Shown here: positions 1-64,000 of the stretch, one piece after another
Layout of the letters: each line of letters starts with the position of its first letter
How positions within the stretch are numbered: position 1 is the first letter of the stretch
Origin: Escherichia phage vB_EcoD-Elw
Reading direction: 5' to 3' (one strand)
Length of the DNA stretch: 64,000 bases
Sequence record: OR621298
Made by a program: the position numbers and the translations under genes
The notes under the pieces: generated by a model
Databases searched by the model: none
Seen by the model: only the letters and a program-made list of their open reading frames with translations
Told to the model about the DNA's origin: nothing

Positions 1-109
1 GTCCACTGGCTGGCTAGATGAGAATGAGTCTCATTACCGCCCGGTACTTAGCAGGCTAATAGTCACGGCATGTTATCATTACACACCGTGACTATTTCAA
101 CTTTAATTA

Positions 110-844
110 TTACGCAACTTTTAATTTCTCAATATATTGTTGCGGGCTGCAACTATATTCTGCGCGTTCTTCCTCGGTCATACTTTCCCAACATAATTGC
201 AGGCGGTCGGCTAGGAACTGATAATCATTATCATCCTCAAGAGATTCATCAATAAAGGTTTCACCTATCAATGTAACCCCAATCGATAGAATATCGTTAA
301 CGGCTTGCGCGTCCAGCGTTTTAAATCCGTATGATGCCGCCGCTGATAGCACGCCTTTATGATCATCAATCATCGTGAAATCAGCGTTCGGATATAATTG
401 TTTAAATAACTCAAAGTAATGGCTTTTATAAATAGCGTCTTTGCTGTGGTATATCTCGCTAACTTTATCAGCCTCAAAATATTTGTGTAGTGTATCGCGG
501 GAAAATACACGGATATTACTATCCCCACGCCCTCGCAATCCTTGTTTGCGCAAATAATAATAATCCGACTTGCTCATTAGTCGAGCGGTGCAAATAATGT
601 TTAACGTGTTAACGTCATTCATACATTGGCGCATATATGTAACAAGGGGCAATAGTGTATCTTGCATTATTAAATCATGTTTGCAGGCTTCATTTTTATA
701 CTTATTTAAATCTAAATTGCCCTCGCTATCAAAGCAAGGCGCTACGCGATGGAAAGAATTAATGATAGTGCCGTCCAGATCCCAAATCATGACGCGGGAA
801 ATATGCGGGAAATTACGGGTAATATTCGTTTTAACTTGATTCAT
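110..844 (-). CDS. dmp: 5'-deoxyribonucleotidase-like HAD-superfamily phosphatase (T5 Dmp-like)
   Basis: 244-aa ORF; HAD motif I DLDGT near N-terminus; RBS GGAGAA upstream; sits ahead of A1-like gene as in T5 pre-early region. Confidence 0.6.
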   Translation of the reverse strand: MNQVKTNITRNFPHISRVMIWDLDGTIINSFHRVAPCFDSEGNLDLNKYKNEACKHDLIMQDTLLPLVTYMRQCMNDVNTLNIICTARLMSKSDYYYLRKQGLRGRGDSNIRVFSRDTLHKYFEADKVSEIYHSKDAIYKSHYFELFKQLYPNADFTMIDDHKGVLSAAASYGFKTLDAQAVNDILSIGVTLIGETFIDESLEDDNDYQFLADRLQLCWESMTEEERAEYSCSPQQYIEKLKVA

Positions 845-924
845 TTTGTTACGTTCTCCATTTAAGGGATTAGATTAATTCAGCATTACCCGCTATTTAT
901 AAGCGGGTAATAATAAATTAACTA

Positions 925-1317
925 TTAAAGACCATACGCCAACGCATCAGCAATAAAACTAATATCTTCACCAGATACACCGGAACGAATGCCCGCGCAG
1001 GTATATACCTTTGCGCTGGTCAATTGATCATCGAGGCAAGCGGGGCAAGGCGCGACAACTGCAAAGGCTAGGCCGGATTTTACGGCGTCGATGATAATCG
1101 TTTCTTGTTTCACAGTGTCAACATAAACACCTTTTGCTTTAATATGGCTAGTTAGTTTACCTTGCGTATAGGCAAAGGTAGTAACCTGCAAAGCGTCGTT
1201 AAAGTCCAATAGCTCATCAATAACGTGCCCCGCCTCGACGTGGTAACGTTCACCATTAGAATAAACCAGAACAATGGAAGATTGAGCGCGATCGAATGGG
1301 ATATTTTGCTTTTTCAT
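925..1317 (-). CDS. hypothetical protein (contains PCPAC motif)
   Basis: 130-aa ORF from track, same strand as neighbours. Confidence 0.45.
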   Translation of the reverse strand: MKKQNIPFDRAQSSIVLVYSNGERYHVEAGHVIDELLDFNDALQVTTFAYTQGKLTSHIKAKGVYVDTVKQETIIIDAVKSGLAFAVVAPCPACLDDQLTSAKVYTCAGIRSGVSGEDISFIADALAYGL

Positions 1318-1357
1318 ATTTATAAAACTCCAATTAATTTAATAAAGGGTATTTAAT

Positions 1358-1615
1358 TTACTTGATAATAATCTGCATTTGATACGGCGTTAATTCACCA
1401 TTTACGGGTAAATTATTATCGCTTAGCCACTCATAAAAAGCGTCATCATCGTCAAAAGGGATAATATCATTATCACGATAATCGACCGTAATAATCCCAT
1501 CCGTATTAGTTTTGGCGGCTAGGATAGGCCCGAAGCTGTAAACTTTATCGGATTCCATTTCATCCGGTGAAATAAATGCTTTTTCGTCCAGCGTTTTGGG
1601 TAATGTAACTTTCAT
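1358..1615 (-). CDS. hypothetical protein
   Basis: 85-aa ORF from track. Confidence 0.45.
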   Translation of the reverse strand: MKVTLPKTLDEKAFISPDEMESDKVYSFGPILAAKTNTDGIITVDYRDNDIIPFDDDDAFYEWLSDNNLPVNGELTPYQMQIIIK

Positions 1616-1671
1616 TCTAATTTAGCTCCTATAATAGCGGCTATATTTCAAGCCGCTAGGGTATTAATTAT

Positions 1672-3336
1672 TTACGCAAAAAATTTACCGTTCTTAAAAT
1701 CGATCAAAGTACGCTGACCATTTGCATAGGTAATTAAATGCGTTTGTGTCCAGCTTGACGCGCCAACGTTGTAACCCATGTCCAGACTACCAGCCACGCC
1801 AGCGGTATATACCCCGCCGTAAATGCTGGCGGTATGAGTGTGCCCCGTGTTTAATTTGCCCAATTTCTTAAACTGTTTCGGATTGCCACGGCTGCCGTTT
1901 ATGCCATTGTGACCGTGTACGCCGCATTCAATGCCTGCAATTTTAAATGATTGGTCAGTCGTTAGGAAAATGGCGTTAAACTCGCAACCTGCAACCTTAC
2001 GCAGCGCATAATCTAGCACGTTGAAAGTATCGTCTTTTTCTGCAATAGCTCCGTAAATCGCGGCATTCAGGCGGTGATATAGTTCCGCGTTCGCTGGGTC
2101 GTCTTTAATGTTAGCATTACGATCATCAAGCCAACGGGATAGCGCCAAATCGTGATTCGATTCAACAATGATTGTTTGCGAGAAATCGCGCTCCATTGAT
2201 TCCAGTACGCGCCCCGTATCGATGAGATCATCCAGAACTTTATCACGTCCGGCGGCGTATTGTTTTGCTAGGAATACACCCGAAGCGCGGTTGTGATGGT
2301 TGCGTGATGTAAAATCGTGAACGTCATGGATAAACTGATATTTTGGTTTAAGAATATCAAGCAAGCTATTTTCGCCAGCCCATGACGCAATGGCACAATC
2401 ATCATCAAGTTTTTCGGCGTGTATGTCGCCATATTGCAAGCCTAAAACATGCCCCGATGTTTCATAGCATCCGGCGGGAGTAGCGCAAACATTCAGATCA
2501 TAAAACACCCCGCTTTCGTCCATTGTTTCAAGCTGGCGAACAAAAAACTCACCGTCTTCGTCGAACTCAACAATCAGCGCACCGAAGTTATGCAGTGCTT
2601 CCGCTTTCTGTCCTGCTTTCTGCTGGATGTAATTTTTAAGCGTTGCCGTGCCAGTTGAATACATGCGGCGCACTACTTCACCTTTTAAAGCTGGCACGCT
2701 TTCGGCGGTGATTTTAGCGTGACCAATTGCCAGACCTTCCAGATTAAGCGCGGTTGCAGTTTCAGCGAATCCAGAAAGCGGATAATCTGCGGTGGGCAAA
2801 ACATTAATTTCAGCCATGAAAGCAAAACGGCGATTATTCAAAAACACGTTTTTGCTGCAAATATATTTATCGAACGCGGAATCATATTTTATTCCATCCG
2901 CGCCCTCGCCATTTTGGAATCCGTTTTTATTATAAATATACTTGCTAACCAGCAAATCAGCGCCGATATATTTAGCAAATTGCTCCAGTGAGGCTAAAAA
3001 GTTTTTATGCGGGAACGTATTATTCTGAATCGATGTAATAATAAAGCGTTTGCCTTGTTTTACTTCCCAGCTTTCCACCGTGCTAGAAACAATCCCCGCC
3101 GCTTCTGGGCGCTCATCGTTTTTAATGGCTTTTGCTACTTTCGCCGCTTTCGGTTTCGCTGGTTTATTTGCTTCCAGCCAATCACAAATAGCGGTGGAAT
3201 GTTTTGGAGTATCGTAAACCGCTTTTGATATATCGTCACAAACTTCCAATTTAGTGGCGCGCAGGCGTTTACCGTAGAAATTAAAGTCAGCGGCCATTTT
3301 CAGGATAACGGTTTGTTTTTCTGCGGAAATAATCAT
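1672..3336 (-). CDS. A1: A1-like pre-early protein (calcineurin-like metallophosphoesterase fold, probable nuclease)
   Basis: 554-aa ORF; metallophosphoesterase-type motifs (GDIH, GHTH); ATG with RBS; size and position match T5 A1. Confidence 0.7.
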   Translation of the reverse strand: MIISAEKQTVILKMAADFNFYGKRLRATKLEVCDDISKAVYDTPKHSTAICDWLEANKPAKPKAAKVAKAIKNDERPEAAGIVSSTVESWEVKQGKRFIITSIQNNTFPHKNFLASLEQFAKYIGADLLVSKYIYNKNGFQNGEGADGIKYDSAFDKYICSKNVFLNNRRFAFMAEINVLPTADYPLSGFAETATALNLEGLAIGHAKITAESVPALKGEVVRRMYSTGTATLKNYIQQKAGQKAEALHNFGALIVEFDEDGEFFVRQLETMDESGVFYDLNVCATPAGCYETSGHVLGLQYGDIHAEKLDDDCAIASWAGENSLLDILKPKYQFIHDVHDFTSRNHHNRASGVFLAKQYAAGRDKVLDDLIDTGRVLESMERDFSQTIIVESNHDLALSRWLDDRNANIKDDPANAELYHRLNAAIYGAIAEKDDTFNVLDYALRKVAGCEFNAIFLTTDQSFKIAGIECGVHGHNGINGSRGNPKQFKKLGKLNTGHTHTASIYGGVYTAGVAGSLDMGYNVGASSWTQTHLITYANGQRTLIDFKNGKFFA

Positions 3337-3433
3337 AGTAATAAAACTCCATTAAAGGGATTAAAAAACGTTTGTTATTGGCAAATATTGCCAAATATAA
3401 CGCCTATTATTTGAGGCGTTATAATTTGCAACA

Positions 3434-3679
3434 TTAATTTAAAGGCATAAGGCTAGAACTAACACCACAAACAACGGCGGCAATAAAACAAATCAGACCT
3501 AAACGCTTTGCTAACTTAGATTTACGTTTAAAATAATATGAATCTAAATCATTTTGAAAATAAGCGAATAGTAATGAGGCCGCCATAATAAATAAGCCTA
3601 GAATTAAGGATTCAGTAGGGTAAAAGATCATTTTAATAACTCCAGTCAAAGGGAAATTATAGTGGGGAATATTCCCCAC
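3434..3679 (-). CDS. small membrane protein
   Basis: 81-aa ORF with two hydrophobic segments. Confidence 0.4.
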   Translation of the reverse strand: MGNIPHYNFPLTGVIKMIFYPTESLILGLFIMAASLLFAYFQNDLDSYYFKRKSKLAKRLGLICFIAAVVCGVSSSLMPLN

Positions 3680-3688
3680 TAATTAAAT

Positions 3689-4105
3689 TTATTCGCCTGC
3701 GGCTTGTTTCACTTCATCGGCAACGCCTAACAGTTGCGCCACGGCGTCCAGCGTTTCCAGTTTTGCGCTTTCCAGTGATGCCAGATCGTCGGCGTCTTTG
3801 ATAATGCCGGAATCGATAGCGTGTTTTGCAATAACGCGCACATAATGCGCTTTGCGGATTGAGCTACCGCCGCCAACTTTGCGCGGCTTATCGCTTTTCT
3901 GATACGCTTTTGCGCTGGTCAATTTTGAGCGAACGGACACGGGGGAGGCCGCGCCAACTGCTTTTGCAATCTCTTTCAGGCCGTCGCTATTTGCGAAATC
4001 TAAACCGTTTTCATTAATTAACTGCTGGTACATGGTAACAGCTTTTTGGGTGTTTTCTTCATTCCATGCAAATTTTGCGGATTTTTCGGTTTTAACGTTA
4101 GCCAT
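3689..4105 (-). CDS. A2: A2-like pre-early protein
   Basis: 138-aa ORF directly downstream of A1-like gene; RBS AGGAG; assignment by size and synteny only. Confidence 0.5.
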   Translation of the reverse strand: MANVKTEKSAKFAWNEENTQKAVTMYQQLINENGLDFANSDGLKEIAKAVGAASPVSVRSKLTSAKAYQKSDKPRKVGGGSSIRKAHYVRVIAKHAIDSGIIKDADDLASLESAKLETLDAVAQLLGVADEVKQAAGE

Positions 4106-4204
4106 GATTGTAGCTCCTATTAGTTTAATTTAAGGGATAAGATTAACATAATGTTAATCGTTATATCCCCCGAACTACTAGGGGGATATAAAGTTAACAC
4201 TAAA

Positions 4205-4456
4205 TTATAAAACAGCTTCCCATTTTTCGTTACGCTGGACAACCTTTACAACGTCGCCGGATTTAACGCGAACGCTAAAAACGGTTTTGCCGTTGTTACT
4301 CCGTTCCGTTTCAGCGTATACCGCGTCGATTGTATCGAACGGCATAAGCGCCGCGCCTTTAATGCGTTCGGCCTTTCCGGTTAATTCATCCGTTTTAGTA
4401 ACGAAAGGAATAAAAACGGATTGACCAACTTTCGGCGCGGTAATAACGTTTTGCAT
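4205..4456 (-). CDS. hypothetical protein
   Basis: 83-aa ORF from track. Confidence 0.45.
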   Translation of the reverse strand: MQNVITAPKVGQSVFIPFVTKTDELTGKAERIKGAALMPFDTIDAVYAETERSNNGKTVFSVRVKSGDVVKVVQRNEKWEAVL

Positions 4457-4654
4457 AATATAAACTCCTAGTTATTTGGGGATTGTTCCGCATTACCTGC
4501 TAGAAAGTAACAGCAGGTAATAAGTAACAATCCGCTCGCCAATATAATCAATTTAAAGAACTCCACGCAGGCCGCTATATCCCAGTTAGGGGGCGGGGCA
4601 CATTATGGTAAGTGCCGACCGTCAAATTTTATCAAGTTATCGCTCTTATCGAAC

Positions 4655-4947
4655 TGGGTACATCTTAAAGCCTATCGGCTAGGGTGTCAAACAATTTTTT
4701 GCAGTTTTTTATGATTTTCTTTTAAGTCAATCATAATATTACGCCAGATCATTTCCAGACCTTGCTGGCGGCCTTTCTTGTACTGCTTAAATCGATATTT
4801 TACCGATCTTTGCGCTACTGTCAACAAATTTTTTGTTTTGCTGTCCAGTGCCTTGCTAGGTTTACCAGTGATCAATAAAGTTTGTTTCATATCGTCGATT
4901 CCTTATAATGTATAAGTTTACCGCCGATAGGCTTTAAGATGTACCCA
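4655..4947. repeat. 25-bp perfect inverted repeat pair (4655-4679 and 4923-4947) flanking a 67-aa ORF
   Basis: tgggtacatcttaaagcctatcggc at 4655-4679 and its exact reverse complement at 4923-4947. Confidence 0.85.
4687..4890 (-). CDS. small basic protein, inverted-repeat-flanked
   Basis: 67-aa K/R-rich ORF lying entirely between the 25-bp inverted repeats. Confidence 0.4.
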   Translation of the reverse strand: MKQTLLITGKPSKALDSKTKNLLTVAQRSVKYRFKQYKKGRQQGLEMIWRNIMIDLKENHKKLQKIV

Positions 4948-5177
4948 ATTTTTAAAGAGCGCGGCGGTAAACTTCCCGCCGTGTAGTTCGTCATTGCCGC
5001 CCTACGAGATAAATAATAGGGGATTCCCGAAAATGGCGCAACCTTATTTTTGTAAAGAAATGTAAAGACAAACGCCACCGGACACCATGCGGCGACCGGG
5101 GCGCGGCGCATTAAAATTAAAAGAAACGGGCGCGCGAATACCATAAAACCCAGCAGGTTGGCAAGTAATTTTTTCAT
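4887..5177 (-). CDS. hypothetical protein with hydrophobic N-terminus
   Basis: 96-aa ORF; N-terminal signal/TM-like segment. Confidence 0.35.
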   Translation of the reverse strand: MKKLLANLLGFMVFARPFLLILMRRAPVAAWCPVAFVFTFLYKNKVAPFSGIPYYLSRRAAMTNYTAGSLPPRSLKIGYILKPIGGKLIHYKESTI

Positions 5178-5348
5178 TTATATTTGCCTTGCCCTACTTG
5201 ACAAAACTTAAAAAGCTCGTGGTAGCGATAAACGAGGGTAGGCAATGCAATGGCATGGCTAAAACTTTCATCGCGTTCTAGGGCGTTTTAGGCGCATTCT
5301 AGCCTTGTTGATAACTTATCCCCAAAAGCAAAAATGAAATTTTCCTAG

Positions 5349-5746
5349 TTATCCACTTGACTTTTATTTTCCAGTGGATAACTACTTATTTTATGAAATA
5401 AATTAATTGACTTTTATTTGTTAGTATGCATCGGAAGAATAGCAGACTAATAATTACTAGAATAATAATCATGCTGGTGGATTGTAACGGCCTAAACTAT
5501 CAGCAGACTATTAATCACGAAAAATCTCGTTAGCTAACTAACTATTTCATGATGTATAATATACATATAAATTAATGAGAAATAATAATTATAATAAATA
5601 ATAACTACAGTAAATAATAACTATAAGAAACTATCGGCCTAAGTGAGAACCACTATCATTTAAGTTATACACAAAGTTATCCACAGCACTTTTTGACTTT
5701 ACACGATAGGCGGCGATATAAGGACTTTTACACAGACTTATCCACA
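5349..5746. promoter_or_regulatory. DnaA-box cluster (5349-5357, 5373-5381 inverted, 5677-5685, 5738-5746)
   Basis: TTATCCAC(A/T) matches; the first two form a 9-bp inverted pair with a 15-bp spacer. Confidence 0.55.
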
Positions 5747-5756
5747 GGTTATTCCA

Positions 5757-5772
5757 CTGTATAAATATACAG
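5757..5772. promoter_or_regulatory. LexA-box-like palindrome CTGTATAAATATACAG
   Basis: CTGT-N8-ACAG with AT-rich spacer, next to a perfect DnaA box. Confidence 0.4.
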
Positions 5773-6039
5773 GGTAAAAAGGTAGTGTTAACAACTGCAA
5801 TCAATTTTAAGCGGCTTAAATCGCATTCTAACGAGCTAAACGCTGCGGGGTAATATTAAAGTAAAGCCTTAATGCGTCACCCTGGTGGCTTCGCCGTGGT
5901 TTGCTCTTTATTGCACCGCTGCGCGGTTAGCATAAAAATAGGCGCTAGGCAAGGAAAATAAAAAGGTAAAATAATATTTGCCTATGCTAGAAATTTACCT
6001 TTATCATTCACTCACCGATTAACGAGGGAGGCCGAACAA

Positions 6040-7050
6040 ATGAGGCTTTATAAACCTGATAATGCCACCGTTTTAAAAGGTGCATTGCGCAACCTGCTGG
6101 ATGGTAGCAAGTCAACCAGCATTAAACATTTTATTAACAAGATTGAAACTATTCATCAAAACTTTTTTGATGATTATGACGCTTATGATATGGATAGTTT
6201 TCTACCCTTATATAGACAAGGGGCAACGCTAGTTTTATATAATCGGGATTGCCATATCTTTACAGGCAGGGGAGCGGGGCCGGATACCGATTTTATTGTT
6301 GCGCAGGGTAATAATATTGTTGCGTATCATAGCAATTCAGGCCGTCAATCATTTAATATAAATAGTTTTGAGCTTATTGGACTTGATCTGATAAATGGAC
6401 TTTCTAGCATTGAGGGATTTTTAGATGTTATCTGGAAGTATTTACCCGCTGGATGGCATAAGCCGGATAACGACGGATCTCAATATACCGGTATAATGGC
6501 TTTTGATGGCGACGGTAATTTTTTGTTACCACGGGAGCTATACCCATATATTTATGATGGGGATATAGAAAGCGCTGGTTTTTCTTTCTGGAAAGATGAA
6601 GATCAGATTATTGACAGCGTAGAAAACCATGCTGTAAATTCTAACACTCAAAGCGTTAACACTCAAACTACTGAAAACAAAGGAAAAAACACTATGACCA
6701 AGATTGCTAACATCGTTGCCGCTAATAAATCCGCCGTTGTAAATGCTGCAAAACTGGAAGCGGGTAAAATTGCACTGACTCAAATTACGAAAGTAGCGGC
6801 TAAAAAAGCACCGTTTATGATTAAAGGTTATATTGATACACCTATCGGTCGAGTAGTGATTGCCAACCTGCTGGGCGTAGCGGTTGACCAGTACGCCACA
6901 AGTAACCAAAAGGCGAAAGCGGTGGCAGGTGCAGCTATGGAAGCGGCTATGTTAGAAATGGTGCAAAGTTTTAACATCGCTGAGATGATTGATGAAATGG
7001 TAAAAGGTATTGATATTTCTACTTTTACCACTAGCACCGAAAGCGAGTAA
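6040..7050 (+). CDS. hypothetical protein
   Basis: 336-aa ORF; RBS GAGGGAGG upstream of ATG. Confidence 0.6.
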   Translation: MRLYKPDNATVLKGALRNLLDGSKSTSIKHFINKIETIHQNFFDDYDAYDMDSFLPLYRQGATLVLYNRDCHIFTGRGAGPDTDFIVAQGNNIVAYHSNSGRQSFNINSFELIGLDLINGLSSIEGFLDVIWKYLPAGWHKPDNDGSQYTGIMAFDGDGNFLLPRELYPYIYDGDIESAGFSFWKDEDQIIDSVENHAVNSNTQSVNTQTTENKGKNTMTKIANIVAANKSAVVNAAKLEAGKIALTQITKVAAKKAPFMIKGYIDTPIGRVVIANLLGVAVDQYATSNQKAKAVAGAAMEAAMLEMVQSFNIAEMIDEMVKGIDISTFTTSTESE

Positions 7051-7115
7051 TAATATTAAGCGGGGATTGTTACCCCGCTTTACTATTCCCTTGTTAACTA
7101 ATAGGAGGCTAATAA

Positions 7116-7610
7116 ATGGCTGATGAAAAATATGGCTTCTCACTGGGAGAAGTGAGCACGGCAAAACATGATATGATCATTTTGGTCGATTGTCATACTG
7201 GCTATTGCGGGGAAGGGAACACCGAGGAATATTTTGTTCCTGCTGGTACGGATCTGGACGCTTTCGCTCAGGAAATGGCTATTGATAATGCTTCTCGTTT
7301 TGGTAGCGATGGTTACGAAGACGAAGAAACTGGCGAATGGTATGAAAATGAAAACGTATATGCAAGCCTTTATCATTATCAATTAAGTAAATCCGGCACA
7401 TATGTAAACGGCGGCGATCCTATTAATTCCGTCATGAGATTAATTATTAAATATGGCGGCGTCGAGATAGTTGGTAACAAAGCGGTAATATACGCAAATC
7501 GATTAAAACAGCTTGTTTATATTCCTGATAGTACCCGATGGGATGAATATGCTGTTTTGCATGACGAATTGAAACGATGTTTCAATATTGAATCCTTACA
7601 AGTAGTCTAA
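7116..7610 (+). CDS. hypothetical protein
   Basis: 164-aa ORF; RBS AGGAGG upstream. Confidence 0.6.
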   Translation: MADEKYGFSLGEVSTAKHDMIILVDCHTGYCGEGNTEEYFVPAGTDLDAFAQEMAIDNASRFGSDGYEDEETGEWYENENVYASLYHYQLSKSGTYVNGGDPINSVMRLIIKYGGVEIVGNKAVIYANRLKQLVYIPDSTRWDEYAVLHDELKRCFNIESLQVV

Positions 7611-7623
7611 TGTAAAGTTTTGT

Positions 7624-7656
7624 AAAGGTCGCCTTTTATGGTGGCCTTTTTTGTTA
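7624..7656 (+). terminator. rho-independent terminator
   Basis: stem AAAGGTCGCC/GGTGGCCTTT (with G-U pairs) followed by TTTTTGTT. Confidence 0.5.
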
Positions 7657-7715
7657 TAATGCCTTTACACCGTTTGAGGACGGTTGAAAATTTTCCCAAA
7701 AATTGGAGGCTTAAA

Positions 7716-7946
7716 ATGGTTGCTTATTCTTCTGCTAGTCATCTGTTCACCGCTCAAGGCTGGGTATCTAACCGCGTTATTATTCACGAAATGGTGCAAG
7801 AATATGGCATTGCTAAAACATACAATACCATTCAGGCGCTTTATGATAATGATCAAATCGATCAGCAAACGGCGGGCTTTTTGCTGGATACCCTGAAAGC
7901 AGAACATTGCACCAAAAAACAAGCGGCTAAAATTGTTTTAATGTAA
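7716..7946 (+). CDS. hypothetical protein
   Basis: ORF 7638..7946 trimmed to the ATG preceded by RBS GGAGG. Confidence 0.5.
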   Translation: MVAYSSASHLFTAQGWVSNRVIIHEMVQEYGIAKTYNTIQALYDNDQIDQQTAGFLLDTLKAEHCTKKQAAKIVLM

Positions 7947-7993
7947 TTAATAACGGGGCGTTATTTTCGCCCCACTAACTAGGGGGAATGAAA

Positions 7994-8143
7994 ATGGTTA
8001 TTTTTCGAGCTATTTTAGCGGGTATCTTGGGCGCTATTTTATCGTTGTTTGCAATAGCTTTCGGCGTTCACGCGGTTATTATTGGCGCGGGTATCGCTGC
8101 ATTTTCTTATCTGCTGGGCTGCATGACTAGTAAAGGAGAATAA
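7994..8143 (+). CDS. small hydrophobic membrane peptide (49 aa)
   Basis: Not in ORF track (below 60 aa); RBS GGGGGAA; hydrophobic MVIFRAILAGILGAILSLFAIAFG...; ends 3 nt before next gene. Confidence 0.35.
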   Translation: MVIFRAILAGILGAILSLFAIAFGVHAVIIGAGIAAFSYLLGCMTSKGE

Positions 8144-8145
8144 AA

Positions 8146-8358
8146 ATGATCCGCAATGTTTCCCTTGCCCGTTCGAAAGGCTTTAAGCTGGTGGATGTTA
8201 ACACGTTCGAGCGTGAAGATTGTAAAATCGAATATGTAGCACGTAATAAGAATGCCTTTCGTGTTACAGAAAAGAAATTTGACAAGCGCGGCAACGTGAT
8301 CGCTGAAACGGTTAAACACTTTGCCACCTTTTACGCTGCGTTTCGTGGGGTGTTATAA
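8146..8358 (+). CDS. hypothetical protein
   Basis: 70-aa ORF; RBS AAAGGAG upstream. Confidence 0.55.
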   Translation: MIRNVSLARSKGFKLVDVNTFEREDCKIEYVARNKNAFRVTEKKFDKRGNVIAETVKHFATFYAAFRGVL

Positions 8359-8359
8359 A

Positions 8360-8704
8360 ATGGTTATTTATGAGGGCAACCGCTTTGTTGCTAATTGCCG
8401 CCCTGCATTGCTAGCAAATTACTTAAATCAGCTTTCACCAGCTTATAAGGGCGTTATTAATATTTATGAAGGCAAGGCGCATTATAAAATCAATGCGGTC
8501 GTTGCCCGTGAACTAGCGTTTCAATTTTTGACCTTTGCATCTTGTGACGTTCAGGTCATGGGTGAAGCGTTAATTGCAGAAAATGAAGATGATTTTATTA
8601 ATATTTTTCGCAAGATATGCACCGAGCGCCTGATAATGAAAGGCGCTTATATTCAATCCACTGCGGATAGTATTGAAACAGCGTTTCGAAAGGTGGCGCA
8701 ATGA
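8360..8704 (+). CDS. hypothetical protein
   Basis: ORF 8321..8704 trimmed to first ATG just after upstream stop. Confidence 0.5.
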   Translation: MVIYEGNRFVANCRPALLANYLNQLSPAYKGVINIYEGKAHYKINAVVARELAFQFLTFASCDVQVMGEALIAENEDDFINIFRKICTERLIMKGAYIQSTADSIETAFRKVAQ

Positions 8705-8904
8705 GCAATAAAATTGTTGTAACCAAAATCAGTACAATGGTTGATGTTTTTTACGTGCCCGATACGCCGGAAAACCGGCAAGCGGTCGAGCGTGGCGAGT
8801 ATGATAAAGTGATTTATGATCACGATGGTTATTATCAGCATTTGGTCGATTCCTATGGGGAAGAGGAAAAGATCACGCATCAATTACCGGAGGATGGTTT
8901 ATGA
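8701..8904 (+). CDS. hypothetical protein
   Basis: 67-aa ORF overlapping the upstream stop by 4 nt. Confidence 0.5.
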   Translation: MSNKIVVTKISTMVDVFYVPDTPENRQAVERGEYDKVIYDHDGYYQHLVDSYGEEEKITHQLPEDGL

Positions 8905-9014
8905 AACGATGGTTTAATCACTGGTATAAGCGGTTTTTAGTACGCCGTCGCAAATCTAGACATCAAGATGAGTGGCGGGAGTGGGCAAAGCGTAACGGTT
9001 GCCCGCTACTCTGA
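8901..9014 (+). CDS. small basic protein (37 aa)
   Basis: ATGA start/stop overlap with upstream gene; not in ORF track. Confidence 0.3.
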   Translation: MKRWFNHWYKRFLVRRRKSRHQDEWREWAKRNGCPLL

Positions 9015-9155
9015 GAACGACGGGGATTAGCTCCCCGTTTTTCCATGCCTCCAGTTAAATACCCCCTTGTTTTAGTATCCCCACCAAAATTAAACGCGTT
9101 AGAATGCGATCTAGGACGTTTTAGCGGTATATTAGAATTATTCACTACATAGGAA

Positions 9156-9175
9156 TACTGTATATTTATACAGTA
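9156..9175. promoter_or_regulatory. near-consensus LexA box TACTGTATATTTATACAGTA
   Basis: 19 of 20 match to TACTGTATATATATACAGTA; immediately followed by a DnaA box. Confidence 0.5.
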
Positions 9176-9183
9176 GGATAAGC

Positions 9184-9265
9184 TGTGGATAAGTCTGTTA
9201 ATAACGCCTCAAAATGGCTAGGATTCTGTCAAGTCAAATCGTGCTGTTAATAAGTCTGTGGATAA
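9184..9265. promoter_or_regulatory. DnaA boxes (9184-9192 and 9257-9265, both TGTGGATAA)
   Basis: Two perfect reverse-complement matches to TTATCCACA within direct repeats of aagtctgttaataa. Confidence 0.55.
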
Positions 9266-9289
9266 CTTAAATAATAGTGTTTCTCACTT

Positions 9290-9440
9290 CCATTCTTAAA
9301 TGCAAATCATTATCATTCGCATTTCACTTTCTAAATGAGAATCATTTCACTTCTTGAATAGTTCTCATTTCACTTTTTAAATGCGAATTATTATCATTCT
9401 CATTTCGCTTTTTAAATGATTCTTATTATCATTCGCATTC
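9290..9440. repeat. degenerate tandem repeats (~25-30 bp unit, catttcacttt...aaatgagaat) with internal inverted symmetry
   Basis: 4-5 reiterations of TCATTTCACTTTYTRAATG-like units. Confidence 0.6.
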
Positions 9441-9444
9441 AGGC

Positions 9445-9466
9445 GCGCAGGGCAATTGCCCTGCGC
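9445..9466. repeat. 22-bp perfect palindrome followed by a T-run
   Basis: GCGCAGGGCAATTGCCCTGCGC then TTTT; terminator-like or protein-binding site. Confidence 0.7.
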
Positions 9467-9470
9467 TTTT

Positions 9471-10070
9471 GTGCAAATCCGACATTGCTCCACGGGTGTT
9501 ACGTGCGGGCGTGTATGTGCGAATCCGACAATTTTTGGTAGTGTGCAAATCCGACCCGAAAAATTTTTATAGTGTGCAAATCCGACAATGAATTTTCCCA
9601 AAAACTCCAGCAATCCGATGCTGCGCATCAATCCTGTGGAATTAGCTAGAATATGTGCAAATCCGACATGGGTTTATTTGTGCGAATCCGACAAGATTTT
9701 TGTGACTTTGATTGGAGGGTGTGTGATTGTATGGGTTTGAGGAGAAGATGAGAGAGCGAGAAAAATTTGAGGGAACTGTGAGAGGGGCGCAGGATTGGTG
9801 CGGAGCACCTGATTTGCGGGGATTTTGGGGAAGAGTTGAGATAATTTGGGAAGATTTGGGATAGGTGCAGATAAAGTAAAATTTTATTAGCAAAACGAGG
9901 CAAAATAGCTTGACAAGTGAAAATTTCTGTGGCTCTAAAAACTCAGGCAATCATGGGCCTTCGGCCCGAAATAATGCTGCTATTTTCAGGAGATTATATG
10001 TTCCTAAAAACTTAGGCGTTTGTGCAAATCCGATCATAAATTTCTAGAAATGCAGTGTGCAAATCCGACA
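9471..10070 (+). repeat. array of 8 direct 14-bp iteron-like repeats GTGC(A/G)AATCCGACA
   Basis: Copies at 9471, 9517, 9543, 9574, 9655, 9680, 10022, 10057, all same orientation, irregular spacing; non-coding. Confidence 0.8.
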
Positions 10071-10578
10071 GTAATTTCTGGAAATGTGTTTTCAAAAAAT
10101 GTCTTCTAGAAATAACCGCCCTCCCTATAACCGCCTATTGCTGGAGTTTCTAGGAACAATGAAAACCGCCTGAGTTGGCTAGAGAAACAGATTTAAAGTT
10201 TAATGTAAACTCTAGAGTTAGTGCTCAACTATTCCTAGAAACTCAGGAGTCTAGAAGAAAGTGTTGTGCCATCCTAGCAGATGAGCAGCAACAGGTGTAT
10301 CATCTTGAACACAGATATTGCCTTTAAATATTCTCTTGTAAATAAAATTAATAGTTTCCCCAATCTCGTGAGTCTGCTGCTCTAGGCGTTCAAGATCTGT
10401 ATGCTAATCCCGTGAGAACTGCTGCAGAATACATCCTATCGCCGGAGGCGTCGGTGTACTCTTCGAGTTGGGATAGCAATAATCTTGTTGCCTAGAGCTA
10501 AAAACAGAAGTTGTTTTTAATCTATGAGATTATTATAACATGTTTGGGTATGAGAATGCAAGAAATTTTTGCTACTAT

Positions 10579-11310
10579 TTATTCCTTTCGTCTGTATTTG
10601 AGAACGATGCCCTTCGAAACCATGAAGAGGAAAGTTGCTAGATAGGAATGTGGGCTTTTAAGCGCATCATAATCTACTGTCCCGAAAGAACCTTCGCCGA
10701 AAACTTCAGAGTTCTCAAATGTAGGAAGTAAACGTGCCAATCCTACAGCTCCTATAATCTTAAAGAATTGATCCCAGTCATTTAACATTGCTTTATGTGC
10801 AGACTGTAAGATTAATGGCATCTCTAGGTTCTTTTCGAGACATAGATGAACCTGCGCAATCGTAGAGGCAATCCCTAGCAACACTTCATCTTTTGTATAA
10901 GGGAATCCAGTATCTTTTCTTTGGAGTCTAGGAAGATGATCATATTCACAACGTTTAGGTGGGATGAACTTTTCCTCGGGATATAATTCTAATGCAACTC
11001 TAACGTTTCCTTCTTTAAATACTGGAAGTTCCTGATCTGCAAAGACATGATATGAATCTGCCTTGAACCCTACAATCTTATCACCAACAGAATTGATGAT
11101 CTTTCTCATTGCAATATAAGAAGGGGATAGAGTTACGAATTTTTCTTCTTTATTATATTTAACAATTCCAGCTTCTGTATAAGCTGCGGGATGAAACTCA
11201 GAACAGAATGCTACTGCATGAGCTTCATCAGGAGTTAGTTCAGAAACACATTTGCCGTCAGCATTCTTAGCCAGCTTAATAATAGTCTTTAAATTCTCAC
11301 TAATACTCAT
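10579..11310 (-). CDS. hypothetical protein
   Basis: 243-aa ORF from track. Confidence 0.55.
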   Translation of the reverse strand: MSISENLKTIIKLAKNADGKCVSELTPDEAHAVAFCSEFHPAAYTEAGIVKYNKEEKFVTLSPSYIAMRKIINSVGDKIVGFKADSYHVFADQELPVFKEGNVRVALELYPEEKFIPPKRCEYDHLPRLQRKDTGFPYTKDEVLLGIASTIAQVHLCLEKNLEMPLILQSAHKAMLNDWDQFFKIIGAVGLARLLPTFENSEVFGEGSFGTVDYDALKSPHSYLATFLFMVSKGIVLKYRRKE

Positions 11311-11311
11311 A

Positions 11312-11695
11312 TCAAGCCTCCTGAACTTTGTCTGCCGGGTAGAAATCTTCTAGTGAATTGTAGTGAGCGGTAAAGAATTCAAAACTTAAGTAATCAGCAG
11401 TATTCTGGATGTAACGCAGCTCATTAATAAAAGACTCTTTGAAGATCTTGCGATTAGGTTTGAGCTTTATAATTTCTTCTACCAAAGTCTCTAGGATCTT
11501 TTTTGCGTCTTCAACTTGGTATGCAGCTAAGGCTTGAGATTCATAGATTACTTCATCTACTCCATTAGTAATTAAAGATACTTCTATGATTATTCCATCC
11601 TCTTCTGGATGGACTCTATTTGCATCCAGCTCACGAATGATAACACGAGTTTGACTAGTTATTTGACGATTTAACGCGATTGTGTAATGTAACAT
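11312..11695 (-). CDS. hypothetical protein
   Basis: 127-aa ORF, 1-nt gap to downstream gene. Confidence 0.55.
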   Translation of the reverse strand: MLHYTIALNRQITSQTRVIIRELDANRVHPEEDGIIIEVSLITNGVDEVIYESQALAAYQVEDAKKILETLVEEIIKLKPNRKIFKESFINELRYIQNTADYLSFEFFTAHYNSLEDFYPADKVQEA

Positions 11696-11767
11696 ATTAT
11701 TCTCCTAATGTGCCTCCCCCAGTAAAAGGTCTGAGGAGGCGTAGACCTATAAATTAATTAACGATCT

Positions 11768-12500
11768 TTATTGATCCTTTTTACTCTCATTAAGAGCAGC
11801 CCCCAACGCCTCAAGGATAGTATCATTTATGCTCCCAGGCCTAAGATTATTAAAGTGAGTAACATAGATGGGACTTTTAAAACCTTCAGCATTCGCAGGT
11901 GCTACGCTTCGCATATCAGATTCAAAAGCTTCTTGAGTATGTTTCAGCTGTACAGAAGGCCCATAATCTTCACCAACTCGATATGAGGAACTATTTTCTA
12001 TAGTGCCGCCGCATGGAACATTGTGCATTTCCGACGTTATTTTAGAATTAAATGCGATACCACTTTTGGTCCAGGAACCTCCAACAGTCACAGGAGTACT
12101 AGGACGATTCACCTCAGTCTTCACGAGTTTATAACCAGCATCTATTAATGCGTTAATAAGGTTATCAGCTGGAATCCGAGCCTTGCCAAAGATCTTACGA
12201 GCTTCTTTTAATTTATGCTCAAGATCTTTACAGGCTTTAATATCAGTGTACGAGTTTATAACCAGCATCTATTAATGCGTTAATAAGGTTATCAGCTGGA
12301 ATCCGAGCCTTGCCAAAGATCTTACGAGCTTCTTTTAATTTATGCTCAAGATCTTTACAGGCTTTAATATCAGTGTGCGCAAAGGTTAATTTCATAGATT
12401 TGAACTGTACAGTGGCAGTTAAGTCTTTAAAATCATAATCCCATGTATTTAATTCATGGTCTGGTACTACTTGAACAGGTTGTTGTGCATATAAAGTCAT
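11768..12500 (-). pseudogene. gene disrupted by an internal 127-bp tandem duplication (track ORFs 12243..12500 and 11768..12268)
   Basis: The two ORFs share an identical 42-aa stretch (TDIKACKDLEHKLKEARKIF...); 127 is not a multiple of 3, so the duplication shifts the frame. Confidence 0.5.
12123..12376. repeat. perfect 127-bp tandem direct duplication (12123-12249 and 12250-12376)
   Basis: Two adjacent identical copies read directly from the sequence. Confidence 0.85.
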
Positions 12501-12685
12501 TACTTATTCTCCAATTTGTCTAACAGCTTATGAGCTGCTAGGTTATATTGTTTAAGTTCACGGTTAAGGATTTGGTTCTCACACTTTAACTCTAAATTCT
12601 TATTATTAAGAATATTACAGATTAGTAGAAGTGCTAGTATAACTAGCAGGGAACCTACTAGCATTAAAAGAAAAAGAGTTTCCAT
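12500..12685 (-). CDS. small membrane protein
   Basis: 61-aa ORF, N-terminal TM then charged tail. Confidence 0.45.
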   Translation of the reverse strand: METLFLLMLVGSLLVILALLLICNILNNKNLELKCENQILNRELKQYNLAAHKLLDKLENK

Positions 12686-12909
12686 TATTTAATTCCCATG
12701 TAACGTTTGAGATACGTGATGAAGTCTTCTGTTGTATGTTCTACGCTACCCTGAACCACAAACAACTTTAAAGCCTCACGCTGTAATTTAAGAGCAGCTA
12801 ACTCACCACGTATATCTTCCGCTAGTTCTCTAGCTCTGCGCATAATAGCAAATGATACAAATGTTACAATAAATAACATAACTGCTAAAATAATTACTAT
12901 GATCTCCAT
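12685..12909 (-). CDS. small membrane protein
   Basis: 74-aa ORF, N-terminal TM then helical charged segment. Confidence 0.45.
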   Translation of the reverse strand: MEIIVIILAVMLFIVTFVSFAIMRRARELAEDIRGELAALKLQREALKLFVVQGSVEHTTEDFITYLKRYMGIK

Positions 12910-13187
12910 ATTAACATCCAGCTCTTATCGTATATTTGGGCATGTTCTACTAATTCATTTATCGATATAGAATTATCGTAGATACCCTCTAGTAAACGTT
13001 TTCTGTCAAATTTATCAACCAAATACTCTGTGCCATTTATCGCTACCCTATACAGCTCTGGAACTAAAGGGTGTTTGTTTGGTATTGGACGACTACCTAA
13101 GTCTATCTCATTATATCCCCAAGTTGTTTTAAATAGTTTGTTACTAAGTGCTGCTAGTGGATTTGACCATACAATATAGCTACTCAC
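12897..13187 (-). CDS. hypothetical protein
   Basis: 96-aa ORF. Confidence 0.45.
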   Translation of the reverse strand: MSSYIVWSNPLAALSNKLFKTTWGYNEIDLGSRPIPNKHPLVPELYRVAINGTEYLVDKFDRKRLLEGIYDNSISINELVEHAQIYDKSWMLIWRS

Positions 13188-13728
13188 TACTTATCTCCAT
13201 TCTTAGCTTTGAAAACTTATTATACCAAACTATATGATTATCGTCAATTACAAATTTATGGTAACATGCTGGTACGGTATAAGTTCCATAATCCGTGACG
13301 CGCTGCACAACCTTGTGTGCACACAGTCGACAACCATGCCCTTCTAAATGAGATCTAGCAGTCTGCCAGTAATAACCATCATGATCTGGACAATAAATCT
13401 CGACTTGCTGCTGCATTGTTTTATAATTTACACGCTCATATCCGAAGAAAGCCCCGTGAGCTGCAACGGCTTTCTTGATAAATATAAGGTTTAGTGCTTC
13501 TTGCTGGAAGTCGGGATGTAGCTGCTTAATCTTAGTTCTATTAATAGAACCATCCGATTTAATGAACCTATTTATTGGAAAGTTGTTAGCTTCCTCGATT
13601 AATAATTCATTTACTTTCTCTCTCATATTAAATAGTCTCACAGTTAAGGTAGAAACATTCGTAAGCATCTCCAGTAAACTCTTTATCTTGTAGTAAACAC
13701 TTAGTTTGGTCTTCCGGTACTCCAGCAT
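13180..13728 (-). CDS. hypothetical Cys/His-rich protein (possible zinc-binding)
   Basis: 182-aa ORF with CPDHDGYYW...HGCRLCAH cluster; start may be later. Confidence 0.4.
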   Translation of the reverse strand: MLEYRKTKLSVYYKIKSLLEMLTNVSTLTVRLFNMREKVNELLIEEANNFPINRFIKSDGSINRTKIKQLHPDFQQEALNLIFIKKAVAAHGAFFGYERVNYKTMQQQVEIYCPDHDGYYWQTARSHLEGHGCRLCAHKVVQRVTDYGTYTVPACYHKFVIDDNHIVWYNKFSKLRMEISSE

Positions 13729-13906
13729 CTAATAATTGTTGTTTACTTGGCTTTTCAGCGAATACTTTTACAAAATACTCACCATCCTGATTATACTCAT
13801 TTATATCTCTGGTAAGGACATATACTTGCATTTGAAGTTCCTTGAAAACATAAAAGGCCAGAACAATTAAGTCCTGGCCTCTAGAATTAGTGAAGTTGTT
13901 TACCAC
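13628..13906 (-). CDS. hypothetical protein
   Basis: 92-aa ORF; overlaps neighbour at its 3' end. Confidence 0.35.
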   Translation of the reverse strand: MVNNFTNSRGQDLIVLAFYVFKELQMQVYVLTRDINEYNQDGEYFVKVFAEKPSKQQLLDAGVPEDQTKCLLQDKEFTGDAYECFYLNCETI

Positions 13907-14260
13907 TTCGTAACATAGTGGCCGTTTCCATAAGACCTAGCGTAGTATCACGCTTATTGATCTGTTTACCAAGTTCATCGGTACGTTTACCAATGTAAAC
14001 GTTAATAGCCATATTCATAGCTGTAGCGAGATCTTCTTTGGTTATCTCTTCATCGTCTAAAGCTAATTTAGCCAAAGAATCAAATGTGCTAGAGAGTCCT
14101 ATAAGATCGGAGGTTTCTTTGGCCAAAATAGGATTAATATTATCTACTGTTACTTCTAGCATGGAGTTAACAATATCTTCTCCGTCTACTAGACCAGATT
14201 CAATATTACTCTCCCACTCCTTCATCTGCTCCAATAATGGATTTTTCTTTTCTGTCATGG
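13887..14260 (-). CDS. hypothetical protein
   Basis: ORF 13887..14324 trimmed to internal ATG (MTEKKNPLL) to relieve overlap. Confidence 0.4.
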
Positions 14261-14667
14261 TAGAGGTTTCCTGTGTCAGTTGGTAAGAAGGATGATTGAG
14301 CTTTAGGCGGATGTTGTTTAGCAATCCAGTTAAGAATCAGTACACGACTAGGAACAATATCAGTGTTGTACCAGAAATCATGGACCCATTGACGAGCATC
14401 CTCAAACTTACCAAATTTATATGCTTTCTTAAATAATTCAAACCCAAAACAATCTGGTGTAAAGTCTACTTCACGATATTGAACTACTTTAGAACCAGTT
14501 AGGTCTTGGATCGCTGCATTAATTTCTGTATGCGAGAATTTTGTTTCGTGAAACTTGTTAAAGAATCGGTAGTTGAAGCGTCCGTTCGTTTCGACAAATA
14601 ACTGGATAAAGAGATCGTTAAATTGGTTATCAAACCAGTAATTCTGTAGTTGTTGTAGTGCTGTCAT
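14206..14667 (-). CDS. hypothetical protein
   Basis: 153-aa ORF. Confidence 0.45.
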   Translation of the reverse strand: MTALQQLQNYWFDNQFNDLFIQLFVETNGRFNYRFFNKFHETKFSHTEINAAIQDLTGSKVVQYREVDFTPDCFGFELFKKAYKFGKFEDARQWVHDFWYNTDIVPSRVLILNWIAKQHPPKAQSSFLPTDTGNLYHDRKEKSIIGADEGVGE

Positions 14668-14864
14668 TTACGAACTCCGTTAATTGCCACGATGATGCCT
14701 TCGTACATAAAAGGAAGTAGCCCAGAAGTGTAGAAGATATTTTCCGTTATTCCTAGATGTCGAAAAAGTATATTAAATAATGCTGTTAGAAATACAATCT
14801 GAGGCAGTAATACAAAATACTCAGTTACAATCTTTGGTGCCTGATAAACAAGACGTTTTATCAT
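14664..14864 (-). CDS. small membrane protein
   Basis: 66-aa hydrophobic ORF. Confidence 0.35.
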   Translation of the reverse strand: MIKRLVYQAPKIVTEYFVLLPQIVFLTALFNILFRHLGITENIFYTSGLLPFMYEGIIVAINGVRK

Positions 14865-14963
14865 TGTTTTTAAGTCTCCTTATTACTTTGGCCTGCTCCA
14901 CAATAATAAAAACTGCAAGCACTAATAGTGCTATTAGCCCCGCAGTAATTGGTATTAAATCAA

Positions 14964-15308
14964 TCATGGGAGACGCCATACGTAATTAGCTGTCTGTAGA
15001 ACCTTAGGTGTGTCATCATGATACATTACTACAGACTTTGGTGAATAACTATCAGCTAGCTCTTTACGAATCATCTTACATTCTTCACCAGTATCGATAT
15101 TTTTAACTATCACTTTCATATTAAGAGGTGTTAATACAGAAAGCGGTTTCCAAGAGTCCTCAATTTCAATTCCTACCTTTTTCTCGATTACCATGAGAAC
15201 TTCTAGTGTATCATCTGGAATACTAATATTATTATTCACAAACTGTAATATCTCATGTAAGGTATTTAATTCATTAAAATTAAGCTTCATCTTTAAGAAT
15301 ATCCTCAA
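14964..15308 (-). CDS. hypothetical protein
   Basis: 114-aa ORF. Confidence 0.5.
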   Translation of the reverse strand: MRIFLKMKLNFNELNTLHEILQFVNNNISIPDDTLEVLMVIEKKVGIEIEDSWKPLSVLTPLNMKVIVKNIDTGEECKMIRKELADSYSPKSVVMYHDDTPKVLQTANYVWRLP

Positions 15309-15525
15309 TCATATCACAGGACTGTTGCAATTCGTCAGCAATGCGCTTAACATCTGTTTTTGTTACTTTACCTATTAACATCACCAGTAACATAGAAAGT
15401 ATAATAAGTGGAACTGGGATAACAAACAGTGCTACCTTAACAACATTCTTTGGTGCCCATGTATGGTACTTAGTAACTAGAACCCCTACCACGATTATAT
15501 AAAATGCTAGAATAAACATCATCAT
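15280..15525 (-). CDS. small membrane protein
   Basis: 81-aa ORF with two TM-like segments. Confidence 0.45.
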   Translation of the reverse strand: MMMFILAFYIIVVGVLVTKYHTWAPKNVVKVALFVIPVPLIILSMLLVMLIGKVTKTDVKRIADELQQSCDMIEDILKDEA

Positions 15526-15803
15526 TTTTTAATCTCCGTGATTATCTGTGTACGCATTACTTTAGCAGGTAATTTATTATTCCCAACTATTGCTTCTATA
15601 TTATTTAATTTTTCTTTTAGAATATCTGAGCGTCTCTGTGCTAGTTCAATATCTTGTTCTTGTTCTATTAAGCGGCAGTGAAGTCCACTATTAGTAGTAA
15701 GCATACTCTCTATATTTTTTCGCATGCTTACAATACCAATAATCCCGCCAATCGCTACTAGTGTCATAAGCACTAGCAATCCAATGAGAATTTCAGTTAA
15801 CAT
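15522..15803 (-). CDS. small membrane protein with coiled-coil tail
   Basis: 93-aa ORF. Confidence 0.45.
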   Translation of the reverse strand: MLTEILIGLLVLMTLVAIGGIIGIVSMRKNIESMLTTNSGLHCRLIEQEQDIELAQRRSDILKEKLNNIEAIVGNNKLPAKVMRTQIITEIKK

Positions 15804-15966
15804 TAAATGCCCCTACATTTTTCGTTATTTGGCGTTACTTTGCAAATCTCTACGTTTAGCTCATGAAGAGCCTTGTCTACTTCAGTTAAGCGTATGTTAA
15901 GAGAAACCATATTATATATTAGTATTCCTATAAGGAATGACAGTATTGAAATTGATACTCTTTCCA

Positions 15967-16218
15967 TTATTTCTTACCTTTCAGTTGCTTAACTTCACGC
16001 TCAAAAGATGCTGCACGACGTTCGGCAGTCGCTTGATGCTCTTTAGCAAAACGTGCTTCCTGTTTTGCAAGGTTGAATGCCATAGCATTCTTATTCAGAG
16101 AATCATACATCTTTTTCATTGCCGGAATAGACATCTTCATGAGCTGACCCTCAAAACCCTGCATGTCGAGGAGAATTGCCAGAACGTTAGCCATTTCATT
16201 TTTAGTCATGTTTTCCAT
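15967..16218 (-). CDS. hypothetical protein
   Basis: ORF 15967..16236 trimmed to M7; the first track ATG lies inside the promoter downstream box, RBS GAGAGGAAG precedes M7. Confidence 0.5.
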   Translation of the reverse strand: MENMTKNEMANVLAILLDMQGFEGQLMKMSIPAMKKMYDSLNKNAMAFNLAKQEARFAKEHQATAERRAASFEREVKQLKGKK

Positions 16219-16250
16219 TAGAACTTCCTCTCTCATTAATTTATGAACTT

Positions 16251-16279
16251 ATTATACAGAATTTTAAGGCTTAAAGCAA
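16251..16279 (-). promoter_or_regulatory. T5-type early promoter (-35 TTGCTT, 17-bp spacer, -10 TATAAT)
   Basis: Reverse complement of attata...17 nt...aagcaa with conserved ATAAATT downstream box. Confidence 0.6.
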
Positions 16280-16296
16280 CTGAATTTTTTAATTAC

Positions 16297-16728
16297 TTAC
16301 CAATCATTAACAACGCCGGAGAACTCAGAAGCAAAAACTTTTTCAAATTTCTCTGTAATTTCAGGATGATCTTTGCAGATCAGCTCAATGCATGCTTCTG
16401 GAGTCATTCCTTCATCTTCAGGATCACCATAGTATTTATCCCAAAGATCATCGGGGATGATGTGCTCCGCCAAATCTTGGAAAGAGATTAGCTGATAACG
16501 TTCTGCTTCCTCGGGGATAAGGATTTCACAAAGATCTTTATCTATATCGCTACGATAATCCGCAATTAATAGGGCATTGCAAGCATGACACTCCCAAACC
16601 ATCAAGCGTTCAGAAATAGGATTAGACTTATCCTGAACGTAAGACTGAAACAGGGTTCGGAAAGTTGCCTTAACTTGTTCAAACTTATCTGCTGCTGCGA
16701 AAACTAGAGCTTTATCAACTTTGTTCAT
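16297..16728 (-). CDS. hypothetical protein
   Basis: 143-aa ORF; RBS GAGAAGGAA. Confidence 0.55.
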   Translation of the reverse strand: MNKVDKALVFAAADKFEQVKATFRTLFQSYVQDKSNPISERLMVWECHACNALLIADYRSDIDKDLCEILIPEEAERYQLISFQDLAEHIIPDDLWDKYYGDPEDEGMTPEACIELICKDHPEITEKFEKVFASEFSGVVNDW

Positions 16729-16758
16729 TTTGATTCCTTCTCATCAATTTATAAAGTA

Positions 16759-16787
16759 ATTATACAGAAACTTAAGCATTTTAGCAA
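16759..16787 (-). promoter_or_regulatory. T5-type early promoter (-35 TTGCTA, -10 TATAAT)
   Basis: Same architecture, 17-bp spacer. Confidence 0.6.
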
Positions 16788-16895
16788 ATAAAACTTTTAG
16801 TTAAAATGCCTAATCCTGTGCCAATAGCAATACAAATGATTATAAGTATTGCTACTGTTTGTATGATTCGTTTAATAATAGCCTCAGCTATATAC

Positions 16896-17486
16896 TTAGA
16901 CATTTATATCTCCACGCAATACGGCAGCTACATCTTCCCCTATTTGTAATACTTCGCCGGTAGTACAATTAACTACTCTATCATAGCTAGTAAACTTACC
17001 AGATACAATATCCTCCAGTGGGATTGGAGTTTTACTCATTTCAAATGAGACATTAATATAATGTGGATCACGTAGAGAAGTAGTATGTACATGTCCGTGA
17101 ATATTTAGTTTGCCACGAAGTTCATTAGGGTGCAAAGGGCAGTGAGATAGCCAAAACTTTTTGCCGCCTCCAGTCTGTTTACCTAGAGCCTGGATATCGT
17201 CATAAACTTCCGCTAAATCCCTGATGCTCAGTCCTTGACGTTCCGCATCATGATTACCCATAATAAGTTGATTAGGGACATTGTGGATAACCGACTTTAA
17301 TTTGGTTAGACCTTCACGACCTACTGCAATATCTCCTAGCAAAATAAGTTTTGTTCGTTTACCAATATGCTTAGACAAAGTATCTAGAATATACTCATCG
17401 TGCTCTTTCATGTTCTTAAACCACGGACGGAAACGTAACGCTCCAGGGTGGTCTAGATGCAAGTCTGACCAGAATTTAACTTTCAT
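16896..17486 (-). CDS. calcineurin-like metallophosphoesterase
   Basis: 196-aa ORF; motifs GDIAVGREG, GNHD, GHVH. Confidence 0.65.
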   Translation of the reverse strand: MKVKFWSDLHLDHPGALRFRPWFKNMKEHDEYILDTLSKHIGKRTKLILLGDIAVGREGLTKLKSVIHNVPNQLIMGNHDAERQGLSIRDLAEVYDDIQALGKQTGGGKKFWLSHCPLHPNELRGKLNIHGHVHTTSLRDPHYINVSFEMSKTPIPLEDIVSGKFTSYDRVVNCTTGEVLQIGEDVAAVLRGDINV

Positions 17487-17775
17487 TACTCTTTTCCTTA
17501 TTCTGTATTAAACTATCAACCCAAGAGGTTAACACTTTGGTTTTAAACTCCTCGGGAGTCTCTCCTTCCTTAAGATCTACCTCATTAAGGTAGGTAGTAA
17601 GCCTTGTTTCTATCTCTATTTCAGCAGGAGAATTAAAACAAAAATTGACTGCTATTCCAGAATATATTACTCCGGTGTCTCCTTTGACGAAAGCATTAAC
17701 TAATGCCCTCCAACGAAGGGCATCAATACGCATTGCTCGTAATTCTTCTTGTACTTCTTTCATTCTATCATTCAT
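17476..17775 (-). CDS. hypothetical protein
   Basis: 99-aa ORF. Confidence 0.45.
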   Translation of the reverse strand: MNDRMKEVQEELRAMRIDALRWRALVNAFVKGDTGVIYSGIAVNFCFNSPAEIEIETRLTTYLNEVDLKEGETPEEFKTKVLTSWVDSLIQNKEKSNES

Positions 17776-18650
17776 TAAAGGATCCTCTGTACACCGCAGC
17801 TATCATTTTTGTCTGTGGTAAATGTGGTGATTTTGCCAGTTTCATCGTTAACCTGCGCAACCGTCAACTGCCCGTTGAAAACACCGCCAGTATCTAGGTA
17901 AACACGGTTCTGGTATAAAATCGGGTAAGGTACTCCGGTATGCCCATGAAATACAAAGTCTACTCCATTAACCGGAGGTACTTCTACCATGTATTTCTCT
18001 TTAAACCCTGCATAACGCTGGAAATGTGAGTGTTCTTCACCATTTTTAGCTAAGTGAAAACCTATTTCTTGGATTACATCTCGATCCCATAAGTATGGCT
18101 CAACATGGTATCCAGGATGGTCATGTGGGTCTTCCTTAGCTGCTTCTACTTGTGCAATAAGGCTATCCCATACTGGGGTTTCTACTTCGTTACCACATTC
18201 TTTGTACGTAAAAGGTACACCACCATGAACAACACCATACTTTTTACCACGATGCAATACAGTCAGAAATACTGGCATTTTTTCAGCCATGTCTTCAGCA
18301 ATATTTTTAATGGTATCTGCATCTAGTTCATTCATGGCCCACATACCACCGTTATACATCCAGTTAGCCCAATCTCCCACAATCATAAATTGGTCATGAT
18401 TACCACGGACACTGATAAAGCGTGGATTATACAGGAATTTGGCTAAAACTTGTAGGTTCTGCGTGCCTCGATCAATTAAATCTCCCACGCATACAACGCA
18501 GTCTTTCTTGCCATTATAGCCAGCTAATTGTAGTGCATCTTCTAGTAAATCGTTGCATCCATGAATATCACCAACAAAGAATAAGTTAACATCATCAGGT
18601 ACTACTAGTGTTTTATGCACATTAAATTCTTTTTTCATAATTATTCCCAA
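17775..18650 (-). CDS. serine/threonine protein phosphatase (PPP family, lambda-phosphatase-like)
   Basis: 291-aa ORF; GDIHG, GDLIDRG and GNHD motifs in canonical order. Confidence 0.8.
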   Translation of the reverse strand: MGIIMKKEFNVHKTLVVPDDVNLFFVGDIHGCNDLLEDALQLAGYNGKKDCVVCVGDLIDRGTQNLQVLAKFLYNPRFISVRGNHDQFMIVGDWANWMYNGGMWAMNELDADTIKNIAEDMAEKMPVFLTVLHRGKKYGVVHGGVPFTYKECGNEVETPVWDSLIAQVEAAKEDPHDHPGYHVEPYLWDRDVIQEIGFHLAKNGEEHSHFQRYAGFKEKYMVEVPPVNGVDFVFHGHTGVPYPILYQNRVYLDTGGVFNGQLTVAQVNDETGKITTFTTDKNDSCGVQRIL

Positions 18651-18886
18651 ATAACAGTTAAAATAGTTGTGCCATACTCATTAGATAACTGGAGAGTATA
18701 ACCCTCTTTATTGAGGGCTTTTATAGCTTCATAACTAATTTCGTCACGATTAAGCTGTACAAAGGAACCTCCAATCTCTACAGAAGATACTATCCTCCGC
18801 TTAACCCATCTATACGTTTTCTTTCGGCTCTTAAGGAGTGCAGCTCTATTTATTCTAGCTAAACGTTTTGCTTGTTCTGCTAACAT
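18641..18886 (-). CDS. hypothetical protein
   Basis: 81-aa ORF; RBS AGGAGG. Confidence 0.5.
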   Translation of the reverse strand: MLAEQAKRLARINRAALLKSRKKTYRWVKRRIVSSVEIGGSFVQLNRDEISYEAIKALNKEGYTLQLSNEYGTTILTVIWE

Positions 18887-18913
18887 TTAATCCTCCTATC
18901 AATTTATATAAGT

Positions 18914-18942
18914 ATTATACCAAAATTTTTAGCTGAAAGCAA
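18914..18942 (-). promoter_or_regulatory. T5-type early promoter
   Basis: -10 TATAAT and -35 TTGCTT (reverse complement on plus), 17-bp spacer. Confidence 0.55.
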
Positions 18943-18943
18943 G

Positions 18944-18976
18944 TAAAATAAAAGCCTGATCCGCTAAGATCAGGCT
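18944..18976 (-). terminator. rho-independent terminator
   Basis: stem GCCTGATC/GATCAGGC then U-run in minus sense, just downstream of the thioredoxin-like gene. Confidence 0.6.
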
Positions 18977-18983
18977 TGGTTTA

Positions 18984-19274
18984 TTAATCCTCTGGATTAT
19001 CATCCAGGAAATTTTTAATAGCTTCGTGCATAGTTTCTTTACGAAGCTGACGTCCAATCAAAATATGATTAGCTTCTACTCGACCATTAGGTAAGCGATC
19101 CGCTAGAACTACTACAGGAACTTGGCGTACACCAAATTTCTGCATTAATTCTGTATTATCAGTCTCTTTATGGACTTCCAAATTATAGTCATTGACTACT
19201 TTATCAAATACTGGCTCGAAAAGTTTACACGGGTTACAAGTAGAACCTTTCAATAGATATACTAATTTACTCAT
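18984..19274 (-). CDS. thioredoxin/glutaredoxin-like protein
   Basis: 96-aa ORF with CNPC (CxxC) motif near N-terminus. Confidence 0.55.
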   Translation of the reverse strand: MSKLVYLLKGSTCNPCKLFEPVFDKVVNDYNLEVHKETDNTELMQKFGVRQVPVVVLADRLPNGRVEANHILIGRQLRKETMHEAIKNFLDDNPED

Positions 19275-19698
19275 AGTTATTAATGGCCTCTAAGAAGTTT
19301 TTCATAGTTTTTACGGTTGCGGTGCTCAGATCAAGATTTACACCCAAACACTCGGTTAATGCTTCCTGATAGGGAGCCTTTAATCTGCCTTCCGGGACTT
19401 CTACCTTCTTATATTCTTTATTTTTGACCTTTTTAATCATAGTCTCTAGTACAAGAAGTGGTAATTTAGCACCTTCAATATCAGTACCCAAAAGTTCAGT
19501 TAAAATTTTATTAAGATCAAGACGAGTTAACTTTTTGCCTTTAGACATAGGAGCACCTACCTTTGTACCAATAGATTTTTCCGCTTTCTTTTCGAGCTTT
19601 TTGTACTCAGGAGAGTCATGATCACGGAGTGCAATGTTTAGCTCGTAATGTGGTATACGAAAATGTTCCGCCATTTGAGTATAGAAACGATCAGACAT
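19267..19698 (-). CDS. hypothetical protein
   Basis: 143-aa ORF. Confidence 0.5.
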   Translation of the reverse strand: MSDRFYTQMAEHFRIPHYELNIALRDHDSPEYKKLEKKAEKSIGTKVGAPMSKGKKLTRLDLNKILTELLGTDIEGAKLPLLVLETMIKKVKNKEYKKVEVPEGRLKAPYQEALTECLGVNLDLSTATVKTMKNFLEAINNYE

Positions 19699-19773
19699 AA
19701 TATATACCTCTCTTAACTAATTTATGTATATATTATATAATAACTAGGGCTAAAAGTCAACTACTTTTTTATC

Positions 19774-20190
19774 TTAATCTACTGCATGTATAAATCTTTT
19801 CCTAACTAGATACATAGTTATTGGGTAAATTGAGTACATAAGTATCGGGGAGAAAAGGGTGAAATACGCTGTAACTCCCCCAGCTAACATCAAAGGTATT
19901 AATGCTAGAGTAAGGGCCATAAGAATCATGCCGAATGAAACAGCCAAAGCTATGGATATAGGATTCTCTAGTTCCATCCATAACCAACAATATTTCGTAT
20001 CTCTATGGCAATTGCATTTACAAACGCCGAATGAACCCATAATTATATACTCTAGTCCGTGAATAACCTTTATTAATAAGCTATTTCGGGTAGTTAATGC
20101 AATGATAGTAAAGACTATCATTAAAACGAATACTACTAGACTTATTTTCCAGATACCTAGCAGCATCATAGTGAATAGTTCTGCAAACAT
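19774..20190 (-). CDS. multi-pass membrane protein
   Basis: 138-aa ORF, 3-4 hydrophobic segments, adjacent to lysis genes. Confidence 0.45.
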   Translation of the reverse strand: MFAELFTMMLLGIWKISLVVFVLMIVFTIIALTTRNSLLIKVIHGLEYIIMGSFGVCKCNCHRDTKYCWLWMELENPISIALAVSFGMILMALTLALIPLMLAGGVTAYFTLFSPILMYSIYPITMYLVRKRFIHAVD

Positions 20191-20253
20191 GGCTTTCTCC
20201 TATCTTCAAAAATTATTAAAGCCCCCTTTGCCTAAAAAGGCGGGAGTATTCCC

Positions 20254-20278
20254 GCCTAAGTTATTAATTAAACTAGTT
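20254..20278 (-). terminator. rho-independent terminator
   Basis: stem GGCGGGA/TCCCGCC followed by UUUUU in minus sense at the endolysin 3' end. Confidence 0.55.
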
Positions 20279-20681
20279 CGACATGACCGCCATCATAGGT
20301 ACCACGTTTTATTTCATCGTGATAGTCTCCCGAAGCATTCCAATCAGCACCAAAACGAAGCTTAATGCCTAGTTCTTTACCAGCTTGTTCAAAAGCCTTT
20401 TTAACTGCCCAAAATGCTTCTAAGTCATTCCAATCAATTTTGCCATTAATGTATGGAGCAAAATCAAGAGCATCCCCAGTAATATGCTTACTTTTACTAG
20501 GATCCTTTAAAAATGAAGTACCATTAGCAATATTCTGGGCACTTTGTGCTACTGTACGAATACCTTGTACGATCGTAAAATCATATGGAGATAATTCTAA
20601 AGCTCTACGAGCTACTTTTTGTAGCTCTGGCTTAACGGTAGCTAATTGTTTTTCGCTATTTTTACCAAATTTAAAACTCAT
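20268..20681 (-). CDS. lys: endolysin, L-alanyl-D-glutamate peptidase type (M15-like)
   Basis: 137-aa ORF; size, C-terminal GDYHDEIKRGTYDGGHVEL and position next to holin-like gene match T5 endolysin. Confidence 0.65.
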   Translation of the reverse strand: MSFKFGKNSEKQLATVKPELQKVARRALELSPYDFTIVQGIRTVAQSAQNIANGTSFLKDPSKSKHITGDALDFAPYINGKIDWNDLEAFWAVKKAFEQAGKELGIKLRFGADWNASGDYHDEIKRGTYDGGHVELV

Positions 20682-21334
20682 ATTGATCTACCTAAAGATC
20701 TCTGTTGTGGGGAACAGAGCTTTGTTAAATACTCGTTAAATTTCTCAGAATCGGCTGCATCTACAGGATTATCTTTCCAAGCAATACCAATATATCCAGC
20801 ATAGATATTGTTTAGATTGAAATACGGACAAGTGTATATGTAATTAAAAGTAACGTTCTTAAACGCAGGTATATTTAACCCCATGTATTTATTTACTTTT
20901 ACACTTAAATCCGATGCGTAGTTAAAGCCTTCCAAGTGACGTCTATATAGCTCAGACGTTTTATTTACCGCTTTATCGGCCAAGTCAGCCCTATCTAATT
21001 GCGCATTGCTTTCCCATGCAATAATGTTAGAATAATCATTAATGGCATCGGGTTTATACTTGACGACAAAAACAGCATCCGCACCCGTTTGAGAAAAGAG
21101 TACCATGCTCTTTTCTCTAGCTACATTAGGAAAGTTATCTATCCTTTGAGTTTGAACATCCTGTAGAACCGCAGACGTGGAGAAAGTCTTTAAGAATGAC
21201 ATCACCTCGCTAGTATTACTAACAAATAAGAAAATAATGACAGCAACTAAGATAGTTAGCAGACGTTTAAGAAGCGATGCTGGATCTTTCGCTTCTTGGA
21301 GCAGTACCGTTAATAATTGTAAGAACTTTTCCAA
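20678..21334 (-). CDS. holin-like membrane protein
   Basis: 218-aa ORF with N-terminal TM, directly upstream of and overlapping the endolysin gene. Confidence 0.5.
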   Translation of the reverse strand: MEKFLQLLTVLLQEAKDPASLLKRLLTILVAVIIFLFVSNTSEVMSFLKTFSTSAVLQDVQTQRIDNFPNVAREKSMVLFSQTGADAVFVVKYKPDAINDYSNIIAWESNAQLDRADLADKAVNKTSELYRRHLEGFNYASDLSVKVNKYMGLNIPAFKNVTFNYIYTCPYFNLNNIYAGYIGIAWKDNPVDAADSEKFNEYLTKLCSPQQRSLGRSI

Positions 21335-21489
21335 TTGTAACCTCCTCTAACCAGTACCATTATACTAATTTTGGAGGAAAATTTCAATGGGTTTTTAAAT
21401 GTTACACTTGGAGCACAAAATTATGTCGTTGTCAAGAAGAATTTTAGATAAAAGAAAAGCCAGGGTACTTAACCCTGGCTTAAAATTAC

Positions 21490-22086
21490 TTACTCTTCGT
21501 TGTGCTCTTCTGATTGAGGTAACTGGGCTTTATTATATTGCTCAGATCGATATTTTGCCAAGATTTCAATACGCTTACGGATTTCCTTGCTATCTAGATA
21601 GATATTTTTGTTGTCTTTTACCATCTCGTCGATTTCATCTATTGAGAAGAACGGATAGTAGACATCTAGCATCATATCTTCTACAAACTTGTTGTAAGAT
21701 TCATAGGCTTTCTTGATTTCTTGACCTTTCTCACAGAACCCGCCAGAGAACGTGTGTCCCATTAGCGTAGCATGTGGATGTACTACCCATCCATGACAGG
21801 ATAGGAAAATTGTGCAGTAAGCAGAAGCACTAGGACCAATCAGGTGTCCTATAACTGTTCCACGGCAATTAGCAATTAAGTTAGATAACTGTGCAGCAGT
21901 ATCAACATAACCACCCGGACCATTAATCATCAGATTAATTTCGTCGTCCTCATTTGCCTGCATAAGTACCATTGATAAATCACGGTATTCATCCGGCGGG
22001 CCTAATTCTTCATCAAAGAAGAAGGTATACTCGTTAGATTGGCGAATGGAGTGAAACAGATTAGTCTTTTCTTTTTTATTAGCCAT
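21490..22086 (-). CDS. ClpP-like serine protease
   Basis: 198-aa ORF; GPGGYVDTAAQLSNLI segment typical of ClpP/S14 family. Confidence 0.55.
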   Translation of the reverse strand: MANKKEKTNLFHSIRQSNEYTFFFDEELGPPDEYRDLSMVLMQANEDDEINLMINGPGGYVDTAAQLSNLIANCRGTVIGHLIGPSASAYCTIFLSCHGWVVHPHATLMGHTFSGGFCEKGQEIKKAYESYNKFVEDMMLDVYYPFFSIDEIDEMVKDNKNIYLDSKEIRKRIEILAKYRSEQYNKAQLPQSEEHNEE

Positions 22087-22098
22087 AGCGATCCTTGA

Positions 22099-22851
22099 TT
22101 ATCCAACTAGTGGTTCTAGCTCTAAGTCACAGAAGTTATAAACTTCTAGTTTAAGGTTATTGATACCATCGAATTTATTAACTAATTCGTGAGTAATATA
22201 TTTTGCAGGAATACCACTTTCAGATGGATGATCTGATTTAATAGTGAACTTCTGCTCAGCGGGTACTACATTTACTATCAAAGAATCCATATCTAAATGG
22301 TTTGTTTCTCTGAGTAACTCTCCTTCATTGGGGAATCTAACATCTGTTATTACGGCGACATCTGGGTCGTCTTTAGCGATGGATTGCTCCAGAATTATGA
22401 GCCAAATGCGTTCATGCACCAGCTGCCTTCCTAGCTCTGTCCCTACGAGCTGTAACATTTTTCTCGGAGAAATAAATAAACTATAAAGTCCGTCTTCTTT
22501 ATTCTCTGAGATAAGTTGTTGAGGATTAAGATATTTTTCCTCAAAAATAGGCCAAACGTACGAGAAGTCTTCAAACTTATCGATACCGTACTTAAACCAC
22601 ACATCTCTGGCTCGCTCCAGTTGAGATTGTGTGACCGTAAACCATTGGTCAATCTCTTTTCCCCTGCGCTCTCCTAAAAACTCTGGAGTTACACCGAGGA
22701 TTACGGATGCAAGTTCATAAACGGGCTTAGCAAAACTATAACGACGGGATAAACACGTTGGATACGTGTCATTACACCAATCGATAATTAATTTTGCAAC
22801 GGTATCTTTTCCCGAACCAGCTTCACCATGTAAACCGACTAATACTGACAT
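22099..22851 (-). CDS. dnk: deoxynucleoside monophosphate kinase
   Basis: 250-aa ORF; P-loop GEAGSGKDT near N-terminus. Confidence 0.6.
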   Translation of the reverse strand: MSVLVGLHGEAGSGKDTVAKLIIDWCNDTYPTCLSRRYSFAKPVYELASVILGVTPEFLGERRGKEIDQWFTVTQSQLERARDVWFKYGIDKFEDFSYVWPIFEEKYLNPQQLISENKEDGLYSLFISPRKMLQLVGTELGRQLVHERIWLIILEQSIAKDDPDVAVITDVRFPNEGELLRETNHLDMDSLIVNVVPAEQKFTIKSDHPSESGIPAKYITHELVNKFDGINNLKLEVYNFCDLELEPLVG

Positions 22852-23204
22852 TAATCTTTCCTATTGTTAATTGGTGGATAGTAAACTAAGCAACGTTTTT
22901 CTTGTAAATCTTGGCGATAGAAGCAAACCATACCAGTCAGTCGTGAAATGTAAGAGTAAACTGCTTCCTCACATTTTGCTTTTGCATTCCAATCTTTATA
23001 CGGTACAACAACTACTACGCCATCTTCTCCATTTGTAGCTAATTTCTTTTCAAACTTAAAGTCAAAGCTACAAGGTTGAAGTCCTTTAGGCCAGTCTACA
23101 TGAGCTTGCTTTAACTCATGAGATGGCTCTGGTTTTATTTCTTCTGCACAGCCTGTGATTGTGATTGTGGCTGCGAGCAGTACTCCAAGTTTCCAGTTAA
23201 ACAC
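22851..23204 (-). CDS. lipoprotein (possible outer-membrane spanin component)
   Basis: 117-aa ORF; signal peptide with lipobox ITGC; overlaps upstream gene in another frame. Confidence 0.4.
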   Translation of the reverse strand: MFNWKLGVLLAATITITGCAEEIKPEPSHELKQAHVDWPKGLQPCSFDFKFEKKLATNGEDGVVVVVPYKDWNAKAKCEEAVYSYISRLTGMVCFYRQDLQEKRCLVYYPPINNRKD

Positions 23205-23584
23205 GCTAATCTTTCCTCGAACTCTTTATTCTGCTTTTTAGCAATTAATGTTACCAATCCAGGCTTTGCAGCGATAACATCTTGGCGACTAAGAGCTTTA
23301 TCTAGCTGCTTAATCTTTTTGTCTAGATCTGCTTGAGATACATTATTCAGTGTAAAATATTGATTCATGCGTGTCTCACGACGTTCACTCTCAACTTTTA
23401 CATTATTCAAGGAAGTTTCTAGAGAAGAGATCTTTTTAGTAGCTACCGCAAGATCACCCGCTAAAGTCTCCACTTTATCTACTAAGTGATAAGCACCGAA
23501 CCCGATGCCTATTGCTAGACCTGCTCCCAGGATACACCACTTACCGTGCCATATTCCTGAAAGAAGTTTTTGTATCAAATCCAT
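23135..23584 (-). CDS. membrane-anchored coiled-coil protein (possible inner-membrane spanin component)
   Basis: 149-aa ORF; N-terminal TM then long coiled-coil; overlaps downstream lipoprotein gene by ~70 nt. Confidence 0.4.
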   Translation of the reverse strand: MDLIQKLLSGIWHGKWCILGAGLAIGIGFGAYHLVDKVETLAGDLAVATKKISSLETSLNNVKVESERRETRMNQYFTLNNVSQADLDKKIKQLDKALSRQDVIAAKPGLVTLIAKKQNKEFEERLACLTGNLEYCSQPQSQSQAVQKK

Positions 23585-24239
23585 GCGCTGCTAACCTGTC
23601 TTTATCTGATACTTTAATCATATCAGGCTCACCAGTTCCTAGTACACCGAAGATATACTGTTCGAGAACTTGGTGTAAACGGTATAAGTTACTTTCAATT
23701 TCCTGCCACGGAATACCGGACTGATGGAAACGAATGTTAGTCTGAATTACGAAGTTACGAACATCATCGTTATCGTTCTTTTTAATACCTTTCACATATG
23801 CAATTGGTACACGCAGTTCGGATAAGATACGTTCTGCTTTAGGTTTTGCTTCAGCGAGCAGATCACGCATTGTTTCACGAACATCTCCACGACTCTTATC
23901 CATTAAGTAAGAGCGAGCATGTAATCCCATCTCTTCCATTTTATCAAACATAGTGTCGAGATTAAACGTTTTGAAGCTAAATGCTGGATGCCAGCAGTAC
24001 AGCTCGTGTAACCAGTAAACTTCACCTGCAACAAACAGTGGGTTTACAAAGTATTCGAAGTCGCCACGGAAAGATAGTGAACCATCCCGAAATACTTGGC
24101 GAGTATGCACAATGTTCTTTTCTGCATCATCAGTTACCTTAACCAGTAGCTCTTCAGTTTTACGCTCCCAAACACGATCGGGGTCGAACAAACTGTTCTG
24201 CAAATCATACACATCGGCGAACTTAGAAATAATCCTCAT
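23541..24239 (-). CDS. hypothetical protein
   Basis: 232-aa ORF; RBS AGAGGA. Confidence 0.55.
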   Translation of the reverse strand: MRIISKFADVYDLQNSLFDPDRVWERKTEELLVKVTDDAEKNIVHTRQVFRDGSLSFRGDFEYFVNPLFVAGEVYWLHELYCWHPAFSFKTFNLDTMFDKMEEMGLHARSYLMDKSRGDVRETMRDLLAEAKPKAERILSELRVPIAYVKGIKKNDNDDVRNFVIQTNIRFHQSGIPWQEIESNLYRLHQVLEQYIFGVLGTGEPDMIKVSDKDRLAAHGFDTKTSFRNMAR

Positions 24240-24270
24240 ATTTAATCCTCTTGCCTCAATCTATAAACAT

Positions 24271-24299
24271 ATTATACAAAAGTTTGGGCATCTAAGCAA
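24271..24299 (-). promoter_or_regulatory. T5-type early promoter
   Basis: -10 TATAAT, -35 TTGCTT, 17-bp spacer. Confidence 0.55.
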
Positions 24300-24309
24300 C
24301 TAAAATTTT

Positions 24310-24349
24310 ATTATAAAAATAGCCCAGTCGCAAAAGTGCGTGCTGGGCT
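24310..24349 (-). terminator. rho-independent terminator
   Basis: stem AGCCCAG/CTGGGCT with AT-rich run in minus sense. Confidence 0.5.
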
Positions 24350-24393
24350 TTGTCATTATTTGCTTTTGCTAGTAAGTTGACTTAGTGTCAATC

Positions 24394-24774
24394 TTATGTA
24401 ATATTAGTTTCTCTAGCTTTGCGTAGTACCCCTGCATTTCTCCATAACTTAATATCGTCTACTGTTTCTTTATAAGGAGCTATGGTAAAACCTAGTGGGC
24501 CAGCACTAAATAACCCTAAGAATCCTATTGCACGCATATAGAACAAGCATTCTTCGCCTGTCATTTCTTCAACTGCTTTTCTTTGTTTTTCGTTTTCAAA
24601 CTCGTGCTCCTTGTTGTCTATACGAAGGTGTTTAATGAACCATTCAGCAGAATATTCATCTAAGTGTCTAAGTATAGCTACTGCATACCCAGCGCCAATT
24701 AAAAACCAAGTGGTAACAAGAATTAGTATTATAGTCATATAATCTCCAGTTAAGGTCAGCGACCAACTCACCAC
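24394..24774 (-). CDS. membrane protein
   Basis: 126-aa ORF with TM segments. Confidence 0.45.
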   Translation of the reverse strand: MVSWSLTLTGDYMTIILILVTTWFLIGAGYAVAILRHLDEYSAEWFIKHLRIDNKEHEFENEKQRKAVEEMTGEECLFYMRAIGFLGLFSAGPLGFTIAPYKETVDDIKLWRNAGVLRKARETNIT

Positions 24775-24848
24775 TTACCGCACTAAGGGGCACGACTCCC
24801 TTATCCGTAACAGTTGCAGGTGACGCAACTCGGTCCTACGCGAGTTCT

Positions 24849-25133
24849 TTAGGTATTCTGCATTTCAGCTTTAAATTTTTTCATATTACGAGTCTTTCTA
24901 TAAAAGAAAAACACAGATGTTGGGCCTAGAAGAATATCCACAATAAATATCATAGATCTAGCACATCTGAGTAATGTTTTATCATCAAGAGGAGGCAGAT
25001 CTAACGGTCGAGTTTTATGTATAACGTATAATATTACATCTTTATTCTTAGAAATATACAGATCATCAACCAAGCTGTAAATAGCTACTATAGATCCAAT
25101 GACGAACCAAAGAGCAAATGGAGAGATAATCAT
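24849..25133 (-). CDS. membrane protein
   Basis: 94-aa ORF. Confidence 0.45.
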   Translation of the reverse strand: MIISPFALWFVIGSIVAIYSLVDDLYISKNKDVILYVIHKTRPLDLPPLDDKTLLRCARSMIFIVDILLGPTSVFFFYRKTRNMKKFKAEMQNT

Positions 25134-25426
25134 TTCAGATCCTTTTCATTAATTAGAATATTAGTAAACAGTGGAATAACCCCTAGACTCATAGCAGGTC
25201 CAAACGTATTCATAGCTACCCACAGCTGCATAGTGATCATCCCATCTTTAATCTCTGGATCTTTATATTCTTCGATACGTTTTTTGGCAAAGGCAACTAC
25301 ATCTGGATTATTTTTATTTTCCTGAATATAGTCATGCCAAAACTGGGTATTCTCACTACGTAGGAATGTTAAAACATCCTTAGTTGCTGGAATCTGCACC
25401 GTGCTGTTGATGTTTAGCTTTTTCAC
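25130..25426 (-). CDS. hypothetical protein
   Basis: 98-aa ORF. Confidence 0.45.
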   Translation of the reverse strand: MKKLNINSTVQIPATKDVLTFLRSENTQFWHDYIQENKNNPDVVAFAKKRIEEYKDPEIKDGMITMQLWVAMNTFGPAMSLGVIPLFTNILINEKDLK

Positions 25427-25823
25427 GTTCTTCTCTCCTACGTTTGCATTCTTTCATCATATGAGCTGCTACAACTTCATGGTAGTAGTCATTAATGTTA
25501 CCTTCTGGCAAGAAATGCTTAATAGTCTCTAGCTGACAAATAACTCGATGAAGATGGTTATTTGGTAGACACAATTTTATACCTGCAACAAATCCAGAGA
25601 AGCCTGGAACACTGAACATGGGTTGGGCTTCCACTCTACCTTCAGAGTTGATATTAAGATCAATTGAGATACCCATTTTCATGCTATAAAGCTGGCAATA
25701 TTCTCCATTACCAGATCTTGACCAAACAGTGAAATCCTCATCAATTTGATCTTGGATTTCTGTAATTGCAAATTTAATTCTAGGGTCTAAATTATTCATC
25801 TTCACCTTCAAAGTCGCAATCAT
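25380..25823 (-). CDS. hypothetical protein
   Basis: 147-aa ORF. Confidence 0.45.
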   Translation of the reverse strand: MIATLKVKMNNLDPRIKFAITEIQDQIDEDFTVWSRSGNGEYCQLYSMKMGISIDLNINSEGRVEAQPMFSVPGFSGFVAGIKLCLPNNHLHRVICQLETIKHFLPEGNINDYYHEVVAAHMMKECKRRREEREKAKHQQHGADSSN

Positions 25824-26157
25824 AACGACAAGTAAAAGAACTGGAGCTATTAGTACGTTGAGTGGTTATTTCACCGCGTTTGCTAATAGTAACGGCTGGA
25901 GTAGAGAAGTTTTTATTAGTATATATTTCTACTTTACCATTACGTTCCTTAACATCACGAACTTTACCATACTCGGTAATAATGCCGTTCTGTTGGACTT
26001 TAACATTACCATTTTTCATAGAAACTTTGGTAGATGCCAGAGAACCGAAACTAACTGTGGAGATCATCAGTGCAATAATAAACTTATTCATCTTCATCCT
26101 CCCCACTACAATCACGACATACATCATAATCGTTGAAAGAACGTTCGTGAGCTTCAC
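25792..26157 (-). CDS. secreted/periplasmic protein (signal peptide)
   Basis: 121-aa ORF; N-terminal hydrophobic signal-like segment. Confidence 0.45.
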   Translation of the reverse strand: MKLTNVLSTIMMYVVIVVGRMKMNKFIIALMISTVSFGSLASTKVSMKNGNVKVQQNGIITEYGKVRDVKERNGKVEIYTNKNFSTPAVTISKRGEITTQRTNSSSSFTCRYDCDFEGEDE

Positions 26158-26365
26158 ACCACCAAGAACAAGAATCGCAGAGAAACATTTCGGTTTTCTC
26201 TAGTGCTTGACCTAAAAGATCATCAGCTTCCTCAGCAGTAATCTTCAATCCGCACACATCTGCCACACGTTCTTTAATTAAACGACCTGCTTCGTGATAA
26301 GACATACAGGTTCCCACAACATCATGTTCAAGAACATGAACAGCACAGTCTAGACGAGTTTTCAT
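26084..26365 (-). CDS. Cys-rich acidic protein
   Basis: 93-aa ORF; CDSCSWWC and CRDC clusters; RBS GAGAGG. Confidence 0.45.
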   Translation of the reverse strand: MKTRLDCAVHVLEHDVVGTCMSYHEAGRLIKERVADVCGLKITAEEADDLLGQALEKTEMFLCDSCSWWCEAHERSFNDYDVCRDCSGEDEDE

Positions 26366-26395
26366 TTCAAACCTCTCTCATCAATTTATAAATAT

Positions 26396-26424
26396 ATTAT
26401 AGCAAGAAAAGAGAGGTTTAGCAA
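26396..26424 (-). promoter_or_regulatory. T5-type early promoter
   Basis: -35 TTGCTA, 17 bp, -10 TATAAT, then ATAAATTGATGAGAGAGG leader. Confidence 0.6.
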
Positions 26425-26441
26425 ATGAATTATTTCAGAAT

Positions 26442-26789
26442 TTAGTCATAGCACCACCATAATCCACGCTTACGCATGTCATGATCGCGATTATAATCAT
26501 AATTTTCTGGATCTTTCATCACGCGGTGGAGTTCTTGACGATTCCCTTGACGAACCATTTTATTAGAATGCCACTTAACATTCTTACTAATAGAATTCCA
26601 GTTATAACCATCCTTTTTCTCATTACGAATGGTTGCTTCCTTCATTTCCTGTTCTACATCATCCCAGGATTTAGCATAAATAACACGAATCCAGTAGCCA
26701 TTTTCTTTGATGAAAGAATATTCTTGAGAGAATTGTTCTTTAGACTTCCACCACTGATCACCAGATTGTTTACGATAAGTACGGCTCAT
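26442..26789 (-). CDS. hypothetical protein
   Basis: 115-aa ORF; RBS GGAGG. Confidence 0.5.
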   Translation of the reverse strand: MSRTYRKQSGDQWWKSKEQFSQEYSFIKENGYWIRVIYAKSWDDVEQEMKEATIRNEKKDGYNWNSISKNVKWHSNKMVRQGNRQELHRVMKDPENYDYNRDHDMRKRGLWWCYD

Positions 26790-26910
26790 ATTACCTCCAT
26801 TAAGTCTTTTAAATTAACCTAATGTGGATGAATTTTGTTATACATATATTATGTACCTTTATACAGAAAAACCCCAGACTACTTATTCAATAGCTGGGGT
26901 TTGTTATTAA

Positions 26911-27225
26911 TTACAGATCGGGGCGTTCATCTTCGAAACAGCCTGAGCTAATTCCTTCTCCGAATCCTACAAAGCCATCAAATTCATCATTTGAGATGCC
27001 CATAATCATTGCTTCCATTTTCCTAACCTCCGAAATTTTCATGCCTGCTTTACTATTCTTATAATATTTGCGAGGGTTCCCGCACATCCAACAAGAACAG
27101 ATGCAAGGAGTAGTAGTGATAATACCTAACCGCTTAGGGCTTTCTTCATGTGGGAAGACTGTCCAATACTTCTTGCGGTTGTTCTTCACACGTTGCCGGT
27201 GATGGCGTCTTAATGCTCGATCCAC
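26911..27225 (-). CDS. Cys-rich basic protein
   Basis: 104-aa ORF with CICSCWMCG cluster. Confidence 0.45.
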   Translation of the reverse strand: MDRALRRHHRQRVKNNRKKYWTVFPHEESPKRLGIITTTPCICSCWMCGNPRKYYKNSKAGMKISEVRKMEAMIMGISNDEFDGFVGFGEGISSGCFEDERPDL

Positions 27226-27306
27226 ACATTTCTCCTAAAACTTGGGAGATAAACGGAGTTTGCTCGACTACCTTGCGTAGCTGGGAGAAATCGTATCCAA
27301 ACCCCA

Positions 27307-27675
27307 TTACATCGCCTGAGTAAATGTACGACTAATAACGTCGTTCTGTTGTTCACGAGTCAGTGCATTAAATCGAACAGCGTAGCCAGAGACACGGATG
27401 GTCAACTGAGGATATTTTTCAGGATGTTTCTGCGCATCCAAAAGCTGATCACGGCTTAACACATTGACATTTAGGTGCTGACCACCTTCGATTTGAGGGG
27501 CGACTTCCACCTTAACTTCACGGAAGGCTTCGGGATCGAATTGTGGTGTGATACCTTCTAGATCTTCAACTAGAACTTTCTGTTTAAGTTCACCATTGTC
27601 GGAGTATAGCTGAATAATCTGGTTTTCATGAACAAGGTTAATTACGCCAGACTTAAGATTTTGATATGCTTTCAT
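27307..27675 (-). CDS. grcA: GrcA/YfiD-like autonomous glycyl-radical cofactor
   Basis: 122-aa ORF; C-terminal [11 protein letters not shown]...[36 protein letters not shown] matches the glycyl-radical domain of E. coli GrcA as I recall it. Confidence 0.75.
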
Positions 27676-27717
27676 TAGATCTCCCTGATGTTAGAATTTG
27701 GCTCAGCTCTTTATTGT

Positions 27718-27912
27718 CTATAGTTTACCACGATATACAGAAACTGTCTTACCAGTTTGGTTCATAACGTATGCTACTTCATCTTCTTTTAAGAAGATTG
27801 CTTGATCTATTCCAGAAATAGCTATGCTTTTATTTCTGGGATTAAACCCTACGCTTTTACCAACATGAATCTGCTCACCACCATCAGTGGACATTATTTT
27901 AACTGTTAACAT
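27718..27912 (-). CDS. hypothetical protein
   Basis: 64-aa ORF. Confidence 0.4.
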   Translation of the reverse strand: MLTVKIMSTDGGEQIHVGKSVGFNPRNKSIAISGIDQAIFLKEDEVAYVMNQTGKTVSVYRGKL

Positions 27913-27949
27913 AATTGCTCCTATATTTAGCTATCTCTAGCTCTTTTAA

Positions 27950-28025
27950 TGGTAGTTAGTAGTGGATTTGAACCACTGTAGTCGCTCCGTATGAAGGAGG
28001 TGCATAACCACTCTGCCAACTAACT
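27950..28025 (-). tRNA. tRNA anticodon CAT (Met or Ile-lysidine)
   Basis: Hand fold: 7-bp acceptor AGTTAGT/ACTAACT, T-loop TTCAAAT, anticodon loop TTCATAC, encoded CCA. Confidence 0.55.
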
Positions 28026-28121
28026 GTTATGTTTTACTAGACTAAGTAAGTATTCTTTATACTCTTTAGACCAATTAGCTTTTTTAAACTTTCCTGGACG
28101 CATAGTCTTAATTCCTAGATT

Positions 28122-28198
28122 TGGTACTCCGGGAGGGATTTAAACCCCCGATCTCTCGGTTATCAGCCGAGTGCTTTAGATCGCTAAGCTACCGAAGT
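28122..28198 (-). tRNA. tRNA-Ile (GAT)
   Basis: Hand fold: anticodon arm CTCGG-CTGATAA-CCGAG, acceptor with one G-U, encoded CCA. Confidence 0.6.
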
Positions 28199-28213
28199 AT
28201 TAGAATATTTACA

Positions 28214-28504
28214 TCATACACTGTCTAAGTAAGAAGTATAATGGAATTTAGCTTCTCCAGTCTTATCTACTTCTACCTCAGTTCGTGGTACTTGACGAAC
28301 CACACCATGAATCATCTTATAGCGAATGCCTTTAGCTGGTTCATGATCTTTTGGGAATACTTGTTTAACCGTTACTACTTTATATCCTTCACGCGGTGTT
28401 AACACTACTACTTGATCACCTTCTTTGATTTTCCAAGAAGATGGAAATTCATAGGTATATCTTTGACCACCAGTTTGGAATACTACAGAAAGATAACGTT
28501 TCAT
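28214..28504 (-). CDS. hypothetical protein
   Basis: 96-aa ORF; RBS GAGAGGGAAA. Confidence 0.45.
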   Translation of the reverse strand: MKRYLSVVFQTGGQRYTYEFPSSWKIKEGDQVVVLTPREGYKVVTVKQVFPKDHEPAKGIRYKMIHGVVRQVPRTEVEVDKTGEAKFHYTSYLDSV

Positions 28505-28578
28505 TTGGTTTCCCTCTCATTAATTTATATAGATAGTATAACAAGAAATAAGAGAGAAGGCAAATGAATTTTTAAATT

Positions 28579-28653
28579 TGGTGCTCCCACCAGGAATCGA
28601 ACCCGGTTCAGATGCTTACAAGGCAACTGCATCGCCAGCAATGCTTTAGGAGC
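28579..28653 (-). tRNA. tRNA-Thr (TGT)
   Basis: Hand fold: anticodon loop CTTGTAA, T-loop TTCGATT, CCA encoded. Confidence 0.55.
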
Positions 28654-28820
28654 GATGATCCCGTTATTTCAACGGGATTTCTTTTTCAATAACAGGAGAC
28701 TTATCAGTCATAACTGTCATTGCCATTTGTTGTAGAAATTCAAAGGTGAAGGCTACACGTTCTTCACCAATCTCTACTTCTACACGTTTCTTTTGTTTAT
28801 CGATCTTGACTTTTAGGTTG

Positions 28821-29042
28821 TCAGCCATCTTCGGGTTCTCGTTGCTGCGCTACTTCTAGCCAGTCTGGTAGAAGAAACTTTGTACGAAATTCTTCGTAAG
28901 TTTCTTTGGGATAAAAGCTAAAACCTCCTTTCTCATCATTCAGGATAACAGAACCGTCAGTTTGTTCGTATGCTCGGTATGTTTCCCCAATAACAATAAC
29001 TCGTTTATCAGTACTTTTATTACGAAACTCAAAAACGTGCAT
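28821..29042 (-). CDS. hypothetical protein
   Basis: 73-aa ORF. Confidence 0.4.
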   Translation of the reverse strand: MHVFEFRNKSTDKRVIVIGETYRAYEQTDGSVILNDEKGGFSFYPKETYEEFRTKFLLPDWLEVAQQREPEDG

Positions 29043-29058
29043 AATGTTCCCTTAAAGT

Positions 29059-29134
29059 TGGAGCGGCTAGAGGGAATCGAACCCTACTCAGCGAGGCTTG
29101 GAAGGCCTGCGACACAACCCGTGTGCTTAACCGC
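29059..29134 (-). tRNA. tRNA-Gly (TCC)
   Basis: Hand fold: anticodon loop CTTCCAA, T-loop TTCGATT, acceptor GCGGTTA/TAGCCGC, CCA encoded. Confidence 0.6.
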
Positions 29135-29142
29135 TTATTGTT

Positions 29143-29220
29143 TGGCAGGGGATATTGGATTTGAACCAATGATCTCGACTTCAAAGGCCGAAGCTTTAGA
29201 CCAGGCTAAGCTAATCCCCA
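29143..29220 (-). tRNA. tRNA-Gln (TTG)
   Basis: Hand fold: anticodon arm TCGGC-CTTTGAA-GTCGA; position 1:72 unpaired (U-U); CCA encoded. Confidence 0.55.
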
Positions 29221-29226
29221 ACTGTT

Positions 29227-29302
29227 TGGCAGAAGGTAGTAGGTTCGAACCACTGATCGGGGTTTCAGAGACCCCAGCCTTAACCGACTTGGCTAACCTT
29301 CT
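29227..29302 (-). tRNA. tRNA-Gln (CTG)
   Basis: Hand fold: perfect acceptor AGAAGGT/ACCTTCT, anticodon arm GGGGT-CTCTGAA-ACCCC, CCA encoded. Confidence 0.6.
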
Positions 29303-29486
29303 TCTTAATACTTTTTGGATCTTCTAAACGTTTGCCTTCATGATCTACTCGAATAACTCCGCACCCTTCGCAAACCACAACTACACCATAACCTTCTTTG
29401 ACCTCAGCTTCTGTAATCAAACCAGAAAGATCACCAGTATCTCTGCCCCACATATCAATGGAGCATTGTTTGCAGAAATCAGCCAT
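29280..29486 (-). CDS. small zinc-ribbon-like protein
   Basis: 68-aa ORF with CKQC and CEGCG pairs; 3' end overlaps tRNA-Gln by ~23 nt. Confidence 0.4.
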   Translation of the reverse strand: MADFCKQCSIDMWGRDTGDLSGLITEAEVKEGYGVVVVCEGCGVIRVDHEGKRLEDPKSIKKKVSQVG

Positions 29487-29511
29487 ATTTTATTTCCTAT
29501 TTAAGTTAATT

Positions 29512-29588
29512 TGGGGTGGCTAGTGGAATTCGAATCCACATAGGCCTGATTCACAATCAGGATCATTAACCAATTATGATATAGCCAC
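29512..29588 (-). tRNA. tRNA-His (GTG)
   Basis: Hand fold: acceptor GTGGCTA/TAGCCAC, anticodon arm CCTGA-TTGTGAA-TCAGG, T-loop TTCGAAT, CCA encoded. Confidence 0.65.
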
Positions 29589-30088
29589 AATTGAAAACTC
29601 GCAGGGTTAGCGAAACCTTCCTCAATTAGCATGTTCTAGAATACTAATCAAGTTATCTCCTATTGCACGCAGCTCAAGACGAGTACGAATTTTCAATTGT
29701 GGTGGCTCTCAGAAACTCTTCTACTCTAGCCTTAGCAGCTTACTCCCGAACGCATGTCGGGGAAGTCTTACTAAGAGCTTCGAATAGCACCGTTACACTT
29801 TGAGCCATAGATGTATCAAGAAGCAGAAGGACTTGAACCTTCACGAGATAGACCATTTATCTCAGCCGCTTTATGAGGTATGTTGCAGGGAGTGGATGTT
29901 CCCTATAAACCTTTTAGGCAGCCCCGTCTACCGATTCCAGCATACTTCAAGAATTTTTATAAACCAGCAGAAGCCTCATTTAAAGCATCAACAATAGCTT
30001 CACGTTGGGTCATTCCATACCCAGTGGAATCTAGGTGTGGCAAATAAGCCATCCATCCCTTATCTGTTTCATGAAGGCATGCTTTAAA

Positions 30089-30107
30089 TTTTTTTTTTTT
30101 TTTTTTT
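30089..30107. repeat. 19-nt poly(T) homopolymer (poly(A) on the coding minus strand)
   Basis: 19 consecutive T read directly; lies inside a short minus-strand ORF that starts at 30143 behind RBS AAGGAA. Confidence 0.9.
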
Positions 30108-30163
30108 ACCGTCCTTCATTGTTACAGTAACTGTTTTGCTCATAATGATTCCTTATAGTTAAT

Positions 30164-30253
30164 TGGAGGAAGGTAATGGAGTCGAACCATCACCGTATCA
30201 CTACAGCGGGCTAGTTTTCAAGACTAGTTGCGTACCACTACGCCCTACCTTCC
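30164..30253 (-). tRNA. tRNA-Ser (TGA), class II
   Basis: 90 nt; acceptor GGAAGGT/ACCTTCC, anticodon arm CTAGT-CTTGAAA-ACTAG, long variable arm, CCA encoded. Confidence 0.6.
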
Positions 30254-30260
30254 ATTTGTT

Positions 30261-30351
30261 TGGCGGAAGAGGAGAGATTTGAACTCTCAAGCCGTTTTAC
30301 CAGTCAGCCACTTTCCAAGCGGTTTTCGTCGCCAATTCGATTTGCTCTTCC
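30261..30351 (-). tRNA. tRNA-Ser (GGA), class II
   Basis: 91 nt; acceptor GGAAGAG/CTCTTCC, T-arm GAGAG-TTCAAAT-CTCTC, long variable arm; anticodon assignment tentative. Confidence 0.45.
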
Positions 30352-30384
30352 AATAATAAGATGATGCCTCTATCACACCAGGCA

Positions 30385-30460
30385 GTTACGCCTCGCTGGG
30401 ATTCGAACCCATTAAAACAGCTCAACCGAGATAGTAGATTTAATTTACTCTGACCATCAA
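30385..30460 (-). other. tRNA-like element with canonical T-arm but no foldable acceptor stem
   Basis: GGGTTCGAATCCC T-arm motif present; no 7-bp acceptor pairing or CCA found by hand. Confidence 0.3.
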
Positions 30461-30463
30461 ATT

Positions 30464-30540
30464 TGGTGCGTGACAAGGGATTCGAACCCTCAAAACCCGA
30501 CTTCTAAGGACGGTATGTATGCCAATTCCATCAATCACGC
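30464..30540 (-). tRNA. tRNA with anticodon TAG (Leu-type anticodon) in a short 77-nt class-I-like body
   Basis: Acceptor GCGTGAT/GTCACGC (one G-U), T-arm GAGGG-TTCGAAT-CCCTT, anticodon loop CTTAGAA, discriminator A, CCA encoded. Confidence 0.45.
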
Positions 30541-30545
30541 GTATT

Positions 30546-30620
30546 TGGTGGACAAAGAGGGACTCGAACCCTCCCTACCAGATTGCAAATCTGGTGTGCT
30601 CCCGCTGACACTATTCGCCC
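30546..30620 (-). tRNA. tRNA-Ala (TGC)
   Basis: Anticodon arm CCAGA-TTTGCAA-TCTGG, T-arm GAGGG-TTCGAGT-CCCTC, acceptor with two G-U pairs, CCA encoded. Confidence 0.6.
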
Positions 30621-30997
30621 AAATTTATTAATCCAGCATGTACTTCTCTATGGCAGTTAGAGCATAATAGTACGCACTTTTTAAGTTCTGCTATTACTAC
30701 TTCTCTGTTTCTACGAGAAGTTCTAAACCTTGCAATGGAGTATTCCTTTTCTTCTGGATTAGTATGGTGGAAATCTAAGGCTTGTTTACACCTATTATAT
30801 CCACAAATACTACATTCTAATACAGGAAATACTTCTTTAATTAATTCTTCATGTCCAGCTACTCGTTCAGCTTTTTCACATGCTTTACATGTTGGCTTCC
30901 ACTTCTTTGTGCCATTAGGAGTAAATCCATTCGAATAAAAATATTCGGTTGTTAACGGATATTCATTCCCACAGGCTCTACATGTTTTTGTACACAC
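30611..30997 (-). CDS. HNH homing endonuclease
   Basis: 128-aa ORF; N-terminal Cys pairs and C-terminal HNH signature (DFHHTNP...CSNCH); 3' end overlaps tRNA-Ala by 10 nt. Confidence 0.7.
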   Translation of the reverse strand: MCTKTCRACGNEYPLTTEYFYSNGFTPNGTKKWKPTCKACEKAERVAGHEELIKEVFPVLECSICGYNRCKQALDFHHTNPEEKEYSIARFRTSRRNREVVIAELKKCVLLCSNCHREVHAGLINLGE

Positions 30998-31357
30998 TGC
31001 GTTAACCCCTGTAAGTTTACTAAGGCTATTAGCTCGGCGTAACTACAGCACCTTCGCTTCGAGCGGAAGGAACTGCGTCATCTCGCAAACCCGATACACT
31101 ATTCAGTTGCCGCTGAATCTAGTGGACTAATCTAGAACTTCTCCCGAATTGTAGGGATCGTGCTTTTTGGCAGCCAGTCCTAGGTCGAGCTAATACCTTA
31201 GTGAACTAAATTGATGGATACCAGACTAATTTTGCTACGACGTTTATCCTGAGGATCTCTTTTTCGGTAGCTCTGCTAGTGTAGACGTCATACACCTGGT
31301 ATCTAGGCAGCTATTTTCGCATCAATTTATATAAATATTATAACAAGAAATTAAGCA

Positions 31358-31720
31358 TTAAGCAAGTACATTTTTAGCGATTTCCTGTAGTTCCTTTACA
31401 TCACGAACGTAAAGGTAATCAGAGCTTCCAGAGTGCATACTTTGCATAACCACACCTTCATCTGGTGCATTATCCTTCAAGGTAATTCCTAGCCAGAACT
31501 CGGCAAAACTAGGTGTTATCTCACCTTGACTTGCCTTGAATACATCATATTCTGTAAGTTCTTGACCAGTAGATAATCCCAAATAGACAGAACTAAGATC
31601 AATCTCTTTATGAGACTCATAAAATTCCGATAGATCTTTTTCCATATCCCAGCCATGCTGCAATGCGAACTCCATTGTCACATGACCGAAATAACCTTGA
31701 ATCTTGTTTGATAATTGCAT
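31358..31720 (-). CDS. hypothetical protein
   Basis: Track ORF 31358..31726 starts at TTG; trimmed to ATG with RBS AAGGA. Confidence 0.45.
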   Translation of the reverse strand: MQLSNKIQGYFGHVTMEFALQHGWDMEKDLSEFYESHKEIDLSSVYLGLSTGQELTEYDVFKASQGEITPSFAEFWLGITLKDNAPDEGVVMQSMHSGSSDYLYVRDVKELQEIAKNVLA

Positions 31721-31745
31721 TTGCAATTCCTTATTTTGAGTTAAT

Positions 31746-31819
31746 TGGTACTCGGTGATAGAATCGAACTATCACAACCGCCGTGTAAAGACGGGGTTCT
31801 CCCATTAAACTAACCGAGC
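31746..31819 (-). tRNA. tRNA-Val (TAC)
   Basis: 74 nt; anticodon arm CCGTC-TTTACAC-GGCGG, T-arm GATAG-TTCGATT-CTATC, CCA encoded. Confidence 0.6.
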
Positions 31820-31823
31820 AATT

Positions 31824-31901
31824 TGGTAGATCGCCTGGGATTCGAACCCAGAACTGACGGATTAAAGGTCCGCTACTCTTATCCAGTTGAGCTAGCGATC
31901 T
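31824..31901 (-). tRNA. tRNA-Lys (TTT)
   Basis: Perfect acceptor AGATCGC/GCGATCT, T-arm CTGGG-TTCGAAT-CCCAG, anticodon loop CCTTTAA (C at position 33 is unusual). Confidence 0.5.
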
Positions 31902-31902
31902 A

Positions 31903-32070
31903 TTAGTAACCATTATATACCTCTTTAATAGAGTGAACTTTCAAGTAAGGGTGATTAGTATTAAACTCTGCCATTACTTCATCCCAATTTTTACCATAAT
32001 GTGCAAGTAAGGATCTTGAGGTATTATTACCTAAACGTTTGTCACTTACTACTAATCGAAATACTTTCAT
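31903..32070 (-). CDS. small protein (55 aa)
   Basis: Not in ORF track; ATG with RBS AGAGGA; translated by hand; fills the gap between tRNA genes. Confidence 0.35.
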   Translation of the reverse strand: MKVFRLVVSDKRLGNNTSRSLLAHYGKNWDEVMAEFNTNHPYLKVHSIKEVYNGY

Positions 32071-32090
32071 TTCGAAATCCTCTATTAAAG

Positions 32091-32167
32091 TGGAAGCGGG
32101 TGCAGGAATCGAACCTACCTCTTTCTAGCTTATGAGACTAGCGATCTCTACCAGAGATCTAACCCGC
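32091..32167 (-). tRNA. tRNA anticodon CAT (Met or Ile-lysidine)
   Basis: Anticodon arm CTAGT-CTCATAA-GCTAG at canonical position; acceptor and T-stem contain mismatches. Confidence 0.45.
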
Positions 32168-32174
32168 AATTGTT

Positions 32175-32252
32175 TGGTCTCCGTGGGAGGATTTGAACCC
32201 CCGACCCTATCGCCCCAAACGAAACGCTCTGGCCAAACTGAGCTACACGGAG
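32175..32252 (-). tRNA. tRNA-Pro (TGG)
   Basis: Acceptor CTCCGTG/CACGGAG, D-stem GCTC/GAGC, anticodon loop TTTGGGG, T-loop TTCAAAT, CCA encoded. Confidence 0.55.
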
Positions 32253-32256
32253 AATA

Positions 32257-32415
32257 TTATTTCTTCAACCACAACAAAGATAAGCCCAGCATACTAAAGC
32301 CGCTAACTAATCCGATACATTTTTCTTCTATAGTAAAAGTATCTAGATTAAATGCTGTTATAGCTATTGGCATACACCATAATGTCATAAAAACTTGAGC
32401 TATCTTGTGTTTCAT
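32257..32415 (-). CDS. small hydrophobic protein (52 aa)
   Basis: Not in ORF track; ATG with RBS GAGAAGGAAAG; sits immediately upstream of tRNA-Pro. Confidence 0.35.
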   Translation of the reverse strand: MKHKIAQVFMTLWCMPIAITAFNLDTFTIEEKCIGLVSGFSMLGLSLLWLKK

Positions 32416-32725
32416 TTTGCTTTCCTTCTCTTCACTTTATAAAATATATTATACAGATAATATAGCAGAATAGCAAATGAATTTTTAATAAATTTACTTA
32501 TTGTGTAGGCCACCTGGAGGCTACCAACCCCACGGCTGACAAAGAAGTTTGCGAGACCTCTCTTAAATGCCAGAATAGACCCGCCGATCTATCGGAACCT
32601 ACATAATAAGTAAACTTTCGTTTACTTACGCCCCGTTAGAGGGACTTTAGCGACTAGAACCGGCCGGAAACTTCATCGCCTTGTTTATTCAGAAGTCCGT
32701 TCTCTAGGGAGCAGAAATCTAAATT

Positions 32726-32800
32726 TGGTGGAGTTTGGGAGACTACGTGTTACTCCCTCTGTCCGAAGTAGGATAGTGCTTAACCGTTTAGCTGAACCCC
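32726..32800 (-). other. tRNA-like element (acceptor- and D-arm-like stems, CCA end, non-canonical T and anticodon arms)
   Basis: Plus-strand AAATTTGG junction as at true tRNA 3' ends; acceptor GGGGTTC/AAACTCC pairs 6 of 7; 5-bp GGGAG/CTCCC stem with 11-nt loop replaces the T-arm. Confidence 0.3.
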
Positions 32801-32979
32801 TTTAAATATTTATACGTTTTATCTAACAACTCTTGTTTAGAGATTATACCATCACGATATTCAGTAATAAAATTATCTATGTTGGAGTCCTTTGATACAA
32901 CGTTATCAGATAGCTCTGTGAATTTATTTGCTAAAAGATCTAATTCTTTGTAATTCACAAAACCTCCAGAATATGCCAT
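32788..32979 (-). CDS. hypothetical protein
   Basis: 63-aa ORF. Confidence 0.4.
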   Translation of the reverse strand: MAYSGGFVNYKELDLLANKFTELSDNVVSKDSNIDNFITEYRDGIISKQELLDKTYKYLKGFS

Positions 32980-33219
32980 TCTAGACAGGACTCGAACCTG
33001 CTATCACTTGTGCGGACTTACGAGAACCATTCTTTCACTCGAATCGAACGAGCTTCTGCCCTAGCCAAGCTGGTTTCCCCATCAACCACGCTAGAATGTT
33101 TGATTGTTTTCAGTGCAAGAGTCCGAGTCTTGGACACGACCGCTTCGCAAGTACATAGGCAGCTTATCATGAGTCAGCACTTCCGAATTGCTAGCTCCGT
33201 GTTCTGCACTGAGATTTTG

Positions 33220-33567
33220 TTAATTTAATAGTAAAGTACGATCTACTTCACCATTAATTGTTCGGCATTCCTCTGGAATTGCTGGTGTAGTCTTATATTC
33301 CCACCATTCAGAACCATCATATTCACCACGTTCTAACCAAGTTCCATCAGTAAACCATACGTTACCATAAAGCAATTGTCCACCGAAACCAGAATCATAT
33401 TTAAAGTCTAGATTATTTAGAAAATCTTCAATATCTTTTTCTGTATAACCTACGGGTAATACCCAAACTTCTTTGTCTCCATAATAACCGAATTCTATCT
33501 TAATACACTTAACTTCAGAATTAGTATTCTTTAGGGCAAGTAACAATTCTTCTTTAGCATTAATCAT
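33220..33567 (-). CDS. hypothetical protein
   Basis: 115-aa ORF. Confidence 0.45.
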   Translation of the reverse strand: MINAKEELLLALKNTNSEVKCIKIEFGYYGDKEVWVLPVGYTEKDIEDFLNNLDFKYDSGFGGQLLYGNVWFTDGTWLERGEYDGSEWWEYKTTPAIPEECRTINGEVDRTLLLN

Positions 33568-33593
33568 AGCATATTTCTCATACTAAATTAATT

Positions 33594-33669
33594 TGGTACA
33601 CCCACTAGGACTTGAACCTAGAACCCTCCGCTTAAGAGGCGGTAGCTCTAACCATTGAGCTATGGGTGT
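33594..33669 (-). tRNA. tRNA-Lys (CTT)
   Basis: 76 nt with canonical numbering: acceptor ACACCCA/TGGGTGT, D-stem GCTC/GAGC, anticodon loop CTCTTAA, T-arm CTAGG-TTCAAGT-CCTAG, CCA. Confidence 0.6.
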
Positions 33670-33675
33670 ATTAAA

Positions 33676-33828
33676 TTACTTTTCCAGTTCATCAGCTATG
33701 GCTTTGATTTTTTCAAAGTTTACATCACTAATAATGATACCTTCCAGTGACAGAGATATTCTAGCATTTTTCATAGCAGATTCTTTTATCTGCTCTATTT
33801 CTTCTGGAGTAAACTCCCTACGTTCCAT
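33676..33828 (-). CDS. small acidic protein (50 aa)
   Basis: Not in ORF track; ATG with RBS AAGGTAGG; between two tRNA genes. Confidence 0.3.
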   Translation of the reverse strand: MERREFTPEEIEQIKESAMKNARISLSLEGIIISDVNFEKIKAIADELEK

Positions 33829-33845
33829 AGCTAACCTACCTTATT

Positions 33846-33922
33846 TGGCGCGACCGATGGGATTTGAACCCACATTCCCTCCCGTGACAGGAGAGTACCA
33901 TTACCAAGCCAGCCCCGGTCGC
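33846..33922 (-). tRNA. tRNA-Asp (GTC)
   Basis: Acceptor GCGACCG/CGGTCGC, anticodon arm CTCTC-CTGTCAC-GGGAG, T-loop TTCAAAT, CCA encoded. Confidence 0.6.
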
Positions 33923-33931
33923 ATAATTCAT

Positions 33932-34117
33932 TTACTCAGCTTTGAGCTTTTCAATAGCTGCATTAAGTTCTTTAAGAAACTCTTTTCGTACATTAAGACG
34001 ATTGAGACTTACTAGTATATCGTGTTTAAGTTCTTCGATGTATTTCTTTTCAACTTCAATATTGTTGATAGTGCTATCACGATGAACTTCTAGCTGCGCA
34101 ATTACATTCTTGGACAT
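33932..34117 (-). CDS. hypothetical coiled-coil protein
   Basis: 61-aa ORF. Confidence 0.4.
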   Translation of the reverse strand: MSKNVIAQLEVHRDSTINNIEVEKKYIEELKHDILVSLNRLNVRKEFLKELNAAIEKLKAE

Positions 34118-34144
34118 GCTTGTTTCCTCAGTTATTAATGAAAA

Positions 34145-34215
34145 TGGTATCTGTGGCTGAATTCGATGTCAGCAATGATAGCTGGTTGGCTACCGGTTTA
34201 CTTAACTCTACACAG
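34145..34215 (-). other. tRNA-like element with 8-nt T-loop and imperfect acceptor
   Basis: 3' ...GATACCA end and GCTGA/TCAGC stem around a CATCGAAT loop; no standard anticodon arm found. Confidence 0.25.
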
Positions 34216-34219
34216 AATT

Positions 34220-34297
34220 TGGCGGTTCCTGCTGGATTCGAACCAGCAAACCTCAACTTAACAAGATGCCGCTCTAACCAATTAGAGCTAAGGAACC
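34220..34297 (-). tRNA. tRNA-Asn (GTT)
   Basis: Perfect acceptor GGTTCCT/AGGAACC, D-stem GCTC/GAGC, T-arm GCTGG-TTCGAAT-CCAGC, anticodon loop TTGTTAA on a weak 3-bp stem. Confidence 0.5.
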
Positions 34298-34792
34298 ATA
34301 TAAGTCAGAACTAGAGTTAATACGTTCTAGATATTTACTAAGATCCCTAGAATTTATACTAAACCACTCATGTTCTTTTAAATCTTTGAAATACTGGTGA
34401 ATTAGTTTTTCACCTTTTCGTTTGTCAAACCAAAACGACCAATGCTCTAATTTATAATCCCTATATGGGGAATAGGTCTGATATTGAGCTAATCTCTCTT
34501 TTGGATTTTGACTCATACCTATTTTATACTGATTTTTCCATGCAGGATTACTAATACAGTATACAAAACCTTCAGAAATAGGAAGTTTATTTTCCTGCTT
34601 AAACTTTATAAAGGAAAGTGCGGCAAGTTTTCTCGAATACATAGTATTCGTATTCTTTTTGGTATTACCATTAGTTCCTGAAAGATTTATATATTCTTCC
34701 ATAAATCTTTGGATTAGTTCTGCGGTTATACAGAAAGGCCCATTAGTAACAACGCCTTTCTTTACCAAACTATCAAAAACTTTTGTATGCAC
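34274..34792 (-). CDS. T5orf172-type GIY-YIG-like domain protein (putative homing endonuclease)
   Basis: 172-aa ORF (GTG start in track); GFVYCISNPAWKNQYKIGMSQNPKERL resembles the GIY-YIG-like T5orf172 domain; 3' end overlaps tRNA-Asn. Confidence 0.6.
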   Translation of the reverse strand: MHTKVFDSLVKKGVVTNGPFCITAELIQRFMEEYINLSGTNGNTKKNTNTMYSRKLAALSFIKFKQENKLPISEGFVYCISNPAWKNQYKIGMSQNPKERLAQYQTYSPYRDYKLEHWSFWFDKRKGEKLIHQYFKDLKEHEWFSINSRDLSKYLERINSSSDLYGSLALIG

Positions 34793-34813
34793 TACTTCTT
34801 TCCTTTAGTAAAT

Positions 34814-34889
34814 TGGACGACCGCATGAGATTTGAACTCACATAAAAAGGATTTGCAATCCTTCGCCTAAGCCCTTCAGCCAACGGTCG
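34814..34889 (-). tRNA. tRNA-Cys (GCA)
   Basis: Anticodon arm AAGGA-TTGCAAA-TCCTT, T-loop TTCAAAT, acceptor CGACCGT/GCGGTCG, CCA encoded. Confidence 0.6.
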
Positions 34890-34958
34890 GTTTATCTTGT
34901 TCTGTCATGTTGCTTCTCCAGTTCAATTTATGTAATTATTATACAGAACTTTTGGAAA

Positions 34959-35231
34959 CTAAGCAACTACATTTTTTAAGAATTTGATGCCTTTCTTTTT
35001 CTTCTTATATTTCCACGTTAATGGATTCTGTCGATTATGAACGCTTGAGATCTTTGTCTCGTCAAAGTTCTTCAATATCATGTAATCACAGGATAATTGT
35101 TCTAGTAGAATGTGATCACCGTCAAAAGCGTATACATAAGGCTGTTGACTAACACGATAATGATAGACTTTGTTAATTCTACGTTTCAGCGACTTATCAG
35201 CGCAGTAAATAAAGAAGTTTTCAGGATGCAT
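34959..35231 (-). CDS. hypothetical protein
   Basis: Track ORF 34959..35246 starts at TTG; trimmed to ATG (MHPENFF) with RBS AAGGAG. Confidence 0.45.
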   Translation of the reverse strand: MHPENFFIYCADKSLKRRINKVYHYRVSQQPYVYAFDGDHILLEQLSCDYMILKNFDETKISSVHNRQNPLTWKYKKKKKGIKFLKNVVA

Positions 35232-35248
35232 CAGCAGCTCCTTCAATT

Positions 35249-35323
35249 TGGTGCACCCTGTTCGTATCGAACGAACCTCTCAAGCTCTTCAGGCAAGCGC
35301 TAATCCATCTCAGCTAAAGGTGC
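35249..35323 (-). tRNA. tRNA-Phe (GAA)
   Basis: Perfect T-arm GTTCG-TTCGATA-CGAAC, acceptor GCACCTT/AGGGTGC; anticodon loop CTGAAGA on a weak stem. Confidence 0.45.
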
Positions 35324-35329
35324 AAATTT

Positions 35330-35406
35330 TGGCAAACCTACTAGGACTCGAACCTAGACCGTACGGTTTTGGAGACCGACATGCTGTCCAGTAACACTCT
35401 AGGAAT
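35330..35406 (-). tRNA. tRNA-Trp (CCA)
   Basis: Anticodon arm TCGGT-CTCCAAA-ACCGT, T-arm CTAGG-TTCGAGT-CCTAG; acceptor stem has two U-U mismatches. Confidence 0.4.
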
Positions 35407-35414
35407 GCAGAAAT

Positions 35415-35491
35415 TGGCGTCCTGTGCGGGGATCGAACCCGCAAATCCTACCTTGAAAGGGTAGTGACTTTACCAGTTTGTCTAACAGGAC
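35415..35491 (-). tRNA. tRNA-Glu (TTC)
   Basis: Perfect acceptor GTCCTGT/ACAGGAC, anticodon arm CTACC-CTTTCAA-GGTAG, T-arm GCGGG-TTCGATC-CCCGC, CCA. Confidence 0.65.
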
Positions 35492-35498
35492 TTAAATT

Positions 35499-35589
35499 TG
35501 GTGTTGGATGATGGAGTCGAACCACCCGAGACCCTTCCGAGTCGGCAGATTTACAGTCTGCTTCGCTACCTCTACGATACTAATCCAAC
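35499..35589 (-). tRNA. tRNA-Tyr (GTA), class II
   Basis: 91 nt; perfect acceptor GTTGGAT/ATCCAAC, anticodon arm GCAGA-CTGTAAA-TCTGC, long variable arm, CCA. Confidence 0.6.
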
Positions 35590-35719
35590 ATATTTAGAAG
35601 TATTCAAAAATTCTCATTTAAACACTTTTAAATATGCTTTCAAATTAGGTAACTATTATACCAAGTTTTAAGGCACTGAGCAAGTCAAATTTTAAAGAAC
35701 TTGCTCAGTGCTATATTAG

Positions 35720-35995
35720 TTAGTCGAACTTAGGAGTGACAGTTAAGGAGAACGGAAGTTCGAAAACTTCTTCACCCTCATTACTAACGGTAACTACACG
35801 ACCTTTAAGTTCAGACATTAAAATATCAATATCAGCTTTTGCATCTGGAGCCATGCCAGCTTCAATACATTTAGCTTTAACCTCCGGTAGAAGATCTACG
35901 TTATAGAGATAGAGCCACTCAATCTCACCTTCCCAGTCTTCCCAGGATTTGCAGATTGCACTTTCAATACCAGTTGCTACAACACGATTTTGCAT
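35720..35995 (-). CDS. hypothetical protein
   Basis: 91-aa ORF; RBS GAAGGAG. Confidence 0.5.
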   Translation of the reverse strand: MQNRVVATGIESAICKSWEDWEGEIEWLYLYNVDLLPEVKAKCIEAGMAPDAKADIDILMSELKGRVVTVSNEGEEVFELPFSLTVTPKFD

Positions 35996-36085
35996 TCGTT
36001 AACTCCTTCATCAATTTATACAACTATTATATCAGAAATTTAAAGCAAAAGGCAAGTACATTTTTAAAAATTCTGTTTGGAGGAG

Positions 36086-36292
36086 CTAAACTCCAGATTC
36101 TTCAGCTAAGTCTAGGCTAATAAGAGTTATAGCCATAATTGCTGCACCGTGTTCTTTTTCTCCGGTGTTTTTAGCAGAGTCTATAATAGTCTTAATCTGT
36201 TCGTAATAGCCTTTTACTTCTTGTTCAATACCTGCCTCGGCTATCATGCCTTTAGTCATGATTCGTTGCATAGTAATTTCACGGTTAGCCAT
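36086..36292 (-). CDS. hypothetical protein
   Basis: 68-aa ORF. Confidence 0.45.
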   Translation of the reverse strand: MANREITMQRIMTKGMIAEAGIEQEVKGYYEQIKTIIDSAKNTGEKEHGAAIMAITLISLDLAEESGV

Positions 36293-36452
36293 GATGTTTC
36301 TCCAGCTTCATTTTTAATAGTTTACAAATGAAATCAACGTCTTCATCTGTACCTAGATCTCTATCTTCAAGAGTTGCCTTGAAGTTTTTAGTCAATTCCA
36401 TGAGGATAACTTCTCTAGAACGACGTGTTGGCGGAGGTGGATGTCTATACAT
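36285..36452 (-). CDS. small Pro-rich protein (55 aa)
   Basis: Not in ORF track; hand-translated; 8-nt overlap with the downstream start codon. Confidence 0.35.
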   Translation of the reverse strand: MYRHPPPPTRRSREVILMELTKNFKATLEDRDLGTDEDVDFICKLLKMKLEKHHG

Positions 36453-36467
36453 CTTATTTCCTTAGTT

Positions 36468-36544
36468 TGGTAGGGGTGGTGGGATTCGAACCCACAAAAC
36501 CTGAATTTTAAGTCCAGTACCTATGCCAATTCGATTACACCCCC
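36468..36544 (-). tRNA. tRNA with anticodon TAA (Leu-type anticodon) in a short 77-nt class-I-like body
   Basis: Perfect anticodon arm CTGGA-CTTAAAA-TTCAG, T-arm GTGGG-TTCGAAT-CCCAC, discriminator A, CCA; variable region only 5 nt. Confidence 0.5.
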
Positions 36545-36551
36545 GTGTAGT

Positions 36552-36740
36552 TTAGTCAATTACTTTTGAGGCTTCAAGGTAGTCGATATAGTGTATGTTT
36601 TCTACCGTAATCATATAATCTGCCACTTTATCCATAGCTTGGGCTTCAGAGGTAGCTCTGGCTAACCTATATCCTTTTTTATATTCATCCGGGTATTCTC
36701 TATCTTGGATAAACACAACATAAACTATATATAGATCCAT
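36552..36740 (-). CDS. hypothetical protein
   Basis: 62-aa ORF. Confidence 0.4.
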   Translation of the reverse strand: MDLYIVYVVFIQDREYPDEYKKGYRLARATSEAQAMDKVADYMITVENIHYIDYLEASKVID

Positions 36741-36759
36741 TTGTGACCTCTATTTAATT

Positions 36760-36837
36760 TGGTGGCTCCCCGAGGATTCGAACCTACGTACCTTCCGGTT
36801 ATGAGCCGGGTGCTCATACCATATGAGCTTGAGAACC
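36760..36837 (-). tRNA. tRNA anticodon CAT (Met or Ile-lysidine)
   Basis: Anticodon arm CCCGG-CTCATAA-CCGGA; acceptor pairs with two G-U; T-stem only 3 bp. Confidence 0.45.
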
Positions 36838-36843
36838 AGAATT

Positions 36844-36932
36844 TGGCGGAAGAAGCGGGAATCGAACCCACAAGGCTATATTTCAAACCGACAGATTAGC
36901 AATCTGCTGCAATACCGTTATGCTATTCTTCC
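36844..36932 (-). tRNA. tRNA-Ser (GCT), class II
   Basis: 89 nt; perfect acceptor GGAAGAA/TTCTTCC, anticodon arm GCAGA-TTGCTAA-TCTGT, long variable arm, T-loop TTCGATT, CCA. Confidence 0.6.
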
Positions 36933-36953
36933 GAATTTATAAGATATATTATA

Positions 36954-37472
36954 TTAGAAATTTAGCTTCATAGCAAGAAAATTTTTCAAGTTTTCGGTAG
37001 ACATCTCATCCACATCTACGGGAGAAACAAAGCCGTTTAATTTTCTAGCAAATTTTTCACCCGCAGGATCATTATCTCCGACAGCTACCAATTTAAAAGG
37101 TAGTAATTTCAGTTGCTTTAATAACGCTTTTCCTGGAGAAGAACCCAACATTGCTAGGGCTGGATAACCAGCATTATGTAACGCAACTGCCTTAAATACA
37201 GATTCAGCAATCAATACTACTTTTTCATCTCCATTGAGAGTTTCTAGTCCCCATACACACTGGGTAGTAGAATAAGTAAAGTATTTAGCTTCAAAGGGGC
37301 ACTTACCATGACCTTTTGGAGCAGAAGGATTATAAGTTTGATAGCCCCTCAACATCCCAGAGAAGTCATACAACGGGACTGTTAGCCATCCTTCCGGACT
37401 TAACCAGCAATGATATTTATCTGTATCAAATCCTCTAGATAAGAGGTGCTGTGTTAGCTCATCAACATTCAT
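36954..37472 (-). CDS. Toprim-domain protein (DnaG/primase-like catalytic core)
   Basis: Track ORF trimmed to M18 (the first 17 codons are the promoter read backwards); VAVGDNDPAGEKFA is a Toprim DxD signature; RBS AAGAGGAA. Confidence 0.5.
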   Translation of the reverse strand: MNVDELTQHLLSRGFDTDKYHCWLSPEGWLTVPLYDFSGMLRGYQTYNPSAPKGHGKCPFEAKYFTYSTTQCVWGLETLNGDEKVVLIAESVFKAVALHNAGYPALAMLGSSPGKALLKQLKLLPFKLVAVGDNDPAGEKFARKLNGFVSPVDVDEMSTENLKNFLAMKLNF

Positions 37473-37502
37473 ATTTGGTTCCTCTTTCAAATTTATAGAT
37501 AT

Positions 37503-37531
37503 ATTATACAGAGAATTTAGCATTCAAGCAA
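37503..37531 (-). promoter_or_regulatory. T5-type early promoter
   Basis: -10 TATAAT, -35 TTGCTT, 17-bp spacer, conserved downstream box. Confidence 0.6.
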
Positions 37532-37646
37532 TCAAATTTTTTAACTTTTTAGAGGAAAATCATAGGGCACTTAAGGATAGCAGATAAGTGGTGAGGACCA
37601 AAATTTGTGACCCCACTAAAAATTCAGGGGCAATTTTTAAAGACCC

Positions 37647-37675
37647 CTTGACATTTTCGCTGGGGTAGTGTAAAG
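37647..37675 (+). promoter_or_regulatory. sigma70-like promoter (-35 TTGACA, -10 TAAAGT) for the plus-strand cassette
   Basis: Consensus -35 with 17-bp spacer; -10 matches 4 of 6; preceded by a GGGG...CCCC hairpin. Confidence 0.4.
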
Positions 37676-37737
37676 TATATGTTATGGATGAGTGATCAAA
37701 GAGACACACATTTTCTATATACTAGGAGGTGTCAAAA

Positions 37738-38721
37738 ATGACAGAAGAAGTAGCTAAGAGTCCTGAGACCGTCGCTAGCGTTGCAGCAGAACTGCACCGT
37801 CACGAGGAATCAGATAAGAAAAAGTGGGAGAAGGTCAGAGCCTACGAAGAAAAACATCGTGAACACGATGATGAAGAAGATGATGATGAACATTGTCATA
37901 AATATGGAAAACATAAAATGCAAGAACCAGTAAACGTATTTACTAGTGGCTTCCCTGGCCTACTGGGTGGTTACCCAGCAAACGCAGGTGCTTTCGGTGG
38001 TGAAGGTATGGGACTATTCGGAGCTATCCTAATCGGTGCTCTATTAACAGGCGGATTCGGTGGTTTCGGTGGATTCGGTGGACGTGGTGTAGTTGGTGAT
38101 GGTACCGCAGTTGATGCAGTACTTCAGAACCAAGATACCGCTAGTATTCTAGCAGCTATTAACACTACTCGTACAGAAGCTAACCAGGGTACTGGAGCTG
38201 TTTTAAGCGCAGTTAACAATGGGTTTAGCCAGACATCCCAAAACCAGAGCCGTGATACTCAGTCTGTACTAACTACGATCTATGGTACAGGTGCTAATCT
38301 GTCTAATCAGATCTGTCAGGAAACTCGCAACGTTATTCAGGGTCAGTTCGATCTTTCTCGCCAGATTGATCAATCTTTCGCAGCTAATCAGATAGCTCGT
38401 GCACAAGATAAGTTTGATTCTGCACAGATCGCTTTCCAGCAGACTTTACAAACTAATAACCAGTTTGCCGCTGTTCAGGCTCAGATGTGTGCTAACCAGA
38501 ACTCTCTGGAACGTCAGATCGCTGAATGTTGCTGTGAACTTCAGACTGCGATCGCTGGTGTAACTACTGCGCGTATTCAGGATGAGTTAGATGCATGTCG
38601 CCTACGTGAAGCAATCGCTGCGGGTAACGGTGCTAACGGTCAGGTAATTAATCAAATCGCTGTAAGTCTTGGTGCTATCACTCAGACTCTGGCTGGTCTG
38701 CAGGCTAAACTGCCGGCTTAA
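37738..38721 (+). CDS. low-complexity protein: acidic/His N-terminus, Gly-rich hydrophobic segment, Q/N-rich C-terminus
   Basis: Track ORF 37729..38721 (GTG) trimmed to ATG 9 nt after RBS AGGAGG; GGFGGFGGFGG and hydrophobic GLFGAILIGALLTGG segment. Confidence 0.55.
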   Translation: MTEEVAKSPETVASVAAELHRHEESDKKKWEKVRAYEEKHREHDDEEDDDEHCHKYGKHKMQEPVNVFTSGFPGLLGGYPANAGAFGGEGMGLFGAILIGALLTGGFGGFGGFGGRGVVGDGTAVDAVLQNQDTASILAAINTTRTEANQGTGAVLSAVNNGFSQTSQNQSRDTQSVLTTIYGTGANLSNQICQETRNVIQGQFDLSRQIDQSFAANQIARAQDKFDSAQIAFQQTLQTNNQFAAVQAQMCANQNSLERQIAECCCELQTAIAGVTTARIQDELDACRLREAIAAGNGANGQVINQIAVSLGAITQTLAGLQAKLPA

Positions 38722-38742
38722 TATTAAGGGGAGGAGCCCATT

Positions 38743-39159
38743 ATGAGTAAATATGGTTTTGTAAATAACGGACTTAATCAAAGTATGGGCTCCCAGCAGC
38801 CCATTCCGGGTCTGGATAACCCCTACTTACAACAATTGCAACAGCGTTTAGCAGAAGCGCAACAGATGCAGCAACAACTCCAGCAAAACCCTGGAAGTGT
38901 GAGTCCTATGCAAATGATGCAGCAAATGAGCGGGCAGTCGCAAATGCCTCAACAAATGCAGCAACAGGTGCCGCAGCAGCAAGCTCAGCAGCAAACCCAA
39001 CAACCGCAGGTTTCTGCGGAAGGACAGGCAGTACTAGCCCTTTTCGAAGACTTCGCAAAGACAGAGGATGGTAAGCAGCTTGTATCACTTATGGGTAAGT
39101 TTAATAGCTTCTGCCAAAGCCAGGTTGCAAAAGCTCAAAATAGTGGTAATAACTCCTAA
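38743..39159 (+). CDS. Gln-rich low-complexity protein
   Basis: 138-aa ORF; RBS GGGGAGGAG; central QQ/MQ repeats. Confidence 0.5.
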   Translation: MSKYGFVNNGLNQSMGSQQPIPGLDNPYLQQLQQRLAEAQQMQQQLQQNPGSVSPMQMMQQMSGQSQMPQQMQQQVPQQQAQQQTQQPQVSAEGQAVLALFEDFAKTEDGKQLVSLMGKFNSFCQSQVAKAQNSGNNS

Positions 39160-39168
39160 GGAGGAATT

Positions 39169-39363
39169 ATGTGTTGCAGAAAATCTGTTTCGTGCTGCCC
39201 AATGCCTGTAGCACGTTGTTGCTCTCCAGCAATGTTTACGCAAATACCGGCGTTCAATCCGTTTGCCTTTAAGCCTACTCTTATCCTGCCCCCTAGAGTA
39301 GATTTTCAGTCAAGATTGGCCTCCCGTATGGGTGGTTGCTGTAATAAGAGTATATGGTTCTGA
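39169..39363 (+). CDS. Cys/Pro-rich small peptide (64 aa)
   Basis: RBS AGGAGG; paired CC motifs (MCCRK, SCC, RCC, GGCC). Confidence 0.45.
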   Translation: MCCRKSVSCCPMPVARCCSPAMFTQIPAFNPFAFKPTLILPPRVDFQSRLASRMGGCCNKSIWF

Positions 39364-39377
39364 AGAACCAAACAATA

Positions 39378-39413
39378 AAGCCCCTAGTCGAAAGACTTAG
39401 GGGCTTTTCTTTT
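39378..39413 (+). terminator. rho-independent terminator
   Basis: stem AAGCCCCTAG/CTAGGGGCTT followed by TTTTCTTTT. Confidence 0.65.
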
Positions 39414-39420
39414 ATCTTAA

Positions 39421-39460
39421 ATACAGAAAAGCCCTGCGCTCTCCAGGAAACGCAGGGCTT
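39421..39460 (-). terminator. rho-independent terminator (convergent)
   Basis: stem AGCCCTGCG/CGCAGGGCT with U-run in minus sense, downstream of the SPFH gene. Confidence 0.55.
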
Positions 39461-39483
39461 ATTTCAGATGTTACATGCGGGTA

Positions 39484-40431
39484 TTACTTATTACGCATAT
39501 CCATAATCATTTGGCCATCATAGCCAGTGCCAACCACAGTCTGCGGTACACCACCTTGGTATTTCTGAGCACGAATCATTTCAACTTCCAGTTGCTTCCA
39601 GCGAATCATCTCAGGAGTAATGGTACGTTGCAACGCGGCGTTAGCTTCAGCTTCTTTCTTAGCTGCGTACAGTTTGGCATCTGCGTCACGCTCATTGGCA
39701 ATAGCTTGGTTATTACGAGCTTCGCGATCTGCTTCTGCTTGTTTAACCTTCTGCTGTGCTTCTTGTTCAACACGAGCCAGTTCAGCTTTCGCAGCATTAA
39801 CTTGCTCTTCACGAACTTTGGTATTCTGTACCTGTTCCATGATTACCGGTGGCAAAGTAATATCCTGAAGGAATACCTGCTTAACTGTATAACCATATGG
39901 GCGTGCATACTCTTCAACTTCCTGTTGAATTGCAGTTTGCAATTGAGCCTGAATTTTAGCATCAAACAAATCTTGTGCTTTAGGTACAGACTTACCAAAC
40001 TCACGAATAGTAGACAGTAATTTTTCAGTTACATATTTGTCTAGCGCTTGATCCTGAGTACCTGCGTTAATACGGTTAATCGGTGCCTTAGAACCATCAA
40101 ACTGCAACATAACAGTCAGGTCAACAGTGGATTTAAACTTATCCTGACTAGGAACCTGAAGTTTATCTAATTTTAGAGCAATATCTTTAGTACTAAAAGT
40201 ATCGAAAGAAGCAAAAGGATTTACAATATGAAAGCCGGGTAGTACTGGGCTAGGGTCAACTTTACCCAGGAAAGTCTGGGTTTTAACAGTACCGTCTTGA
40301 ACAACGGTATAAGAGTTAAAGGCTAGAATCAAGCCTGCTAAACCAACTATAGCACCAATACCCCAACGTTTAATAGTACGAATTACTTTCTGCTCAGAAG
40401 TCAGTTCTTTCATATTTTTAGTATTAAACAT
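39484..40431 (-). CDS. SPFH/band-7 (prohibitin/HflC-like) membrane protein
   Basis: 315-aa ORF; N-terminal TM, SPFH-like core, C-terminal coiled-coil rich in E/A/Q/K. Confidence 0.6.
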   Translation of the reverse strand: MFNTKNMKELTSEQKVIRTIKRWGIGAIVGLAGLILAFNSYTVVQDGTVKTQTFLGKVDPSPVLPGFHIVNPFASFDTFSTKDIALKLDKLQVPSQDKFKSTVDLTVMLQFDGSKAPINRINAGTQDQALDKYVTEKLLSTIREFGKSVPKAQDLFDAKIQAQLQTAIQQEVEEYARPYGYTVKQVFLQDITLPPVIMEQVQNTKVREEQVNAAKAELARVEQEAQQKVKQAEADREARNNQAIANERDADAKLYAAKKEAEANAALQRTITPEMIRWKQLEVEMIRAQKYQGGVPQTVVGTGYDGQMIMDMRNK

Positions 40432-40465
40432 ATATTTCCTTTGTTTTAGTTACAGTTAATAAAAT

Positions 40466-40540
40466 TGGCCGAGGTGACAGGATTCGAACCTGCATAAAGG
40501 AATTTAGAAGACTCCTGCCTCTCCATTAGACTACACCCCG
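40466..40540 (-). tRNA. tRNA-Arg (TCT)
   Basis: Anticodon arm GGAGT-CTTCTAA-ATTCC, T-arm GCAGG-TTCGAAT-CCTGT, acceptor CGGGGTG/CACCTCG, CCA. Confidence 0.6.
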
Positions 40541-41337
40541 TTTAAGTATTTTTAAGAACTCTCGTAAAAACTCTTAAAAATACAGACGATACCGGGAGAG
40601 TCATAAGTCTCACTCATTAAGTATTTCAAGACAAAATACAGTAACGTCTATTATTTTCCAGTTTAAGTCAAGGTGACTTAGTGGTTATGTCCTGCGGTAT
40701 ACTGAGGACTCGGTTAGGATTGGGGTCATGACTTCCCGCCTTTTGCTGCTACTCAACAGGAGTTATCGCGAATTACCTGTGCTATTGTGCACCATTAGTG
40801 ACATCTCTCATGTCAGCATTTCCCACTTTGTGGATAGCTTGAAAAACTACTCCGATATGGAGAAAGAACTTCACTATCCTAGAATACCTTCTAAAGTTCT
40901 TCTTTAGCCTGGACATAGTTAAATCGTAATAAAACTATTCAGCAGACTAGTTGGTTAGTCTGGAACCAACTACCGCGTGGTTTAGGCAGTGCGCAACTAA
41001 CCTCGGAAGCTTTTACGTTAAAAGCATCAGTTATCCAGTTCTTACCGACCGTAGGATTCGAACCTACATCTTCCACCAGTTACGGCTTGATAATACCAAT
41101 TATACTAGGACGGCAGTGTTACTACATAAGTGATTTCCACACCCCACTATTTATAAATTAGGGAAGAGTTTAGGGGAGAGGTTTCAGACGCCTCATTTTA
41201 TACGTTCTAGCCACTAACCGGGATTGCCGCCCCCTGTGTACTAGTTTTACAACTAACCCACCGACTCTATTCAATGCGCTCCGGTTGGGATTCTGCACTC
41301 AGCGTAATCGGCTCGCTGTTCCCTAATTTATGAATAT

Positions 41338-41366
41338 ATTATACAGAATTTATAAGCATTTAGCAA
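41338..41366 (-). promoter_or_regulatory. T5-type early promoter reading into the 40.5-41.3 kb non-coding region and tRNA-Arg
   Basis: -10 TATAAT, -35 TTGCTA, 17-bp spacer. Confidence 0.55.
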
Positions 41367-41374
41367 ATGAATTT

Positions 41375-41809
41375 TTAGAAAAATTCACTAGCGATCAAAG
41401 CAGTTGTTTTACCGTCATAACGTCCAGGAAATTCTGCCTTAATAGTTTTCATTAATAGAGCTTTGGTAATACCTGGATTTAATTTAACCAGTTCTGCAAA
41501 ATACTCACGAATCTGAACTTCAGTTAACTGCTCCAGAGCATATTCATGCTCTAGACCTGCTAACAAGTCGAGATATTCAGCATCTGGAGTATATTCGATA
41601 TTTGCTTTTGCAGCAGAAGTCATTGTATTCTCAATTGCTTTGAACTGTGATTTAACCCAGTTAGTAAACTCTAGTCTAGATACGCAATCTTTATCAATTC
41701 GTTGTAAGTCGCCTAAAATCGTACTAAGGTGCTTGACTGACACAGTATCACCGTGTTTGCGAGCTTTTTCAATTAATTCTCGCAGCACACGAATCATATT
41801 CGTACCCAT
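41375..41809 (-). CDS. hypothetical protein
   Basis: 144-aa ORF; start overlaps upstream stop (TAATG). Confidence 0.5.
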   Translation of the reverse strand: MGTNMIRVLRELIEKARKHGDTVSVKHLSTILGDLQRIDKDCVSRLEFTNWVKSQFKAIENTMTSAAKANIEYTPDAEYLDLLAGLEHEYALEQLTEVQIREYFAELVKLNPGITKALLMKTIKAEFPGRYDGKTTALIASEFF

Positions 41810-41979
41810 TATTTCATCCCCAATGCTTGGTTAAAAGATTGTTCTGTCATAACTGCTGAGACTTTGGCGAAATCAAACTTTTTAGGGTTCGTAGTGATTT
41901 CAGCAACGTTAGAAGTTTTAACAGTTTTCGTAGTACGAATACCACGAGTGTTAACACCAATAATTACAACTGATTTCAT
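41809..41979 (-). CDS. small protein (56 aa)
   Basis: Not in ORF track; ATG with RBS GAGAGGAAG; stop overlaps the next start. Confidence 0.4.
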   Translation of the reverse strand: MKSVVIIGVNTRGIRTTKTVKTSNVAEITTNPKKFDFAKVSAVMTEQSFNQALGMK

Positions 41980-42047
41980 ATTTCGCTTCCTCTCATTAAT
42001 TTATGAAAGTATTATACAGAAATTTAAGTAGTTAAGCAAGTAAATTT

Positions 42048-42497
42048 TTAAGTTTTAGTGACAACAGGTTTATAAAACGTATGTCCCTTAATCTTAGTTG
42101 TTTTCTTAAACTTCTTTGTCCAGTAAGGTTTATCTTTACCACTATGGAAGTATAGTGCTCCATGTGTAGGATCTTGTGGTAAATCAACGTAGTATATCAC
42201 TCTAGCTAAATTCTTAGCGGTTTGCCAAGCCTCATCAGTTTTATCAACTTTTGGTCTCTTAGATACCCAAGAGAACTGGTTAGACTGATATACTACTTTA
42301 CAGTAGGAATCTGGGAATTTACCGGAGTTTACACGGTTTTTAGTAACATATGCAATCGCCGTCATTCCCTTTATGCCCTCACCACGACTTTCGAAATAGA
42401 TATTTTTAGCAATGCAATCTATTTCTTTTGCATCGTGCGATGCCTGACTACTAAAGCTGAAGGTAAGGGCAGCTACTAAAAGCAAAGCTGCCTTCAT
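42048..42497 (-). CDS. secreted cell-wall hydrolase (SleB/CwlJ-like)
   Basis: Track ORF trimmed to MKAALLL (signal peptide); NIYFESRGEG and YCKVVYQSNQFSW motifs; RBS AGGAG. Confidence 0.55.
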   Translation of the reverse strand: MKAALLLVAALTFSFSSQASHDAKEIDCIAKNIYFESRGEGIKGMTAIAYVTKNRVNSGKFPDSYCKVVYQSNQFSWVSKRPKVDKTDEAWQTAKNLARVIYYVDLPQDPTHGALYFHSGKDKPYWTKKFKKTTKIKGHTFYKPVVTKT

Positions 42498-42502
42498 TCT
42501 TT

Positions 42503-42820
42503 TTACTCCTGCCAATCATATTCAACACGATTGGGATTTTCTTTATACCCTAAGTCAAGCAAATCATTACGCATATTTTGCTTAGCTACTGGGTTCGAGG
42601 TTACTAGTACCACTTTCTTTGGTCTCTGTCCAAATTCTAAGAGTAAACGAAGAATTTGATAACCTTCCATACCATCTACAGCCAAGTCATTATCCATATA
42701 AACGAAATGGCCTGTGGTATCAGTTTTATTCAGAAACTCTACAGCGGCTTCTGGGGTTCGAATGATAATGTCCATTCCGTGAAGATTGCGCACATCATCA
42801 ATCAAAATATGAAAAGTCAT
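42503..42820 (-). CDS. stand-alone receiver (CheY-like REC) domain protein
   Basis: 105-aa ORF; acidic pocket residues (DD near N-terminus, central D, later T/S and K) spaced as in receiver domains. Confidence 0.4.
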   Translation of the reverse strand: MTFHILIDDVRNLHGMDIIIRTPEAAVEFLNKTDTTGHFVYMDNDLAVDGMEGYQILRLLLEFGQRPKKVVLVTSNPVAKQNMRNDLLDLGYKENPNRVEYDWQE

Positions 42821-43262
42821 AATAGCCTCGTTTCATCAATTTAAAAATATATTATACACATAATTTAGTAAATTAGCAAATACATTTTTAAATTGTGAAA
42901 CTAGTAAACCGATAAACAGCCTAGAGGCGCCACAGGCCATATCTTATGAGCCATGTACCTTTGATCTAGGGTTTGAATCATCAACGAATACTTTGCATCT
43001 TTTAGCTTTAGAAGTTTAGAAGTTTGAGTTCTTTAAACTTTTCAGCTTTCATACTTAAATGTTGATCTTTGAAGTTGTGTCGGTAATATCAACGACGCTT
43101 TGTTTTTACGTGTCAGATTAAATGTCTGATGTAATAAACATAATCTCCAATAGATTATACTTTATAGTATGGTCAGCGGTCTTATTTAACCTCGTATTTC
43201 AACCGCTGCTGCGAGGTAAGATGCTTGGGCTTTCGTCTACCGATTTACTAGCTTTTAAATTA

Positions 43263-43901
43263 TTACTCTACTTCAATGAAGGTAGAGGCGTTAGACTCGG
43301 ACAGAACAAAGTCAACATTTGTTGCAAAGTCCTGATATTCCTCGTCATGCTGCTTAATCAGCTTCTCCAGTTCCAGCGGATCAATCAAGAATGGAGTATT
43401 CTTGAGTTCCAGCAGGTTGAGCTGCATTTTAACCTCATCTTCGGAAGTTTTCTTATCGCGGGTAGCCATGCTATCCTGCAAACGCTCATATTTAGTATCA
43501 AACTGTGCTTTCTGCGTATTAAACTTAACCGTAGCGGCGTGGAACTGCTTACGCATGTTAGCCAGCAGTTGAGCTTTAAGTTCCATAGAACGCTTAGCTT
43601 CAATTGCTTCCGCAACAGTCATCTTACGAGAACCAATCTCAACTACTGTTTCCGCATTGCTCTTAATCAGAGCAGCTTTGATACGATCACGCTGGGACAT
43701 CATATCCAGGAGAGATTGGAAATCTGCCTTAATACGAGCAGATAGATCGTCTACTTCGATTGCAGCGCCAACTACAACCTTATTTTTATCCTTACCTTCA
43801 CCAACAGCGATCAGAAGCTGTTGTTCAGTAGCTTTACGGATTTTAGCTTCCAGAGATTTGATAGTTGCCAGAGCGCGAGTTTTAGAGATACGAGTAGTCA
43901 T
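43263..43901 (-). CDS. coiled-coil protein
   Basis: 212-aa ORF; RBS AAGGAAG. Confidence 0.5.
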   Translation of the reverse strand: MTTRISKTRALATIKSLEAKIRKATEQQLLIAVGEGKDKNKVVVGAAIEVDDLSARIKADFQSLLDMMSQRDRIKAALIKSNAETVVEIGSRKMTVAEAIEAKRSMELKAQLLANMRKQFHAATVKFNTQKAQFDTKYERLQDSMATRDKKTSEDEVKMQLNLLELKNTPFLIDPLELEKLIKQHDEEYQDFATNVDFVLSESNASTFIEVE

Positions 43902-43954
43902 TATTTGCTTCCTTATATGAAGTTTGAGATTTGAATTTGTTTAAATTTGGTCTA

Positions 43955-44137
43955 TTACAGACCAATTGCCAGCAGAGTGCGCAGAACAGTATCGTTACTG
44001 TTATCAATTTTAGGATTAGCACGATTTAGCAGATCAAAGATTTTCTGGATACCTGATTGACGTTCAGCCATACGACGGATACCCAGATTACGAGTAGCTT
44101 TCTTACCATTTTTACGAACATTTTTAGATACTGGCAT
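43955..44137 (-). CDS. small basic protein
   Basis: 60-aa ORF; RBS AAGGAAAA. Confidence 0.45.
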   Translation of the reverse strand: MPVSKNVRKNGKKATRNLGIRRMAERQSGIQKIFDLLNRANPKIDNSNDTVLRTLLAIGL

Positions 44138-44207
44138 ATTTGTTTTCCTTTTATTGTTTTCTCAAATTTATGAATATATTATACAGAATTTTGGAGCCGG
44201 AAGCAAA

Positions 44208-44909
44208 TCAAATTTTCATTTTTTCGATCATAGCTGCAACACAATAGCTCTCAACTAAGGCATCAAATGCTGGGTCGTGCTTAACCGGATAGATCCCATA
44301 ACGAATGGTGTCCATCTTCTCCATTTTAGCTTTTGCCCAGCTAATACCTTCAGCTTCTAGATCTTTGTAACTATAACCAGCTTGCATCCAGAGATTACGA
44401 AGAGATCGAACATTGCCCAAATTCCAGAATTTCCACGGAACTACCTCTTCATTGGTTCCAGCATGGAACGTGTTTGCCGAGTAGATAGTCATATCAAACT
44501 CTGGGCCATTGCCGTAATACAAAGCATTTTCGCCTAGAGCCAACTCCATAATATTTTGAGCCATAGAGAAGGCAGCATAGTTAGAGCCAAGTTTATTAGT
44601 GCAATGATGTTTACCATTTTGGAAGGCAATCAGCTTTGGATTACGCCCGTTCATAGCTTCCATAATGTGGATAGCAGACGGGCTATTTTTAGCTTGATCC
44701 ATCCAGAATGCTAGAGTAGATGCTGTAACTTTGGCACCAGAATTAAGTTGATCTTGTACATCCAAAGTAACAAATACTAGATCAGGGTCTTTATCAATTC
44801 CATGCATAGCCACAAAAGCGAATGAAGGCATCGCGATATGAGTAGTACCACAATCTCCTGGAGTTCCTAGAGATTCAATATCTAGCATACCAAATGGTTT
44901 TACTTTCAT
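44208..44909 (-). CDS. DEDDh-type 3'-5' exonuclease-like protein
   Basis: 233-aa ORF; N-terminal LDIESLG (Exo I-like DxE) and C-terminal HDPAFDA (Exo III-like). Confidence 0.45.
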   Translation of the reverse strand: MKVKPFGMLDIESLGTPGDCGTTHIAMPSFAFVAMHGIDKDPDLVFVTLDVQDQLNSGAKVTASTLAFWMDQAKNSPSAIHIMEAMNGRNPKLIAFQNGKHHCTNKLGSNYAAFSMAQNIMELALGENALYYGNGPEFDMTIYSANTFHAGTNEEVVPWKFWNLGNVRSLRNLWMQAGYSYKDLEAEGISWAKAKMEKMDTIRYGIYPVKHDPAFDALVESYCVAAMIEKMKI

Positions 44910-44937
44910 AACTTATCCTTTATTGTGTAGAAAACTA

Positions 44938-45174
44938 TTAAAGAGCTGTCTCTTTAATAGACTCCCACTTCTTGGGGTCTTTAAAACCAGGAAGCATATC
45001 CTCACTGACATCCCAGTTCTCTTCCATAGAAAAGTCAGGCCATTCATTCCAGCTACCTTCCAGCTCTTCATAACAGGTATCCATTATCTCATGACTAGAA
45101 AGTCGTGTATAATCCCTAGCAGACTTATGAGTGCTAGCACGGTTAAAATCATTCTTTGCTACAAAATTACGCAT
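44938..45174 (-). CDS. hypothetical acidic protein
   Basis: 78-aa ORF; RBS GGAGAAA. Confidence 0.45.
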   Translation of the reverse strand: MRNFVAKNDFNRASTHKSARDYTRLSSHEIMDTCYEELEGSWNEWPDFSMEENWDVSEDMLPGFKDPKKWESIKETAL

Positions 45175-45215
45175 AGTTTCTCCAAATAAGAGGGGCTTTC
45201 GCCCCCTGATTTAAA

Positions 45216-45431
45216 TCACTTGCCCAGCAGTTTAAGGATATTTTCCATAATAGTTTGGGCAGACTTTTCACTCTTGTTGGTTTCAGCCAACTTTAAAGCG
45301 AGTTCTTCCTGCTGTTTCTGAATATCCGCAGCAATTTTTTGATCAGCCTCAATACGAGCTTGAAGCTCATCAGTGATAGTGGTAAAGGAAGCAACGATTT
45401 CAGTAACGGAGCGTGGTTTCTTAGAGAACAT
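45216..45431 (-). CDS. hypothetical coiled-coil protein
   Basis: 71-aa ORF; RBS AAGGATA; hairpin terminator downstream. Confidence 0.45.
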   Translation of the reverse strand: MFSKKPRSVTEIVASFTTITDELQARIEADQKIAADIQKQQEELALKLAETNKSEKSAQTIMENILKLLGK

Positions 45432-45495
45432 AAAAAATATCCTTGATTAGTTAGAGAATTAGTAGATTGTAGGGGCTTCTGCCCCTATTTATCTA

Positions 45496-46011
45496 TTACT
45501 TCGCTTTACGCTTGCGAGCTGGTTTAGCAGATTTACGAGCAGAATCACCCGTGAACTTAATGCCTACACCGTAACACAGAGCACGAACGTTATCTTTGCT
45601 ATACTCTACACCGAAGATATTTGGCTTAACAGAACCAAACTGTCCACGAGCATCACGCAGTACATCTGCCGTTGGTTTGCGTTTCTGGTTAACTGATTTC
45701 TCGTAATCTTTCATGGCCATGCCATTACGAGGGAACAATTCTGCTCCAGCATTGAAACTCAGTGTTACTGGAACAGATTTGTGACCATAACCTTGTACAT
45801 AGGTCACAAGGCGGGCTACAGAACGAGTAGCGTTCTTAGCCTTCGGCTTTTGACGAATCGGGGCCGGACGATTCAGTGCCTGTGCAGCTTGAGCATCAGT
45901 AGGGTGTTTGCGCAGGTGGCGTTCCAGACGAGCTTTGCGGTTAGCCTCAGTCTGAGGGAAAGTTTTAACTGCCGGAGCTGCTTGAGTTTTTGCGTTTTTC
46001 TGCTTAGCCAT
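45496..46011 (-). CDS. basic protein, probable nucleic-acid binding
   Basis: 171-aa ORF; K/R-rich N- and C-termini; RBS AAAGGAAAA. Confidence 0.5.
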   Translation of the reverse strand: MAKQKNAKTQAAPAVKTFPQTEANRKARLERHLRKHPTDAQAAQALNRPAPIRQKPKAKNATRSVARLVTYVQGYGHKSVPVTLSFNAGAELFPRNGMAMKDYEKSVNQKRKPTADVLRDARGQFGSVKPNIFGVEYSKDNVRALCYGVGIKFTGDSARKSAKPARKRKAK

Positions 46012-46049
46012 TATTTGTTTTCCTTTTTGTTTATCAATTTATGAAGTAT

Positions 46050-46078
46050 ATTATACGGTAATTTGAAGCGTTTAGCAA
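46050..46078 (-). promoter_or_regulatory. T5-type early promoter
   Basis: -10 TATAAT, -35 TTGCTA, 17-bp spacer. Confidence 0.55.
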
Positions 46079-46086
46079 ATGAATTT

Positions 46087-46536
46087 TTAATTTATTAACT
46101 GTAAGCTTCTTTTAATTTCAGACCTTACCTGCATCAAAAGAACTCCTAAAGTATTGTCCCCGATGCCTCGGCAAACACCCCAATATGTATCTCCCCAGGT
46201 ATTTCCTTCGATCAAAGTTGCATTTTTTGTTGCTAACAGTTTGTCTCTCAAATCAGGGATTGCAAACTTTAACCGTAAAAGCTCTAGCATTACATCATCT
46301 TTTACCTTATCCCAGTCAGAGCGTAGAGTTAATTTACGTCCTCTACGTTTGGCAACTCCTGCATTTAGGGAGCGCAGTACATGAGCTACATCATCTTTTT
46401 GGTCAGATTTCATAGCCTGAAAAGCATGTTCTACAGTATCAGCATGCCATATTTCATTTAGATATTCGAAAGTAATTGGTGATAAATAAAAGTTAGATAA
46501 GAAACTATAAGTACCTTTAAATTCAGTAATCTTCAT
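46087..46536 (-). CDS. NADAR-family (YbiA-like, DUF1768) protein
   Basis: 149-aa ORF; FKGTYSFLSNFY...EHAFQAMK matches the NADAR core as I recall it. Confidence 0.6.
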   Translation of the reverse strand: MKITEFKGTYSFLSNFYLSPITFEYLNEIWHADTVEHAFQAMKSDQKDDVAHVLRSLNAGVAKRRGRKLTLRSDWDKVKDDVMLELLRLKFAIPDLRDKLLATKNATLIEGNTWGDTYWGVCRGIGDNTLGVLLMQVRSEIKRSLQLIN

Positions 46537-46817
46537 TTTTTACGCCCCGCATCTTTAGCCTCCTCGGCTGTATAGATATACTGATAAGCCCCTTTGGAGT
46601 AGGCTGGAGCAGTACACATTTTCTTACGCTCAATCTCTTCTTGAGCTTTTCTTTCGCGTTCAGCTAATTCTTCGTCCAGATAAACTAAACGTTGTTCTGG
46701 AGGAGGTGGAAGACGTGTTTCTGGCTCACCAATATTAGCCTTTCTTATTTGACGAGGTGATTGTGCACGTTTTCTCAATGGTTTAAATCCTAGTGAATTT
46801 GAGTTATAAATCCGCAT
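46533..46817 (-). CDS. hypothetical protein
   Basis: 94-aa ORF; RBS GGAGG; stop overlaps NADAR start (ATGA). Confidence 0.5.
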   Translation of the reverse strand: MRIYNSNSLGFKPLRKRAQSPRQIRKANIGEPETRLPPPPEQRLVYLDEELAERERKAQEEIERKKMCTAPAYSKGAYQYIYTAEEAKDAGRKK

Positions 46818-46893
46818 AAAGCCCTCCTCACTTTCAATACGAATATTATACTAAATTAGAGAGCTTTAAGCAAGAGAATTTTTAATTTATTTA

Positions 46894-47370
46894 TTACATC
46901 TCAGCCATTTCAGCTTCAGTAATAACTGTGTTACACAGTGCATCTACAGCTTCATTACCACTAATACCAGAATGTCCTTTAACCTTAATAAAGGTAGGAT
47001 TAGTATTATGAAAGTTGATATACTGCTGTGTTAATTTAAATGCTTCCTGCCAAAGTTCTAGATTAAGAGGAACTTCACCATCTGCTTTCTTCCAGCCTTT
47101 CCTTTGCCAAGAAAACATCCAACTTTCCATACCATTTTTGCAATAAGCAGAATCAGTATAGATAACAATTGGTCTATTATCTTTTTTAACTGACCAACGT
47201 AGAGCCTCTACAATAGCCGTGAGTTCCATCTCATTATTTGTAGTTTTAGGACTATATCCAGATTTAGAACCTAAACGATCATCGTTATCATCATAGACAA
47301 TAAATCCCCAAGCACCTGGACCTGGGTTAGACTTACAAGCACCATCTGTGTAAATGTGGAAAACCGACAT
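46894..47370 (-). CDS. rnh: ribonuclease H (RNase HI-like)
   Basis: 158-aa ORF; YTDGAC, TNNEMELTA, YTDS and C-terminal D motifs in RNase HI order. Confidence 0.8.
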   Translation of the reverse strand: MSVFHIYTDGACKSNPGPGAWGFIVYDDNDDRLGSKSGYSPKTTNNEMELTAIVEALRWSVKKDNRPIVIYTDSAYCKNGMESWMFSWQRKGWKKADGEVPLNLELWQEAFKLTQQYINFHNTNPTFIKVKGHSGISGNEAVDALCNTVITEAEMAEM

Positions 47371-47639
47371 TATTTGCTCCAGTCAATTTCAAGCCAAAAA
47401 CCTTCACGCTGCTCATACTTAGCTTCTACGACATAGCCTAGTTTAGTGAGTCGTTGCATAACGCTGTTTCTGGCGTTTTCTGAATATTCAGTTAATCCCT
47501 GAATATGGCAGTTAAATTCTTTTTCTTTGATTGCTTTATCAATCTCTACGGCAATAAGTGACTCTAGATTAAGTACTTCCTGTTTAATAACAGCAATAGT
47601 ATTTTGTTTTGCTTCTAAAGCAGATAAAAGAATAGACAT
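47370..47639 (-). CDS. hypothetical protein
   Basis: 89-aa ORF; translationally coupled to neighbours. Confidence 0.45.
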   Translation of the reverse strand: MSILLSALEAKQNTIAVIKQEVLNLESLIAVEIDKAIKEKEFNCHIQGLTEYSENARNSVMQRLTKLGYVVEAKYEQREGFWLEIDWSK

Positions 47640-47893
47640 TAGTTTTCGCCTTCTATAATTACCCTAGTCGCTGGAGGAATTGGCGGCATAGGAGGAATAC
47701 ATGGTTGACCTCTCTGTGCATCATTTAGTACTCTTGGCGGTTCAGGTCTAATTGCCTTTAATTCCTTTTCTAGGAATTGTTCTAACGCCCGTTCTACAAA
47801 ATGATCGAAAGGTAAGTGATAATACTGAGACAGAGCTAAGAACCTACGTTCTTGACTTTGTGTTAAATAAACTTTCTTTTTAAATAGTCCCAT
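47639..47893 (-). CDS. hypothetical protein
   Basis: Track ORF trimmed to M15 (the N-terminal 14 codons are the promoter read backwards); RBS GGAGA. Confidence 0.45.
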   Translation of the reverse strand: MGLFKKKVYLTQSQERRFLALSQYYHLPFDHFVERALEQFLEKELKAIRPEPPRVLNDAQRGQPCIPPMPPIPPATRVIIEGEN

Positions 47894-47917
47894 AGTTGTC
47901 TCCGATTTATAAAATAT

Positions 47918-47946
47918 ATTATATCTAAATTTCACTCAGTAAGCAA
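47918..47946 (-). promoter_or_regulatory. T5-type early promoter
   Basis: -10 TATAAT, -35 TTGCTT, 17-bp spacer. Confidence 0.55.
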
Positions 47947-47985
47947 ATGAAATTTAAATATAATAGCCCCGAAGGGCTATTTGAG

Positions 47986-48825
47986 TTAAGAAGACATCTT
48001 AGCTTTAAGAGCTGGGTGAGGATCGTACCCCTCTAAATGGAATGACCAAGCTGCAGTATTATTCTCCAGTAAATCGTAGAGATCTACAAATTCTGGCATT
48101 ACTAGAGTTGGTAAAGAACGAGGTTTACGTTTTACCTGTTCTTCTACCTGTTCCATATGGTCATTATAGATATGAGTATCACCGCCACTAAAGATAAGGT
48201 AGCGAGGTTTTAATCCAGTCAGTTTTGCCAGGATATGTGTTAATAAAGCATAACTAGCAATATTGAAAGGTAAACCGAGGAAACAATCCACAGAGCGTTG
48301 TGTCCATTTAAGATCTAGGTATCCATCGTTACTTACATAGCACTGGAAGCCGTAGTGACAAGGTGGTAATGCCATTTTATCAAGTTCAGCTACGTTCCAC
48401 GCAGAAACTAGATGTCTGCGGCCATGAGGATTATTCTTGAGTCCTTCAATAAGTTCTAGAATCTGATCTCGCCCACCAAAGTTACGCCACTGTTTACCAT
48501 ATACCGGTCCTAGATTACCCTTATCATACCCCATACTTATAGCTTGGTCTTCATAATTTGGAGTCCAGATGGTCCACTGTCCTTCGTCACGACCAAATGT
48601 GAATACACGTAGATCATGGAGATTTGTGGAACCAGACAAGAACCATAAGAGTTCTCCTACTACGGATTTCCAAGCTAGACGTTTAGTGGTTACAGCTGGG
48701 AATCCCTCACGTAGATCGAATTTAGCGTAAGAATCAAAAATTGAAACTGTGCCTGTTCCTGTACGGTCATTACGGGGTTCACCTAGTAAAATTACATCTG
48801 TCAAAATTTTTAAGTATTGTTGCAT
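47986..48825 (-). CDS. thyA: thymidylate synthase
   Basis: 279-aa ORF; ThyA active-site region LPPCHYGFQCYV and overall ThyA-like sequence. Confidence 0.9.
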   Translation of the reverse strand: MQQYLKILTDVILLGEPRNDRTGTGTVSIFDSYAKFDLREGFPAVTTKRLAWKSVVGELLWFLSGSTNLHDLRVFTFGRDEGQWTIWTPNYEDQAISMGYDKGNLGPVYGKQWRNFGGRDQILELIEGLKNNPHGRRHLVSAWNVAELDKMALPPCHYGFQCYVSNDGYLDLKWTQRSVDCFLGLPFNIASYALLTHILAKLTGLKPRYLIFSGGDTHIYNDHMEQVEEQVKRKPRSLPTLVMPEFVDLYDLLENNTAAWSFHLEGYDPHPALKAKMSS

Positions 48826-49358
48826 TAATAAGTAACCAATTCCTGTACAAATCGCAGGCTGTTATCACTGTTTGCGCCAACTGCATAGACTAATCGAGTG
48901 GATTCATAGTTATAATCCAGTATCATACTATCTAGGTGTGTATCTGCCTCTAGCTTCTGTTCGCTAAAGATTGTAGATACAAAAGCGCTTTCAATATGCC
49001 CATGTTGGTACATTTCTAGAAGAAGATTAGCCCCACCTAGAACTACTGTTTGTTGATCTTTTAGAAAAGTAGGTAATGTATCACCTATCATTGATATGGG
49101 AGTGTAAATATCATGTGTAATATCGTCTGGCAGTGGACGATCAGCACGAATAAATAGGTCAGAAGCTCCAATCATACGTTCTCTAACGGCGTATGGAAGA
49201 GCTAAATAAGTACCCGCACCAATGATAATATTATCTGGATTCAACACGTCCAGTTGAGAATAGAAAGCATCTAGTTCTTCTTTGAAGGAACCCCATGGAA
49301 GTTTACCGCGGAGGCCGAACTCCCCATTCGGCCCAACTGCATACATTGCTGTAATCAT
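48825..49358 (-). CDS. dihydrofolate reductase
   Basis: 177-aa ORF; N-terminal MITAMYAVGPNGEFG...LPW pattern; coupled to thyA and nrdB. Confidence 0.75.
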   Translation of the reverse strand: MITAMYAVGPNGEFGLRGKLPWGSFKEELDAFYSQLDVLNPDNIIIGAGTYLALPYAVRERMIGASDLFIRADRPLPDDITHDIYTPISMIGDTLPTFLKDQQTVVLGGANLLLEMYQHGHIESAFVSTIFSEQKLEADTHLDSMILDYNYESTRLVYAVGANSDNSLRFVQELVTY

Positions 49359-50500
49359 AAGAAATCTCCAAATTCATTACCCAGATCTTTCAGAGTATCA
49401 GTAGAGGTCTCAGTTACCTGACCTACACGGTAGGCTGCACCAATCTGGATTTCTTGCGGAGCAGGCTGTAGAGAAGTAGTATCCAACCAGTTCATGATCC
49501 ACGGAATAGGGTTTTTGGTGATTACTGGTAAGTGACTAGGCCATTCTACACCAATGTGCATAAATGCATTACGCCCCACAAAGTACAGATATTCTTCTAG
49601 AAGTTCTGCGTTCAAGCCAATCAGACTACGACCTTTGAAAATGAAATGACCCCATTCAATTTCAGTTTTCAGAGTTTTCAGGAGCTGTGCTGGTGCTTTA
49701 GCCACTGCTTCATCTACCAGATCTTTATCAAACTGCTGGAACATAATCTGGATGATTGCTTTAGACATCTGGGTGTGCAGAGCCTCATCTTTAGCGATTA
49801 ATTGCAGATTTTTAGCAATACCTTGCAGAATATCGTTCTCTGCTAATGCAAAGGTACATGCAAAGGATGCGTAAAACTGCATTGCTTCCAGACCATAGAT
49901 AGCAAAGTAAGCGTCTAATAGTTTAGCCTGAGTTTCACGTTTAACTTCAGGGAACTCCGTTTCTGGATATGTATTGTCGCCACGATGATCGCGTACTGCG
50001 ATGAAATACTGACCTAACTGGTACAGTTCATCGAATAGTTCAACAGAATCAGCGATGCGTGCGAATGCTTCTTGGTTTTTGGTTACAGAATCAATAAATT
50101 CTGCTGGGTCAGTCAGCACATTACGAATAATATTGCTATAAGCACGACTATGCAGGTCTTCAAAATAGCTCCACTGTTTGAGCATACCTTCCAATTCTGG
50201 ACGACTTACAAGTGGCATAATAGCTGCTTCAGGGGCACGACTGATAAAGGAATCAGTTTGAGTCTGCCATGCTAGGTTCAGGAGTGTAATTTCCTGAATT
50301 TCCCGTGGGAGGTTAGGCCATTGTTTCTTATCTGCTTCCAGACTGATTTCAGTTTCAGTCCAAAATTGAGAGCGTTGCAGAAGTGCCAGACGTTCTAGTT
50401 CTGGATGTGCTACACGTACATAATCTGCGATACCGAGAGAATCTCCCAGGAAAAGGTCAGCATTAGTATGCTCCCAATTCAGGTTTAGTAAAGTAGTCAT
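49355..50500 (-). CDS. nrdB: ribonucleotide reductase class Ia beta subunit
   Basis: 381-aa ORF; size, ferritin-like iron-ligand spacing, position next to nrdA. Confidence 0.8.
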   Translation of the reverse strand: MTTLLNLNWEHTNADLFLGDSLGIADYVRVAHPELERLALLQRSQFWTETEISLEADKKQWPNLPREIQEITLLNLAWQTQTDSFISRAPEAAIMPLVSRPELEGMLKQWSYFEDLHSRAYSNIIRNVLTDPAEFIDSVTKNQEAFARIADSVELFDELYQLGQYFIAVRDHRGDNTYPETEFPEVKRETQAKLLDAYFAIYGLEAMQFYASFACTFALAENDILQGIAKNLQLIAKDEALHTQMSKAIIQIMFQQFDKDLVDEAVAKAPAQLLKTLKTEIEWGHFIFKGRSLIGLNAELLEEYLYFVGRNAFMHIGVEWPSHLPVITKNPIPWIMNWLDTTSLQPAPQEIQIGAAYRVGQVTETSTDTLKDLGNEFGDFL

Positions 50501-50531
50501 TGATTTTCCTCTTTCTCACTATTTCAGGAAT

Positions 50532-50560
50532 ATTATAGCAAATCTGGTAGCGATTAGCAA
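50532..50560 (-). promoter_or_regulatory. T5-type early promoter
   Basis: -10 TATAAT, -35 TTGCTA, 17-bp spacer upstream of nrdB. Confidence 0.5.
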
Positions 50561-50606
50561 GTAAAATTTCAAAGAAAAAGGAGACCCGAAGATCTCCTTA
50601 TTTTTA

Positions 50607-52937
50607 TTAAATAGTACAACCACCGGATGCACAACCGGCTGCTTCTTCTCCAGCACCTCCACCATTTGCGGTATTGAAGTTAGCATAATACCAAGTTTTC
50701 CACCCATACTTAACAGCAGTCATGAAATCACGAACTACTACTGGACCAGGAATGATTTCATTCTCAAACTTGGTGTAGTCATAGTACATATTCGTACTGA
50801 TAGACTGACTGAAGAATTTCTGCATAGTTGCTACCCATTTGATCCACTCGATACGATCTACATCATAAGCCAGTTTATAGCTCATTAACGTTTCCCAATC
50901 GGTTGCACCCGGAGCAATTGCAATTACTTTATTCACTGCACTACCCTTGATAGATACAATCTTACGAGGCGGTTCAATAGAGTTAGTAACACCTAACAGA
51001 ACAGAAGAACTTTCTCCCGGCATCTGAGCAGTCAGAACAGAGTTACGCATACCGTATTTCAGAATATCTGCACGCAGAGACTCCCAATCCATTTCTAGAC
51101 CTACGGATACCAGTTCATCAACAGTTTTCTTGTACGTGTCTATTACCAGAATTCCTTTAGATGGTTTAGTACGATCAAACCACTCACATGCACCCTGTTC
51201 TTTAGCTAGGCGTACAGAGGCTTTATGCAGGAAGTAAGACAGTTTTTCAGCCTCACGGTGAATCCAGTTACGGGCTTCAATACCTTCATAAGCCAGACCT
51301 TCTGCTGCCATTGCACCTGCTGCGTTCATCAGGCCAATACCAACATTACGACGTTTCTTAGCCGTATATTCCATAGTTGGGAACGGATAATCCTGAATTT
51401 CAATAATTGTATCAACGAATTTCAGAAGGATGTAGCAAGTTTTTTCCCACTCAGCCAGAGATTCCATGCGCCCCAGTACAACACCACCTAAGTTACACAG
51501 AGATACTTCACCAATGTCCTCCGGCTTCATTTGATCAAGCTGCTCTTTTGTCTTATACAGCTCTGTAATGTGATGGAATGGGCGTGTAGGCTGAGTAATC
51601 TCAACACAAAGGTTTGTCATACGGATCGGATCAAGGAAATTACCGTGACGATTAGATTCCCCGATATGATGAGCATACATACGTCCTGTTTCCATTCGGA
51701 TACGTAGCCAAGTATCTAGGATTTCTTTTGCAGAGACTTTAGGAGCTGCAGGAACTGTTTTTCCTTCGTGGTCGATCTTTGTAAGAGATGCCACACGTTT
51801 CTCCGCTGCCACGTAGATTTCTTCAAATTTAGCCTCGTCATCACTATAAAACGCTTCATGAACTTCTGGAGCATAGAAGTATGACATTAGCGTAATATCT
51901 TCATTTTTCAGATAACGTTTTAACAAAAGATTGTTGAAACTCAGAGAATAATCCATCTTATCGATTTTATTCTCATCTGTAGCACGTTGTTGCTTAACCT
52001 GCATCAATTGAATGATTTCAGGGTCGAAGTACGGATAAGACACTGTAGCAGAACCACCACGAGTTTGCTGAGTATTGGCCTTTACTGAGCGGTCAATGTG
52101 TCGATAATATGGCAGTTTTCCGGAATGCGGGAATGCCCCATTTCGCACCGGATCAGCAATTGATCGGCTTTCAAGATGATACCCGATTCCCGCTCTGGCT
52201 GCGACCATTTTGAAGACGATGTGCTCGGCGGTGTCGATTGAATCCAACGTGTCAGTGGAATCCACGAGGCAGCAACTAGCAAATCCACGGTCACTAGAGC
52301 GCAGACCAACCAGTGGCGGCGTAGGAACGTTGATTTTGTGGAGTGACATTGCGTTGTAGAGGTCGATTGCATCTAGAATTGTCCAGTTAGGTTGAGATAG
52401 CATCGCCATTGCCATACCCATGTAGGCAAACTGCGGGGTTTCATAAATTTCACCAGTGGCTATATTACGACGGGAATATTTATCAAAGAACTGTTTCAGC
52501 CCACCACTAGTAAAAAGACGGTCACGATCATGGTCGATAACCTGATTCAGAGCTTCAAATTGCTCATCGGTAATCCATGCACTCATGTCTTCCCATGCAC
52601 CTACGCTAACCATGTGGTCATGGAAGAAACGTAGAGAAGGTGGTTCGAAAGAGTCATAAAGGCGCTTACGCATTTGCGCAAGACGTAATTCCTTTGCTGG
52701 CACATCGTATGCTGGGTTATCTTTGATAAGACTTTCAGCAGCTTTAATTAATGCGTCCATCAGAGTGTCGGAATCTACAACCCCTTTAGGTAGAGTTTTT
52801 TGAGCAGCCATAGTAATGGCTGACCAACTTACATCAACTGTTTTGCAACCATACTCCGCCCAACCATTGAGTTTTTCAGGAGCAAAGTCTTCTACAGTAC
52901 CGTCACGTTTAATTACTTTTTCAATGCGATGGCTCAT
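50607..52937 (-). CDS. nrdA: ribonucleotide reductase class Ia alpha subunit
   Basis: Track ORF 50607..53042 trimmed to MSHRIEKVIKRDG (ATP-cone start) with RBS AAAGGAAAG. Confidence 0.85.
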   Translation of the reverse strand: MSHRIEKVIKRDGTVEDFAPEKLNGWAEYGCKTVDVSWSAITMAAQKTLPKGVVDSDTLMDALIKAAESLIKDNPAYDVPAKELRLAQMRKRLYDSFEPPSLRFFHDHMVSVGAWEDMSAWITDEQFEALNQVIDHDRDRLFTSGGLKQFFDKYSRRNIATGEIYETPQFAYMGMAMAMLSQPNWTILDAIDLYNAMSLHKINVPTPPLVGLRSSDRGFASCCLVDSTDTLDSIDTAEHIVFKMVAARAGIGYHLESRSIADPVRNGAFPHSGKLPYYRHIDRSVKANTQQTRGGSATVSYPYFDPEIIQLMQVKQQRATDENKIDKMDYSLSFNNLLLKRYLKNEDITLMSYFYAPEVHEAFYSDDEAKFEEIYVAAEKRVASLTKIDHEGKTVPAAPKVSAKEILDTWLRIRMETGRMYAHHIGESNRHGNFLDPIRMTNLCVEITQPTRPFHHITELYKTKEQLDQMKPEDIGEVSLCNLGGVVLGRMESLAEWEKTCYILLKFVDTIIEIQDYPFPTMEYTAKKRRNVGIGLMNAAGAMAAEGLAYEGIEARNWIHREAEKLSYFLHKASVRLAKEQGACEWFDRTKPSKGILVIDTYKKTVDELVSVGLEMDWESLRADILKYGMRNSVLTAQMPGESSSVLLGVTNSIEPPRKIVSIKGSAVNKVIAIAPGATDWETLMSYKLAYDVDRIEWIKWVATMQKFFSQSISTNMYYDYTKFENEIIPGPVVVRDFMTAVKYGWKTWYYANFNTANGGGAGEEAAGCASGGCTI

Positions 52938-53007
52938 TTGGCTTTCCTTTTTATATTTATCAGGATTTAAGGAATATTCTACTTTATTATTGGTCATTAG
53001 GCAAATA

Positions 53008-53040
53008 AAATTTTCTGATAGAAAAGGCCCGGGTATTTTC
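53008..53040 (-). terminator. rho-independent terminator
   Basis: stem GGGCCTGGGTA/TACCCGGGCC followed by UUUU in minus sense. Confidence 0.55.
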
Positions 53041-53079
53041 ATACCCAGGCCCTGTATATTACCAGTCTAGCTTTTTAGC

Positions 53080-53301
53080 TTATTCAATTACTTTAGCTCT
53101 AGCCACTTCTTTTAATAGAATATCTATGGAGGTGCTCAGCTCGTTATAATTGAATGGTTTATTTGGATTTGAGGTTACAATTTTCCACGCTAGGGTTGTC
53201 TTAGGACTTTCTTCCCCTTCCTTACGTGTAATCATATTGGCAGCACTCAGTGAAGTACGATGTATTTTAGTTTTACGGCTCAGATGAACGACGTTTCCCA
53301 T
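53080..53301 (-). CDS. hypothetical protein
   Basis: Track ORF 53080..53370 trimmed to ATG just after the phoH stop; RBS GGGGAAGG. Confidence 0.4.
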   Translation of the reverse strand: MGNVVHLSRKTKIHRTSLSAANMITRKEGEESPKTTLAWKIVTSNPNKPFNYNELSTSIDILLKEVARAKVIE

Positions 53302-53302
53302 A

Positions 53303-54055
53303 TTACACCTTCCCCATGTCTTTAAAGATGTCATAGAATGCTTTAGACTCAACAGAACGAACGTTATCAATCAATTCAATCATTGAGAATGGGGCATTTT
53401 CGTATTTCTCATAGACTTCCATAAGGAGTGCTAGACCTGAGTCACCTTTAATGTCTTTCTGAGCTATATCTCCGCAGATAATTAAACGGCAGTCTTGCCC
53501 TACACGAGTTAGAAGACAAATCATTGCCTCAACGGAAATATTCTGAGCTTCATCGACAATTACATAGGAGTTGTTGAAAGTTCTGCCACGAGCATGTTCG
53601 ACAGCCAAAAATTTAATTTTCTGACGTTCGACATATCCCTTATAGGCGTGATCGCCGATGGCCCATTTCATACCATCAGCTATTGGCTCTAACCAAGGCT
53701 CTAGCTTTTCCGCTAGATCACCAGGAAGCATACCAAGAGACTTACCTAGAGGTTCATTAGGACGTACGAGAATCACTTGCTCAATATCTGAGTGAATGTC
53801 TACGAGTTCCTGAGCTGCAAGAACGGACGGAATAAAGGTTTTACCAGTACCTGGCTCACCGATACCCACAGTTACTGTGTTGTTCTTGATCATATTGATA
53901 TATGATTTTTGCTCGCGGTTTTTACCTACTAGGGATTTAGCAACTGGGTTAGCGTAATCATTAGAAAAATCAGCCTGAATTACGTTATTCTCATATTTGT
54001 TGCCACGCTTTCTTGAACCATTGCGGTTCTCTCTTTTTTGACGTGCTTTTCCCAT
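53303..54055 (-). CDS. phoH: PhoH-like P-loop ATPase
   Basis: Track ORF (GTG) trimmed to ATG with RBS AGGAG; Walker A GEPGTGKT. Confidence 0.75.
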   Translation of the reverse strand: MGKARQKRENRNGSRKRGNKYENNVIQADFSNDYANPVAKSLVGKNREQKSYINMIKNNTVTVGIGEPGTGKTFIPSVLAAQELVDIHSDIEQVILVRPNEPLGKSLGMLPGDLAEKLEPWLEPIADGMKWAIGDHAYKGYVERQKIKFLAVEHARGRTFNNSYVIVDEAQNISVEAMICLLTRVGQDCRLIICGDIAQKDIKGDSGLALLMEVYEKYENAPFSMIELIDNVRSVESKAFYDIFKDMGKV

Positions 54056-54128
54056 AAATAACACTCCTATAGTGTACTTCGCTAACAGAGGATCAACAAA
54101 AAGATCTTGTTTATCAACTTACAAATAT

Positions 54129-54157
54129 ATTATACCAATATATACAGTAAAAAGCAA
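54129..54157 (-). promoter_or_regulatory. T5-type early promoter
   Basis: -10 TATAAT, -35 TTGCTT, 17-bp spacer upstream of phoH. Confidence 0.55.
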
Positions 54158-54349
54158 CTACAATTTTAAATAAGCCTATGATATTGCATTTAAATAAAAA
54201 ATTTGCTTGCTTTTAACGTGAGATGTGTGATACTAGATAATCATTTTATATCGCGTGCACGAGTGCGTGATTATACAATTTTTAATAGAAATTGGCAAAT
54301 AAAATTTTTTGACTCAGATCATGTTGCAGAACTTTATAGTAAAATATTG

Positions 54350-54378
54350 TTGACATCCGCCCTCGAATGAGTTATAAT
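54350..54378 (+). promoter_or_regulatory. consensus sigma70 promoter (-35 TTGACA, -10 TATAAT) for nrdD
   Basis: Perfect hexamers with 17-bp spacer, ~30 nt upstream of the nrdD start. Confidence 0.65.
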
Positions 54379-54407
54379 AGTAGTCTTAGTTAGAGAAGGA
54401 GAGTGTA

Positions 54408-56282
54408 ATGAATCGTAATGAAGAACTAAAATATAAAGAAATGCAGGCGTTAATTAGAAACTGCAAAGAGATTATCGAAGGGTCAGCGGATGAAGAGCTG
54501 CTGTTTAATAATGCCAATAAACCCTCAGAACGTTTCCCTACACAGAGGGATATGCTTGCAGGTGAATTGAGTAAGTATCTGATTCTAGAAGAAATGCCAA
54601 TTCAGATTCGAAATGCTCATATGATTGGGGATATTCATTTCCATGATGCTGATTATGCTGCATTAGGCATGACTAATTGTTGTCTGGTAGCTCTGGAAGA
54701 TATGTTGAAGAATGGTATGAAGGTTGGTAATGCTGAAATTAGCACTCCAAACTCTATCACTACTGCAGCGGCTATTACTGCTCAGATTATCACTCAAGTT
54801 AGCTCCCATCAGTATGGGGGCACTTCCGTGGATCGCCTTGATGAAGTATTAGCTCCTTATGTTCGTAAATCCTATGACAAAAATCATGCGTTTGCAAAAC
54901 GTTGGACTAAGGATGAAGCCAAAGCATCAGTAATGGCTACGGAGATGACTGAAAAAGAAGTCTATGACGCTTGTCAGGGTTTAGAATATGAAATCAATAC
55001 CATGTTCAACTCTAATGGTCAGAGTCCATTTATTACCTTTGGTTTTGGTCTAGGAACTTCTTGGGAAGCACGTCTAGTACAGAAAGCAATATTGAAAGTA
55101 CGCATGGATGGTTTAGGTATCAATAAACGTACAGCTATCTTCCCGAAACTGGTATTTGTACTTCGTGATGGCGTAAATATGAAACCAGGGGATGTTAGTT
55201 ATGACATCAAGAAGTTAGCTATGAAATGTACTGCTGAACGTATGTATCCAGATTATATCAGCTATGACAAGGTTGTAGAAGTTACTGGAGACTATAAAGT
55301 TTCTATGGGCTGCCGTTCATTCCTAGCTGCTACAGAAGATGGTGAAACTGCTGGTCGTAATAACTTAGGTGTTGTTTCTGTAAACTTGCCTAGAATTGCT
55401 ATCGAAGCTGAAGGAAATATTGATCTATTCTTTGATTTGCTTGAGCTACGTGTGGATACAGCGTTAAAAGCATTGGAGTGGAGAGTTGATCGCTTAAAAT
55501 ACATCCAAGCTAAAGCTGCACCCATCCTCTATATGTCAGGAGCCTTTGGGTTACGCTTGGAGCCTGATGAATATGTATTCGATCATTTCTATAACCGTGC
55601 TTCTGTATCTCTAGGATATATTGGTTGCCATGAAATGCTACAGTTCATGTTTGGCAAAGATGTAGATACAATGTCCGAGACCTGCATCAAGTTTGTTCAG
55701 CGTGTGCTGCAGTACATGCGAGATAGAGTCGATCAGAAGAAGGAGGAGACTAAGTTAGGTTATAGCCTGTATGCTACACCGTCGGAATCCCTATGCGATC
55801 GTTTTTGTCGTCTAGACCGTGAATATTTCCCGGAGCATGAAGATATTCTGTCCAAAGGATACTACACTAACTCTCACCACCTTGATGTGGAACGTAAAGT
55901 TGCTCCCAACGTGAAATTTGATTATGAATCTAACTTTACTCCGATTGCTTCTGGTGGGTGTATTTCCTATGTAGAACTACCGGATATGAAACGATTCCCA
56001 GATGCACTAGAATGGGTTATTAATTATGCTGCTAGTAAAGTTCATTACTTCGGTATTAATACTCCGGTGGATTCTTGTGGTAAATGTGGATTCTTAGGTG
56101 AAACAGTAGCATCCGAAGATGGGTTTAAGTGCCCTATCTGTGGTAATCATGACCCCGAAACTCTTGAAGTAACTCGTCGAGTTTGTGGGTATCTTGGAAA
56201 TCCAGGTGCTCGTCCATTTAACCCAGGCAAACAGCATGAGGTTATGGGCAGAGTGAAACATCAGGATATTCGAGCTAAATAA
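54408..56282 (+). CDS. nrdD: anaerobic ribonucleoside-triphosphate reductase (class III)
   Basis: 624-aa ORF; C-terminal Cys cluster (CGKCG...CPICG) and glycyl-radical motif RVCGYLG; RBS GAAGGAGAG. Confidence 0.85.
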   Translation: MNRNEELKYKEMQALIRNCKEIIEGSADEELLFNNANKPSERFPTQRDMLAGELSKYLILEEMPIQIRNAHMIGDIHFHDADYAALGMTNCCLVALEDMLKNGMKVGNAEISTPNSITTAAAITAQIITQVSSHQYGGTSVDRLDEVLAPYVRKSYDKNHAFAKRWTKDEAKASVMATEMTEKEVYDACQGLEYEINTMFNSNGQSPFITFGFGLGTSWEARLVQKAILKVRMDGLGINKRTAIFPKLVFVLRDGVNMKPGDVSYDIKKLAMKCTAERMYPDYISYDKVVEVTGDYKVSMGCRSFLAATEDGETAGRNNLGVVSVNLPRIAIEAEGNIDLFFDLLELRVDTALKALEWRVDRLKYIQAKAAPILYMSGAFGLRLEPDEYVFDHFYNRASVSLGYIGCHEMLQFMFGKDVDTMSETCIKFVQRVLQYMRDRVDQKKEETKLGYSLYATPSESLCDRFCRLDREYFPEHEDILSKGYYTNSHHLDVERKVAPNVKFDYESNFTPIASGGCISYVELPDMKRFPDALEWVINYAASKVHYFGINTPVDSCGKCGFLGETVASEDGFKCPICGNHDPETLEVTRRVCGYLGNPGARPFNPGKQHEVMGRVKHQDIRAK

Positions 56283-56289
56283 GCTAATC

Positions 56290-56320
56290 AGCCGGGTTGC
56301 TAGTCGACCTGGCTTTTATT
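56290..56320 (+). terminator. rho-independent terminator
   Basis: GC-rich imperfect stem followed by TTTTATTTTATT. Confidence 0.5.
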
Positions 56321-56324
56321 TTAT

Positions 56325-56353
56325 TTGCTTTCAGCCAAAAATTTATATATAAT
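56325..56353 (+). promoter_or_regulatory. T5-type promoter (-35 TTGCTT, -10 TATAAT), PN25-like architecture
   Basis: 17-bp spacer; downstream ATAAATTTGAGAGGAG leader. Confidence 0.65.
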
Positions 56354-56381
56354 AGATTTATAAATTTGAGAGGAGAAAGAT

Positions 56382-56762
56382 ATGGAATTAAAGCACTATA
56401 TAGTTGAATCTACATGTGGTAGTTTCCATCTGGGTGTAGATGATGTTGCTGAGGCTGTCTTTGCTGCCACAGGTGATTACTCGCATATAGAGGGTGTTGG
56501 ATACCCTACCATTATTGGCGATTGGGTGGGAACAAATCTAGATGTATCACCTTATAACCCATATTGCTTGTTTGATGAAGACAGAGATGAAGTAAAATGT
56601 AATCTTGAATTTGTGTATAATAGAGTGTTAAAAGTATACCAACGTAGCCCCAATGGGTACGAAGATATTACTTGGAGTATTAAACAGTATCTTAAAGATG
56701 TGTACTCTAGTTTTTCTGACGAAGACCTAGAAACAGTTGCAGTGGAGTTTAATAATGACTAA
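56382..56762 (+). CDS. hypothetical protein
   Basis: 126-aa ORF; RBS GAGGAGAAAG. Confidence 0.55.
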   Translation: MELKHYIVESTCGSFHLGVDDVAEAVFAATGDYSHIEGVGYPTIIGDWVGTNLDVSPYNPYCLFDEDRDEVKCNLEFVYNRVLKVYQRSPNGYEDITWSIKQYLKDVYSSFSDEDLETVAVEFNND

Positions 56763-56961
56763 GAATGTGAAACACCTTAAATATCGCTTAATTTACAACG
56801 GACGTATGGAAACAGAAGATCTGGCCCAGTTAGCTATTAATTCTAATGAGGTTACGGTGCGTGCGCTGGCAATTGAAAAGTTGCGTGCTTCTTATGAAAA
56901 TCGTGTTATGGAACTAGAGGAGAAACTTTATGGCATTCTCGAAGCCGATGCTACCAGATAA
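56737..56961 (+). CDS. hypothetical protein
   Basis: 74-aa ORF overlapping neighbours. Confidence 0.4.
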   Translation: MQWSLIMTKNVKHLKYRLIYNGRMETEDLAQLAINSNEVTVRALAIEKLRASYENRVMELEEKLYGILEADATR

Positions 56962-57151
56962 GGGTTTAAACTCCGCTTTGGAAAACGCATTAATGCAGCA
57001 CTGGGAAACTGGCTATAAGGATGGTGTTGAATCCTGCGCTACTATGCTAGAAGTTATTGCTAATACCTTAATGGAGAAAGGCAATAAAGAATTAGCTGAG
57101 CTATTAGACAGTATTGGGCAAAACTTCAGAGAACAGGTGAAAAATGCGTAG
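56930..57151 (+). CDS. hypothetical protein
   Basis: 73-aa ORF. Confidence 0.4.
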   Translation: MAFSKPMLPDKGLNSALENALMQHWETGYKDGVESCATMLEVIANTLMEKGNKELAELLDSIGQNFREQVKNA

Positions 57152-57968
57152 ATTAATTATTATTAGCGGTGCAGGTTTGAGTGTTGAAAGTGGTGTACGA
57201 GCTTTTCGTACTGATACTGCTAGTGGTAAAGCACTGTGGGATGATTATGATCTAGAAGAAGTATGTAATATTCATGCCTTTCGTGGTAATTTTTATCATA
57301 AAACCCATATGTTTTACAACAAGCGTCGTGAAGAGCTAAAAACTGTTGAACCTAACCTTGCGCATCTTCGTATTGGTGAGTGGTATAAACAATACCCAGG
57401 TCAAGTAGTAAACTTGACTACCAATGTTGATGACCTTATTGAACGTGCTGGCGTTCCACATAGTGACATTCTGCACATTCACGGATATTTAAAAGAGGTT
57501 GTTGTAGCTGACAGCTACAATAGTAGTAATAAACGAATTATTGATGTTGGGTATAACTCTATTGACCCAGATGATTATAAATGGGTTAAACCTAATGTAA
57601 TCTTCTTTGGTGAGCATGCTCCAGCATATACAGAAATGTACAATGTTTTTGATGGTATTACCAGTCAAGATATGATCATTGTGGTTGGTTGCTCTAACCA
57701 AGTAATTAACTTCTACTGGGAATTATTTCCTGTTCTTAATTTGACTGCTGCCAAATTAATGGTAGTTAACTACTATGATAGTGCCCTAGCGACAGAGCCG
57801 GGCTACCAAGGTATGACTCGTAGTGAGATGTACCAGCTGGAAGAACGCGGTATCCCTTACTGGAGTAAAGGGGCTGTAGATGCCTTCAGTGACCCTGATT
57901 TTATTGCTCGTGTAGAAGCTCATCTAGAGGGTAGACCTTATATGCCGGGGAAACAAATATGTCCATAA
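57144..57968 (+). CDS. Sir2-family NAD-dependent deacylase/ADP-ribosyltransferase-like protein
   Basis: 274-aa ORF; N-terminal GAGLSVESGVRAFR matches the Sir2 NAD-binding motif. Confidence 0.6.
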   Translation: MRRLIIISGAGLSVESGVRAFRTDTASGKALWDDYDLEEVCNIHAFRGNFYHKTHMFYNKRREELKTVEPNLAHLRIGEWYKQYPGQVVNLTTNVDDLIERAGVPHSDILHIHGYLKEVVVADSYNSSNKRIIDVGYNSIDPDDYKWVKPNVIFFGEHAPAYTEMYNVFDGITSQDMIIVVGCSNQVINFYWELFPVLNLTAAKLMVVNYYDSALATEPGYQGMTRSEMYQLEERGIPYWSKGAVDAFSDPDFIARVEAHLEGRPYMPGKQICP

Positions 57969-58141
57969 TTAAATCTGTGTATACACACCCTGATGATATA
58001 TTTGTATGGGCGGACGGTAGTTGGTGTTATCGCTGTGAGTTGTGGGAAATGGACTATAAATCCGATGACTATGGTGTTATATATGTGGATACGGTTGAGT
58101 ATGATACGTTCTTAGAAAGGAACAAAAATGGAAATAAGTAA
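57959..58141 (+). CDS. hypothetical protein
   Basis: 60-aa ORF. Confidence 0.35.
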   Translation: MSIIKSVYTHPDDIFVWADGSWCYRCELWEMDYKSDDYGVIYVDTVEYDTFLERNKNGNK

Positions 58142-58634
58142 TACTCCAATTATTTTTCTAGACATTGATGGGGTGCTCAATTCGAGCATCTCCCACCATC
58201 ATGCACCTGATGATGAAAAGATTTTCTTTGGAAGTGACTGGGTTTTCAAACCACTTCTCAAGGCTTTTCAGGACTTTATTCGTCCTTCTCCGATAATGAT
58301 TGTTGGAGTATCCTCATGGTTCTCTGTCAGGAATGAGATGGAGAACGTTCAGATTATGACCGGATTAGGTCTTATCGATCGTTTTCTTGGTACAACGGAT
58401 TTTACCGGGGGTGGATTATCTAGGGGTAATTCTGTTCTTCGCTTCGTTGAAAAGCATAAGCTCAAACATTGGTGTGTGCTGGATGATGCCGGTGCTATGA
58501 TGTATCAGTATCCAACGGTTATAGTCAATGGTAGAACAGGAATAAATCTTCAGGATTTAAAAGCTGTTAGCTATATGCTAGAATTTAGCCCAGATCTTGA
58601 AATGTGTAAATCCTTACAACAATTTAAGGTGTAA
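58128..58634 (+). CDS. HAD-superfamily hydrolase-like protein
   Basis: 168-aa ORF; motif I FLDIDGVLN at N-terminus. Confidence 0.5.
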   Translation: MEISNTPIIFLDIDGVLNSSISHHHAPDDEKIFFGSDWVFKPLLKAFQDFIRPSPIMIVGVSSWFSVRNEMENVQIMTGLGLIDRFLGTTDFTGGGLSRGNSVLRFVEKHKLKHWCVLDDAGAMMYQYPTVIVNGRTGINLQDLKAVSYMLEFSPDLEMCKSLQQFKV

Positions 58635-58636
58635 AT

Positions 58637-59065
58637 ATGTTCAATAATGTATTCTCTAAAGAAGCTAACCCAATTTTGGTTAACTTTTGGCGTACTCTCC
58701 CGGCTAGCCTGTATAATGAGGCTATTAACTCCTTGAAAATATGGTGTGAGAATAACGAAATCTCCTTTGCTTTTAAAGATGATATTGATGAGGCCCCCTG
58801 TATTGGTCTAGTTGTGCAGGTAGAGGAGGGTCTTGAAGAGATTGTGGGCTGGAAAGAGTTAGACGAAATGGGCTTAGTTTTTGCGTTAAATTATAAGCTG
58901 TTTATGCCTGCTAAGCATCGCCTAGTTGTTAACTATAAAACTAGTGAATCTCCTGGTTTTCAGGTTAATGAACGTTATGGTTGGTCTTACTCACCGGAAG
59001 AAGTAAATGATGGTATCCAAAAACTTCGTCGTTTTGGTTATCAAATTCCGGGTTTAACCGCCTAA
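58637..59065 (+). CDS. hypothetical protein (paralog of next gene)
   Basis: 142-aa ORF; shares PCIG, MGL..ALN and GYQIPGL-type motifs with 59075..59467. Confidence 0.5.
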   Translation: MFNNVFSKEANPILVNFWRTLPASLYNEAINSLKIWCENNEISFAFKDDIDEAPCIGLVVQVEEGLEEIVGWKELDEMGLVFALNYKLFMPAKHRLVVNYKTSESPGFQVNERYGWSYSPEEVNDGIQKLRRFGYQIPGLTA

Positions 59066-59074
59066 GGGGGCATA

Positions 59075-59467
59075 ATGGAACAAGTATATTGGCGTCAGAT
59101 TGATCCTAGTTTGGTGAAGCGTGCGGAGAAGCTGCTACAACGTTGGTTGGTGGTAAGACAAGTCTCCTTCACTTTTCCGGAGCAGCAAACGGATGATCCA
59201 TGCATTGGCGTTTTCCTGTCTGGATATGCCGGGGAATGGGAATTGGATTGGAATGAATTGTCTGCTATGGGCTTGATTGTTGCCCTAAACTTCTCTATAT
59301 TCCATCCACGTGGTTTGGCCATATGTCGTGTGCCTGATGACGGTTGTTCGCCCCATCTTTTACAGGTGGAAGATGATATTTGGGAGTACACTCCAGATAT
59401 TCTCGCAGAAGCTAAAGAACAATTAAATCGTGTTGGGATTTATGTTCCGGGCTTAAATGATGGATGA
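59075..59467 (+). CDS. hypothetical protein (paralog of previous gene)
   Basis: 130-aa ORF; RBS AAGGGGG. Confidence 0.5.
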   Translation: MEQVYWRQIDPSLVKRAEKLLQRWLVVRQVSFTFPEQQTDDPCIGVFLSGYAGEWELDWNELSAMGLIVALNFSIFHPRGLAICRVPDDGCSPHLLQVEDDIWEYTPDILAEAKEQLNRVGIYVPGLNDG

Positions 59468-59489
59468 TTTTTATTAGCTAAACTCTGAT

Positions 59490-59516
59490 TACCGAGTCAT
59501 TTTGGCTCGGTTTTAT
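59490..59516 (+). terminator. rho-independent terminator
   Basis: stem ACCGAG/CTCGGT followed by TTTTA. Confidence 0.5.
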
Positions 59517-59558
59517 CCGTACTTAAGACCAATGATAGCACCATCCGGAAAATTTTAC

Positions 59559-59587
59559 TTGCATGATGCCCAAAATCTTGATATAAT
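59559..59587 (+). promoter_or_regulatory. sigma70-type promoter (-35 TTGCAT, -10 TATAAT)
   Basis: 17-bp spacer; ~500 nt non-coding leader before the 929-aa gene. Confidence 0.5.
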
Positions 59588-60084
59588 ATTTATATTGAAT
59601 TGAGAGACATTAGTAAAAATTGATTTTGCTAATTTTTCTTGTTTACAATCCGCGATACGGAACAGTTAGGCTGCCCCATTAAGGGTTGTTTTAACTATTA
59701 CTAGTGTTTATATTGCATTAGTTAATCTTCAATTAAGTGATCTGTGTACCCTGAATTCGGAAAGGTAAATCCAAACCGTGCATATTTAGCTCGTTATATA
59801 GGCAGAGTTTTATATGGGGGTGCGAACGAAAAGAGCAGCGAATGGCGGCACGTACAGTAGTCACCTACCAATAGGATAGTGAGGACAAATAGAATCGGCT
59901 TAGCGGCCAATGACCTAGGTTCTATTCTGTATATGAGCGAAGAGAGCACAGCACTGAGATATGATAACTTATTCATATTGCTTGATGATAATTAATGTTT
60001 ACGTAAATAGTAGTAATAGTTGTTCTATTCTTTCTGAATAGTCCTAAAGAAAAGATTTCGATTAACCAACACAGGAGTATTGTT

Positions 60085-62874
60085 GTGTTTTCTATTCTCC
60101 AAGGTCACGCCGGATTTTCTCGTGATTTAGCAACAGGTATTTGGCGAGAAATCAAAGCGGAAGATTATACCTTTGCCAAGCGATTCTCGAAAAAGCATCC
60201 AGAAGGTAAACCAGCTTCTATGCCCTTCAAATTTGATGTAATAGAAGAGCATGACCCGCAAAGCCTTGCCGAAATGTTACCACTTATGAGACGTTTAACG
60301 TCTGACCCTCATATCGTTGCGGTACGAGGTCGATGTCTTGCACCTAAAAATAACGTGCGACGTAAGAAAGGTAACTTTAATGTATCTAATCCTAGTAATA
60401 TTATTGCTATGGACGTGGATGGTATCCTAGATACCGGTGGGTATGACAAGTTTAACCTTGTTGGTATGGCCCGCCACATTATTAAGATGTTGAATAGTAT
60501 TAGTGAGGACATGTTCCCTCTTGATGCAGGCTTTATAGCTCATGCATCGTCTTCGGCTGGGCTTAAACCAGGTATCCGAATGCACTTAATGCTAGAATCT
60601 AACGTCAAGGTAACTCAGGGTCAGTTAAAGTTCTTATTTACATCTATCAACGATAGTAGTAAGCAAAAATTTGGTTTTGATATTGCCGACTTAGCTTATT
60701 ATTCATCTGTCCAGCTCCACTATTTTGCCGACCCCTTATTTAGTGATGGTATTGTTGATCCGTTTAAAGCGGAGAGTAAGCCACGTCTGGTGTATGTTAA
60801 AGGTTCGAAAGTAAATTTGCCCAATAATCTGGTTGACTATGAAACAACTAGAGGGGAGTTTAAGGAAGAGTTTTATTCTTTACTTGATCAAATTAAAGGC
60901 AAAAAGATCGCGTCTGATAAAGTAGAAGAAACCATCAGCGAATTGGAAGAAGCTGAGGATGGGGTGTACCTGCGTATTATCCCCAAACTATACCATAGAG
61001 CATTAGAGGATGGTGTTGATTTTGCATGGCTAGAACGTGAGATTAAACCCGCTTTATCTGAATATATTGCAACTAAAGATAACAGTCGTAATATTCAAGA
61101 TTACTTTAATAACGGTCGTAAGCAGGCTCTCAAAGCGTTTGTTAATAATTCTAAACGTGAGATTCCATTAAATCTGAAAGGTGTTCCGCTCAAGAAGTTA
61201 GAAGTGGATTCTCCACCAGAAGTTCCGTACCTGAAGATTAACATTGTGCCTCCAAAAGGCCATATAACATTTGTTAAGGCAAGTCTTGGTACTGGTAAAA
61301 CTACGGCAGTAACTAAATGGCTGGACGCAGGTGTTCTTCCTGGCAACTTTTTAGCAGTTACAAATACTAGAGCACTGGTATCTTCAAACGCTAAGAAATT
61401 TAGCGCAGGACAATATGATAAGTCTGTAGATATGCTCAACTTTAAACGTGGAGCTATTGATCGTATGTCCACAACTATTCACTCTTTGCATAAGTTCAAA
61501 AGTTTTATTGGTCAAATAGATACCATTTTTATTGATGAATGTGATGCTGTAATGAATGATCTATTATTCGCACCTGTTGTTAAGCAACGTCGCGAATGTA
61601 TTCAAGTTCTACGTGACATCCTCATGACAGCTAAAACTGTAATTCTATCAGATGGTGATATTAGTGCCGAAACTATTGAAGCATATGGTTCTCTAATTGA
61701 TTTTGATAAACCAGTAGCATTTTATAATCATCACCGTAAGATGCTGTCAAAAGCTCATGCTTATGAGTTCCCGGATGAGTCCAGTATTTGGGTTGCACTT
61801 CAGACTTCTCTAGAGATGGGTGAGAAATCTATCCTAGTATCTGATTGTGGGCCGGATGAACTGAATGAGAAGGGCATGGCGTTGCGTCGTAATACGGGTG
61901 CATTAGTTAAGGAAATCCACTCAAACTCTACGTCTGATGTAGATATTAGACGTATTCTGGATTACACAACTAATGAGCTAATTGACCAACAAATTGATTG
62001 CTTATTATGTAGTCCATCTGTAACGAGTGGTGTTGACTTTAACTATTTTGATAACGTATTCGTTATCACTAGAACTAGCAACCAAGCGCCAAACATGCGT
62101 TTCCAAGCAATCAGGCGCGACCGTGGTGCTCAGAATATCTATTATTTTATTGATAAATCCACTAGTGGGTTCTCCGCAGGTTCTGAACAATATAATATTG
62201 ATGAAGGTTGGCTGGAGTTAGCACAGCAATTATACGCACGTCGCAGAGAACTAGAATCTAGGAACTATACTAGTACTTTACGTTATTACTTGCTTGATCA
62301 GGGTGCAACTATTGATATTTTCAGCGAAAGCTGGGGAACTATTGAAGGTGCTGGTAAAGAATACACAGAAGAGCGAATCAAAGCTATCCTACATTCAACT
62401 CCGGATTACTGTGCACCACGTCATGCGGATGCGTATGAGGCTAAACTACTTCTTGTTCGCTATTATCATCTTGAGTCTATTAAAGATGTAACAGTTGAGC
62501 ATGTTGAACAATATATCAAAGATAAACCGAATGATCGAGCTGCATTCTTCCATAAGATGCACGAGATGTTCTGGGAAGATATTAAGAAGTGTTCAAATGT
62601 GACCATTAAACCATTCATAGAGGCTCTGAAAGGTAAGAAGAAAGACTTCTTCCTTAAAACAGGTCAGAGTGCTAACCCAAAATATGCTAGAATGTATCTT
62701 GGTATGATGGGTATTGGTAAGGATATGAACACTGAAAATATTGTAGACTGGTACAGAACCTATTGTAAAATCGAGTGTATGCCAATCCCATATAAGTTTA
62801 TGACTGATGAGGAGAAACATATGCATGATGAAGCAATGGCAGAGCTAGGTGCTAGAAATGACAGTGAAGAATAA
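60085..62874 (+). CDS. large P-loop NTPase, helicase-like (possible replication-associated protein)
   Basis: 929-aa ORF, GTG start after RBS CAGGAG; Walker A ASLGTGKTTAV and DExD-like FIDECDAV. Confidence 0.55.
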   Translation: MFSILQGHAGFSRDLATGIWREIKAEDYTFAKRFSKKHPEGKPASMPFKFDVIEEHDPQSLAEMLPLMRRLTSDPHIVAVRGRCLAPKNNVRRKKGNFNVSNPSNIIAMDVDGILDTGGYDKFNLVGMARHIIKMLNSISEDMFPLDAGFIAHASSSAGLKPGIRMHLMLESNVKVTQGQLKFLFTSINDSSKQKFGFDIADLAYYSSVQLHYFADPLFSDGIVDPFKAESKPRLVYVKGSKVNLPNNLVDYETTRGEFKEEFYSLLDQIKGKKIASDKVEETISELEEAEDGVYLRIIPKLYHRALEDGVDFAWLEREIKPALSEYIATKDNSRNIQDYFNNGRKQALKAFVNNSKREIPLNLKGVPLKKLEVDSPPEVPYLKINIVPPKGHITFVKASLGTGKTTAVTKWLDAGVLPGNFLAVTNTRALVSSNAKKFSAGQYDKSVDMLNFKRGAIDRMSTTIHSLHKFKSFIGQIDTIFIDECDAVMNDLLFAPVVKQRRECIQVLRDILMTAKTVILSDGDISAETIEAYGSLIDFDKPVAFYNHHRKMLSKAHAYEFPDESSIWVALQTSLEMGEKSILVSDCGPDELNEKGMALRRNTGALVKEIHSNSTSDVDIRRILDYTTNELIDQQIDCLLCSPSVTSGVDFNYFDNVFVITRTSNQAPNMRFQAIRRDRGAQNIYYFIDKSTSGFSAGSEQYNIDEGWLELAQQLYARRRELESRNYTSTLRYYLLDQGATIDIFSESWGTIEGAGKEYTEERIKAILHSTPDYCAPRHADAYEAKLLLVRYYHLESIKDVTVEHVEQYIKDKPNDRAAFFHKMHEMFWEDIKKCSNVTIKPFIEALKGKKKDFFLKTGQSANPKYARMYLGMMGIGKDMNTENIVDWYRTYCKIECMPIPYKFMTDEEKHMHDEAMAELGARNDSEE

Positions 62875-63091
62875 AAAATGGGAAACAAGGAAGTTCCCAG
62901 TAAAAGAACGTAAAGTTCCTGTTTATGATACTTCGGAAAAGCTATGTAGGGTGGTACCACGTAGATTAGCTGGTATCCCTAACATATCCGAGTGGTTACT
63001 TAAACAACGGAAAACAAACGTGTCTCTTCGCATCGGCTTTGAATTAGATAAAGTCTATGCTGAACTTGCTTCTTTGCTCAAGGAATCGTAA
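62858..63091 (+). CDS. hypothetical protein
   Basis: Track ORF 62849..63091 trimmed to ATG with RBS AGGTG; overlaps the end of the upstream gene. Confidence 0.35.
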   Translation: MTVKNKKWETRKFPVKERKVPVYDTSEKLCRVVPRRLAGIPNISEWLLKQRKTNVSLRIGFELDKVYAELASLLKES

Positions 63092-63099
63092 AAATTTAT

Positions 63100-63128
63100 T
63101 TGCTTTCAGGAAAAATTTTCTGTATAAT
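63100..63128 (+). promoter_or_regulatory. PN25-type strong T5 promoter
   Basis: aaaatttatttgctttcaggaaaaattttctgtataatagattcataaatttgagagaggag is near-identical to the published T5 PN25 sequence as I recall it. Confidence 0.8.
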
Positions 63129-63159
63129 AGATTCATAAATTTGAGAGAGGAGTTTAAAT

Positions 63160-63864
63160 ATGGCCGGTTCTCGCAGAAAGAAACATATCCATGAAATCCC
63201 GGATGAAGTCTTTAAAAAAGTTATAGAGCATCTGGAGAACGGTGGTACTAAGAAAGCAGCTTGTGAGATGCTCGGCGTATCATCCAATCCAACTATGGAA
63301 AGGATGATTGAAGAGTGGCAAGACCGCCAGATTCAAGTTGCCGAAATGAAGAAAAAGAAACGTGGCACACTCATTGAAGGTATTGAGTTGGCCAACGTTA
63401 TTGAACAGTATTTATCTGGTGATTCTTTTGAAGAGATTGCCGATCGTAATTATCGCTCTGTAGCAATGGTTAAATCTGTTCTGGAACGCTATGGTGCTCT
63501 GCTTCGTTTGAACGATATTGTAGACCCGTTGAATCCTCCTATTATTCCTGATGATGCTGTAGCAGAAGAATTTGAAGTTGGTGAGCTTGTTTGGGTTCCT
63601 GGATACCAGTGTATCGGTGAAATCAAAAAAGCAATGGATAATCCTGTTGGTTGCTACCGTGTATGGCTTCTATCGGAAGGCAAACAACAGAACGTTCATT
63701 ATATGAATTATGAGCTGGCTTCTGTTAAACACCTGGAAAAGTTAGGAGTTGATGTAAAATCTCTGGGGTATAAATGGACTCGGGAAGAAGTCATTACGTT
63801 GATTAACGAAGCTGTTAAGGCCGCCTTGAAACTTGATAAAGAAAAAGGAAAACGCCGTGAGTAG
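63160..63864 (+). CDS. hypothetical protein transcribed from the PN25-type promoter
   Basis: 234-aa ORF; RBS GAGAGGAG 8 nt upstream of ATG. Confidence 0.6.
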   Translation: MAGSRRKKHIHEIPDEVFKKVIEHLENGGTKKAACEMLGVSSNPTMERMIEEWQDRQIQVAEMKKKKRGTLIEGIELANVIEQYLSGDSFEEIADRNYRSVAMVKSVLERYGALLRLNDIVDPLNPPIIPDDAVAEEFEVGELVWVPGYQCIGEIKKAMDNPVGCYRVWLLSEGKQQNVHYMNYELASVKHLEKLGVDVKSLGYKWTREEVITLINEAVKAALKLDKEKGKRRE

Positions 63865-64000
63865 ACTAACTGATTTACTTAAAGATGGGGAAGTAAAAAC
63901 ACTATATCGTAGAAGCTGGGGTAACGATAATAACGGCTTAGTATTACTAACTTTAGATGCTGACTCGGATGTAGCTACTCAGCATACCTGGGTAGCCGGT

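Follow-up and report, generated by a model that had tools for sequence, protein, structure and literature searches.

Armless tRNA-Leu genes in the tRNA-rich region of the T5-like Escherichia phage vB_EcoD-Elw

The tRNA-rich region of T5-like phages is well known and is annotated in hundreds of genomes. In the curated record of phage T5 (AY543070) it extends from about 28.0 to 41.6 kb. Several of the T5 tRNAs counteract bacterial defence systems: tRNA-Lys, tRNA-Thr and tRNA-Asn neutralise PARIS, and tRNA-Tyr neutralises retron-Eco7 (PMC11464382, PMC12409363, PMC11555353). Codon compensation has been questioned as a general explanation of phage tRNAs (PMC10264068). For the charging of leucine tRNAs, the LeuRS of E. 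coli requires A73, the A15-U48 pair, G18G19 and A20a, whereas it can do without the long variable arm, and armless variants stay active (reviewed in PMC9976931).

The window analysed here, i.e., the whole stretch of 64,000 nucleotides from Escherichia phage vB_EcoD-Elw (OR621298), derives from a Tequintavirus (T5-like, Demerecviridae), and the locus described in the following is its tRNA-rich early region. The region is 93–97% identical to T5-like phages across 83–90% of its length, and mapping onto the T5 record recovered 19 tRNAs with at least 93.5% identity (18 of them at least 96%) as well as all T5 stable RNAs. The initial annotation, which was made from the sequence alone, had assumed a cluster of the T5 type, and this assumption is right. 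Gene order, strand and the interspersed small ORFs are the same as in T5, and the stable RNAs III, I, 1, 2H, IV, 2, 3 and X all have counterparts in the region. The two loci differ in the absence of the HNH endonuclease genes hegA, hegC and hegD from the window, in two tRNA genes missing from T5, Leu(UAA) and Lys(CUU), and in the alleles of Lys(UUU), Pro, Tyr, Trp and Ser(GGA), which are unrelated to those of T5 or just 73–75% identical. Furthermore, T5 carries an 85-nt class II tRNA-Leu(UAG) in the exact slot where Elw has a 77-nt allele. The comparison with the annotated T5 tRNAs therefore reveals a matching locus, but an allelic difference instead of identity at the Leu(UAG) position. The locus itself contributes little that is new, since this region of phage genomes has been sequenced many times and studied by experiment.

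In total, 27 tRNA genes were identified on the minus strand between positions 27950 and 40540, of which 24 were found by ARAGORN with default settings, two more at a threshold of 95% and one at 90%. This set includes a tRNA for each of the 20 amino acids and leaves only the CGN codon box uncovered. The roughly 27 minus-strand tRNAs previously folded by hand were all recovered (27/27) at the same coordinates, and the software folding resulted in the same set of anticodons, with the TAG and TAA genes accepted by both ARAGORN and Rfam. Using the Rfam tRNA model RF00005, 26 sites in the window passed the gathering threshold of 29 bits, whereas tRNA-Gly(TCC) and tRNA-Ser(GGA) stayed below it in this covariance model search. 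Gly(TCC) (29059..29134), which needs the 95% threshold of ARAGORN, is 100% identical to T5 tRNAG1, which, according to the T5 record, functions as an amber suppressor once its anticodon is changed. The second gene that needs 95% is the third CAT gene (36760..36837), which was also detected with Rfam (36763–36837); it is 97% identical to T5 tRNAI2 (Ile2) and has two T-stem mismatches. The probable class II tRNA-Ser(GGA) (30261..30351, 91 nt) appears only at 90% and is the weakest call, yet it is 100% identical in the phages chee24, where it is annotated as tRNA-Ser, and S130.

The remaining genes, likewise on the minus strand, were called by ARAGORN with default settings. For tRNA-Ile(GAT) (28122..28198), tRNA-Thr(TGT) (28579..28653) and tRNA-His(GTG) (29512..29588) the call is supported by both Rfam and the T5 mapping, and the elongator tRNA-Met(CAT) (27950..28025), also found with Rfam, is 100% identical to T5 tRNAM. 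Rfam further supports the tRNAs for Gln(CTG) (29227..29302), Ala(TGC) (30546..30620), Val(TAC) (31746..31819), Lys(CTT) (33594..33669), Asp(GTC) (33846..33922), Asn(GTT) (34220..34297), Cys(GCA) (34814..34889), Phe(GAA) (35249..35323), Glu(TTC) (35415..35491) and Arg(TCT) (40466..40540), the class II tRNAs Ser(TGA) (30164..30253, 90 nt) and Ser(GCT) (36844..36932, 89 nt), and the two short tRNAs Leu(TAG) (30464..30540) and Leu(TAA) (36468..36544). Default ARAGORN calls were also obtained for tRNA-Gln(TTG) (29143..29220, G73), tRNA-Lys(TTT) (31824..31901, 75% identical to the T5 allele), tRNA-fMet(CAT) (32091..32168, U1·U72, 100% identical to T5 tRNAfM), tRNA-Pro(TGG) (32175..32252, 73% identical to the T5 allele), tRNA-Trp(CCA) (35330..35406, mismatched acceptor stem, no blastn match to the T5 allele) and the class II tRNA-Tyr(GTA) (35499..35589, 91 nt, allele unlike that of T5).

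The T5 mapping also placed the homologues of the stable RNAs on the minus strand: RNAIII, RNAI and RNA1 at 29590..29951, with RNA1 (29807–29951) containing a Leu-type D arm and a T arm, RNA2H at 31024..31195, RNAIV (32502–32604) and the tRNA-like RNA2 (32974–33098) within 32502..33098, RNA3, a putative tRNA-like RNA with the 3′ end ACCA, at 34145..34217, and RNAX at 40541..41170. A tRNA-like element detected with Rfam and relaxed ARAGORN settings lies on the minus strand inside the RNAX homologue (41042–41115), just beyond the range covered by the initial annotation; it has no CCA and its anticodon stem is poorly paired.

All 27 genes encode the CCA end. The AATT junction that had been described as following almost all of them is overstated, as it is present in ten of the 27 genes, while 19 continue with AA and 25 with A (the background of AATT is 0.9% per position). 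The mismatches pointed out before, U1·U72 in Gln(TTG) and C33 in Lys(TTT) (loop CCUUUAA), are both present, and mismatched stems, of which several had been reported, are seen in Met, Gly, fMet, Pro, Asn, Phe, Trp, Ile2 and Leu(TAG). In addition to this C33, tRNA-Lys(UUU) carries C41, which corresponds to the partly protective 'Mut2', but keeps U39 and thus lacks the fully protective 'Mut1' (both PMC12409363).

Both short leucine genes are 77 nt long with a variable region of five nucleotides (GUUUU in both), as described initially, and an alignment with class II tRNA-Leu bears out that the long variable arm of the canonical bacterial tRNA-Leu is missing. The designation as class-I-like holds for the variable loop but not for the D arm, which is of the class II Leu type: instead of the canonical class I D stem of 4 bp, both tRNAs have a 3-bp D stem with G13 opposite A22 and a loop of 11 nt (G-AAUUGG-CA-UA). 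The variable region comprises 5 nt, whereas it has 13–15 nt in E. coli and 13 nt in T5; the 44 nt preceding it and the 28 nt following it align collinearly with class II tRNA-Leu. A14, the Levitt pair A15:U48, whose U48 closes the variable loop, G18G19 and A20a are kept in the same arrangement as in E. coli leuV, leuZ and leuW, and both genes end in A-CCA, i.e., with the discriminator A73. The anticodons UAG and UAA are each located in a 7-nt loop with U33, and the RF00005 scores are 47.5 bits for Leu(TAG) and 57.4 bits for Leu(TAA). With the E. coli class II tRNA-Leu (leuV/P/Q, leuZ, leuW) they share U8, A73 and the D-arm layout at about 60% identity outside the variable region; no blastn-detectable similarity to the short genes was found in any of 5,426 E. 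coli genomes. Leu(TAG) has a U·U mismatch in the anticodon stem and A37, where E. coli Leu(UAG) has an m1G37-type G37, and both features could affect decoding.

More than 100 phage genomes in the databases carry each of the two genes at 100% identity and already annotated as tRNA-Leu, although some annotation pipelines label the gene 'tRNA-OTHER', which constitutes an annotation hazard. Among the T5-like records, about 161 have the 77-nt armless allele at the Leu(UAG) slot and about 55 the 85-nt class II allele; the amber-suppressor annotation for Leu in the T5 record concerns the 85-nt allele carried by T5 itself. Armless tRNA-Leu genes are also found in Felixounavirus (e.g., TAG, CAA and TAA in vB_EcoM_Shy), in Seunavirus NINP13076, in Vibrio phage JSF12 and on many IMG/VR contigs, and roughly one in four of the sampled IMG/VR tRNA-Leu genes is of this kind. 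These genes have the same D-arm motif, a length of 77–78 nt, a 5-nt variable loop and A73, and their Leu(TAG) members are 84–88% identical to the gene in the window, including the U·U mismatch; they belong to different families and genomic contexts, and some phages add a CAA isoacceptor. In 78 distinct 77-nt phage homologues, 98% of the stem cells pair, a percentage that is partly due to their selection through ARAGORN, which demands a cloverleaf, and compensatory changes occur in all 20 pairs. U8, U48 and A73 are invariant across the 78 homologues, though they lie outside the search pattern. At the same viral loci, tRNA-Ser stays at 81–96 nt (with one call of 72 nt) and tRNA-Tyr at 79–94 nt; loss of the arm is possible in tRNA-Leu, but not in these two tRNAs, because LeuRS alone ignores it.

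The locus is thus very probably a T5-like tRNA-rich region transcribed into multi-gene precursors and serving the upkeep of translation, in which the short leucine genes encode genuine LeuRS-charged tRNA-Leu minus the long arm. The tRNAs would presumably be excised from such precursors by host enzymes. The RNase E of the host prefers A/U-rich sequences, and the A/U-rich sequence 3′ of the CCA (CCA-AAUU in ten genes) would fit cutting by this enzyme. As the full LeuRS identity set is kept and the arm is not required, leucine charging by the host LeuRS is predicted from the sequence, and the two tRNAs would then read UUA/UUG and CUN. Of the leucine codons in the ORFs of the window, 24% are UUA and 21% CUA, the codons read by the two encoded tRNAs. 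The cluster as a whole probably supplies tRNAs for A/U-rich codons that are poorly read by the host, and it would replace host tRNAs destroyed by defence nucleases, a role demonstrated for Lys, Thr, Asn and Tyr of T5.

Decay of the short leucine genes and the other mismatched members into pseudogenes is highly improbable. Mismatches do occur in many stems, tRNA-Gln2 is listed as a pseudogene in the T5 record, where several T5 tRNAs are also stated to fail as suppressors, and degenerate tRNA-like relics (RNA1, RNA2, RNA3 and the element at 41042–41115) are located nearby. However, CCA, A73 and the T loop of the leucine genes are intact, the genomes sharing the identical genes are independent of each other, the substitutions that set apart homologues from three further phage groups are compensatory, and even the sole mismatch of Leu(TAG) is conserved across phage families. 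Equally little probability is given to charging by a synthetase other than LeuRS, or to no charging at all, which would turn the genes into missense or recoding tRNAs or into nuclease decoys. The architecture is non-canonical for a bacterial tRNA-Leu, some pipelines use the 'tRNA-OTHER' label, and it has been suggested that viral tRNAs, when overexpressed, might inhibit AriB competitively (PMC12409363). Yet all LeuRS determinants are present and invariant over the 78 diverged homologues, the tRNAs have neither G3:U70 nor G73 nor a long arm for SerRS, and their anticodons fit no anticodon-reading synthetase except via single-base neighbours. Misreading would moreover be self-damaging, since UUA and CUA are abundant leucine codons in the phage's own genes.

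Unlikely, though less so than these two readings, is an adaptive loss, in which phages repeatedly delete the leucine arm in order to evade a factor of the host or of a competitor, such as a nuclease or a nucleotidyltransferase toxin, that recognises class II tRNAs via the arm. Class II and armless Leu(UAG) alternate at exactly one slot in T5-like phages, and the other alleles swapped between T5 and Elw include the known defence targets Lys-UUU and Tyr. Arm-dependent tRNA toxins exist, such as MenT3, which uses the variable loop to recognise tRNA-Ser (PMC11541572), and human SLFN11 is described as cleaving type II tRNAs in a reference cited in PMC13056530. If this explanation were true, the coexistence of 85-nt and 77-nt Leu(UAG) at one T5-like slot would be the footprint of an arms race. 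On the other hand, Enterobacteria have no known Leu-specific or arm-specific defence, and the same phages keep the arms on Ser and Tyr. In addition, an armless tRNA-Leu is a chromosomal housekeeping tRNA in Actinobacteria, which speaks for plain dispensability of the arm.

In Mycobacterium, Nocardia, Rhodococcus and Corynebacterium, stand-alone chromosomal armless Leu(UAA) and Leu(CAA) genes are found, and the Leu(TAG) of a Mycobacterium tRNA cluster has a short variable loop (PMC6582537). The actinobacterial genes, at 74–77 nt, resemble the phage ones in the AAUUGG D loop, the variable loop of 5 nt with U48 at its end, and A73. Unlike them, they are cellular housekeeping genes, GC-rich and mostly without encoded CCA, and the D loop reads CAAUUGGCAGA in Actinobacteria compared to GAAUUGGCAUA in the phages. 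Animal mitochondrial tRNA-Leu also lacks the long variable arm and obtains its leucine identity via A73 and A14 (PMC9976931), but its D and T loops are degenerate and it is served by a dedicated mitochondrial LeuRS, whereas the phage tRNAs keep the canonical G18G19 and T-loop elements. The armless genes of Elw are real and mildly contradict the textbook, and they belong to a widespread kind that is already known in sequence: phage tRNA clusters commonly contain an armless tRNA-Leu that retains every LeuRS identity element, and in Actinobacteria such a tRNA is chromosomal. The class II and armless alleles at a single T5-like position form a natural pair for asking what the arm does in bacteria.

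ARAGORN with default settings predicted 24 tRNA genes between positions 27950 and 40540, all on the minus strand, and 26 sites in the window reached the gathering score of the Rfam tRNA model. At an ARAGORN threshold of 95%, Gly-TCC (29059-29134) and a third CAT gene (36760-36837), which is also found by the Rfam model (36763-36837), appeared in addition, and Ser-GGA (30261-30351) was detected only at 90%. With default and relaxed settings, all 27 tRNA genes named by hand folding in the initial annotation were recovered. Its coordinates and anticodons were exact for the 24 default genes, including Leu-TAG (30464-30540) and Leu-TAA (36468-36544), both of which were called as tRNAs with these anticodons by the software folding.

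The least secure of the 27 calls is Ser-GGA, which stayed under every threshold in the Rfam search, where its sole match was a sub-threshold tRNA-Sec. It was retained as a gene because of the relaxed ARAGORN prediction, a minimum free energy fold forming a cloverleaf with an extra arm, and its conservation (100% identical in the phages chee24, where it is annotated as tRNA-Ser, and S130); G73 and the CCA end are present. The 27 genes carry 25 distinct anticodons and cover all 20 amino acids. If U34 reads four-way in family boxes, CGN is the sole codon box without a cognate phage tRNA, yet CGU makes up 51% of the Arg codons in the window ORFs. The structural oddities described before, U1·U72 in Gln-TTG and C33 in Lys-TTT, were seen again, and stem mismatches were found in Met, Gly, fMet, Pro, Asn, Phe, Trp, Ile2 and Leu-TAG.

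A CCA end is encoded in all 27 genes and is directly followed by A in 25, by AA in 19 and by AATT in 10 of them. Compared with a background of 0.9% per position, the AATT junction is real and enriched, but it does not follow almost all genes, as had been stated. In E. coli, polycistronic tRNA precursors are cut by RNase E just 3′ of the CCA, and the enzyme prefers RN|WUU with uridine at +2. The CCA-AAUU junction fits this preference and is a predicted cleavage site. Two more CCAAATT motifs on the minus strand near the cluster (~32722-32728 and ~27695-27701) lie outside the called tRNAs and might be the 3′ ends of other processed RNAs.

A search with the 12.7-kb region matched 611 phage records, the best of which are T5-like Salmonella and Escherichia phages with 93-97% identity across 83-90% of the query. 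The curated annotation of T5 (AY543070) was mapped feature by feature onto the window: 19 tRNAs are shared at 93.5-100% identity, 18 of these at ≥96%, and the described stable RNAs RNAIII, I, 1, 2H, IV, 2, 3 and X are all present. The locus is what has been described in T5-like phages as the 'tRNA-rich region', with an almost complete tRNA set (PMC10644984). It differs from T5 by the absence of the three HNH endonuclease genes of the region, by the presence of Lys-CUU and Leu-UAA, which are missing from T5, and by six replaced alleles that are unrelated or 73-75% identical (≤75% or no match by blastn). These are Lys-UUU (31824-31901), Pro (32175-32252), Trp (35330-35406), Tyr (35499-35589), Ser-GGA and Leu-UAG. 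Four minus-strand ORFs inside the cluster or next to it match Pfam domains, namely T5orf172/MUG113 (34274-34792, which shares 24 nt with the 5′ end of tRNA-Asn), Toprim (36954-37523), SPFH/Band 7 (39484-40431) and glycyl-radical (27307-27675).

Two further elements on the minus strand resemble tRNAs. The homologue of the tRNA-like stable RNA1 of T5 (29807-29951) has the D arm TGGAATCGGTAGAC, which shares GGAATCGGTAGAC with E. coli leuZ, and a GGTTCAAGTCC T arm around a disrupted middle; from its sequence, it resembles the remnant of a class II tRNA-Leu. Within the RNAX homologue and beyond the range of the initial annotation, an element at 41042-41115 is matched by the Rfam tRNA model at 41043-41114 with 35.5 bits and called 'Ser-ACT' by ARAGORN. 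It lacks CCA, its anticodon stem pairs poorly, and it is kept in T5 and chee24.

Among the replaced tRNAs, Lys and Tyr are two that host defence nucleases are known to attack. The anticodon stem-loop of Lys-UUU, GCGGA-CCUUUAA-UCCGU, is unlike that of the T5 allele and contains C33 at a position where U is near-universal in tRNAs; this C33 adjoins the cleavage position of PrrC. A sequencing error was rejected as its origin. The C33 allele is real, since it recurs in the phages 26175IV and Kenya-K15 together with compensatory changes in the acceptor stem, and about 96 phage records are ≥95% identical to the gene. It has been shown experimentally that the PARIS nuclease AriB is defeated by the T5 tRNAs Lys, Thr and Asn (PMC11464382, PMC12409363) and the retron-Eco7 PtuAB by tRNA-Tyr (PMC11555353). 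In T5 experiments, the change 'Mut2' (C41) is partly and 'Mut1' fully protective (PMC12409363). The window allele carries C41 with C33 added and keeps U39, the AriB-sensitive state, and is therefore without 'Mut1'.

Both leucine genes are indeed 77 nt long with a 5-nt variable loop (GUUUU). Compared with three tRNA-Leu genes of E. coli MG1655, they are strictly collinear over 44 nt on the 5′ side and 28 nt on the 3′ side, and the sole length difference lies in the variable region (5 nt vs 13-15 nt). Their D arm is not class I but of the E. coli tRNA-Leu type, with a 3-bp stem, G13·A22 and an 11-nt loop (G-AAUUGG-NA-NA). A73, U8, A14, A15, G18G19, A20a and U48 are found in both genes. E. coli LeuRS needs A73, the A15-U48 Levitt pair, G18G19 and A20a, leucylation is uncorrelated with the sequence or folding of the long arm, and armless variants stay active (PMC9976931). 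As the identity set is present and LeuRS does not need the long arm, the host enzyme would be expected to charge both tRNAs normally with leucine. UUA and CUA account for 24% and 21% of the Leu codons in the phage ORFs and are exactly what the two isoacceptors read; in E. coli both codons are rare and served by minor tRNAs. A function of the TAG and TAA genes as stop codon suppressors was rejected, because their anticodons read CUN and UUR and not stops.

At the position directly downstream of tRNA-Ala, with a 5-nt spacer, T5 carries a Leu(UAG) gene of 85 nt (AY543070, locus positions 5625-5709), which is class II with a 13-nt variable arm and unrelated in sequence to the 77-nt armless gene in the window. 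According to the T5 record, this 85-nt tRNA turns into an amber suppressor upon anticodon change, an experiment that concerns the long allele only. The short Leu(TAG) is found in about 161 phage records (≥95% identity), the long T5 type in about 55 (≥90%) and the short Leu(TAA) in about 325 (≥95%). Class II and armless Leu(UAG) are thus a natural polymorphism at one position in T5-like phages. In some deposited annotations, for example MN994504 (H32), the short Leu(TAG) is labelled 'tRNA-OTHER' or left unannotated; evidently, armless tRNA-Leu is handled inconsistently by annotation pipelines.

Recent capture from the host was rejected for Leu(TAG), which has no match in 5,426 E. coli genomes by blastn, even at E=10. 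Homologues with 75-88% identity occur in Felixounavirus, Seunavirus NINP13076 and the Vibrio T5-like phage JSF12, and the Felixounavirus Shy carries three such short genes, with the anticodons TAG, CAA and TAA. T5-like, Felix-O1-like and Seunavirus phages have a U·U mismatch in common in the anticodon stem of Leu(UAG), at pair 30:40 (window, 30464-30540; other phage loci L003, 5997-6074, and L004, 3997-4073), and a neighbouring pair covaries. All compared phage Leu(UAG) genes have A37, in contrast to G37 in E. coli.

In IMG/VR, a pattern of D loop, Leu anticodon, 4-6-nt variable loop and T loop, which is biased to short genes by design and yields a sample and not a total, matched at least 120 loci. 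Among the matches listed, ARAGORN called 160 short (≤80 nt) and 47 long tRNA-Leu, nearly all within tRNA clusters; tRNA-Ser from these loci measures 81-96 nt (with one exception) and tRNA-Tyr 79-94 nt. For the proportion, a pattern neutral to arm length was used, likewise as a sample, and about a quarter of the tRNA-Leu among its matches listed are short (30 vs 94 long). In an alignment of 78 distinct 77-nt sequences (mean pairwise identity 63%), U8, U48 and A73 are invariant, although they lie outside the search pattern. Compensatory changes occur at all 20 pairs, 98% of the stem cells pair (61% in shuffles) and the covariation score is 1.00 (0.25 shuffled, 0.14-0.18 with slid partners), figures affected by the cloverleaf that ARAGORN-selected members must have. 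In GTDB, the matches listed for the short-arm pattern (loci L129-L248) include many stand-alone chromosomal tRNA-Leu(UAA/CAA) of 74-77 nt in Actinobacteria (Mycobacterium, Nocardia, Rhodococcus, Gordonia, Corynebacterium, Arthrobacter and Bifidobacterium) with a 5-nt variable loop, as well as tRNA arrays of cyanobacteria and Acidobacteriota.

The best-supported reading is that the short genes are working leucine tRNAs that lost the long arm because it is dispensable for bacterial LeuRS. tRNA-Ser and tRNA-Tyr keep theirs, and their synthetases rely on it. More than 100 genomes carry the genes without a single change, and their evolution is compensatory; both facts contradict the view that they are pseudogenes, which mismatched stems might suggest. 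Mischarged tRNAs or decoys have no positive support: every LeuRS determinant is present, the determinant set of no other synthetase is, and misreading of UUA and CUA would harm the phage's own proteins.

Loss of the arm could also be adaptive, as an escape from a factor recognising class II tRNAs. The Leu(UAG) polymorphism is compatible with such an escape, the swapped Lys-UUU and Tyr alleles are known defence targets, and arm-dependent tRNA toxins exist elsewhere; however, no factor of this kind is known for Enterobacteria and armless tRNA-Leu is housekeeping in Actinobacteria, which makes this explanation improbable. The observation of the initial annotation is confirmed and its interpretation supported.

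The locus itself is of an already known kind and its very sequences have been deposited before. Armless tRNA-Leu is widespread and not special to the window. A full-text literature search found no papers treating it in phages. For bacteria, a comparative study of Mycobacterium mentions in passing that a tRNA-Leu(TAG) encoded in a tRNA cluster has a short variable loop (PMC6582537), and according to a study of MenT3, only tRNA-Leu-2, 3 and 5 of M. tuberculosis are long-looped (PMC11541572). With armless tRNA-Leu, a textbook statement has a genuine exception that is under-discussed, and the short actinobacterial genes contradict the review statement that the long arm is missing only in tRNA-Leu of animal mitochondria.

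What the first reader, a model, noticed from the sequence alone, without database searches (positions are those of the whole stretch)
30089..30160. 19-nt poly(A) tract inside a short minus-strand ORF next to tRNA-Ser: possible slippage site
A minus-strand ORF starts at 30143 (RBS AAGGAA) and reads MSKTVTVTMKDG, then six Lys codons from the 19-A run, then stops at once. Just past the run, a different frame continues as a protein-like sequence (FKACLHETDKGWMAYLPHLDSTGYGMTQREAIVDALNEASAGL). Homopolymers of 9 or more A/T are classic transcriptional or ribosomal slippage sites, so the tract could fuse the frames or act as a length-variable switch. It could also be a sequencing or assembly homopolymer error.
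Basis: seen in the sequence. Interest (0 to 1): 0.6.

Follow-up and report, generated by a model that had tools for sequence, protein, structure and literature searches.

The report
Poly-A insertion breaking a small phage gene
The 19-A run is real, but it is a one-off 13-base insertion that splits a small conserved gene of a T5-like phage (every relative has six As and an intact gene), so it is a mutation or sequencing problem, not a programmed frameshift signal.

Summary
Observation confirmed: 19 As on the minus strand at 30089-30107. They lie 36 nt into an ORF with an RBS, just downstream of tRNA-Ser(UGA).

The window is a T5-like phage (Tequintavirus), probably Escherichia phage vB_EcoD-Elw.

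- **Relatives:** every relative checked has A6 (Lys-Lys) and an intact ORF. This covers about 100 phage records, 5 IMG/VR contigs and 2 metagenome contigs. The closest are otherwise 100% identical across the gene.
- **Divergent homologues:** they have no homopolymer at this position (ACAGAG or TCAGAG).
- **The change here:** +13 A, which shifts the frame and gives MSKTVTVTMKDGKKKKKKI*.
- **Background:** the window has no other homopolymer of 7 or more, and no general frameshift problem.

So this is not a conserved programmed recoding site. Most likely it is a recent insertion specific to this isolate, in a dispensable region. Its exact length is uncertain and it would mutate readily. Host RNA polymerase slippage and ribosome sliding would still give some full-length protein, with 6-7 Lys in a surface loop.

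A sequencing or assembly artefact cannot be excluded without the reads. The same assembly carries a 127-nt tandem duplication that looks like an artefact. Interest is low.

The parts
30089..30107 (-). A19 homopolymer (T19 on the plus strand). It equals the ancestral A6 (Lys13-Lys14 codons AAA AAA) plus 13 inserted A.
   Evidence: The alignment with phage 5, NBSal005, SP15, T5 and polluks shows a 13-nt gap in all relatives.
29957..30143 (-). Frameshift-disrupted homologue of T5.063 / ORF trn 2.14 (phrog_16298). It is 174 nt (57 aa) in relatives and 187 nt here.
   Evidence: The best database match is 174/187, with every difference lying in the tract.
30084..30143 (-). Zero-frame ORF as written: MSKTVTVTMKDGKKKKKKI*, 19 aa.
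29957..30088 (-). +1-frame continuation, FKACLHE...ASAGL*. This is residues 15-57 of the ancestral protein. It can be reached only by a -1 nt/+2 nt change in the tract or a +1/-2 ribosome shift. An internal ATG at 30052 would give a 31-aa fragment.
   Evidence: The 31-aa ORF is the one annotated in GenBank as WOZ54392.1.
30149..30154 (-). Ribosome-binding site AAGGAA, 5 nt upstream of the ATG.
   Evidence: The homologous site is annotated as an RBS in AJ604531.
30164..30253 (-). tRNA-Ser(UGA), immediately upstream in the same transcription direction.
29807..29951 (-). tRNA-like stable 'RNA1' immediately downstream. Coordinates are transferred from the AJ604531/T5 annotation.
   Evidence: for the annotation of the homologous DNA. 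The coordinates are inferred from the alignment offset.
31316..31380 (-). Nearest upstream member of a 17-copy promoter-like repeat. On the minus strand it reads TTGCTT-17 nt-TATAAT (T5 early-promoter type). It is the likely source of the transcript that crosses the tract.
   Evidence: family D1. That it is active is an inference.

Best explanation
The tract is a derived 13-A expansion, specific to this isolate, of the AAA-AAA (Lys13-Lys14) codons of the T5.063 homologue. That gene is a small conserved accessory gene in the tRNA cluster of T5-like phages.

**Shown.**
- The insertion shifts the frame, so the DNA as written encodes a 19-aa stub.
- It is not a conserved or programmed recoding signal.

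**Inferred, if the DNA is as written.**
- *Replication:* a 19-nt run is unstable when copied, so a lysate should hold a mix of lengths. The 18- and 21-A variants would be in frame.
- *Transcription:* T5-like phages are transcribed by host RNA polymerase (established knowledge). It will slip on T19 in the template, so roughly a third of mRNAs should be back in frame.
- *Translation:* ribosomes pause and slide on iterated AAA codons.
- *Net effect:* a strong knock-down of the gene. Residual full-length protein would carry 6-7 Lys instead of 2 in the beta1-beta2 hairpin loop, which is a variable surface position and probably tolerates the change.
- *Fitness cost:* the gene lies in the dispensable, deletion-prone 'del-1' tRNA region, so losing or weakening it is affordable.
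For: **Ancestral state A6.** The gene is otherwise 100% identical in nucleotides to phage 5, NBSal005 and SP15.

**Breadth of the comparison.**
- In a megablast of the 187-nt gene against 50,697 phage records, 99 records match. The best is 174/187, and all 25 listed records span 174 nt, so none carries a longer tract.
- By tblastn, all 108 matching records cover at least 80% of the 57-aa protein.
- All 5 IMG/VR contigs and both metagenome contigs have A6.
- The 50 members of the three 90% protein clusters are 57 aa, apart from the window's own 31-aa fragment, the polluks 36-aa fragment and one unrelated 316-aa member. No K3-K7 variant is on record.

**No homopolymer in the wider family.** Divergent homologues have ACAGAG or TCAGAG here. 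Residues 13-14 vary (KK, TK, SV, ET, TE, SE) between invariant G12 and F15.

**Position in the protein.** The AF2 model (pLDDT 89.6) places residues 9-13 in the loop between beta1 (2-8) and beta2 (14-22).

**The assembly is otherwise sound.**
- 76 of the 78 FFH_1 ORFs of at least 70 aa that have a match in the window align as one full-length HSP.
- There is no other run of 7 or more.
- There is no pattern of homopolymer indels against FFH_1.

**The gene can be lost in nature.** Phage polluks has an independent 11-nt tandem duplication that truncates it.

**The region is dispensable.** PMC12483538 describes the tRNA-rich del-1 region as a hotspot of deletions of 200-15,000 bp in viable T5 escapers.

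**Slippage thresholds.** PMC6260861, PMC5009743, PMC4256274 and PMC4363877.

**The frameshift is in a public deposit.** The 31-aa downstream ORF is annotated as WOZ54392.1 in Escherichia phage vB_EcoD-Elw.
Against: - A jump from A6 to A19 is not a typical single slippage event, and no relative shows an intermediate length (A7-A18).
- T5-like genomes almost never carry runs of 7 or more, which suggests such runs are purged quickly.
- The same assembly holds a perfect 127-nt tandem duplication at 12123-12376. No relative has it, and it looks like an untrimmed assembler k-mer overlap. So the record was not fully curated.
- No reads are available, so neither the tract's existence in the DNA nor its exact length (18, 19, 20 or 21) can be verified. 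If the true modal length were 18 or 21, the gene would be in frame.
Confidence: 0.55

Rival explanations
1. Sequencing, assembly or record artefact. The phage DNA really has A6 (or a much shorter run) and an intact 57-aa gene, and the extra As were introduced during library preparation, assembly, polishing or editing.
For: - The tract is unique among about 100 relatives.
- The flanks are identical to relatives.
- The genome lineage otherwise lacks runs of 7 or more.
- A second anomaly unique to this genome is present: a perfect 127-nt tandem duplication that splits another ORF. 127 is the largest default SPAdes k (own knowledge), so the record kept at least one probable assembly artefact.
Against: - No common platform error turns A6 into A19. 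Typical homopolymer errors are 1-2 nt, and nanopore shortens runs (own knowledge).
- If the assembly did use k=127, as the 127-nt duplication suggests, the graph can contain flank-A19-flank only if reads span it.
- The rest of the window shows no homopolymer or frameshift errors.
Confidence: 0.33
2. A selected, heritable on/off or dosage switch. This would be a contingency locus or programmed slippage site that the phage keeps in order to vary expression of the T5.063 homologue, for example to escape a host defence that senses the protein.
For: - The tract sits early in an ORF, as in phase-variable genes.
- Its length is well above the slippage thresholds (PMC6260861, PMC4256274).
- A neighbouring small gene of the same region, T5.058, triggers a defence system, and escapers down-regulate it (PMC12483538).
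- The same gene is independently broken in polluks.
Against: - There is no conservation and no length polymorphism of the run in any relative.
- The zero-frame product is a 19-aa stub with no sign of a function.
- Only a single genome carries the tract.
- The function of the gene is unknown.
Confidence: 0.07
3. Programmed ribosomal frameshifting of the classical kind, with a slippery heptamer plus a stimulator giving a fixed ratio of two functional products.
For: A_AAA_AAA is a classic slippery sequence, and ribosomes are known to shift on it (PMC5009743).
Against: - The conserved product needs a +1/-2 shift, not -1.
- A -1 shift gives KKKKKKNLKHAFMKQIRDGWLICHT*, which matches nothing conserved.
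- Relatives encode a single ORF with no overlap.
- The run itself is not conserved.
Confidence: 0.02

Closest known systems
T5.063 (AAS77109.1) / 'ORF trn 2.14' of phages 5 and BF23 / phrog_16298
   Same: It is the same gene. The RBS and the position between tRNA-Ser(UGA) and stable RNA1 are the same. The sequence is 100% identical in nucleotides to the phage 5 copy outside the tract.
   Different: Thirteen extra As in the Lys13-Lys14 codons break the frame. All other copies are 57-58 aa and intact, except in polluks.
Genes interrupted by a poly(A) run and rescued by non-programmed or adopted transcriptional slippage: Citrobacter rodentium tssM1 (A11), and Buchnera/Blochmannia poly(A) frameshifted genes
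   Same: A long A run lies at the junction of two frames of one gene in an enterobacterial transcription system. Slippage by the host RNA polymerase would restore the frame in a fraction of mRNAs (PMC4256274, PMC5009743).
   Different: In tssM1 both products are needed and the site recurs in Yersinia. Here nothing is conserved, the short product is a 19-aa stub, and slippage has not been measured.
Phase-variable contingency loci (homopolymeric tracts within ORFs of bacterial surface or restriction genes)
   Same: A long mononucleotide run near the 5' end of an ORF, whose length sets the frame.
   Different: No length polymorphism is seen among relatives and there is no known function that benefits from switching. 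This is a phage accessory gene in a single isolate.
Ribosome sliding on iterated AAA lysine codons (Koutmou et al. 2015, PMC4363877)
   Same: Six consecutive AAA codons followed by out-of-frame stops, which is the configuration shown to cause pausing, sliding and premature termination in E. coli.
   Different: That work used engineered reporters. This is a natural or deposited phage sequence, and nothing has been tested.
dsRBD-like / HicB-N-terminal-like small beta-beta-beta-alpha proteins
   Different: - There is no Pfam match above threshold.
- The only hit is a sub-threshold LSM match, E 0.016.
- Foldseek against the PDB finds nothing significant.
- The first helix of a dsRBD is missing.
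- This is a resemblance only.

Membership tests
T5.063 / phrog_16298 small protein of T5-like phages | Sequence match to the family profile over its full length | tested here: met
   The restored 57-aa sequence matches phrog_16298 at E 2e-41 over 1-57/57. It is 100% identical to the phage 5 protein.
T5.063 / phrog_16298 small protein of T5-like phages | Conserved position: downstream of tRNA-Ser(UGA), upstream of stable RNA1 and tRNA-His | tested here: met
T5.063 / phrog_16298 small protein of T5-like phages | Intact single ORF of 57-58 codons | tested here: not met
   The frame is broken by +13 A. The products are 19 aa, or 31 aa from the internal ATG.
Programmed transcriptional slippage site | Homopolymeric A/T run long enough for the polymerase to slip | tested here: met
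   A19, against thresholds of 7-11 (PMC6260861, PMC5009743, PMC4256274).
Programmed transcriptional slippage site | The run is conserved among homologues | tested here: not met
   Close relatives have A6, and distant ones have ACAGAG or TCAGAG.
Programmed transcriptional slippage site | Both the unshifted and the shifted products are meaningful, with conserved two-ORF architecture | tested here: not met
   Relatives have one ORF, and the unshifted product here is a 19-aa stub.
Programmed transcriptional slippage site | mRNA length heterogeneity at the run, with homogeneous DNA | not testable with these tools
   This needs RNA and DNA amplicon sequencing.
Programmed -1 ribosomal frameshift cassette | A -1 shift on an X_XXY_YYZ heptamer leads into the conserved downstream frame | tested here: not met
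   The conserved frame is +1/-2 relative to the start. The -1 frame ends after 25 codons in unrelated sequence.
Phase-variable contingency locus | Tract-length polymorphism between closely related genomes | tested here: not met
   All relatives are A6, and no Lys-expanded protein is on record.
Phase-variable contingency locus | Tract-length heterogeneity within a population, with reversible on/off switching | not testable with these tools
   This needs reads or plaque-level sequencing.
HicB / dsRBD-like / LSm (names attached to this protein in databases) | Significant match to the family's sequence profile | tested here: not met
   Pfam gives only LSM at E 0.016, 15.4 bits against a cut-off of 23.4, and no HicB model.
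HicB / dsRBD-like / LSm (names attached to this protein in databases) | Fold match | tested here: inconclusive

The most novel reading that the evidence does not exclude
The tract is real and is kept by selection as a hypermutable switch. By flipping among 18, 19, 20 and 21 As, and by leaking through RNA polymerase slippage, the phage population would hedge between expressing and silencing a small dsRBD/HicB-like accessory protein of the tRNA region. One possible reason is that a host defence system senses this protein, as DRT9 senses the neighbouring T5.058. That would be phase variation in a virulent phage gene.

An even more speculative variant is that the extra As are a template-switch scar from poly-dA made by a DRT9-type defence. 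I found no evidence for this.
Probability: 0.06. Interest if true: 0.55.

Novelty: new member of a known kind. Interest (0 to 1): 0.22.

Why it matters
Mostly as a caution. A striking homopolymer between two 'protein-like' frames turned out to be a private lesion in a known small gene, not a recoding device. The comparison that settled this took a handful of calls.

If the tract is real, the isolate is a natural knock-down allele of T5.063, an uncharacterised gene conserved in the T5 tRNA cluster. It would then serve two uses: testing what that gene does, and measuring host-polymerase slippage and ribosome sliding on a 19-A run during phage infection.

The sharp absence of runs of 7 or more in T5-like genomes coincides with the published slippage threshold of E. 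coli RNA polymerase. That is arguably the more interesting biological hint.

Tried and rejected
- **Source contig.** An exact look-up of the 31-aa ORF with the look-up of encoding contigs found nothing. The cluster look-up later found it as WOZ54392.1 of phage vB_EcoD-Elw. That genome is not in the searchable phage collection: no match of 99% or better over 11700-12700.
- **Other long tracts at this site.** Variable-gap pattern scans of IMG/VR, metagenomes and GTDB genomes gave 5, 2 and 0 hits, all A6.
- **Lys-expanded in-frame variants.** K3-K7 versions are not among 15 billion proteins.
- **T19 as a terminator or promoter element on the plus strand.** There is no hairpin before the run. One weak plus-strand promoter-like match (30119-30146) lies just past it, but matches in the region are no commoner than in shuffles, so this was rejected.
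- **Rfam.** Only tRNAs were found in 29400-30700.
- **General homopolymer-error assembly.** Rejected.
- **Function of the protein.**
  - Pfam gave nothing above threshold.
  - Only 3 clusters at 90% identity and 2 true representatives at 50% exist.
  - The fold search was suggestive only.
  - The afdb50 library was unavailable.
- **Literature.** Searches for 'T5.063' and for the phage name found nothing.

Full report
**What is there.** On the minus strand the window reads ...ATGAGCAAAACAGTTACTGTAACAATGAAGGACGGT-A19-TTTAAAGCATGCC....
- The A run occupies 30089-30107. The ATG is at 30143-30141 and AAGGAA at 30154-30149.
- The zero frame gives MSKTVTVTMKDGKKKKKKI*.
- The +1 frame is open across the run and continues as FKACLHETDKGWMAYLPHLDSTGYGMTQREAIVDALNEASAGL* to 29957. 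It has no start codon before the ATG at 30052.
- The third frame gives K6-NLKHAFMKQIRDGWLICHT*.
- tRNA-Ser(UGA) is at 30164-30253. It is one of 24 tRNA genes, all on the minus strand.

**Is it more than chance?** Yes.
- Every 12-A word in the window lies in this run, against 0.21 expected.
- The window has 44 runs of six and none of 7 to 18.
- A first-order Markov model predicts about 35 runs of 7 or more and never produced a run above 13.

**What the locus is.** The window is a T5-like phage (Demerecviridae, Tequintavirus/Epseptimavirus neighbourhood).
- A 601-nt query around the tract hits 459 phage records, and 20 kb hits T5-like genomes at 94-97.5%.
- In the curated records of phage 5, BF23 and T5, the homologous DNA is annotated as tRNA-Ser2, tRNA-Ser1, an RBS, a 174-nt CDS, then the stable RNAs RNA1, RNAI and RNAIII, then tRNA-His. 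The CDS is called 'ORF trn 2.14' in phage 5 and T5.063 (AAS77109.1) in T5.
- The CDS translates to MSKTVTVTMKDGKKFKACLHETDKGWMAYLPHLDSTGYGMTQREAIVDALNEASAGL.
It belongs to phrog_16298 (E 2e-41), function unknown.

**The key comparison.** Aligned with phage 5, NBSal005 and SP15, the window is identical at every position of the gene. The one difference is that the relatives have six As where the window has nineteen.
- T5 and polluks also have A6.
- The 187-nt gene matches 99 phage records. The best possible score is reached by records that are 174/187, and all 25 listed records span 174 nt. No database genome therefore has a longer run.
- By tblastn, all 108 matching records cover at least 80% of the protein.
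- A pattern allowing 0-30 extra bases after A6 found 5 IMG/VR and 2 metagenome contigs, all with zero extra bases, and nothing in GTDB genomes.
- The members of the three 90% protein clusters are 57 aa, apart from two fragments and one unrelated 316-aa member. Lys3- to Lys7-expanded versions are absent from about 15 billion proteins.
- More distant homologues (about 47-61% identity) have Thr-Glu, Ser-Glu, Ser-Val or Glu-Thr at this position, encoded for example by ACAGAG or TCAGAG. The family therefore has no homopolymer here.

The A19 is a private +13 insertion (13 = 4x3+1) that shifts the frame.

**Where it falls in the protein.** An AlphaFold2 model of the intact protein is confident (mean pLDDT 89.6).
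- It has strands at 2-8, 14-22, 25-30 and 35-39, and a helix at 42-55.
- The Lys-Lys codons lie in the beta1-beta2 hairpin turn, between invariant Gly12 and Phe15.
- An in-frame tract of 18 or 21 As would only lengthen a variable surface loop by 4-5 lysines. This is an inference.

**Is it transcribed?**
- The ORF sits 20 nt after a tRNA and 6 nt before a stable RNA, on the strand that carries all the tRNA genes.
- The nearest upstream member of a 17-copy repeat (31316-31380) reads TTGCTT-17-TATAAT on the minus strand, the T5 early-promoter type.
- No terminator-like site lies between this repeat and the tract on the minus strand.

Transcription through the tract is therefore likely, but it is inferred.

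**How it would behave.** T5-like phages use the host RNA polymerase (established knowledge).
- E. coli RNA polymerase needs at least 7 T, and more for A, to slip (PMC6260861).
- Runs of 9 give mRNAs with up to 6 extra nucleotides (PMC5009743).
- An A11 run in Citrobacter tssM1 restores a broken frame by slippage (PMC4256274).
- E. coli ribosomes pause and slide on iterated AAA codons, then terminate at out-of-frame stops (PMC4363877).

A19 exceeds all of these thresholds. The gene as written would not be a clean null. A minority of transcripts (n-1, n+2 and so on) and of ribosomes would yield full-length protein with a poly-Lys loop, alongside the 19-aa and 43-aa out-of-frame products. At the DNA level a 19-nt run should also be unstable, so the '19' is at best the mode of a distribution.

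**Real mutation or artefact?**

Points for a real tract:
- The assembly is otherwise clean. Of the FFH_1 ORFs of at least 70 aa, 78 have a match in the window and 76 of those align as a single full-length HSP.
- There are no homopolymer-type indels against FFH_1, and no other run of 7 or more.
- A +13 error is not characteristic of any platform (own knowledge).
- The frameshift is in a GenBank deposit. The 31-aa ORF is WOZ54392.1 of Escherichia phage vB_EcoD-Elw, 118,119 bp.
- The same gene is independently broken by an 11-nt tandem duplication in phage polluks.
- The gene lies in the del-1 tRNA region, where viable T5 escapers carry deletions of 0.2-15 kb (PMC12483538).

Points for an artefact:
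- The tract is unique, with no intermediates.
- The lineage purges long runs.
- The same assembly holds a perfect 127-nt tandem duplication at 12123-12249/12250-12376 that splits another ORF and is absent from all relatives. 127 is the largest default SPAdes k, so this looks like an untrimmed contig-end overlap left in after the genome was rotated. It shows the record was not fully curated.
- The same observation also cuts the other way. It implies a short-read de Bruijn assembly, in which an A19 path requires reads that span it.

I put a real tract of uncertain exact length at about 0.55-0.6 and an artefact at about 0.33.

**Comparison with known systems.** It works like the non-programmed, 'rescuable' poly(A) frameshifts of Buchnera/Blochmannia and of Citrobacter tssM1, and it superficially resembles a contingency locus.
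- It fails the defining tests of a programmed slippage site: the run is not conserved and there is no two-product architecture.
- It fails the test for a -1 PRF cassette, because the required shift is to the wrong frame.
- It fails the test for a phase-variable locus, because relatives show no length polymorphism. Within-population heterogeneity cannot be tested here.
- It is a member, in broken form, of the T5.063/phrog_16298 family.

**Speculation recorded but unsupported.** Defence system DRT9 makes long poly-dA in T5-infected cells and is triggered by T5.058, a few genes away (PMC12483538). A template-switch scar from such poly-dA could in principle expand an A run. Nothing here tests that.

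**Verdict.** The 'programmed slippage site' reading is not supported. What is there is a private 13-A insertion, or an artefact, that disrupts a known small conserved gene. Slippage is an expected side-effect, not a design. Interest is low.

Noticed in passing
window 12123-12376: A perfect 127-nt tandem duplication (12123-12249 = 12250-12376, 100% identical). It splits a gene that is a single 206-aa ORF in FFH_1 into 85-aa and 166-aa ORFs. Every relative has one copy. 127 is the largest default SPAdes k-mer, so this looks like an untrimmed contig-end overlap left inside the genome after rotation.
   Followed up: partly
whole window; also L009 (FFH_1, 48.8 kb), L006-L008: T5-like genomes show a sharp homopolymer cut-off. 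The window has 256 runs of 5, 44 of 6 and none of 7 or more apart from the A19. FFH_1 has 186, 34 and 1. A Markov-1 model expects about 35 runs of 7 or more. The cut-off matches the published minimum (7 T) for slippage by E. coli RNA polymerase (PMC6260861), which these phages depend on.
   Followed up: partly
L010 (Salmonella phage polluks NC_102110.1) 488-509: The same gene is independently disrupted in polluks by an 11-nt tandem duplication (GCCCCACCTAG x2). It is annotated there as a 36-aa protein, and its A tract is the normal A6.
   Followed up: yes
window, 17 sites from 16230 to 54172 (e.g. 28514-28578, 31316-31380): A dispersed 65-nt repeat family. On the minus strand it reads as a near-consensus promoter (TTGCTT/TTGCTA, 17 nt, TATAAT) with an A/T-rich upstream part, so these are presumably the T5-type early promoters. 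The simple sigma-70 scan misses them because the -35 hexamer matches only 3 of 6 positions.
   Followed up: no
window about 30261-30351 (-): The T5 and phage 5 records annotate a second tRNA-Ser (GGA) here. ARAGORN calls it neither in the window nor in the phage 5 locus, and Rfam lists no hit there either. It may be an atypical tRNA.
   Followed up: partly
window 30611-30997 (-): A Cys-rich 128-aa ORF (CxxC ... CSNCHREVH, HNH-like by eye) overlaps the 5' end of tRNA-Ala by 10 nt. It has no Pfam hit at E <= 0.01. In phage 5 this position holds stable RNA 2H and promoter P13b instead. It is probably a homing-endonuclease insertion.
   Followed up: no
protein clusters: Public names for this 57-aa protein disagree: 'LSm family protein' (assigned to Enterococcus faecalis and E. 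coli records, probably phage contamination), 'HicB family protein' (the 31-aa fragment of vB_EcoD-Elw) and 'hypothetical protein'. The 90% cluster also contains an unrelated 316-aa carbamate kinase.
   Followed up: no
window as a whole: The exact 31-aa ORF at 29957-30052 is GenBank WOZ54392.1 from Escherichia phage vB_EcoD-Elw (118,119 bp). This is therefore the probable source of the window. That genome is not in the searchable phage collection.
   Followed up: partly

What the first reader, a model, noticed from the sequence alone, without database searches (positions are those of the whole stretch)
30385..34215. tRNA-like elements that do not fold as canonical tRNAs
30385-30460 has a perfect GGGTTCGAATCCC T-arm but no acceptor stem. 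32726-32800 has acceptor- and D-like stems and a CCA end but a non-canonical T-arm. 34145-34215 ends in GATACCA with an 8-nt T-loop. All sit in tRNA-like spacing with the same junction motif. They could be decaying pseudogenes or stable regulatory/processing RNAs; reports of stable non-tRNA RNAs in T5 are a memory I could not verify here.
Basis: inference. Interest (0 to 1): 0.5.

Follow-up and report, generated by a model that had tools for sequence, protein, structure and literature searches.

The report
Conserved tRNA-mimic RNAs in T5-like phage
The three odd "tRNA-like" stretches are real, selectively maintained small-RNA genes in the tRNA cluster of a T5-like phage: one is the already annotated T5 "RNA3", and another belongs to an undescribed RNA family found in at least four phage groups that always carries the marks alanyl-tRNA synthetase uses to recognise tRNA-Ala but has no usable anticodon.

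Summary
The window is a T5-like (Tequintavirus) tRNA region with genes on the minus strand. All three elements exist as described, and neither ARAGORN nor Rfam calls any of them.

- **C (34145-34217)** is 100% identical to T5 rna3, which GenBank annotates as "RNA3, tRNA-like RNA, unknown function". This part is already known. Relatives show compensatory changes in three helices.
- **B (32726-32800)** is unannotated. A covariance model scores B-family members at 56-110 bits and ordinary tRNAs at 28.6 bits or less. I collected 19 distinct copies from Demerecviridae, N4-like Schitoviridae, Erwinia phage Faunus and a jumbo Erwinia phage. The cloverleaf covaries (14 of 25 pairs). G1-C72, G2-C71, G3·U70, A73 and CCA are invariant, and so is the 11-nt T loop apart from one A-to-G change in one copy. 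The anticodon arm varies in length and loop. I infer a non-decoding, probably alanine-accepting tRNA mimic.
- **A (really about 30362-30459)** is unannotated. Its paired ends enclose a variable arm, a canonical T arm and a closed acceptor-like hairpin. This is the domain order of YrlA Y RNAs, but without a D arm. It sits between tRNA-Leu and tRNA-Ser in three phage lineages. T5 has the hegC homing endonuclease gene in its place.

These are not decaying pseudogenes. Function is inferred, not shown.

The parts
30362..30459 (-). Element A, whole conserved unit (about 98 nt). The order is paired termini, variable (V) region, T arm, closed acceptor-like hairpin, 9-nt joiner. It is flanked by tRNA-Leu(UAG), which ends at 30464, and tRNA-Ser(GGA), which starts at 30351.
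   Evidence: Alignment with Pectobacterium phage DU_PP_V and Klebsiella Sugarlandvirus copies in the same tRNA-Leu/tRNA-Ser slot. RNAalifold consensus and pair counts give 99.6% of cells paired, against 31-44% when partners are slid.
30452..30459 (-). A: 5' strand of the terminal stem (UGAUG-G-UC). It pairs with 30362-30368 (GGCAUCA).
   Evidence: 7 pairs present in all 11 sequences. 6 never vary and 1 shows a one-sided U-A to U-G change, so the stem is uninformative for covariation. The bulged position varies between G, U and A.
30397..30411 (-). A: canonical T arm, UGGG-UUCGAAU-CCCA.
   Evidence: Two compensatory pairs: UGGG/CCCA in T5-likes, CGGG/CCCG in Pectobacterium, CAGG/CCUG in Klebsiella.
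30377..30396 (-). A: closed acceptor-like hairpin, GCGAGGCG-UAAC-UGCCUGGU. It abuts the T stem directly. The 4 T-stem layers plus 8 hairpin layers make 12 stacked layers.
   Evidence: Two compensatory pairs (A-U to G-C; G·U to U-A) plus several wobble intermediates.
32726..32800 (-). Element B: a 75-nt cloverleaf-like RNA, GGGGUUC...AAACUCC-A-CCA. It has G3·U70, a D loop (window AAACGGUUA; family consensus AAUCGGUUA), a short anticodon-position hairpin with a 6-nt loop, and T arm GGGAG-UAACACGUAGU-CUCCC. Its first 13 nt overlap the end of a 63-aa ORF (32788-32979).
Evidence: Covariance model R1 scores it 60 bits, E about 6e-14, while tRNAs score 28.6 bits or less.
34145..34217 (-). Element C = T5 RNA3 (73 nt). 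It starts 2 nt after tRNA-Asn(GUU) and ends 25 nt before the ribosome-binding site of the DUF7337 ORF (33932-34117).
   Evidence: 100% identity to rna3 of AY543070, annotated 'putative tRNA-like RNA'. It is also annotated in AJ604531 and NC_027356. There are compensatory changes in the acceptor stem, the anticodon-position stem and the T stem.
31024..31195 (-). Homolog of T5 RNA2H ('stable RNA with unknown functions').
   Evidence: 97% identity over 172 nt.
32502..32604 (-). Homolog of T5 RNAIV (stable RNA). It lies downstream of B in the same transcription direction.
   Evidence: 98% identity over 103 nt. The best sigma-70-like promoter (32476 to 32448, equivalent to T5 P13a) lies just downstream of it.
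32974..33098 (-). Homolog of T5 RNA2 ('tRNA-like stable RNA with unknown functions').
   Evidence: 96% identity over 125 nt.

Best explanation
A, B and C are three unrelated small-RNA genes kept under selection. They lie among the phage's tRNA genes, on the same strand and with no terminator-like site between them. I infer that they are transcribed with the tRNAs and cut out by the host tRNA-processing enzymes. None can decode. Each presents only part of a tRNA's surface, so each most likely works by engaging a host factor that recognises that part.

(1) C is T5 RNA3, a 73-nt cloverleaf with a U1·U72 mismatch, A73-CCA, a reduced D arm and an 8-nt T loop.

(2) B belongs to a previously undescribed phage RNA family. 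It has a complete alanine identity set (G1-C72, G2-C71, G3·U70, A73, encoded CCA), an almost invariant D loop and an almost invariant 11-nt T loop. The anticodon arm is replaced by a hairpin of variable length. I infer that host AlaRS charges it with alanine and that it then acts off the decoding pathway, either as a decoy or sponge for a tRNA-binding factor or as an alanine donor.

(3) A is a tRNA mimic with closed ends. A genuine T arm stacks on an acceptor-like helix that is capped by a loop. The RNA's own termini pair where the anticodon stem would be. It therefore offers a tRNA elbow and minihelix with no chargeable end.

All three are accessory, because each is missing from some viable relatives.

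Shown here: existence, conservation, structure, distribution, and the identity of C.
Inferred: processing, stability of A and B, alanylation of B, and any downstream role.

The confidence of 0.7 is for the core claim that these are functional, structurally constrained, non-decoding tRNA-mimic RNA genes. For alanylation of B alone I would say about 0.55.
For: Identity and context:
- The window is a T5-like tRNA region.
- C equals rna3 at 100% identity, and specialists annotated it as a tRNA-like RNA.

Conservation:
- A is 95-100% identical in 20 of 24 viral loci. C is 94-100% identical, and all but one locus hold the whole element. This includes a locus whose adjacent ORF is only 56% identical.
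- In the phage collection A is in 251 records, C in 354 and B in about 100.

Structure:
- B family, first set of 15 sequences: 97.3% of cells paired, 14 of 25 pairs with two-sided changes, 0 of 500 shuffles as good, and 32-50% paired in slid controls.
- B acceptor stems, all 19 distinct sequences: 19/19 have G1-C72, G2-C71, G3·U70, A73 and CCA. Base pairs 4-7 take 2-4 different pair types each, across 8 different acceptor stems.
- The B T stem covaries (GGGAG/CUCCC, GUGGG/CCCAC, GGAGG/CCUCC, UCGGG/CCCGA) around a loop that is identical in 18 of 19 copies.
- C has 4 compensatory pairs in 3 helices. A has 4 compensatory pairs in its T arm and adjacent hairpin.

B is an independent gene. It stands alone, with no tRNA genes nearby, in the N4-like phages MY01 and K60PH164C1, in Erwinia phage Faunus and in the jumbo phage Hallingskeid.

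Established knowledge (not tested here): E. coli AlaRS recognises G3·U70 with A73 in the acceptor helix and charges minihelices and tmRNA that lack an anticodon.

A's domain order (V, T, closed acceptor) matches that described for YrlA Y RNAs (PMC4201824).

The minus strand has no terminator-like site in 30100-34500. The one strong promoter-like site lies downstream of B and RNAIV. This fits co-transcription with the tRNAs.
Against: - I have no expression or stability data for A or B. The AY543070 record itself calls RNA3 only 'putative'.
- Alanylation of B is inferred from sequence alone. The unusual T loop or D arm could block AlaRS, RNase P or the CCA end.
- G3·U70 is not unique to alanine-type RNAs in this window. 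The phage tRNA-Arg(UCU) also has it, with G73.
- The window's copy of B is the least perfect of the family. It has a C7·A66 mismatch (or a 1-nt deletion), an A·C mismatch in the anticodon-position stem, and the shortest arm. It could be on its way out in this lineage.
- T5 itself lacks both A and B, and SB9 lacks A and C. None of the three is essential.
- The covariation in A and C rests on few independent lineages. The structures tested were derived from these same sequences, and the B alignment was fitted to the model.
- A's terminal stem is nearly invariant, so it has no covariation support.
Confidence: 0.7

Rival explanations
1. They are decaying tRNA pseudogenes, meaning dead copies of tRNA genes drifting in the cluster with no function.
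For: None is recognised by ARAGORN or Rfam. Each is dispensable in some relatives. The window's B carries two mismatches that its closest relative NBSal003 partly lacks, and OSYSP and phage 5 carry a T-stem mismatch. One relative (L015) retains only the 3' half of C.
Against: Identity is near 100% across phages whose flanking ORFs have diverged. Compensatory changes maintain the helices. The non-canonical features themselves are the most conserved parts: B's 11-nt T loop, B's G3·U70 and C's 8-nt T loop. B occurs as a lone gene in four unrelated phage groups. None of the three resembles any tRNA of the window.
Confidence: 0.06
2. They act only in cis, as structured spacers. They would give RNase P, RNase E and exonucleases handholds to cut the long tRNA/ORF precursors, or protect neighbouring mRNAs, and the excised RNA would have no role of its own.
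For: All sit at tRNA-type junctions within polycistronic early transcription units. C lies 25 nt upstream of an ORF's ribosome-binding site. B overlaps the end of an ORF. tRNA-like punctuation is a known processing principle (established knowledge, for example in mitochondria).
Against: Punctuation needs only an RNase P-competent shape. It does not explain an invariant G3·U70/A73/CCA, a nearly invariant 11-nt T loop, or a nearly invariant D loop across phage families. In N4-like phages, Faunus and Hallingskeid, B is not between genes that would need separating. It sits just after or just before a terminator hairpin. SB9 expresses the same ORF downstream of tRNA-Asn without C.
Confidence: 0.15
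3. They matter at the DNA level. They would be target sites, scars or recombination modules for the homing endonucleases and module shuffling typical of this region, and not RNAs.
For: A's slot is occupied by the HNH gene hegC in T5 and by an unrelated 173-aa ORF in SB9. B has moved relative to its position in SB9 and Klebsiella phages, together with a 63-aa ORF. Modules are bounded by the repeated CCAAAT(T) junction. An extra HNH gene sits at 30611-30997.
Against: DNA targets do not need RNA-type compensatory substitutions or G·U-tolerant pairing on one strand. B occurs in phages with no tRNA cluster nearby.
Confidence: 0.05
4. B is a genuine, unusual decoding tRNA-Ala, and C is likewise a decoding tRNA of unknown identity. 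The detection programs simply miss them, as they miss the functional T5 tRNA-Gly(UCC) in this window.
For: ARAGORN and Rfam both miss tRNA-Gly(UCC) at 29059-29134, which is 100% identical to a T5 tRNA annotated as becoming an effective suppressor after anticodon replacement. So non-detection alone is weak evidence. B has a full acceptor, D and T framework.
Against: The anticodon-position loop of B is 4, 6 or 7 nt depending on lineage. It has no conserved triplet and mostly no U33, and its stem ranges from 6 to about 12 bp. C's loop is 6 or 8 nt, and it tolerates an insertion and a mutation of the closing pair. The phage already has a normal tRNA-Ala(UGC).
Confidence: 0.03

Closest known systems
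T5 'RNA3' (gene rna3; GenBank AY543070, AJ604531, NC_027356), together with the other T5 stable or tRNA-like RNAs (RNA1, RNA2, RNAI, RNAIII, RNAIV, RNA2H, RNAX)
   Same: Element C is RNA3: 100% identical over 73 nt, in the same position immediately 3' of tRNA-Asn. A and B share its lifestyle. They are non-decoding structured RNAs embedded in the same tRNA transcription units.
   Different: A and B are not annotated in those records. T5 lacks both, and the phage 5 record leaves both intervals blank. They share no sequence with any of the eight annotated RNAs.
tRNA-Ala acceptor minihelices and the tRNA-like domain of tmRNA (AlaRS substrates without an anticodon)
   Same: B has G1-C72, G2-C71, G3·U70, A73 and CCA, and its 3' end ...CUCCACCA matches that of E. 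coli tRNA-Ala and tmRNA (the comparison sequences are from memory). It lacks a decoding anticodon. The acceptor plus T stack is 12 bp.
   Different: B has no mRNA-like module, no pseudoknots and no tag reading frame. Neither ARAGORN nor Rfam sees a tmRNA. Unlike tmRNA, B keeps a D stem and a closed anticodon-position hairpin. Its T loop is 11 nt (UAACACGUAGU), not the canonical 7.
YrlA-type bacterial and phage Y RNAs (Chen et al. 2014, PMC4201824)
   Same: A has the same circularly permuted tRNA-like order: paired 5'/3' termini, a variable-arm region, a T arm with a canonical T loop, then an acceptor-like stem closed by a loop.
   Different: A has a 9-nt single strand where YrlA has its conserved D arm. 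No GNCGAA Ro60-binding motif is evident. No Rfam Y-RNA family matches. No Ro60/TROVE gene is nearby; the neighbours are tRNAs, and six nearby ORFs show no TROVE domain.
Non-proteinogenic tRNA-Gly of staphylococci (amino-acid donors for cell-wall synthesis with altered T arms; from established knowledge, not tested here)
   Same: The concept matches: a chargeable tRNA-shaped RNA whose altered T arm or anticodon takes it out of translation.
   Different: Those are still bona fide tRNAs with anticodons and are host-encoded. No alanyl-transferase partner is known or was found for B.
Phage tRNAs that counter tRNA-targeting defences (for example the T5 tRNA-Lys variant against PARIS, PMC11464382; Schlafen tRNases that act on T5, PMC13056530)
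   Same: They share the genomic niche (T5-like tRNA cluster), patchy accessory distribution and high conservation where present. tRNA-shaped decoys would be a natural extension.
   Different: Those are functional decoding tRNAs that replace cleaved host tRNAs. A, B and C cannot decode. No link to any defence system has been tested.

Membership tests
Canonical tRNA (Rfam RF00005 / ARAGORN) | Detected above the RF00005 gathering score (29 bits) or called by ARAGORN | tested here: not met
   There is no call at any of the three loci. Nothing appears even at E<=10.
Canonical tRNA (Rfam RF00005 / ARAGORN) | 5-bp anticodon stem with a 7-nt loop (U33, anticodon, purine 37) | tested here: not met
   A has no such arm. 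B has a 6-nt loop in the window and loops of 4-7 nt on stems of 6 to about 12 bp in relatives, with no conserved triplet. C has a 6- or 8-nt loop.
Canonical tRNA (Rfam RF00005 / ARAGORN) | 5-bp T stem with the 7-nt T loop UUCRANY | tested here: inconclusive
   A has the UUCGAAU loop on a 4-bp stem. B has an 11-nt loop, UAACACGUAGU. C has an 8-nt loop, CAUCGAAU.
Canonical tRNA (Rfam RF00005 / ARAGORN) | 7-bp acceptor stem, discriminator, 3' CCA | tested here: inconclusive
   B pairs at 6 of 7 positions in the window and 7 of 7 in most relatives, followed by A73-CCA. C pairs at 6 of 7 with U1·U72, followed by A73-CCA. A has no free acceptor end.
T5 RNA3 (rna3 of AY543070) | Sequence identity, and position directly 3' of tRNA-Asn(GUU) and upstream of the T5.068 homolog | tested here: met
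   73 of 73 nt are identical and the neighbours are the same.
T5 RNA3 (rna3 of AY543070) | Accumulates as a stable RNA in infected cells | not testable with these tools
   It is annotated 'putative tRNA-like RNA' in AY543070 and 'tRNA-like RNA with unknown functions' in AJ604531. The primary papers are not in the searchable library.
AlaRS substrates (tRNA-Ala identity set, E. coli rules) | G3·U70 wobble pair in the acceptor helix | tested here: met
   19 of 19 distinct family members have it, including the window, while base pairs 4-7 covary.
AlaRS substrates (tRNA-Ala identity set, E. coli rules) | A73 discriminator, with G1-C72 and G2-C71 | tested here: met
   19 of 19.
AlaRS substrates (tRNA-Ala identity set, E. 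coli rules) | Mature, free 3'-CCA end and a 5' end generated at G1 | not testable with these tools
   CCA is genome-encoded in all members. Processing has not been observed.
AlaRS substrates (tRNA-Ala identity set, E. coli rules) | Demonstrated charging with alanine | not testable with these tools
   This needs an in vitro AlaRS assay or in vivo charging analysis.
tmRNA | Recognised by tmRNA models, with a tag-peptide reading frame and pseudoknots between the halves of the tRNA-like domain | tested here: not met
   ARAGORN finds no tmRNA. Rfam RF00023 gives only a 15-nt, 10.9-bit hit to A's T arm and nothing on B members. B is a closed RNA of 75-89 nt.
YrlA-type Y RNA (considered for A) | Paired termini enclosing V, T, closed acceptor and D stem-loops in that order, with tRNA-like conserved nucleotides | tested here: inconclusive
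   The V region, T arm and closed acceptor-like hairpin are in the right order and partly covary. The D stem-loop is absent, replaced by a 9-nt joiner.
YrlA-type Y RNA (considered for A) | Matches an Rfam Y-RNA model, and is encoded next to a Ro60/Rsr (TROVE) gene | tested here: not met
   There is no Rfam match at E<=10. The neighbours are tRNA-Leu and tRNA-Ser, and six ORFs within the span have no TROVE domain.

The most novel reading that the evidence does not exclude
Element B represents an undescribed class of phage-encoded RNA: a non-decoding tRNA mimic that host AlaRS charges with alanine. It has spread horizontally among at least four groups of Enterobacterales phages (T5-like, N4-like, Faunus-like, jumbo). 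Its nearly invariant 11-nt T loop and D loop would then direct it to a specific host target. That target could be a decoy or inhibitor role against a tRNA-directed immune nuclease or tRNA-tail-modifying toxin, or a role as an alanine donor in a non-ribosomal reaction. In the same reading, A is a closed-end, Y-RNA-like tRNA-elbow decoy. The T5-type 'tRNA cluster' would then be partly an arsenal of tRNA-shaped effectors and not only a codon-supply locus.
Probability: 0.3. Interest if true: 0.85.

Novelty: new variant of a known kind. Interest (0 to 1): 0.6.

Why it matters
Phage tRNA clusters have recently moved from being seen as codon-usage helpers to being seen as counter-defence loci (PARIS, retron/PtuAB, Septu, Schlafen, Cas12a3). 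The non-tRNA RNAs in the T5 cluster have sat in GenBank as "unknown function" for about 20 years.

This analysis adds three things:
1. One of the odd elements is that old RNA3, and it is under structural selection.
2. A second element belongs to a cross-family phage RNA family whose only invariant acceptor features are exactly the alanine identity set. That gives a sharp, cheap hypothesis: AlaRS charging that is abolished by changing G3·U70 to G3-C70.
3. A third element has the closed-acceptor topology otherwise known from Ro60-associated Y RNAs.

If B is charged but cannot decode, it would be the first phage example of an aminoacylated tRNA mimic outside tmRNA. It would also be a candidate decoy for tRNA-directed immunity.

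On the practical side, B is currently overlaid by spurious 'hypothetical protein' or 'RIIB' CDS calls in many phage records.

Tried and rejected
1. ARAGORN and Rfam, at both the gathering and E<=10 thresholds, were run on the window and on four diverse B members. Nothing informative came back.

2. Exact-pattern scans for B's T arm in viral and metagenome collections gave only 2 and 3 loci. A looser D-loop/T-loop pattern on genome contigs returned about 120 hits that are almost all archaeal 16S rRNA, which shares the 13-mer GUAACACGUAGUC. I discarded them as irrelevant.

3. Literature searches for the original T5 stable-RNA papers, and for any description of the B motif, found nothing usable. 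The 'stable RNA' status therefore rests on GenBank annotation.

4. I looked for a host homolog of B in 5,426 E. coli genomes and found none.

5. Global alignment of A, B and C to every tRNA of the window, to find a parent tRNA, gave only low scores and no parent.

6. I considered B as a two-piece or mini tmRNA and rejected it, because it has no coding module and the arm is closed.

7. I considered an extended D-loop/T-loop kissing interaction in B (CGGUUA with UAAC-A-CG). It is not supported. The D-loop U-to-G change in My1 and Hallingskeid is not compensated.

8. I considered whether the ORF that replaces A in SB9 is a homing endonuclease. PHROGs gives only 'unknown function', so I claim the link between A's slot and a homing endonuclease gene for T5 hegC only.

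9. MAFFT misplaced the 5' ends of B variants that have 1-nt length differences. I therefore used a covariance-model alignment plus an ungapped manual acceptor analysis.

Full report
**What the window is.** ARAGORN finds 24 tRNA genes and Rfam finds 26, all on the minus strand between about 27.9 and 41.1 kb. The 4.3-kb span of the finding matches more than 500 T5-like phage genomes (Tequintavirus, Epseptimavirus and relatives), including T5 itself. Everything below is read on the minus strand.

**The observation.** All three descriptions hold.

- A contains UGGGUUCGAAUCCCA at 30397-30411, with no complementary 5' strand for the sequence that follows it.
- B (32726-32800) folds on its own into a cloverleaf-like shape. 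It has an acceptor stem, a 3-bp D stem, a short hairpin at the anticodon position, a 5-bp T stem with an 11-nt loop, and ACCA at the 3' end.
- C (34145-34217) folds with an acceptor stem, a 6-bp stem at the anticodon position and a T stem with an 8-nt loop. It ends in ...AUACCA. Its folding z-score is -3.2, with 0 of 200 shuffles folding as well.
- None is called by ARAGORN or by any Rfam model, even at E<=10.
- The shared "junction motif" is the CCA + AAU/AUU that follows most tRNAs here. It belongs to the upstream tRNA for A and C and to B itself for B. A has no CCA.

**Element C is T5 RNA3.** The T5 record AY543070 annotates eight non-tRNA RNAs in the tRNA region. These are RNAIII, RNAI, RNA1, RNA2H, RNAIV, RNA2, RNA3 and RNAX, described as "stable RNA" or "tRNA-like stable RNA with unknown functions".

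- rna3 ("putative tRNA-like RNA") lies 2 nt after tRNA-Asn and is 100% identical to window 34145-34217.
- The same label appears in the phage 5 and DT57C records.
- C is present in 354 phage records at 90% identity or more.
- In 24 viral loci it stays 94-100% identical. All but one locus hold the whole element, even where the adjacent ORF has dropped to 56% amino-acid identity.
- In an 11-sequence alignment that includes Epseptimavirus copies and "Campylobacter phage C13", four pairs change on both sides: one in the acceptor stem, two in the anticodon-position stem and one in the T stem. No shuffle reaches the observed counts. Paired cells are 94%, against 29-43% for slid partners.
- The loop at the anticodon position tolerates an insertion and loss of its closing pair, so it is not a decoding loop.
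- C has a U1·U72 mismatch, as do the phage's tRNA-fMet and tRNA-Gln(UUG). I cannot assign it an amino-acid identity.
- C is a discrete module. SB9 goes straight from tRNA-Asn to the next ORF's ribosome-binding site, and one relative keeps only C's 3' half.

**Element B belongs to an undescribed family.**

- T5 lacks B. The specialist annotation of phage 5, which has B, leaves the interval blank.
- Homologs lie directly after tRNA-Lys in Salmonella phage SB9 and Klebsiella Sugarlandviruses, and after tRNA-Gly in Pectobacterium phage My1.
- B also occurs as an isolated gene, with no tRNAs nearby, in four other phages. These are the N4-like Schitoviridae MY01 and K60PH164C1, Erwinia phage Faunus, and the 366-kb Erwinia phage Hallingskeid.
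- A covariance model built from eight copies scores family members at 56-110 bits and every ordinary tRNA at 28.6 bits or less.
- On the first 15 distinct sequences, 97.3% of cells pair and 14 of 25 pairs show two-sided changes. No shuffle matches this, and slid controls give 32-50% paired. The caveat is that the alignment was fitted to the model.
- An ungapped check of the acceptor stems in all 19 distinct sequences gives G1-C72, G2-C71, G3·U70, A73 and CCA in 19 of 19. Base pairs 4-7 take 2-4 different pair types each, across eight different stems.
- The T stem covaries (GGGAG/CUCCC, GUGGG/CCCAC, GGAGG/CCUCC, UCGGG/CCCGA) around the loop UAACACGUAGU, which shows a single A-to-G change in one phage. 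The D loop AAUCGGUUA is almost as constant, with an AAACGGUUA variant in the window's subgroup.
- The arm at the anticodon position ranges from 6 to about 12 bp, with loops of 4-7 nt and no conserved triplet.
- A wobble pair that never becomes G-C or A-U while its neighbours covary is being selected as a wobble pair. Together with A73 and the first two G-C pairs, it is the E. coli alanine identity set. AlaRS reads this set in the acceptor helix alone, since minihelices and tmRNA are charged (established knowledge).
- I therefore infer that B is an alanine-accepting tRNA mimic that cannot decode.

Caveats on B:
- Charging is untested.
- The phage's tRNA-Arg also carries G3·U70, with G73.
- The window's subgroup has a C7·A66 mismatch or 1-nt deletion and the shortest arm, and the window copy adds an A·C mismatch.
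- B has no Rfam match in four diverse members and no homolog in E. coli genomes.

**Element A is longer than, and different from, what was described.**

- Copies in Pectobacterium phage DU_PP_V and Klebsiella Sugarlandviruses occupy the same slot, between tRNA-Leu(UAG) and tRNA-Ser.
- Aligned with those copies, the conserved unit runs from about 30459 to 30362.
- RNAalifold gives a terminal stem (UGAUG-N-UC with GGCAUCA), a variable region of about 40 nt, the T arm, an immediately adjacent hairpin (GCGAGGCG-UAAC-UGCCUGGU), and a 9-nt joiner.
- The T stem and the adjacent hairpin each have two compensatory pairs. 99.6% of cells pair, against 31-44% for slid controls. The terminal stem is nearly invariant and so uninformative.
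- The hairpin begins exactly where an acceptor 3' strand would begin. With the 4-bp T stem it makes a 12-layer stack capped by a loop, which is a tRNA minihelix with no free end.
- The order of paired termini, V, T and closed acceptor is the order described for YrlA Y RNAs. A differs in lacking the D arm, matching no Rfam model and having no Ro60 gene nearby. I record this as a resemblance in architecture, not as membership.
- In T5 the slot is filled by the HNH gene hegC. In SB9 it is filled by an ORF of unknown function. A is therefore dispensable.
- A is in 251 phage records.

**Transcription context.**

- There is no terminator-like site on the minus strand in 30100-34500.
- The one strong sigma-70-like site (32476 to 32448, matching T5 promoter P13a) lies downstream of B and RNAIV.
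- All three elements therefore sit inside tRNA/ORF transcription units. Release by the tRNA-processing machinery is the natural inference, but it has not been shown.

**Interpretation.**

- The pseudogene reading fails on conservation and covariation.
- A purely cis, "punctuation" role cannot explain B's nearly invariant identity nucleotides and loops, or its stand-alone occurrence.
- A DNA-level role does not predict strand-specific pair conservation that tolerates G·U.
- Patchy presence with near-identity where present, and relocation as modules, is the pattern of accessory, horizontally exchanged phage genes. In this locus several such genes are now known to counter tRNA-directed immunity (PMC11464382; context in PMC13056530). 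That is a lead and not a result.

**Verdict.** C is already known and of unknown function. A and B are unannotated. B defines a new variant of tRNA mimic with a directly testable alanylation hypothesis.

Noticed in passing
window 29059-29134 (-): This stretch is 100% identical to T5 tRNA-Gly(UCC) (tRNAG1), which the T5 record says becomes an effective suppressor after anticodon replacement. Neither ARAGORN nor Rfam calls it at the gathering threshold. So some functional T5 tRNAs escape standard detectors.
   Followed up: partly
window 30258-30351 (-): This is the counterpart of T5 tRNA-Ser(GGA) (tRNAS2), immediately 3' of element A. ARAGORN misses it, and it scores only 19.7 bits, against the tRNA-Sec model, in Rfam. 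The two T5 records disagree: one calls it a tRNA and the other a pseudogene.
   Followed up: partly
window 32605-32725 (-): A conserved non-coding module of about 120 nt lies between B and RNAIV. In Epseptimaviruses the same module follows tRNA-Gly(GCC). It is absent from T5 and is unannotated in the records inspected. It matches in about 270 phage records at 85-99% identity.
   Followed up: partly
window 33100-33210 (-): A conserved GC-richer element of about 110 nt (UCAGUGCAG...CUGAAAAC) lies just upstream of RNA2. It is also present in SB9 and falls in an unannotated 120-nt gap of the T5 record. It may be another structured RNA.
   Followed up: no
window 30611-30997 (-): A 128-aa HNH endonuclease ORF (phrog_2255, E=1.5e-32) is inserted between tRNA-Ala and RNA2H and overlaps the first bases of tRNA-Ala. 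T5 has no gene at this position.
   Followed up: partly
window 41043-41114 (-): Rfam calls a tRNA here (35.5 bits), but ARAGORN does not. The hit lies inside the homolog of T5 'RNAX' (window 40541-41170), so RNAX appears to contain a tRNA-like segment.
   Followed up: no
window 40466-40540 (-): The phage tRNA-Arg(UCU) has a G3·U70 pair, with C1-G72 and G73. This raises the question of whether AlaRS mischarges it.
   Followed up: no
L015:4945-4978 (IMG/VR T5-like contig): Only the 3' half of RNA3 (T arm plus acceptor 3' strand) is present here, joined to what looks like coding sequence. A recombination breakpoint falls inside the element.
   Followed up: no
L062:595-672 (OY978778), L031:1464-1607, L061:6007-6150, L196-L198: Public annotations overlay B with protein calls. 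One is a pseudo 'RIIB lysis inhibitor' CDS, and in Klebsiella phages there are antisense 'hypothetical protein' ORFs. These are probably annotation artefacts.
   Followed up: no
B T loop; loci L072-L151: The 13-mer GUAACACGUAGUC of B's T arm is identical to a conserved segment of archaeal 16S rRNA (...CUCAGUAACACGUAGUCAAC...). It swamps pattern searches of genome collections. The match is probably coincidental.
   Followed up: partly
window 32788-32979 (-): A 63-aa ORF with no Pfam or PHROG match travels together with B in this lineage (window, NBSal003, OSYSP, phage 5). Its stop codon lies inside B's acceptor 5' strand. T5 and SB9 lack it.
   Followed up: partly
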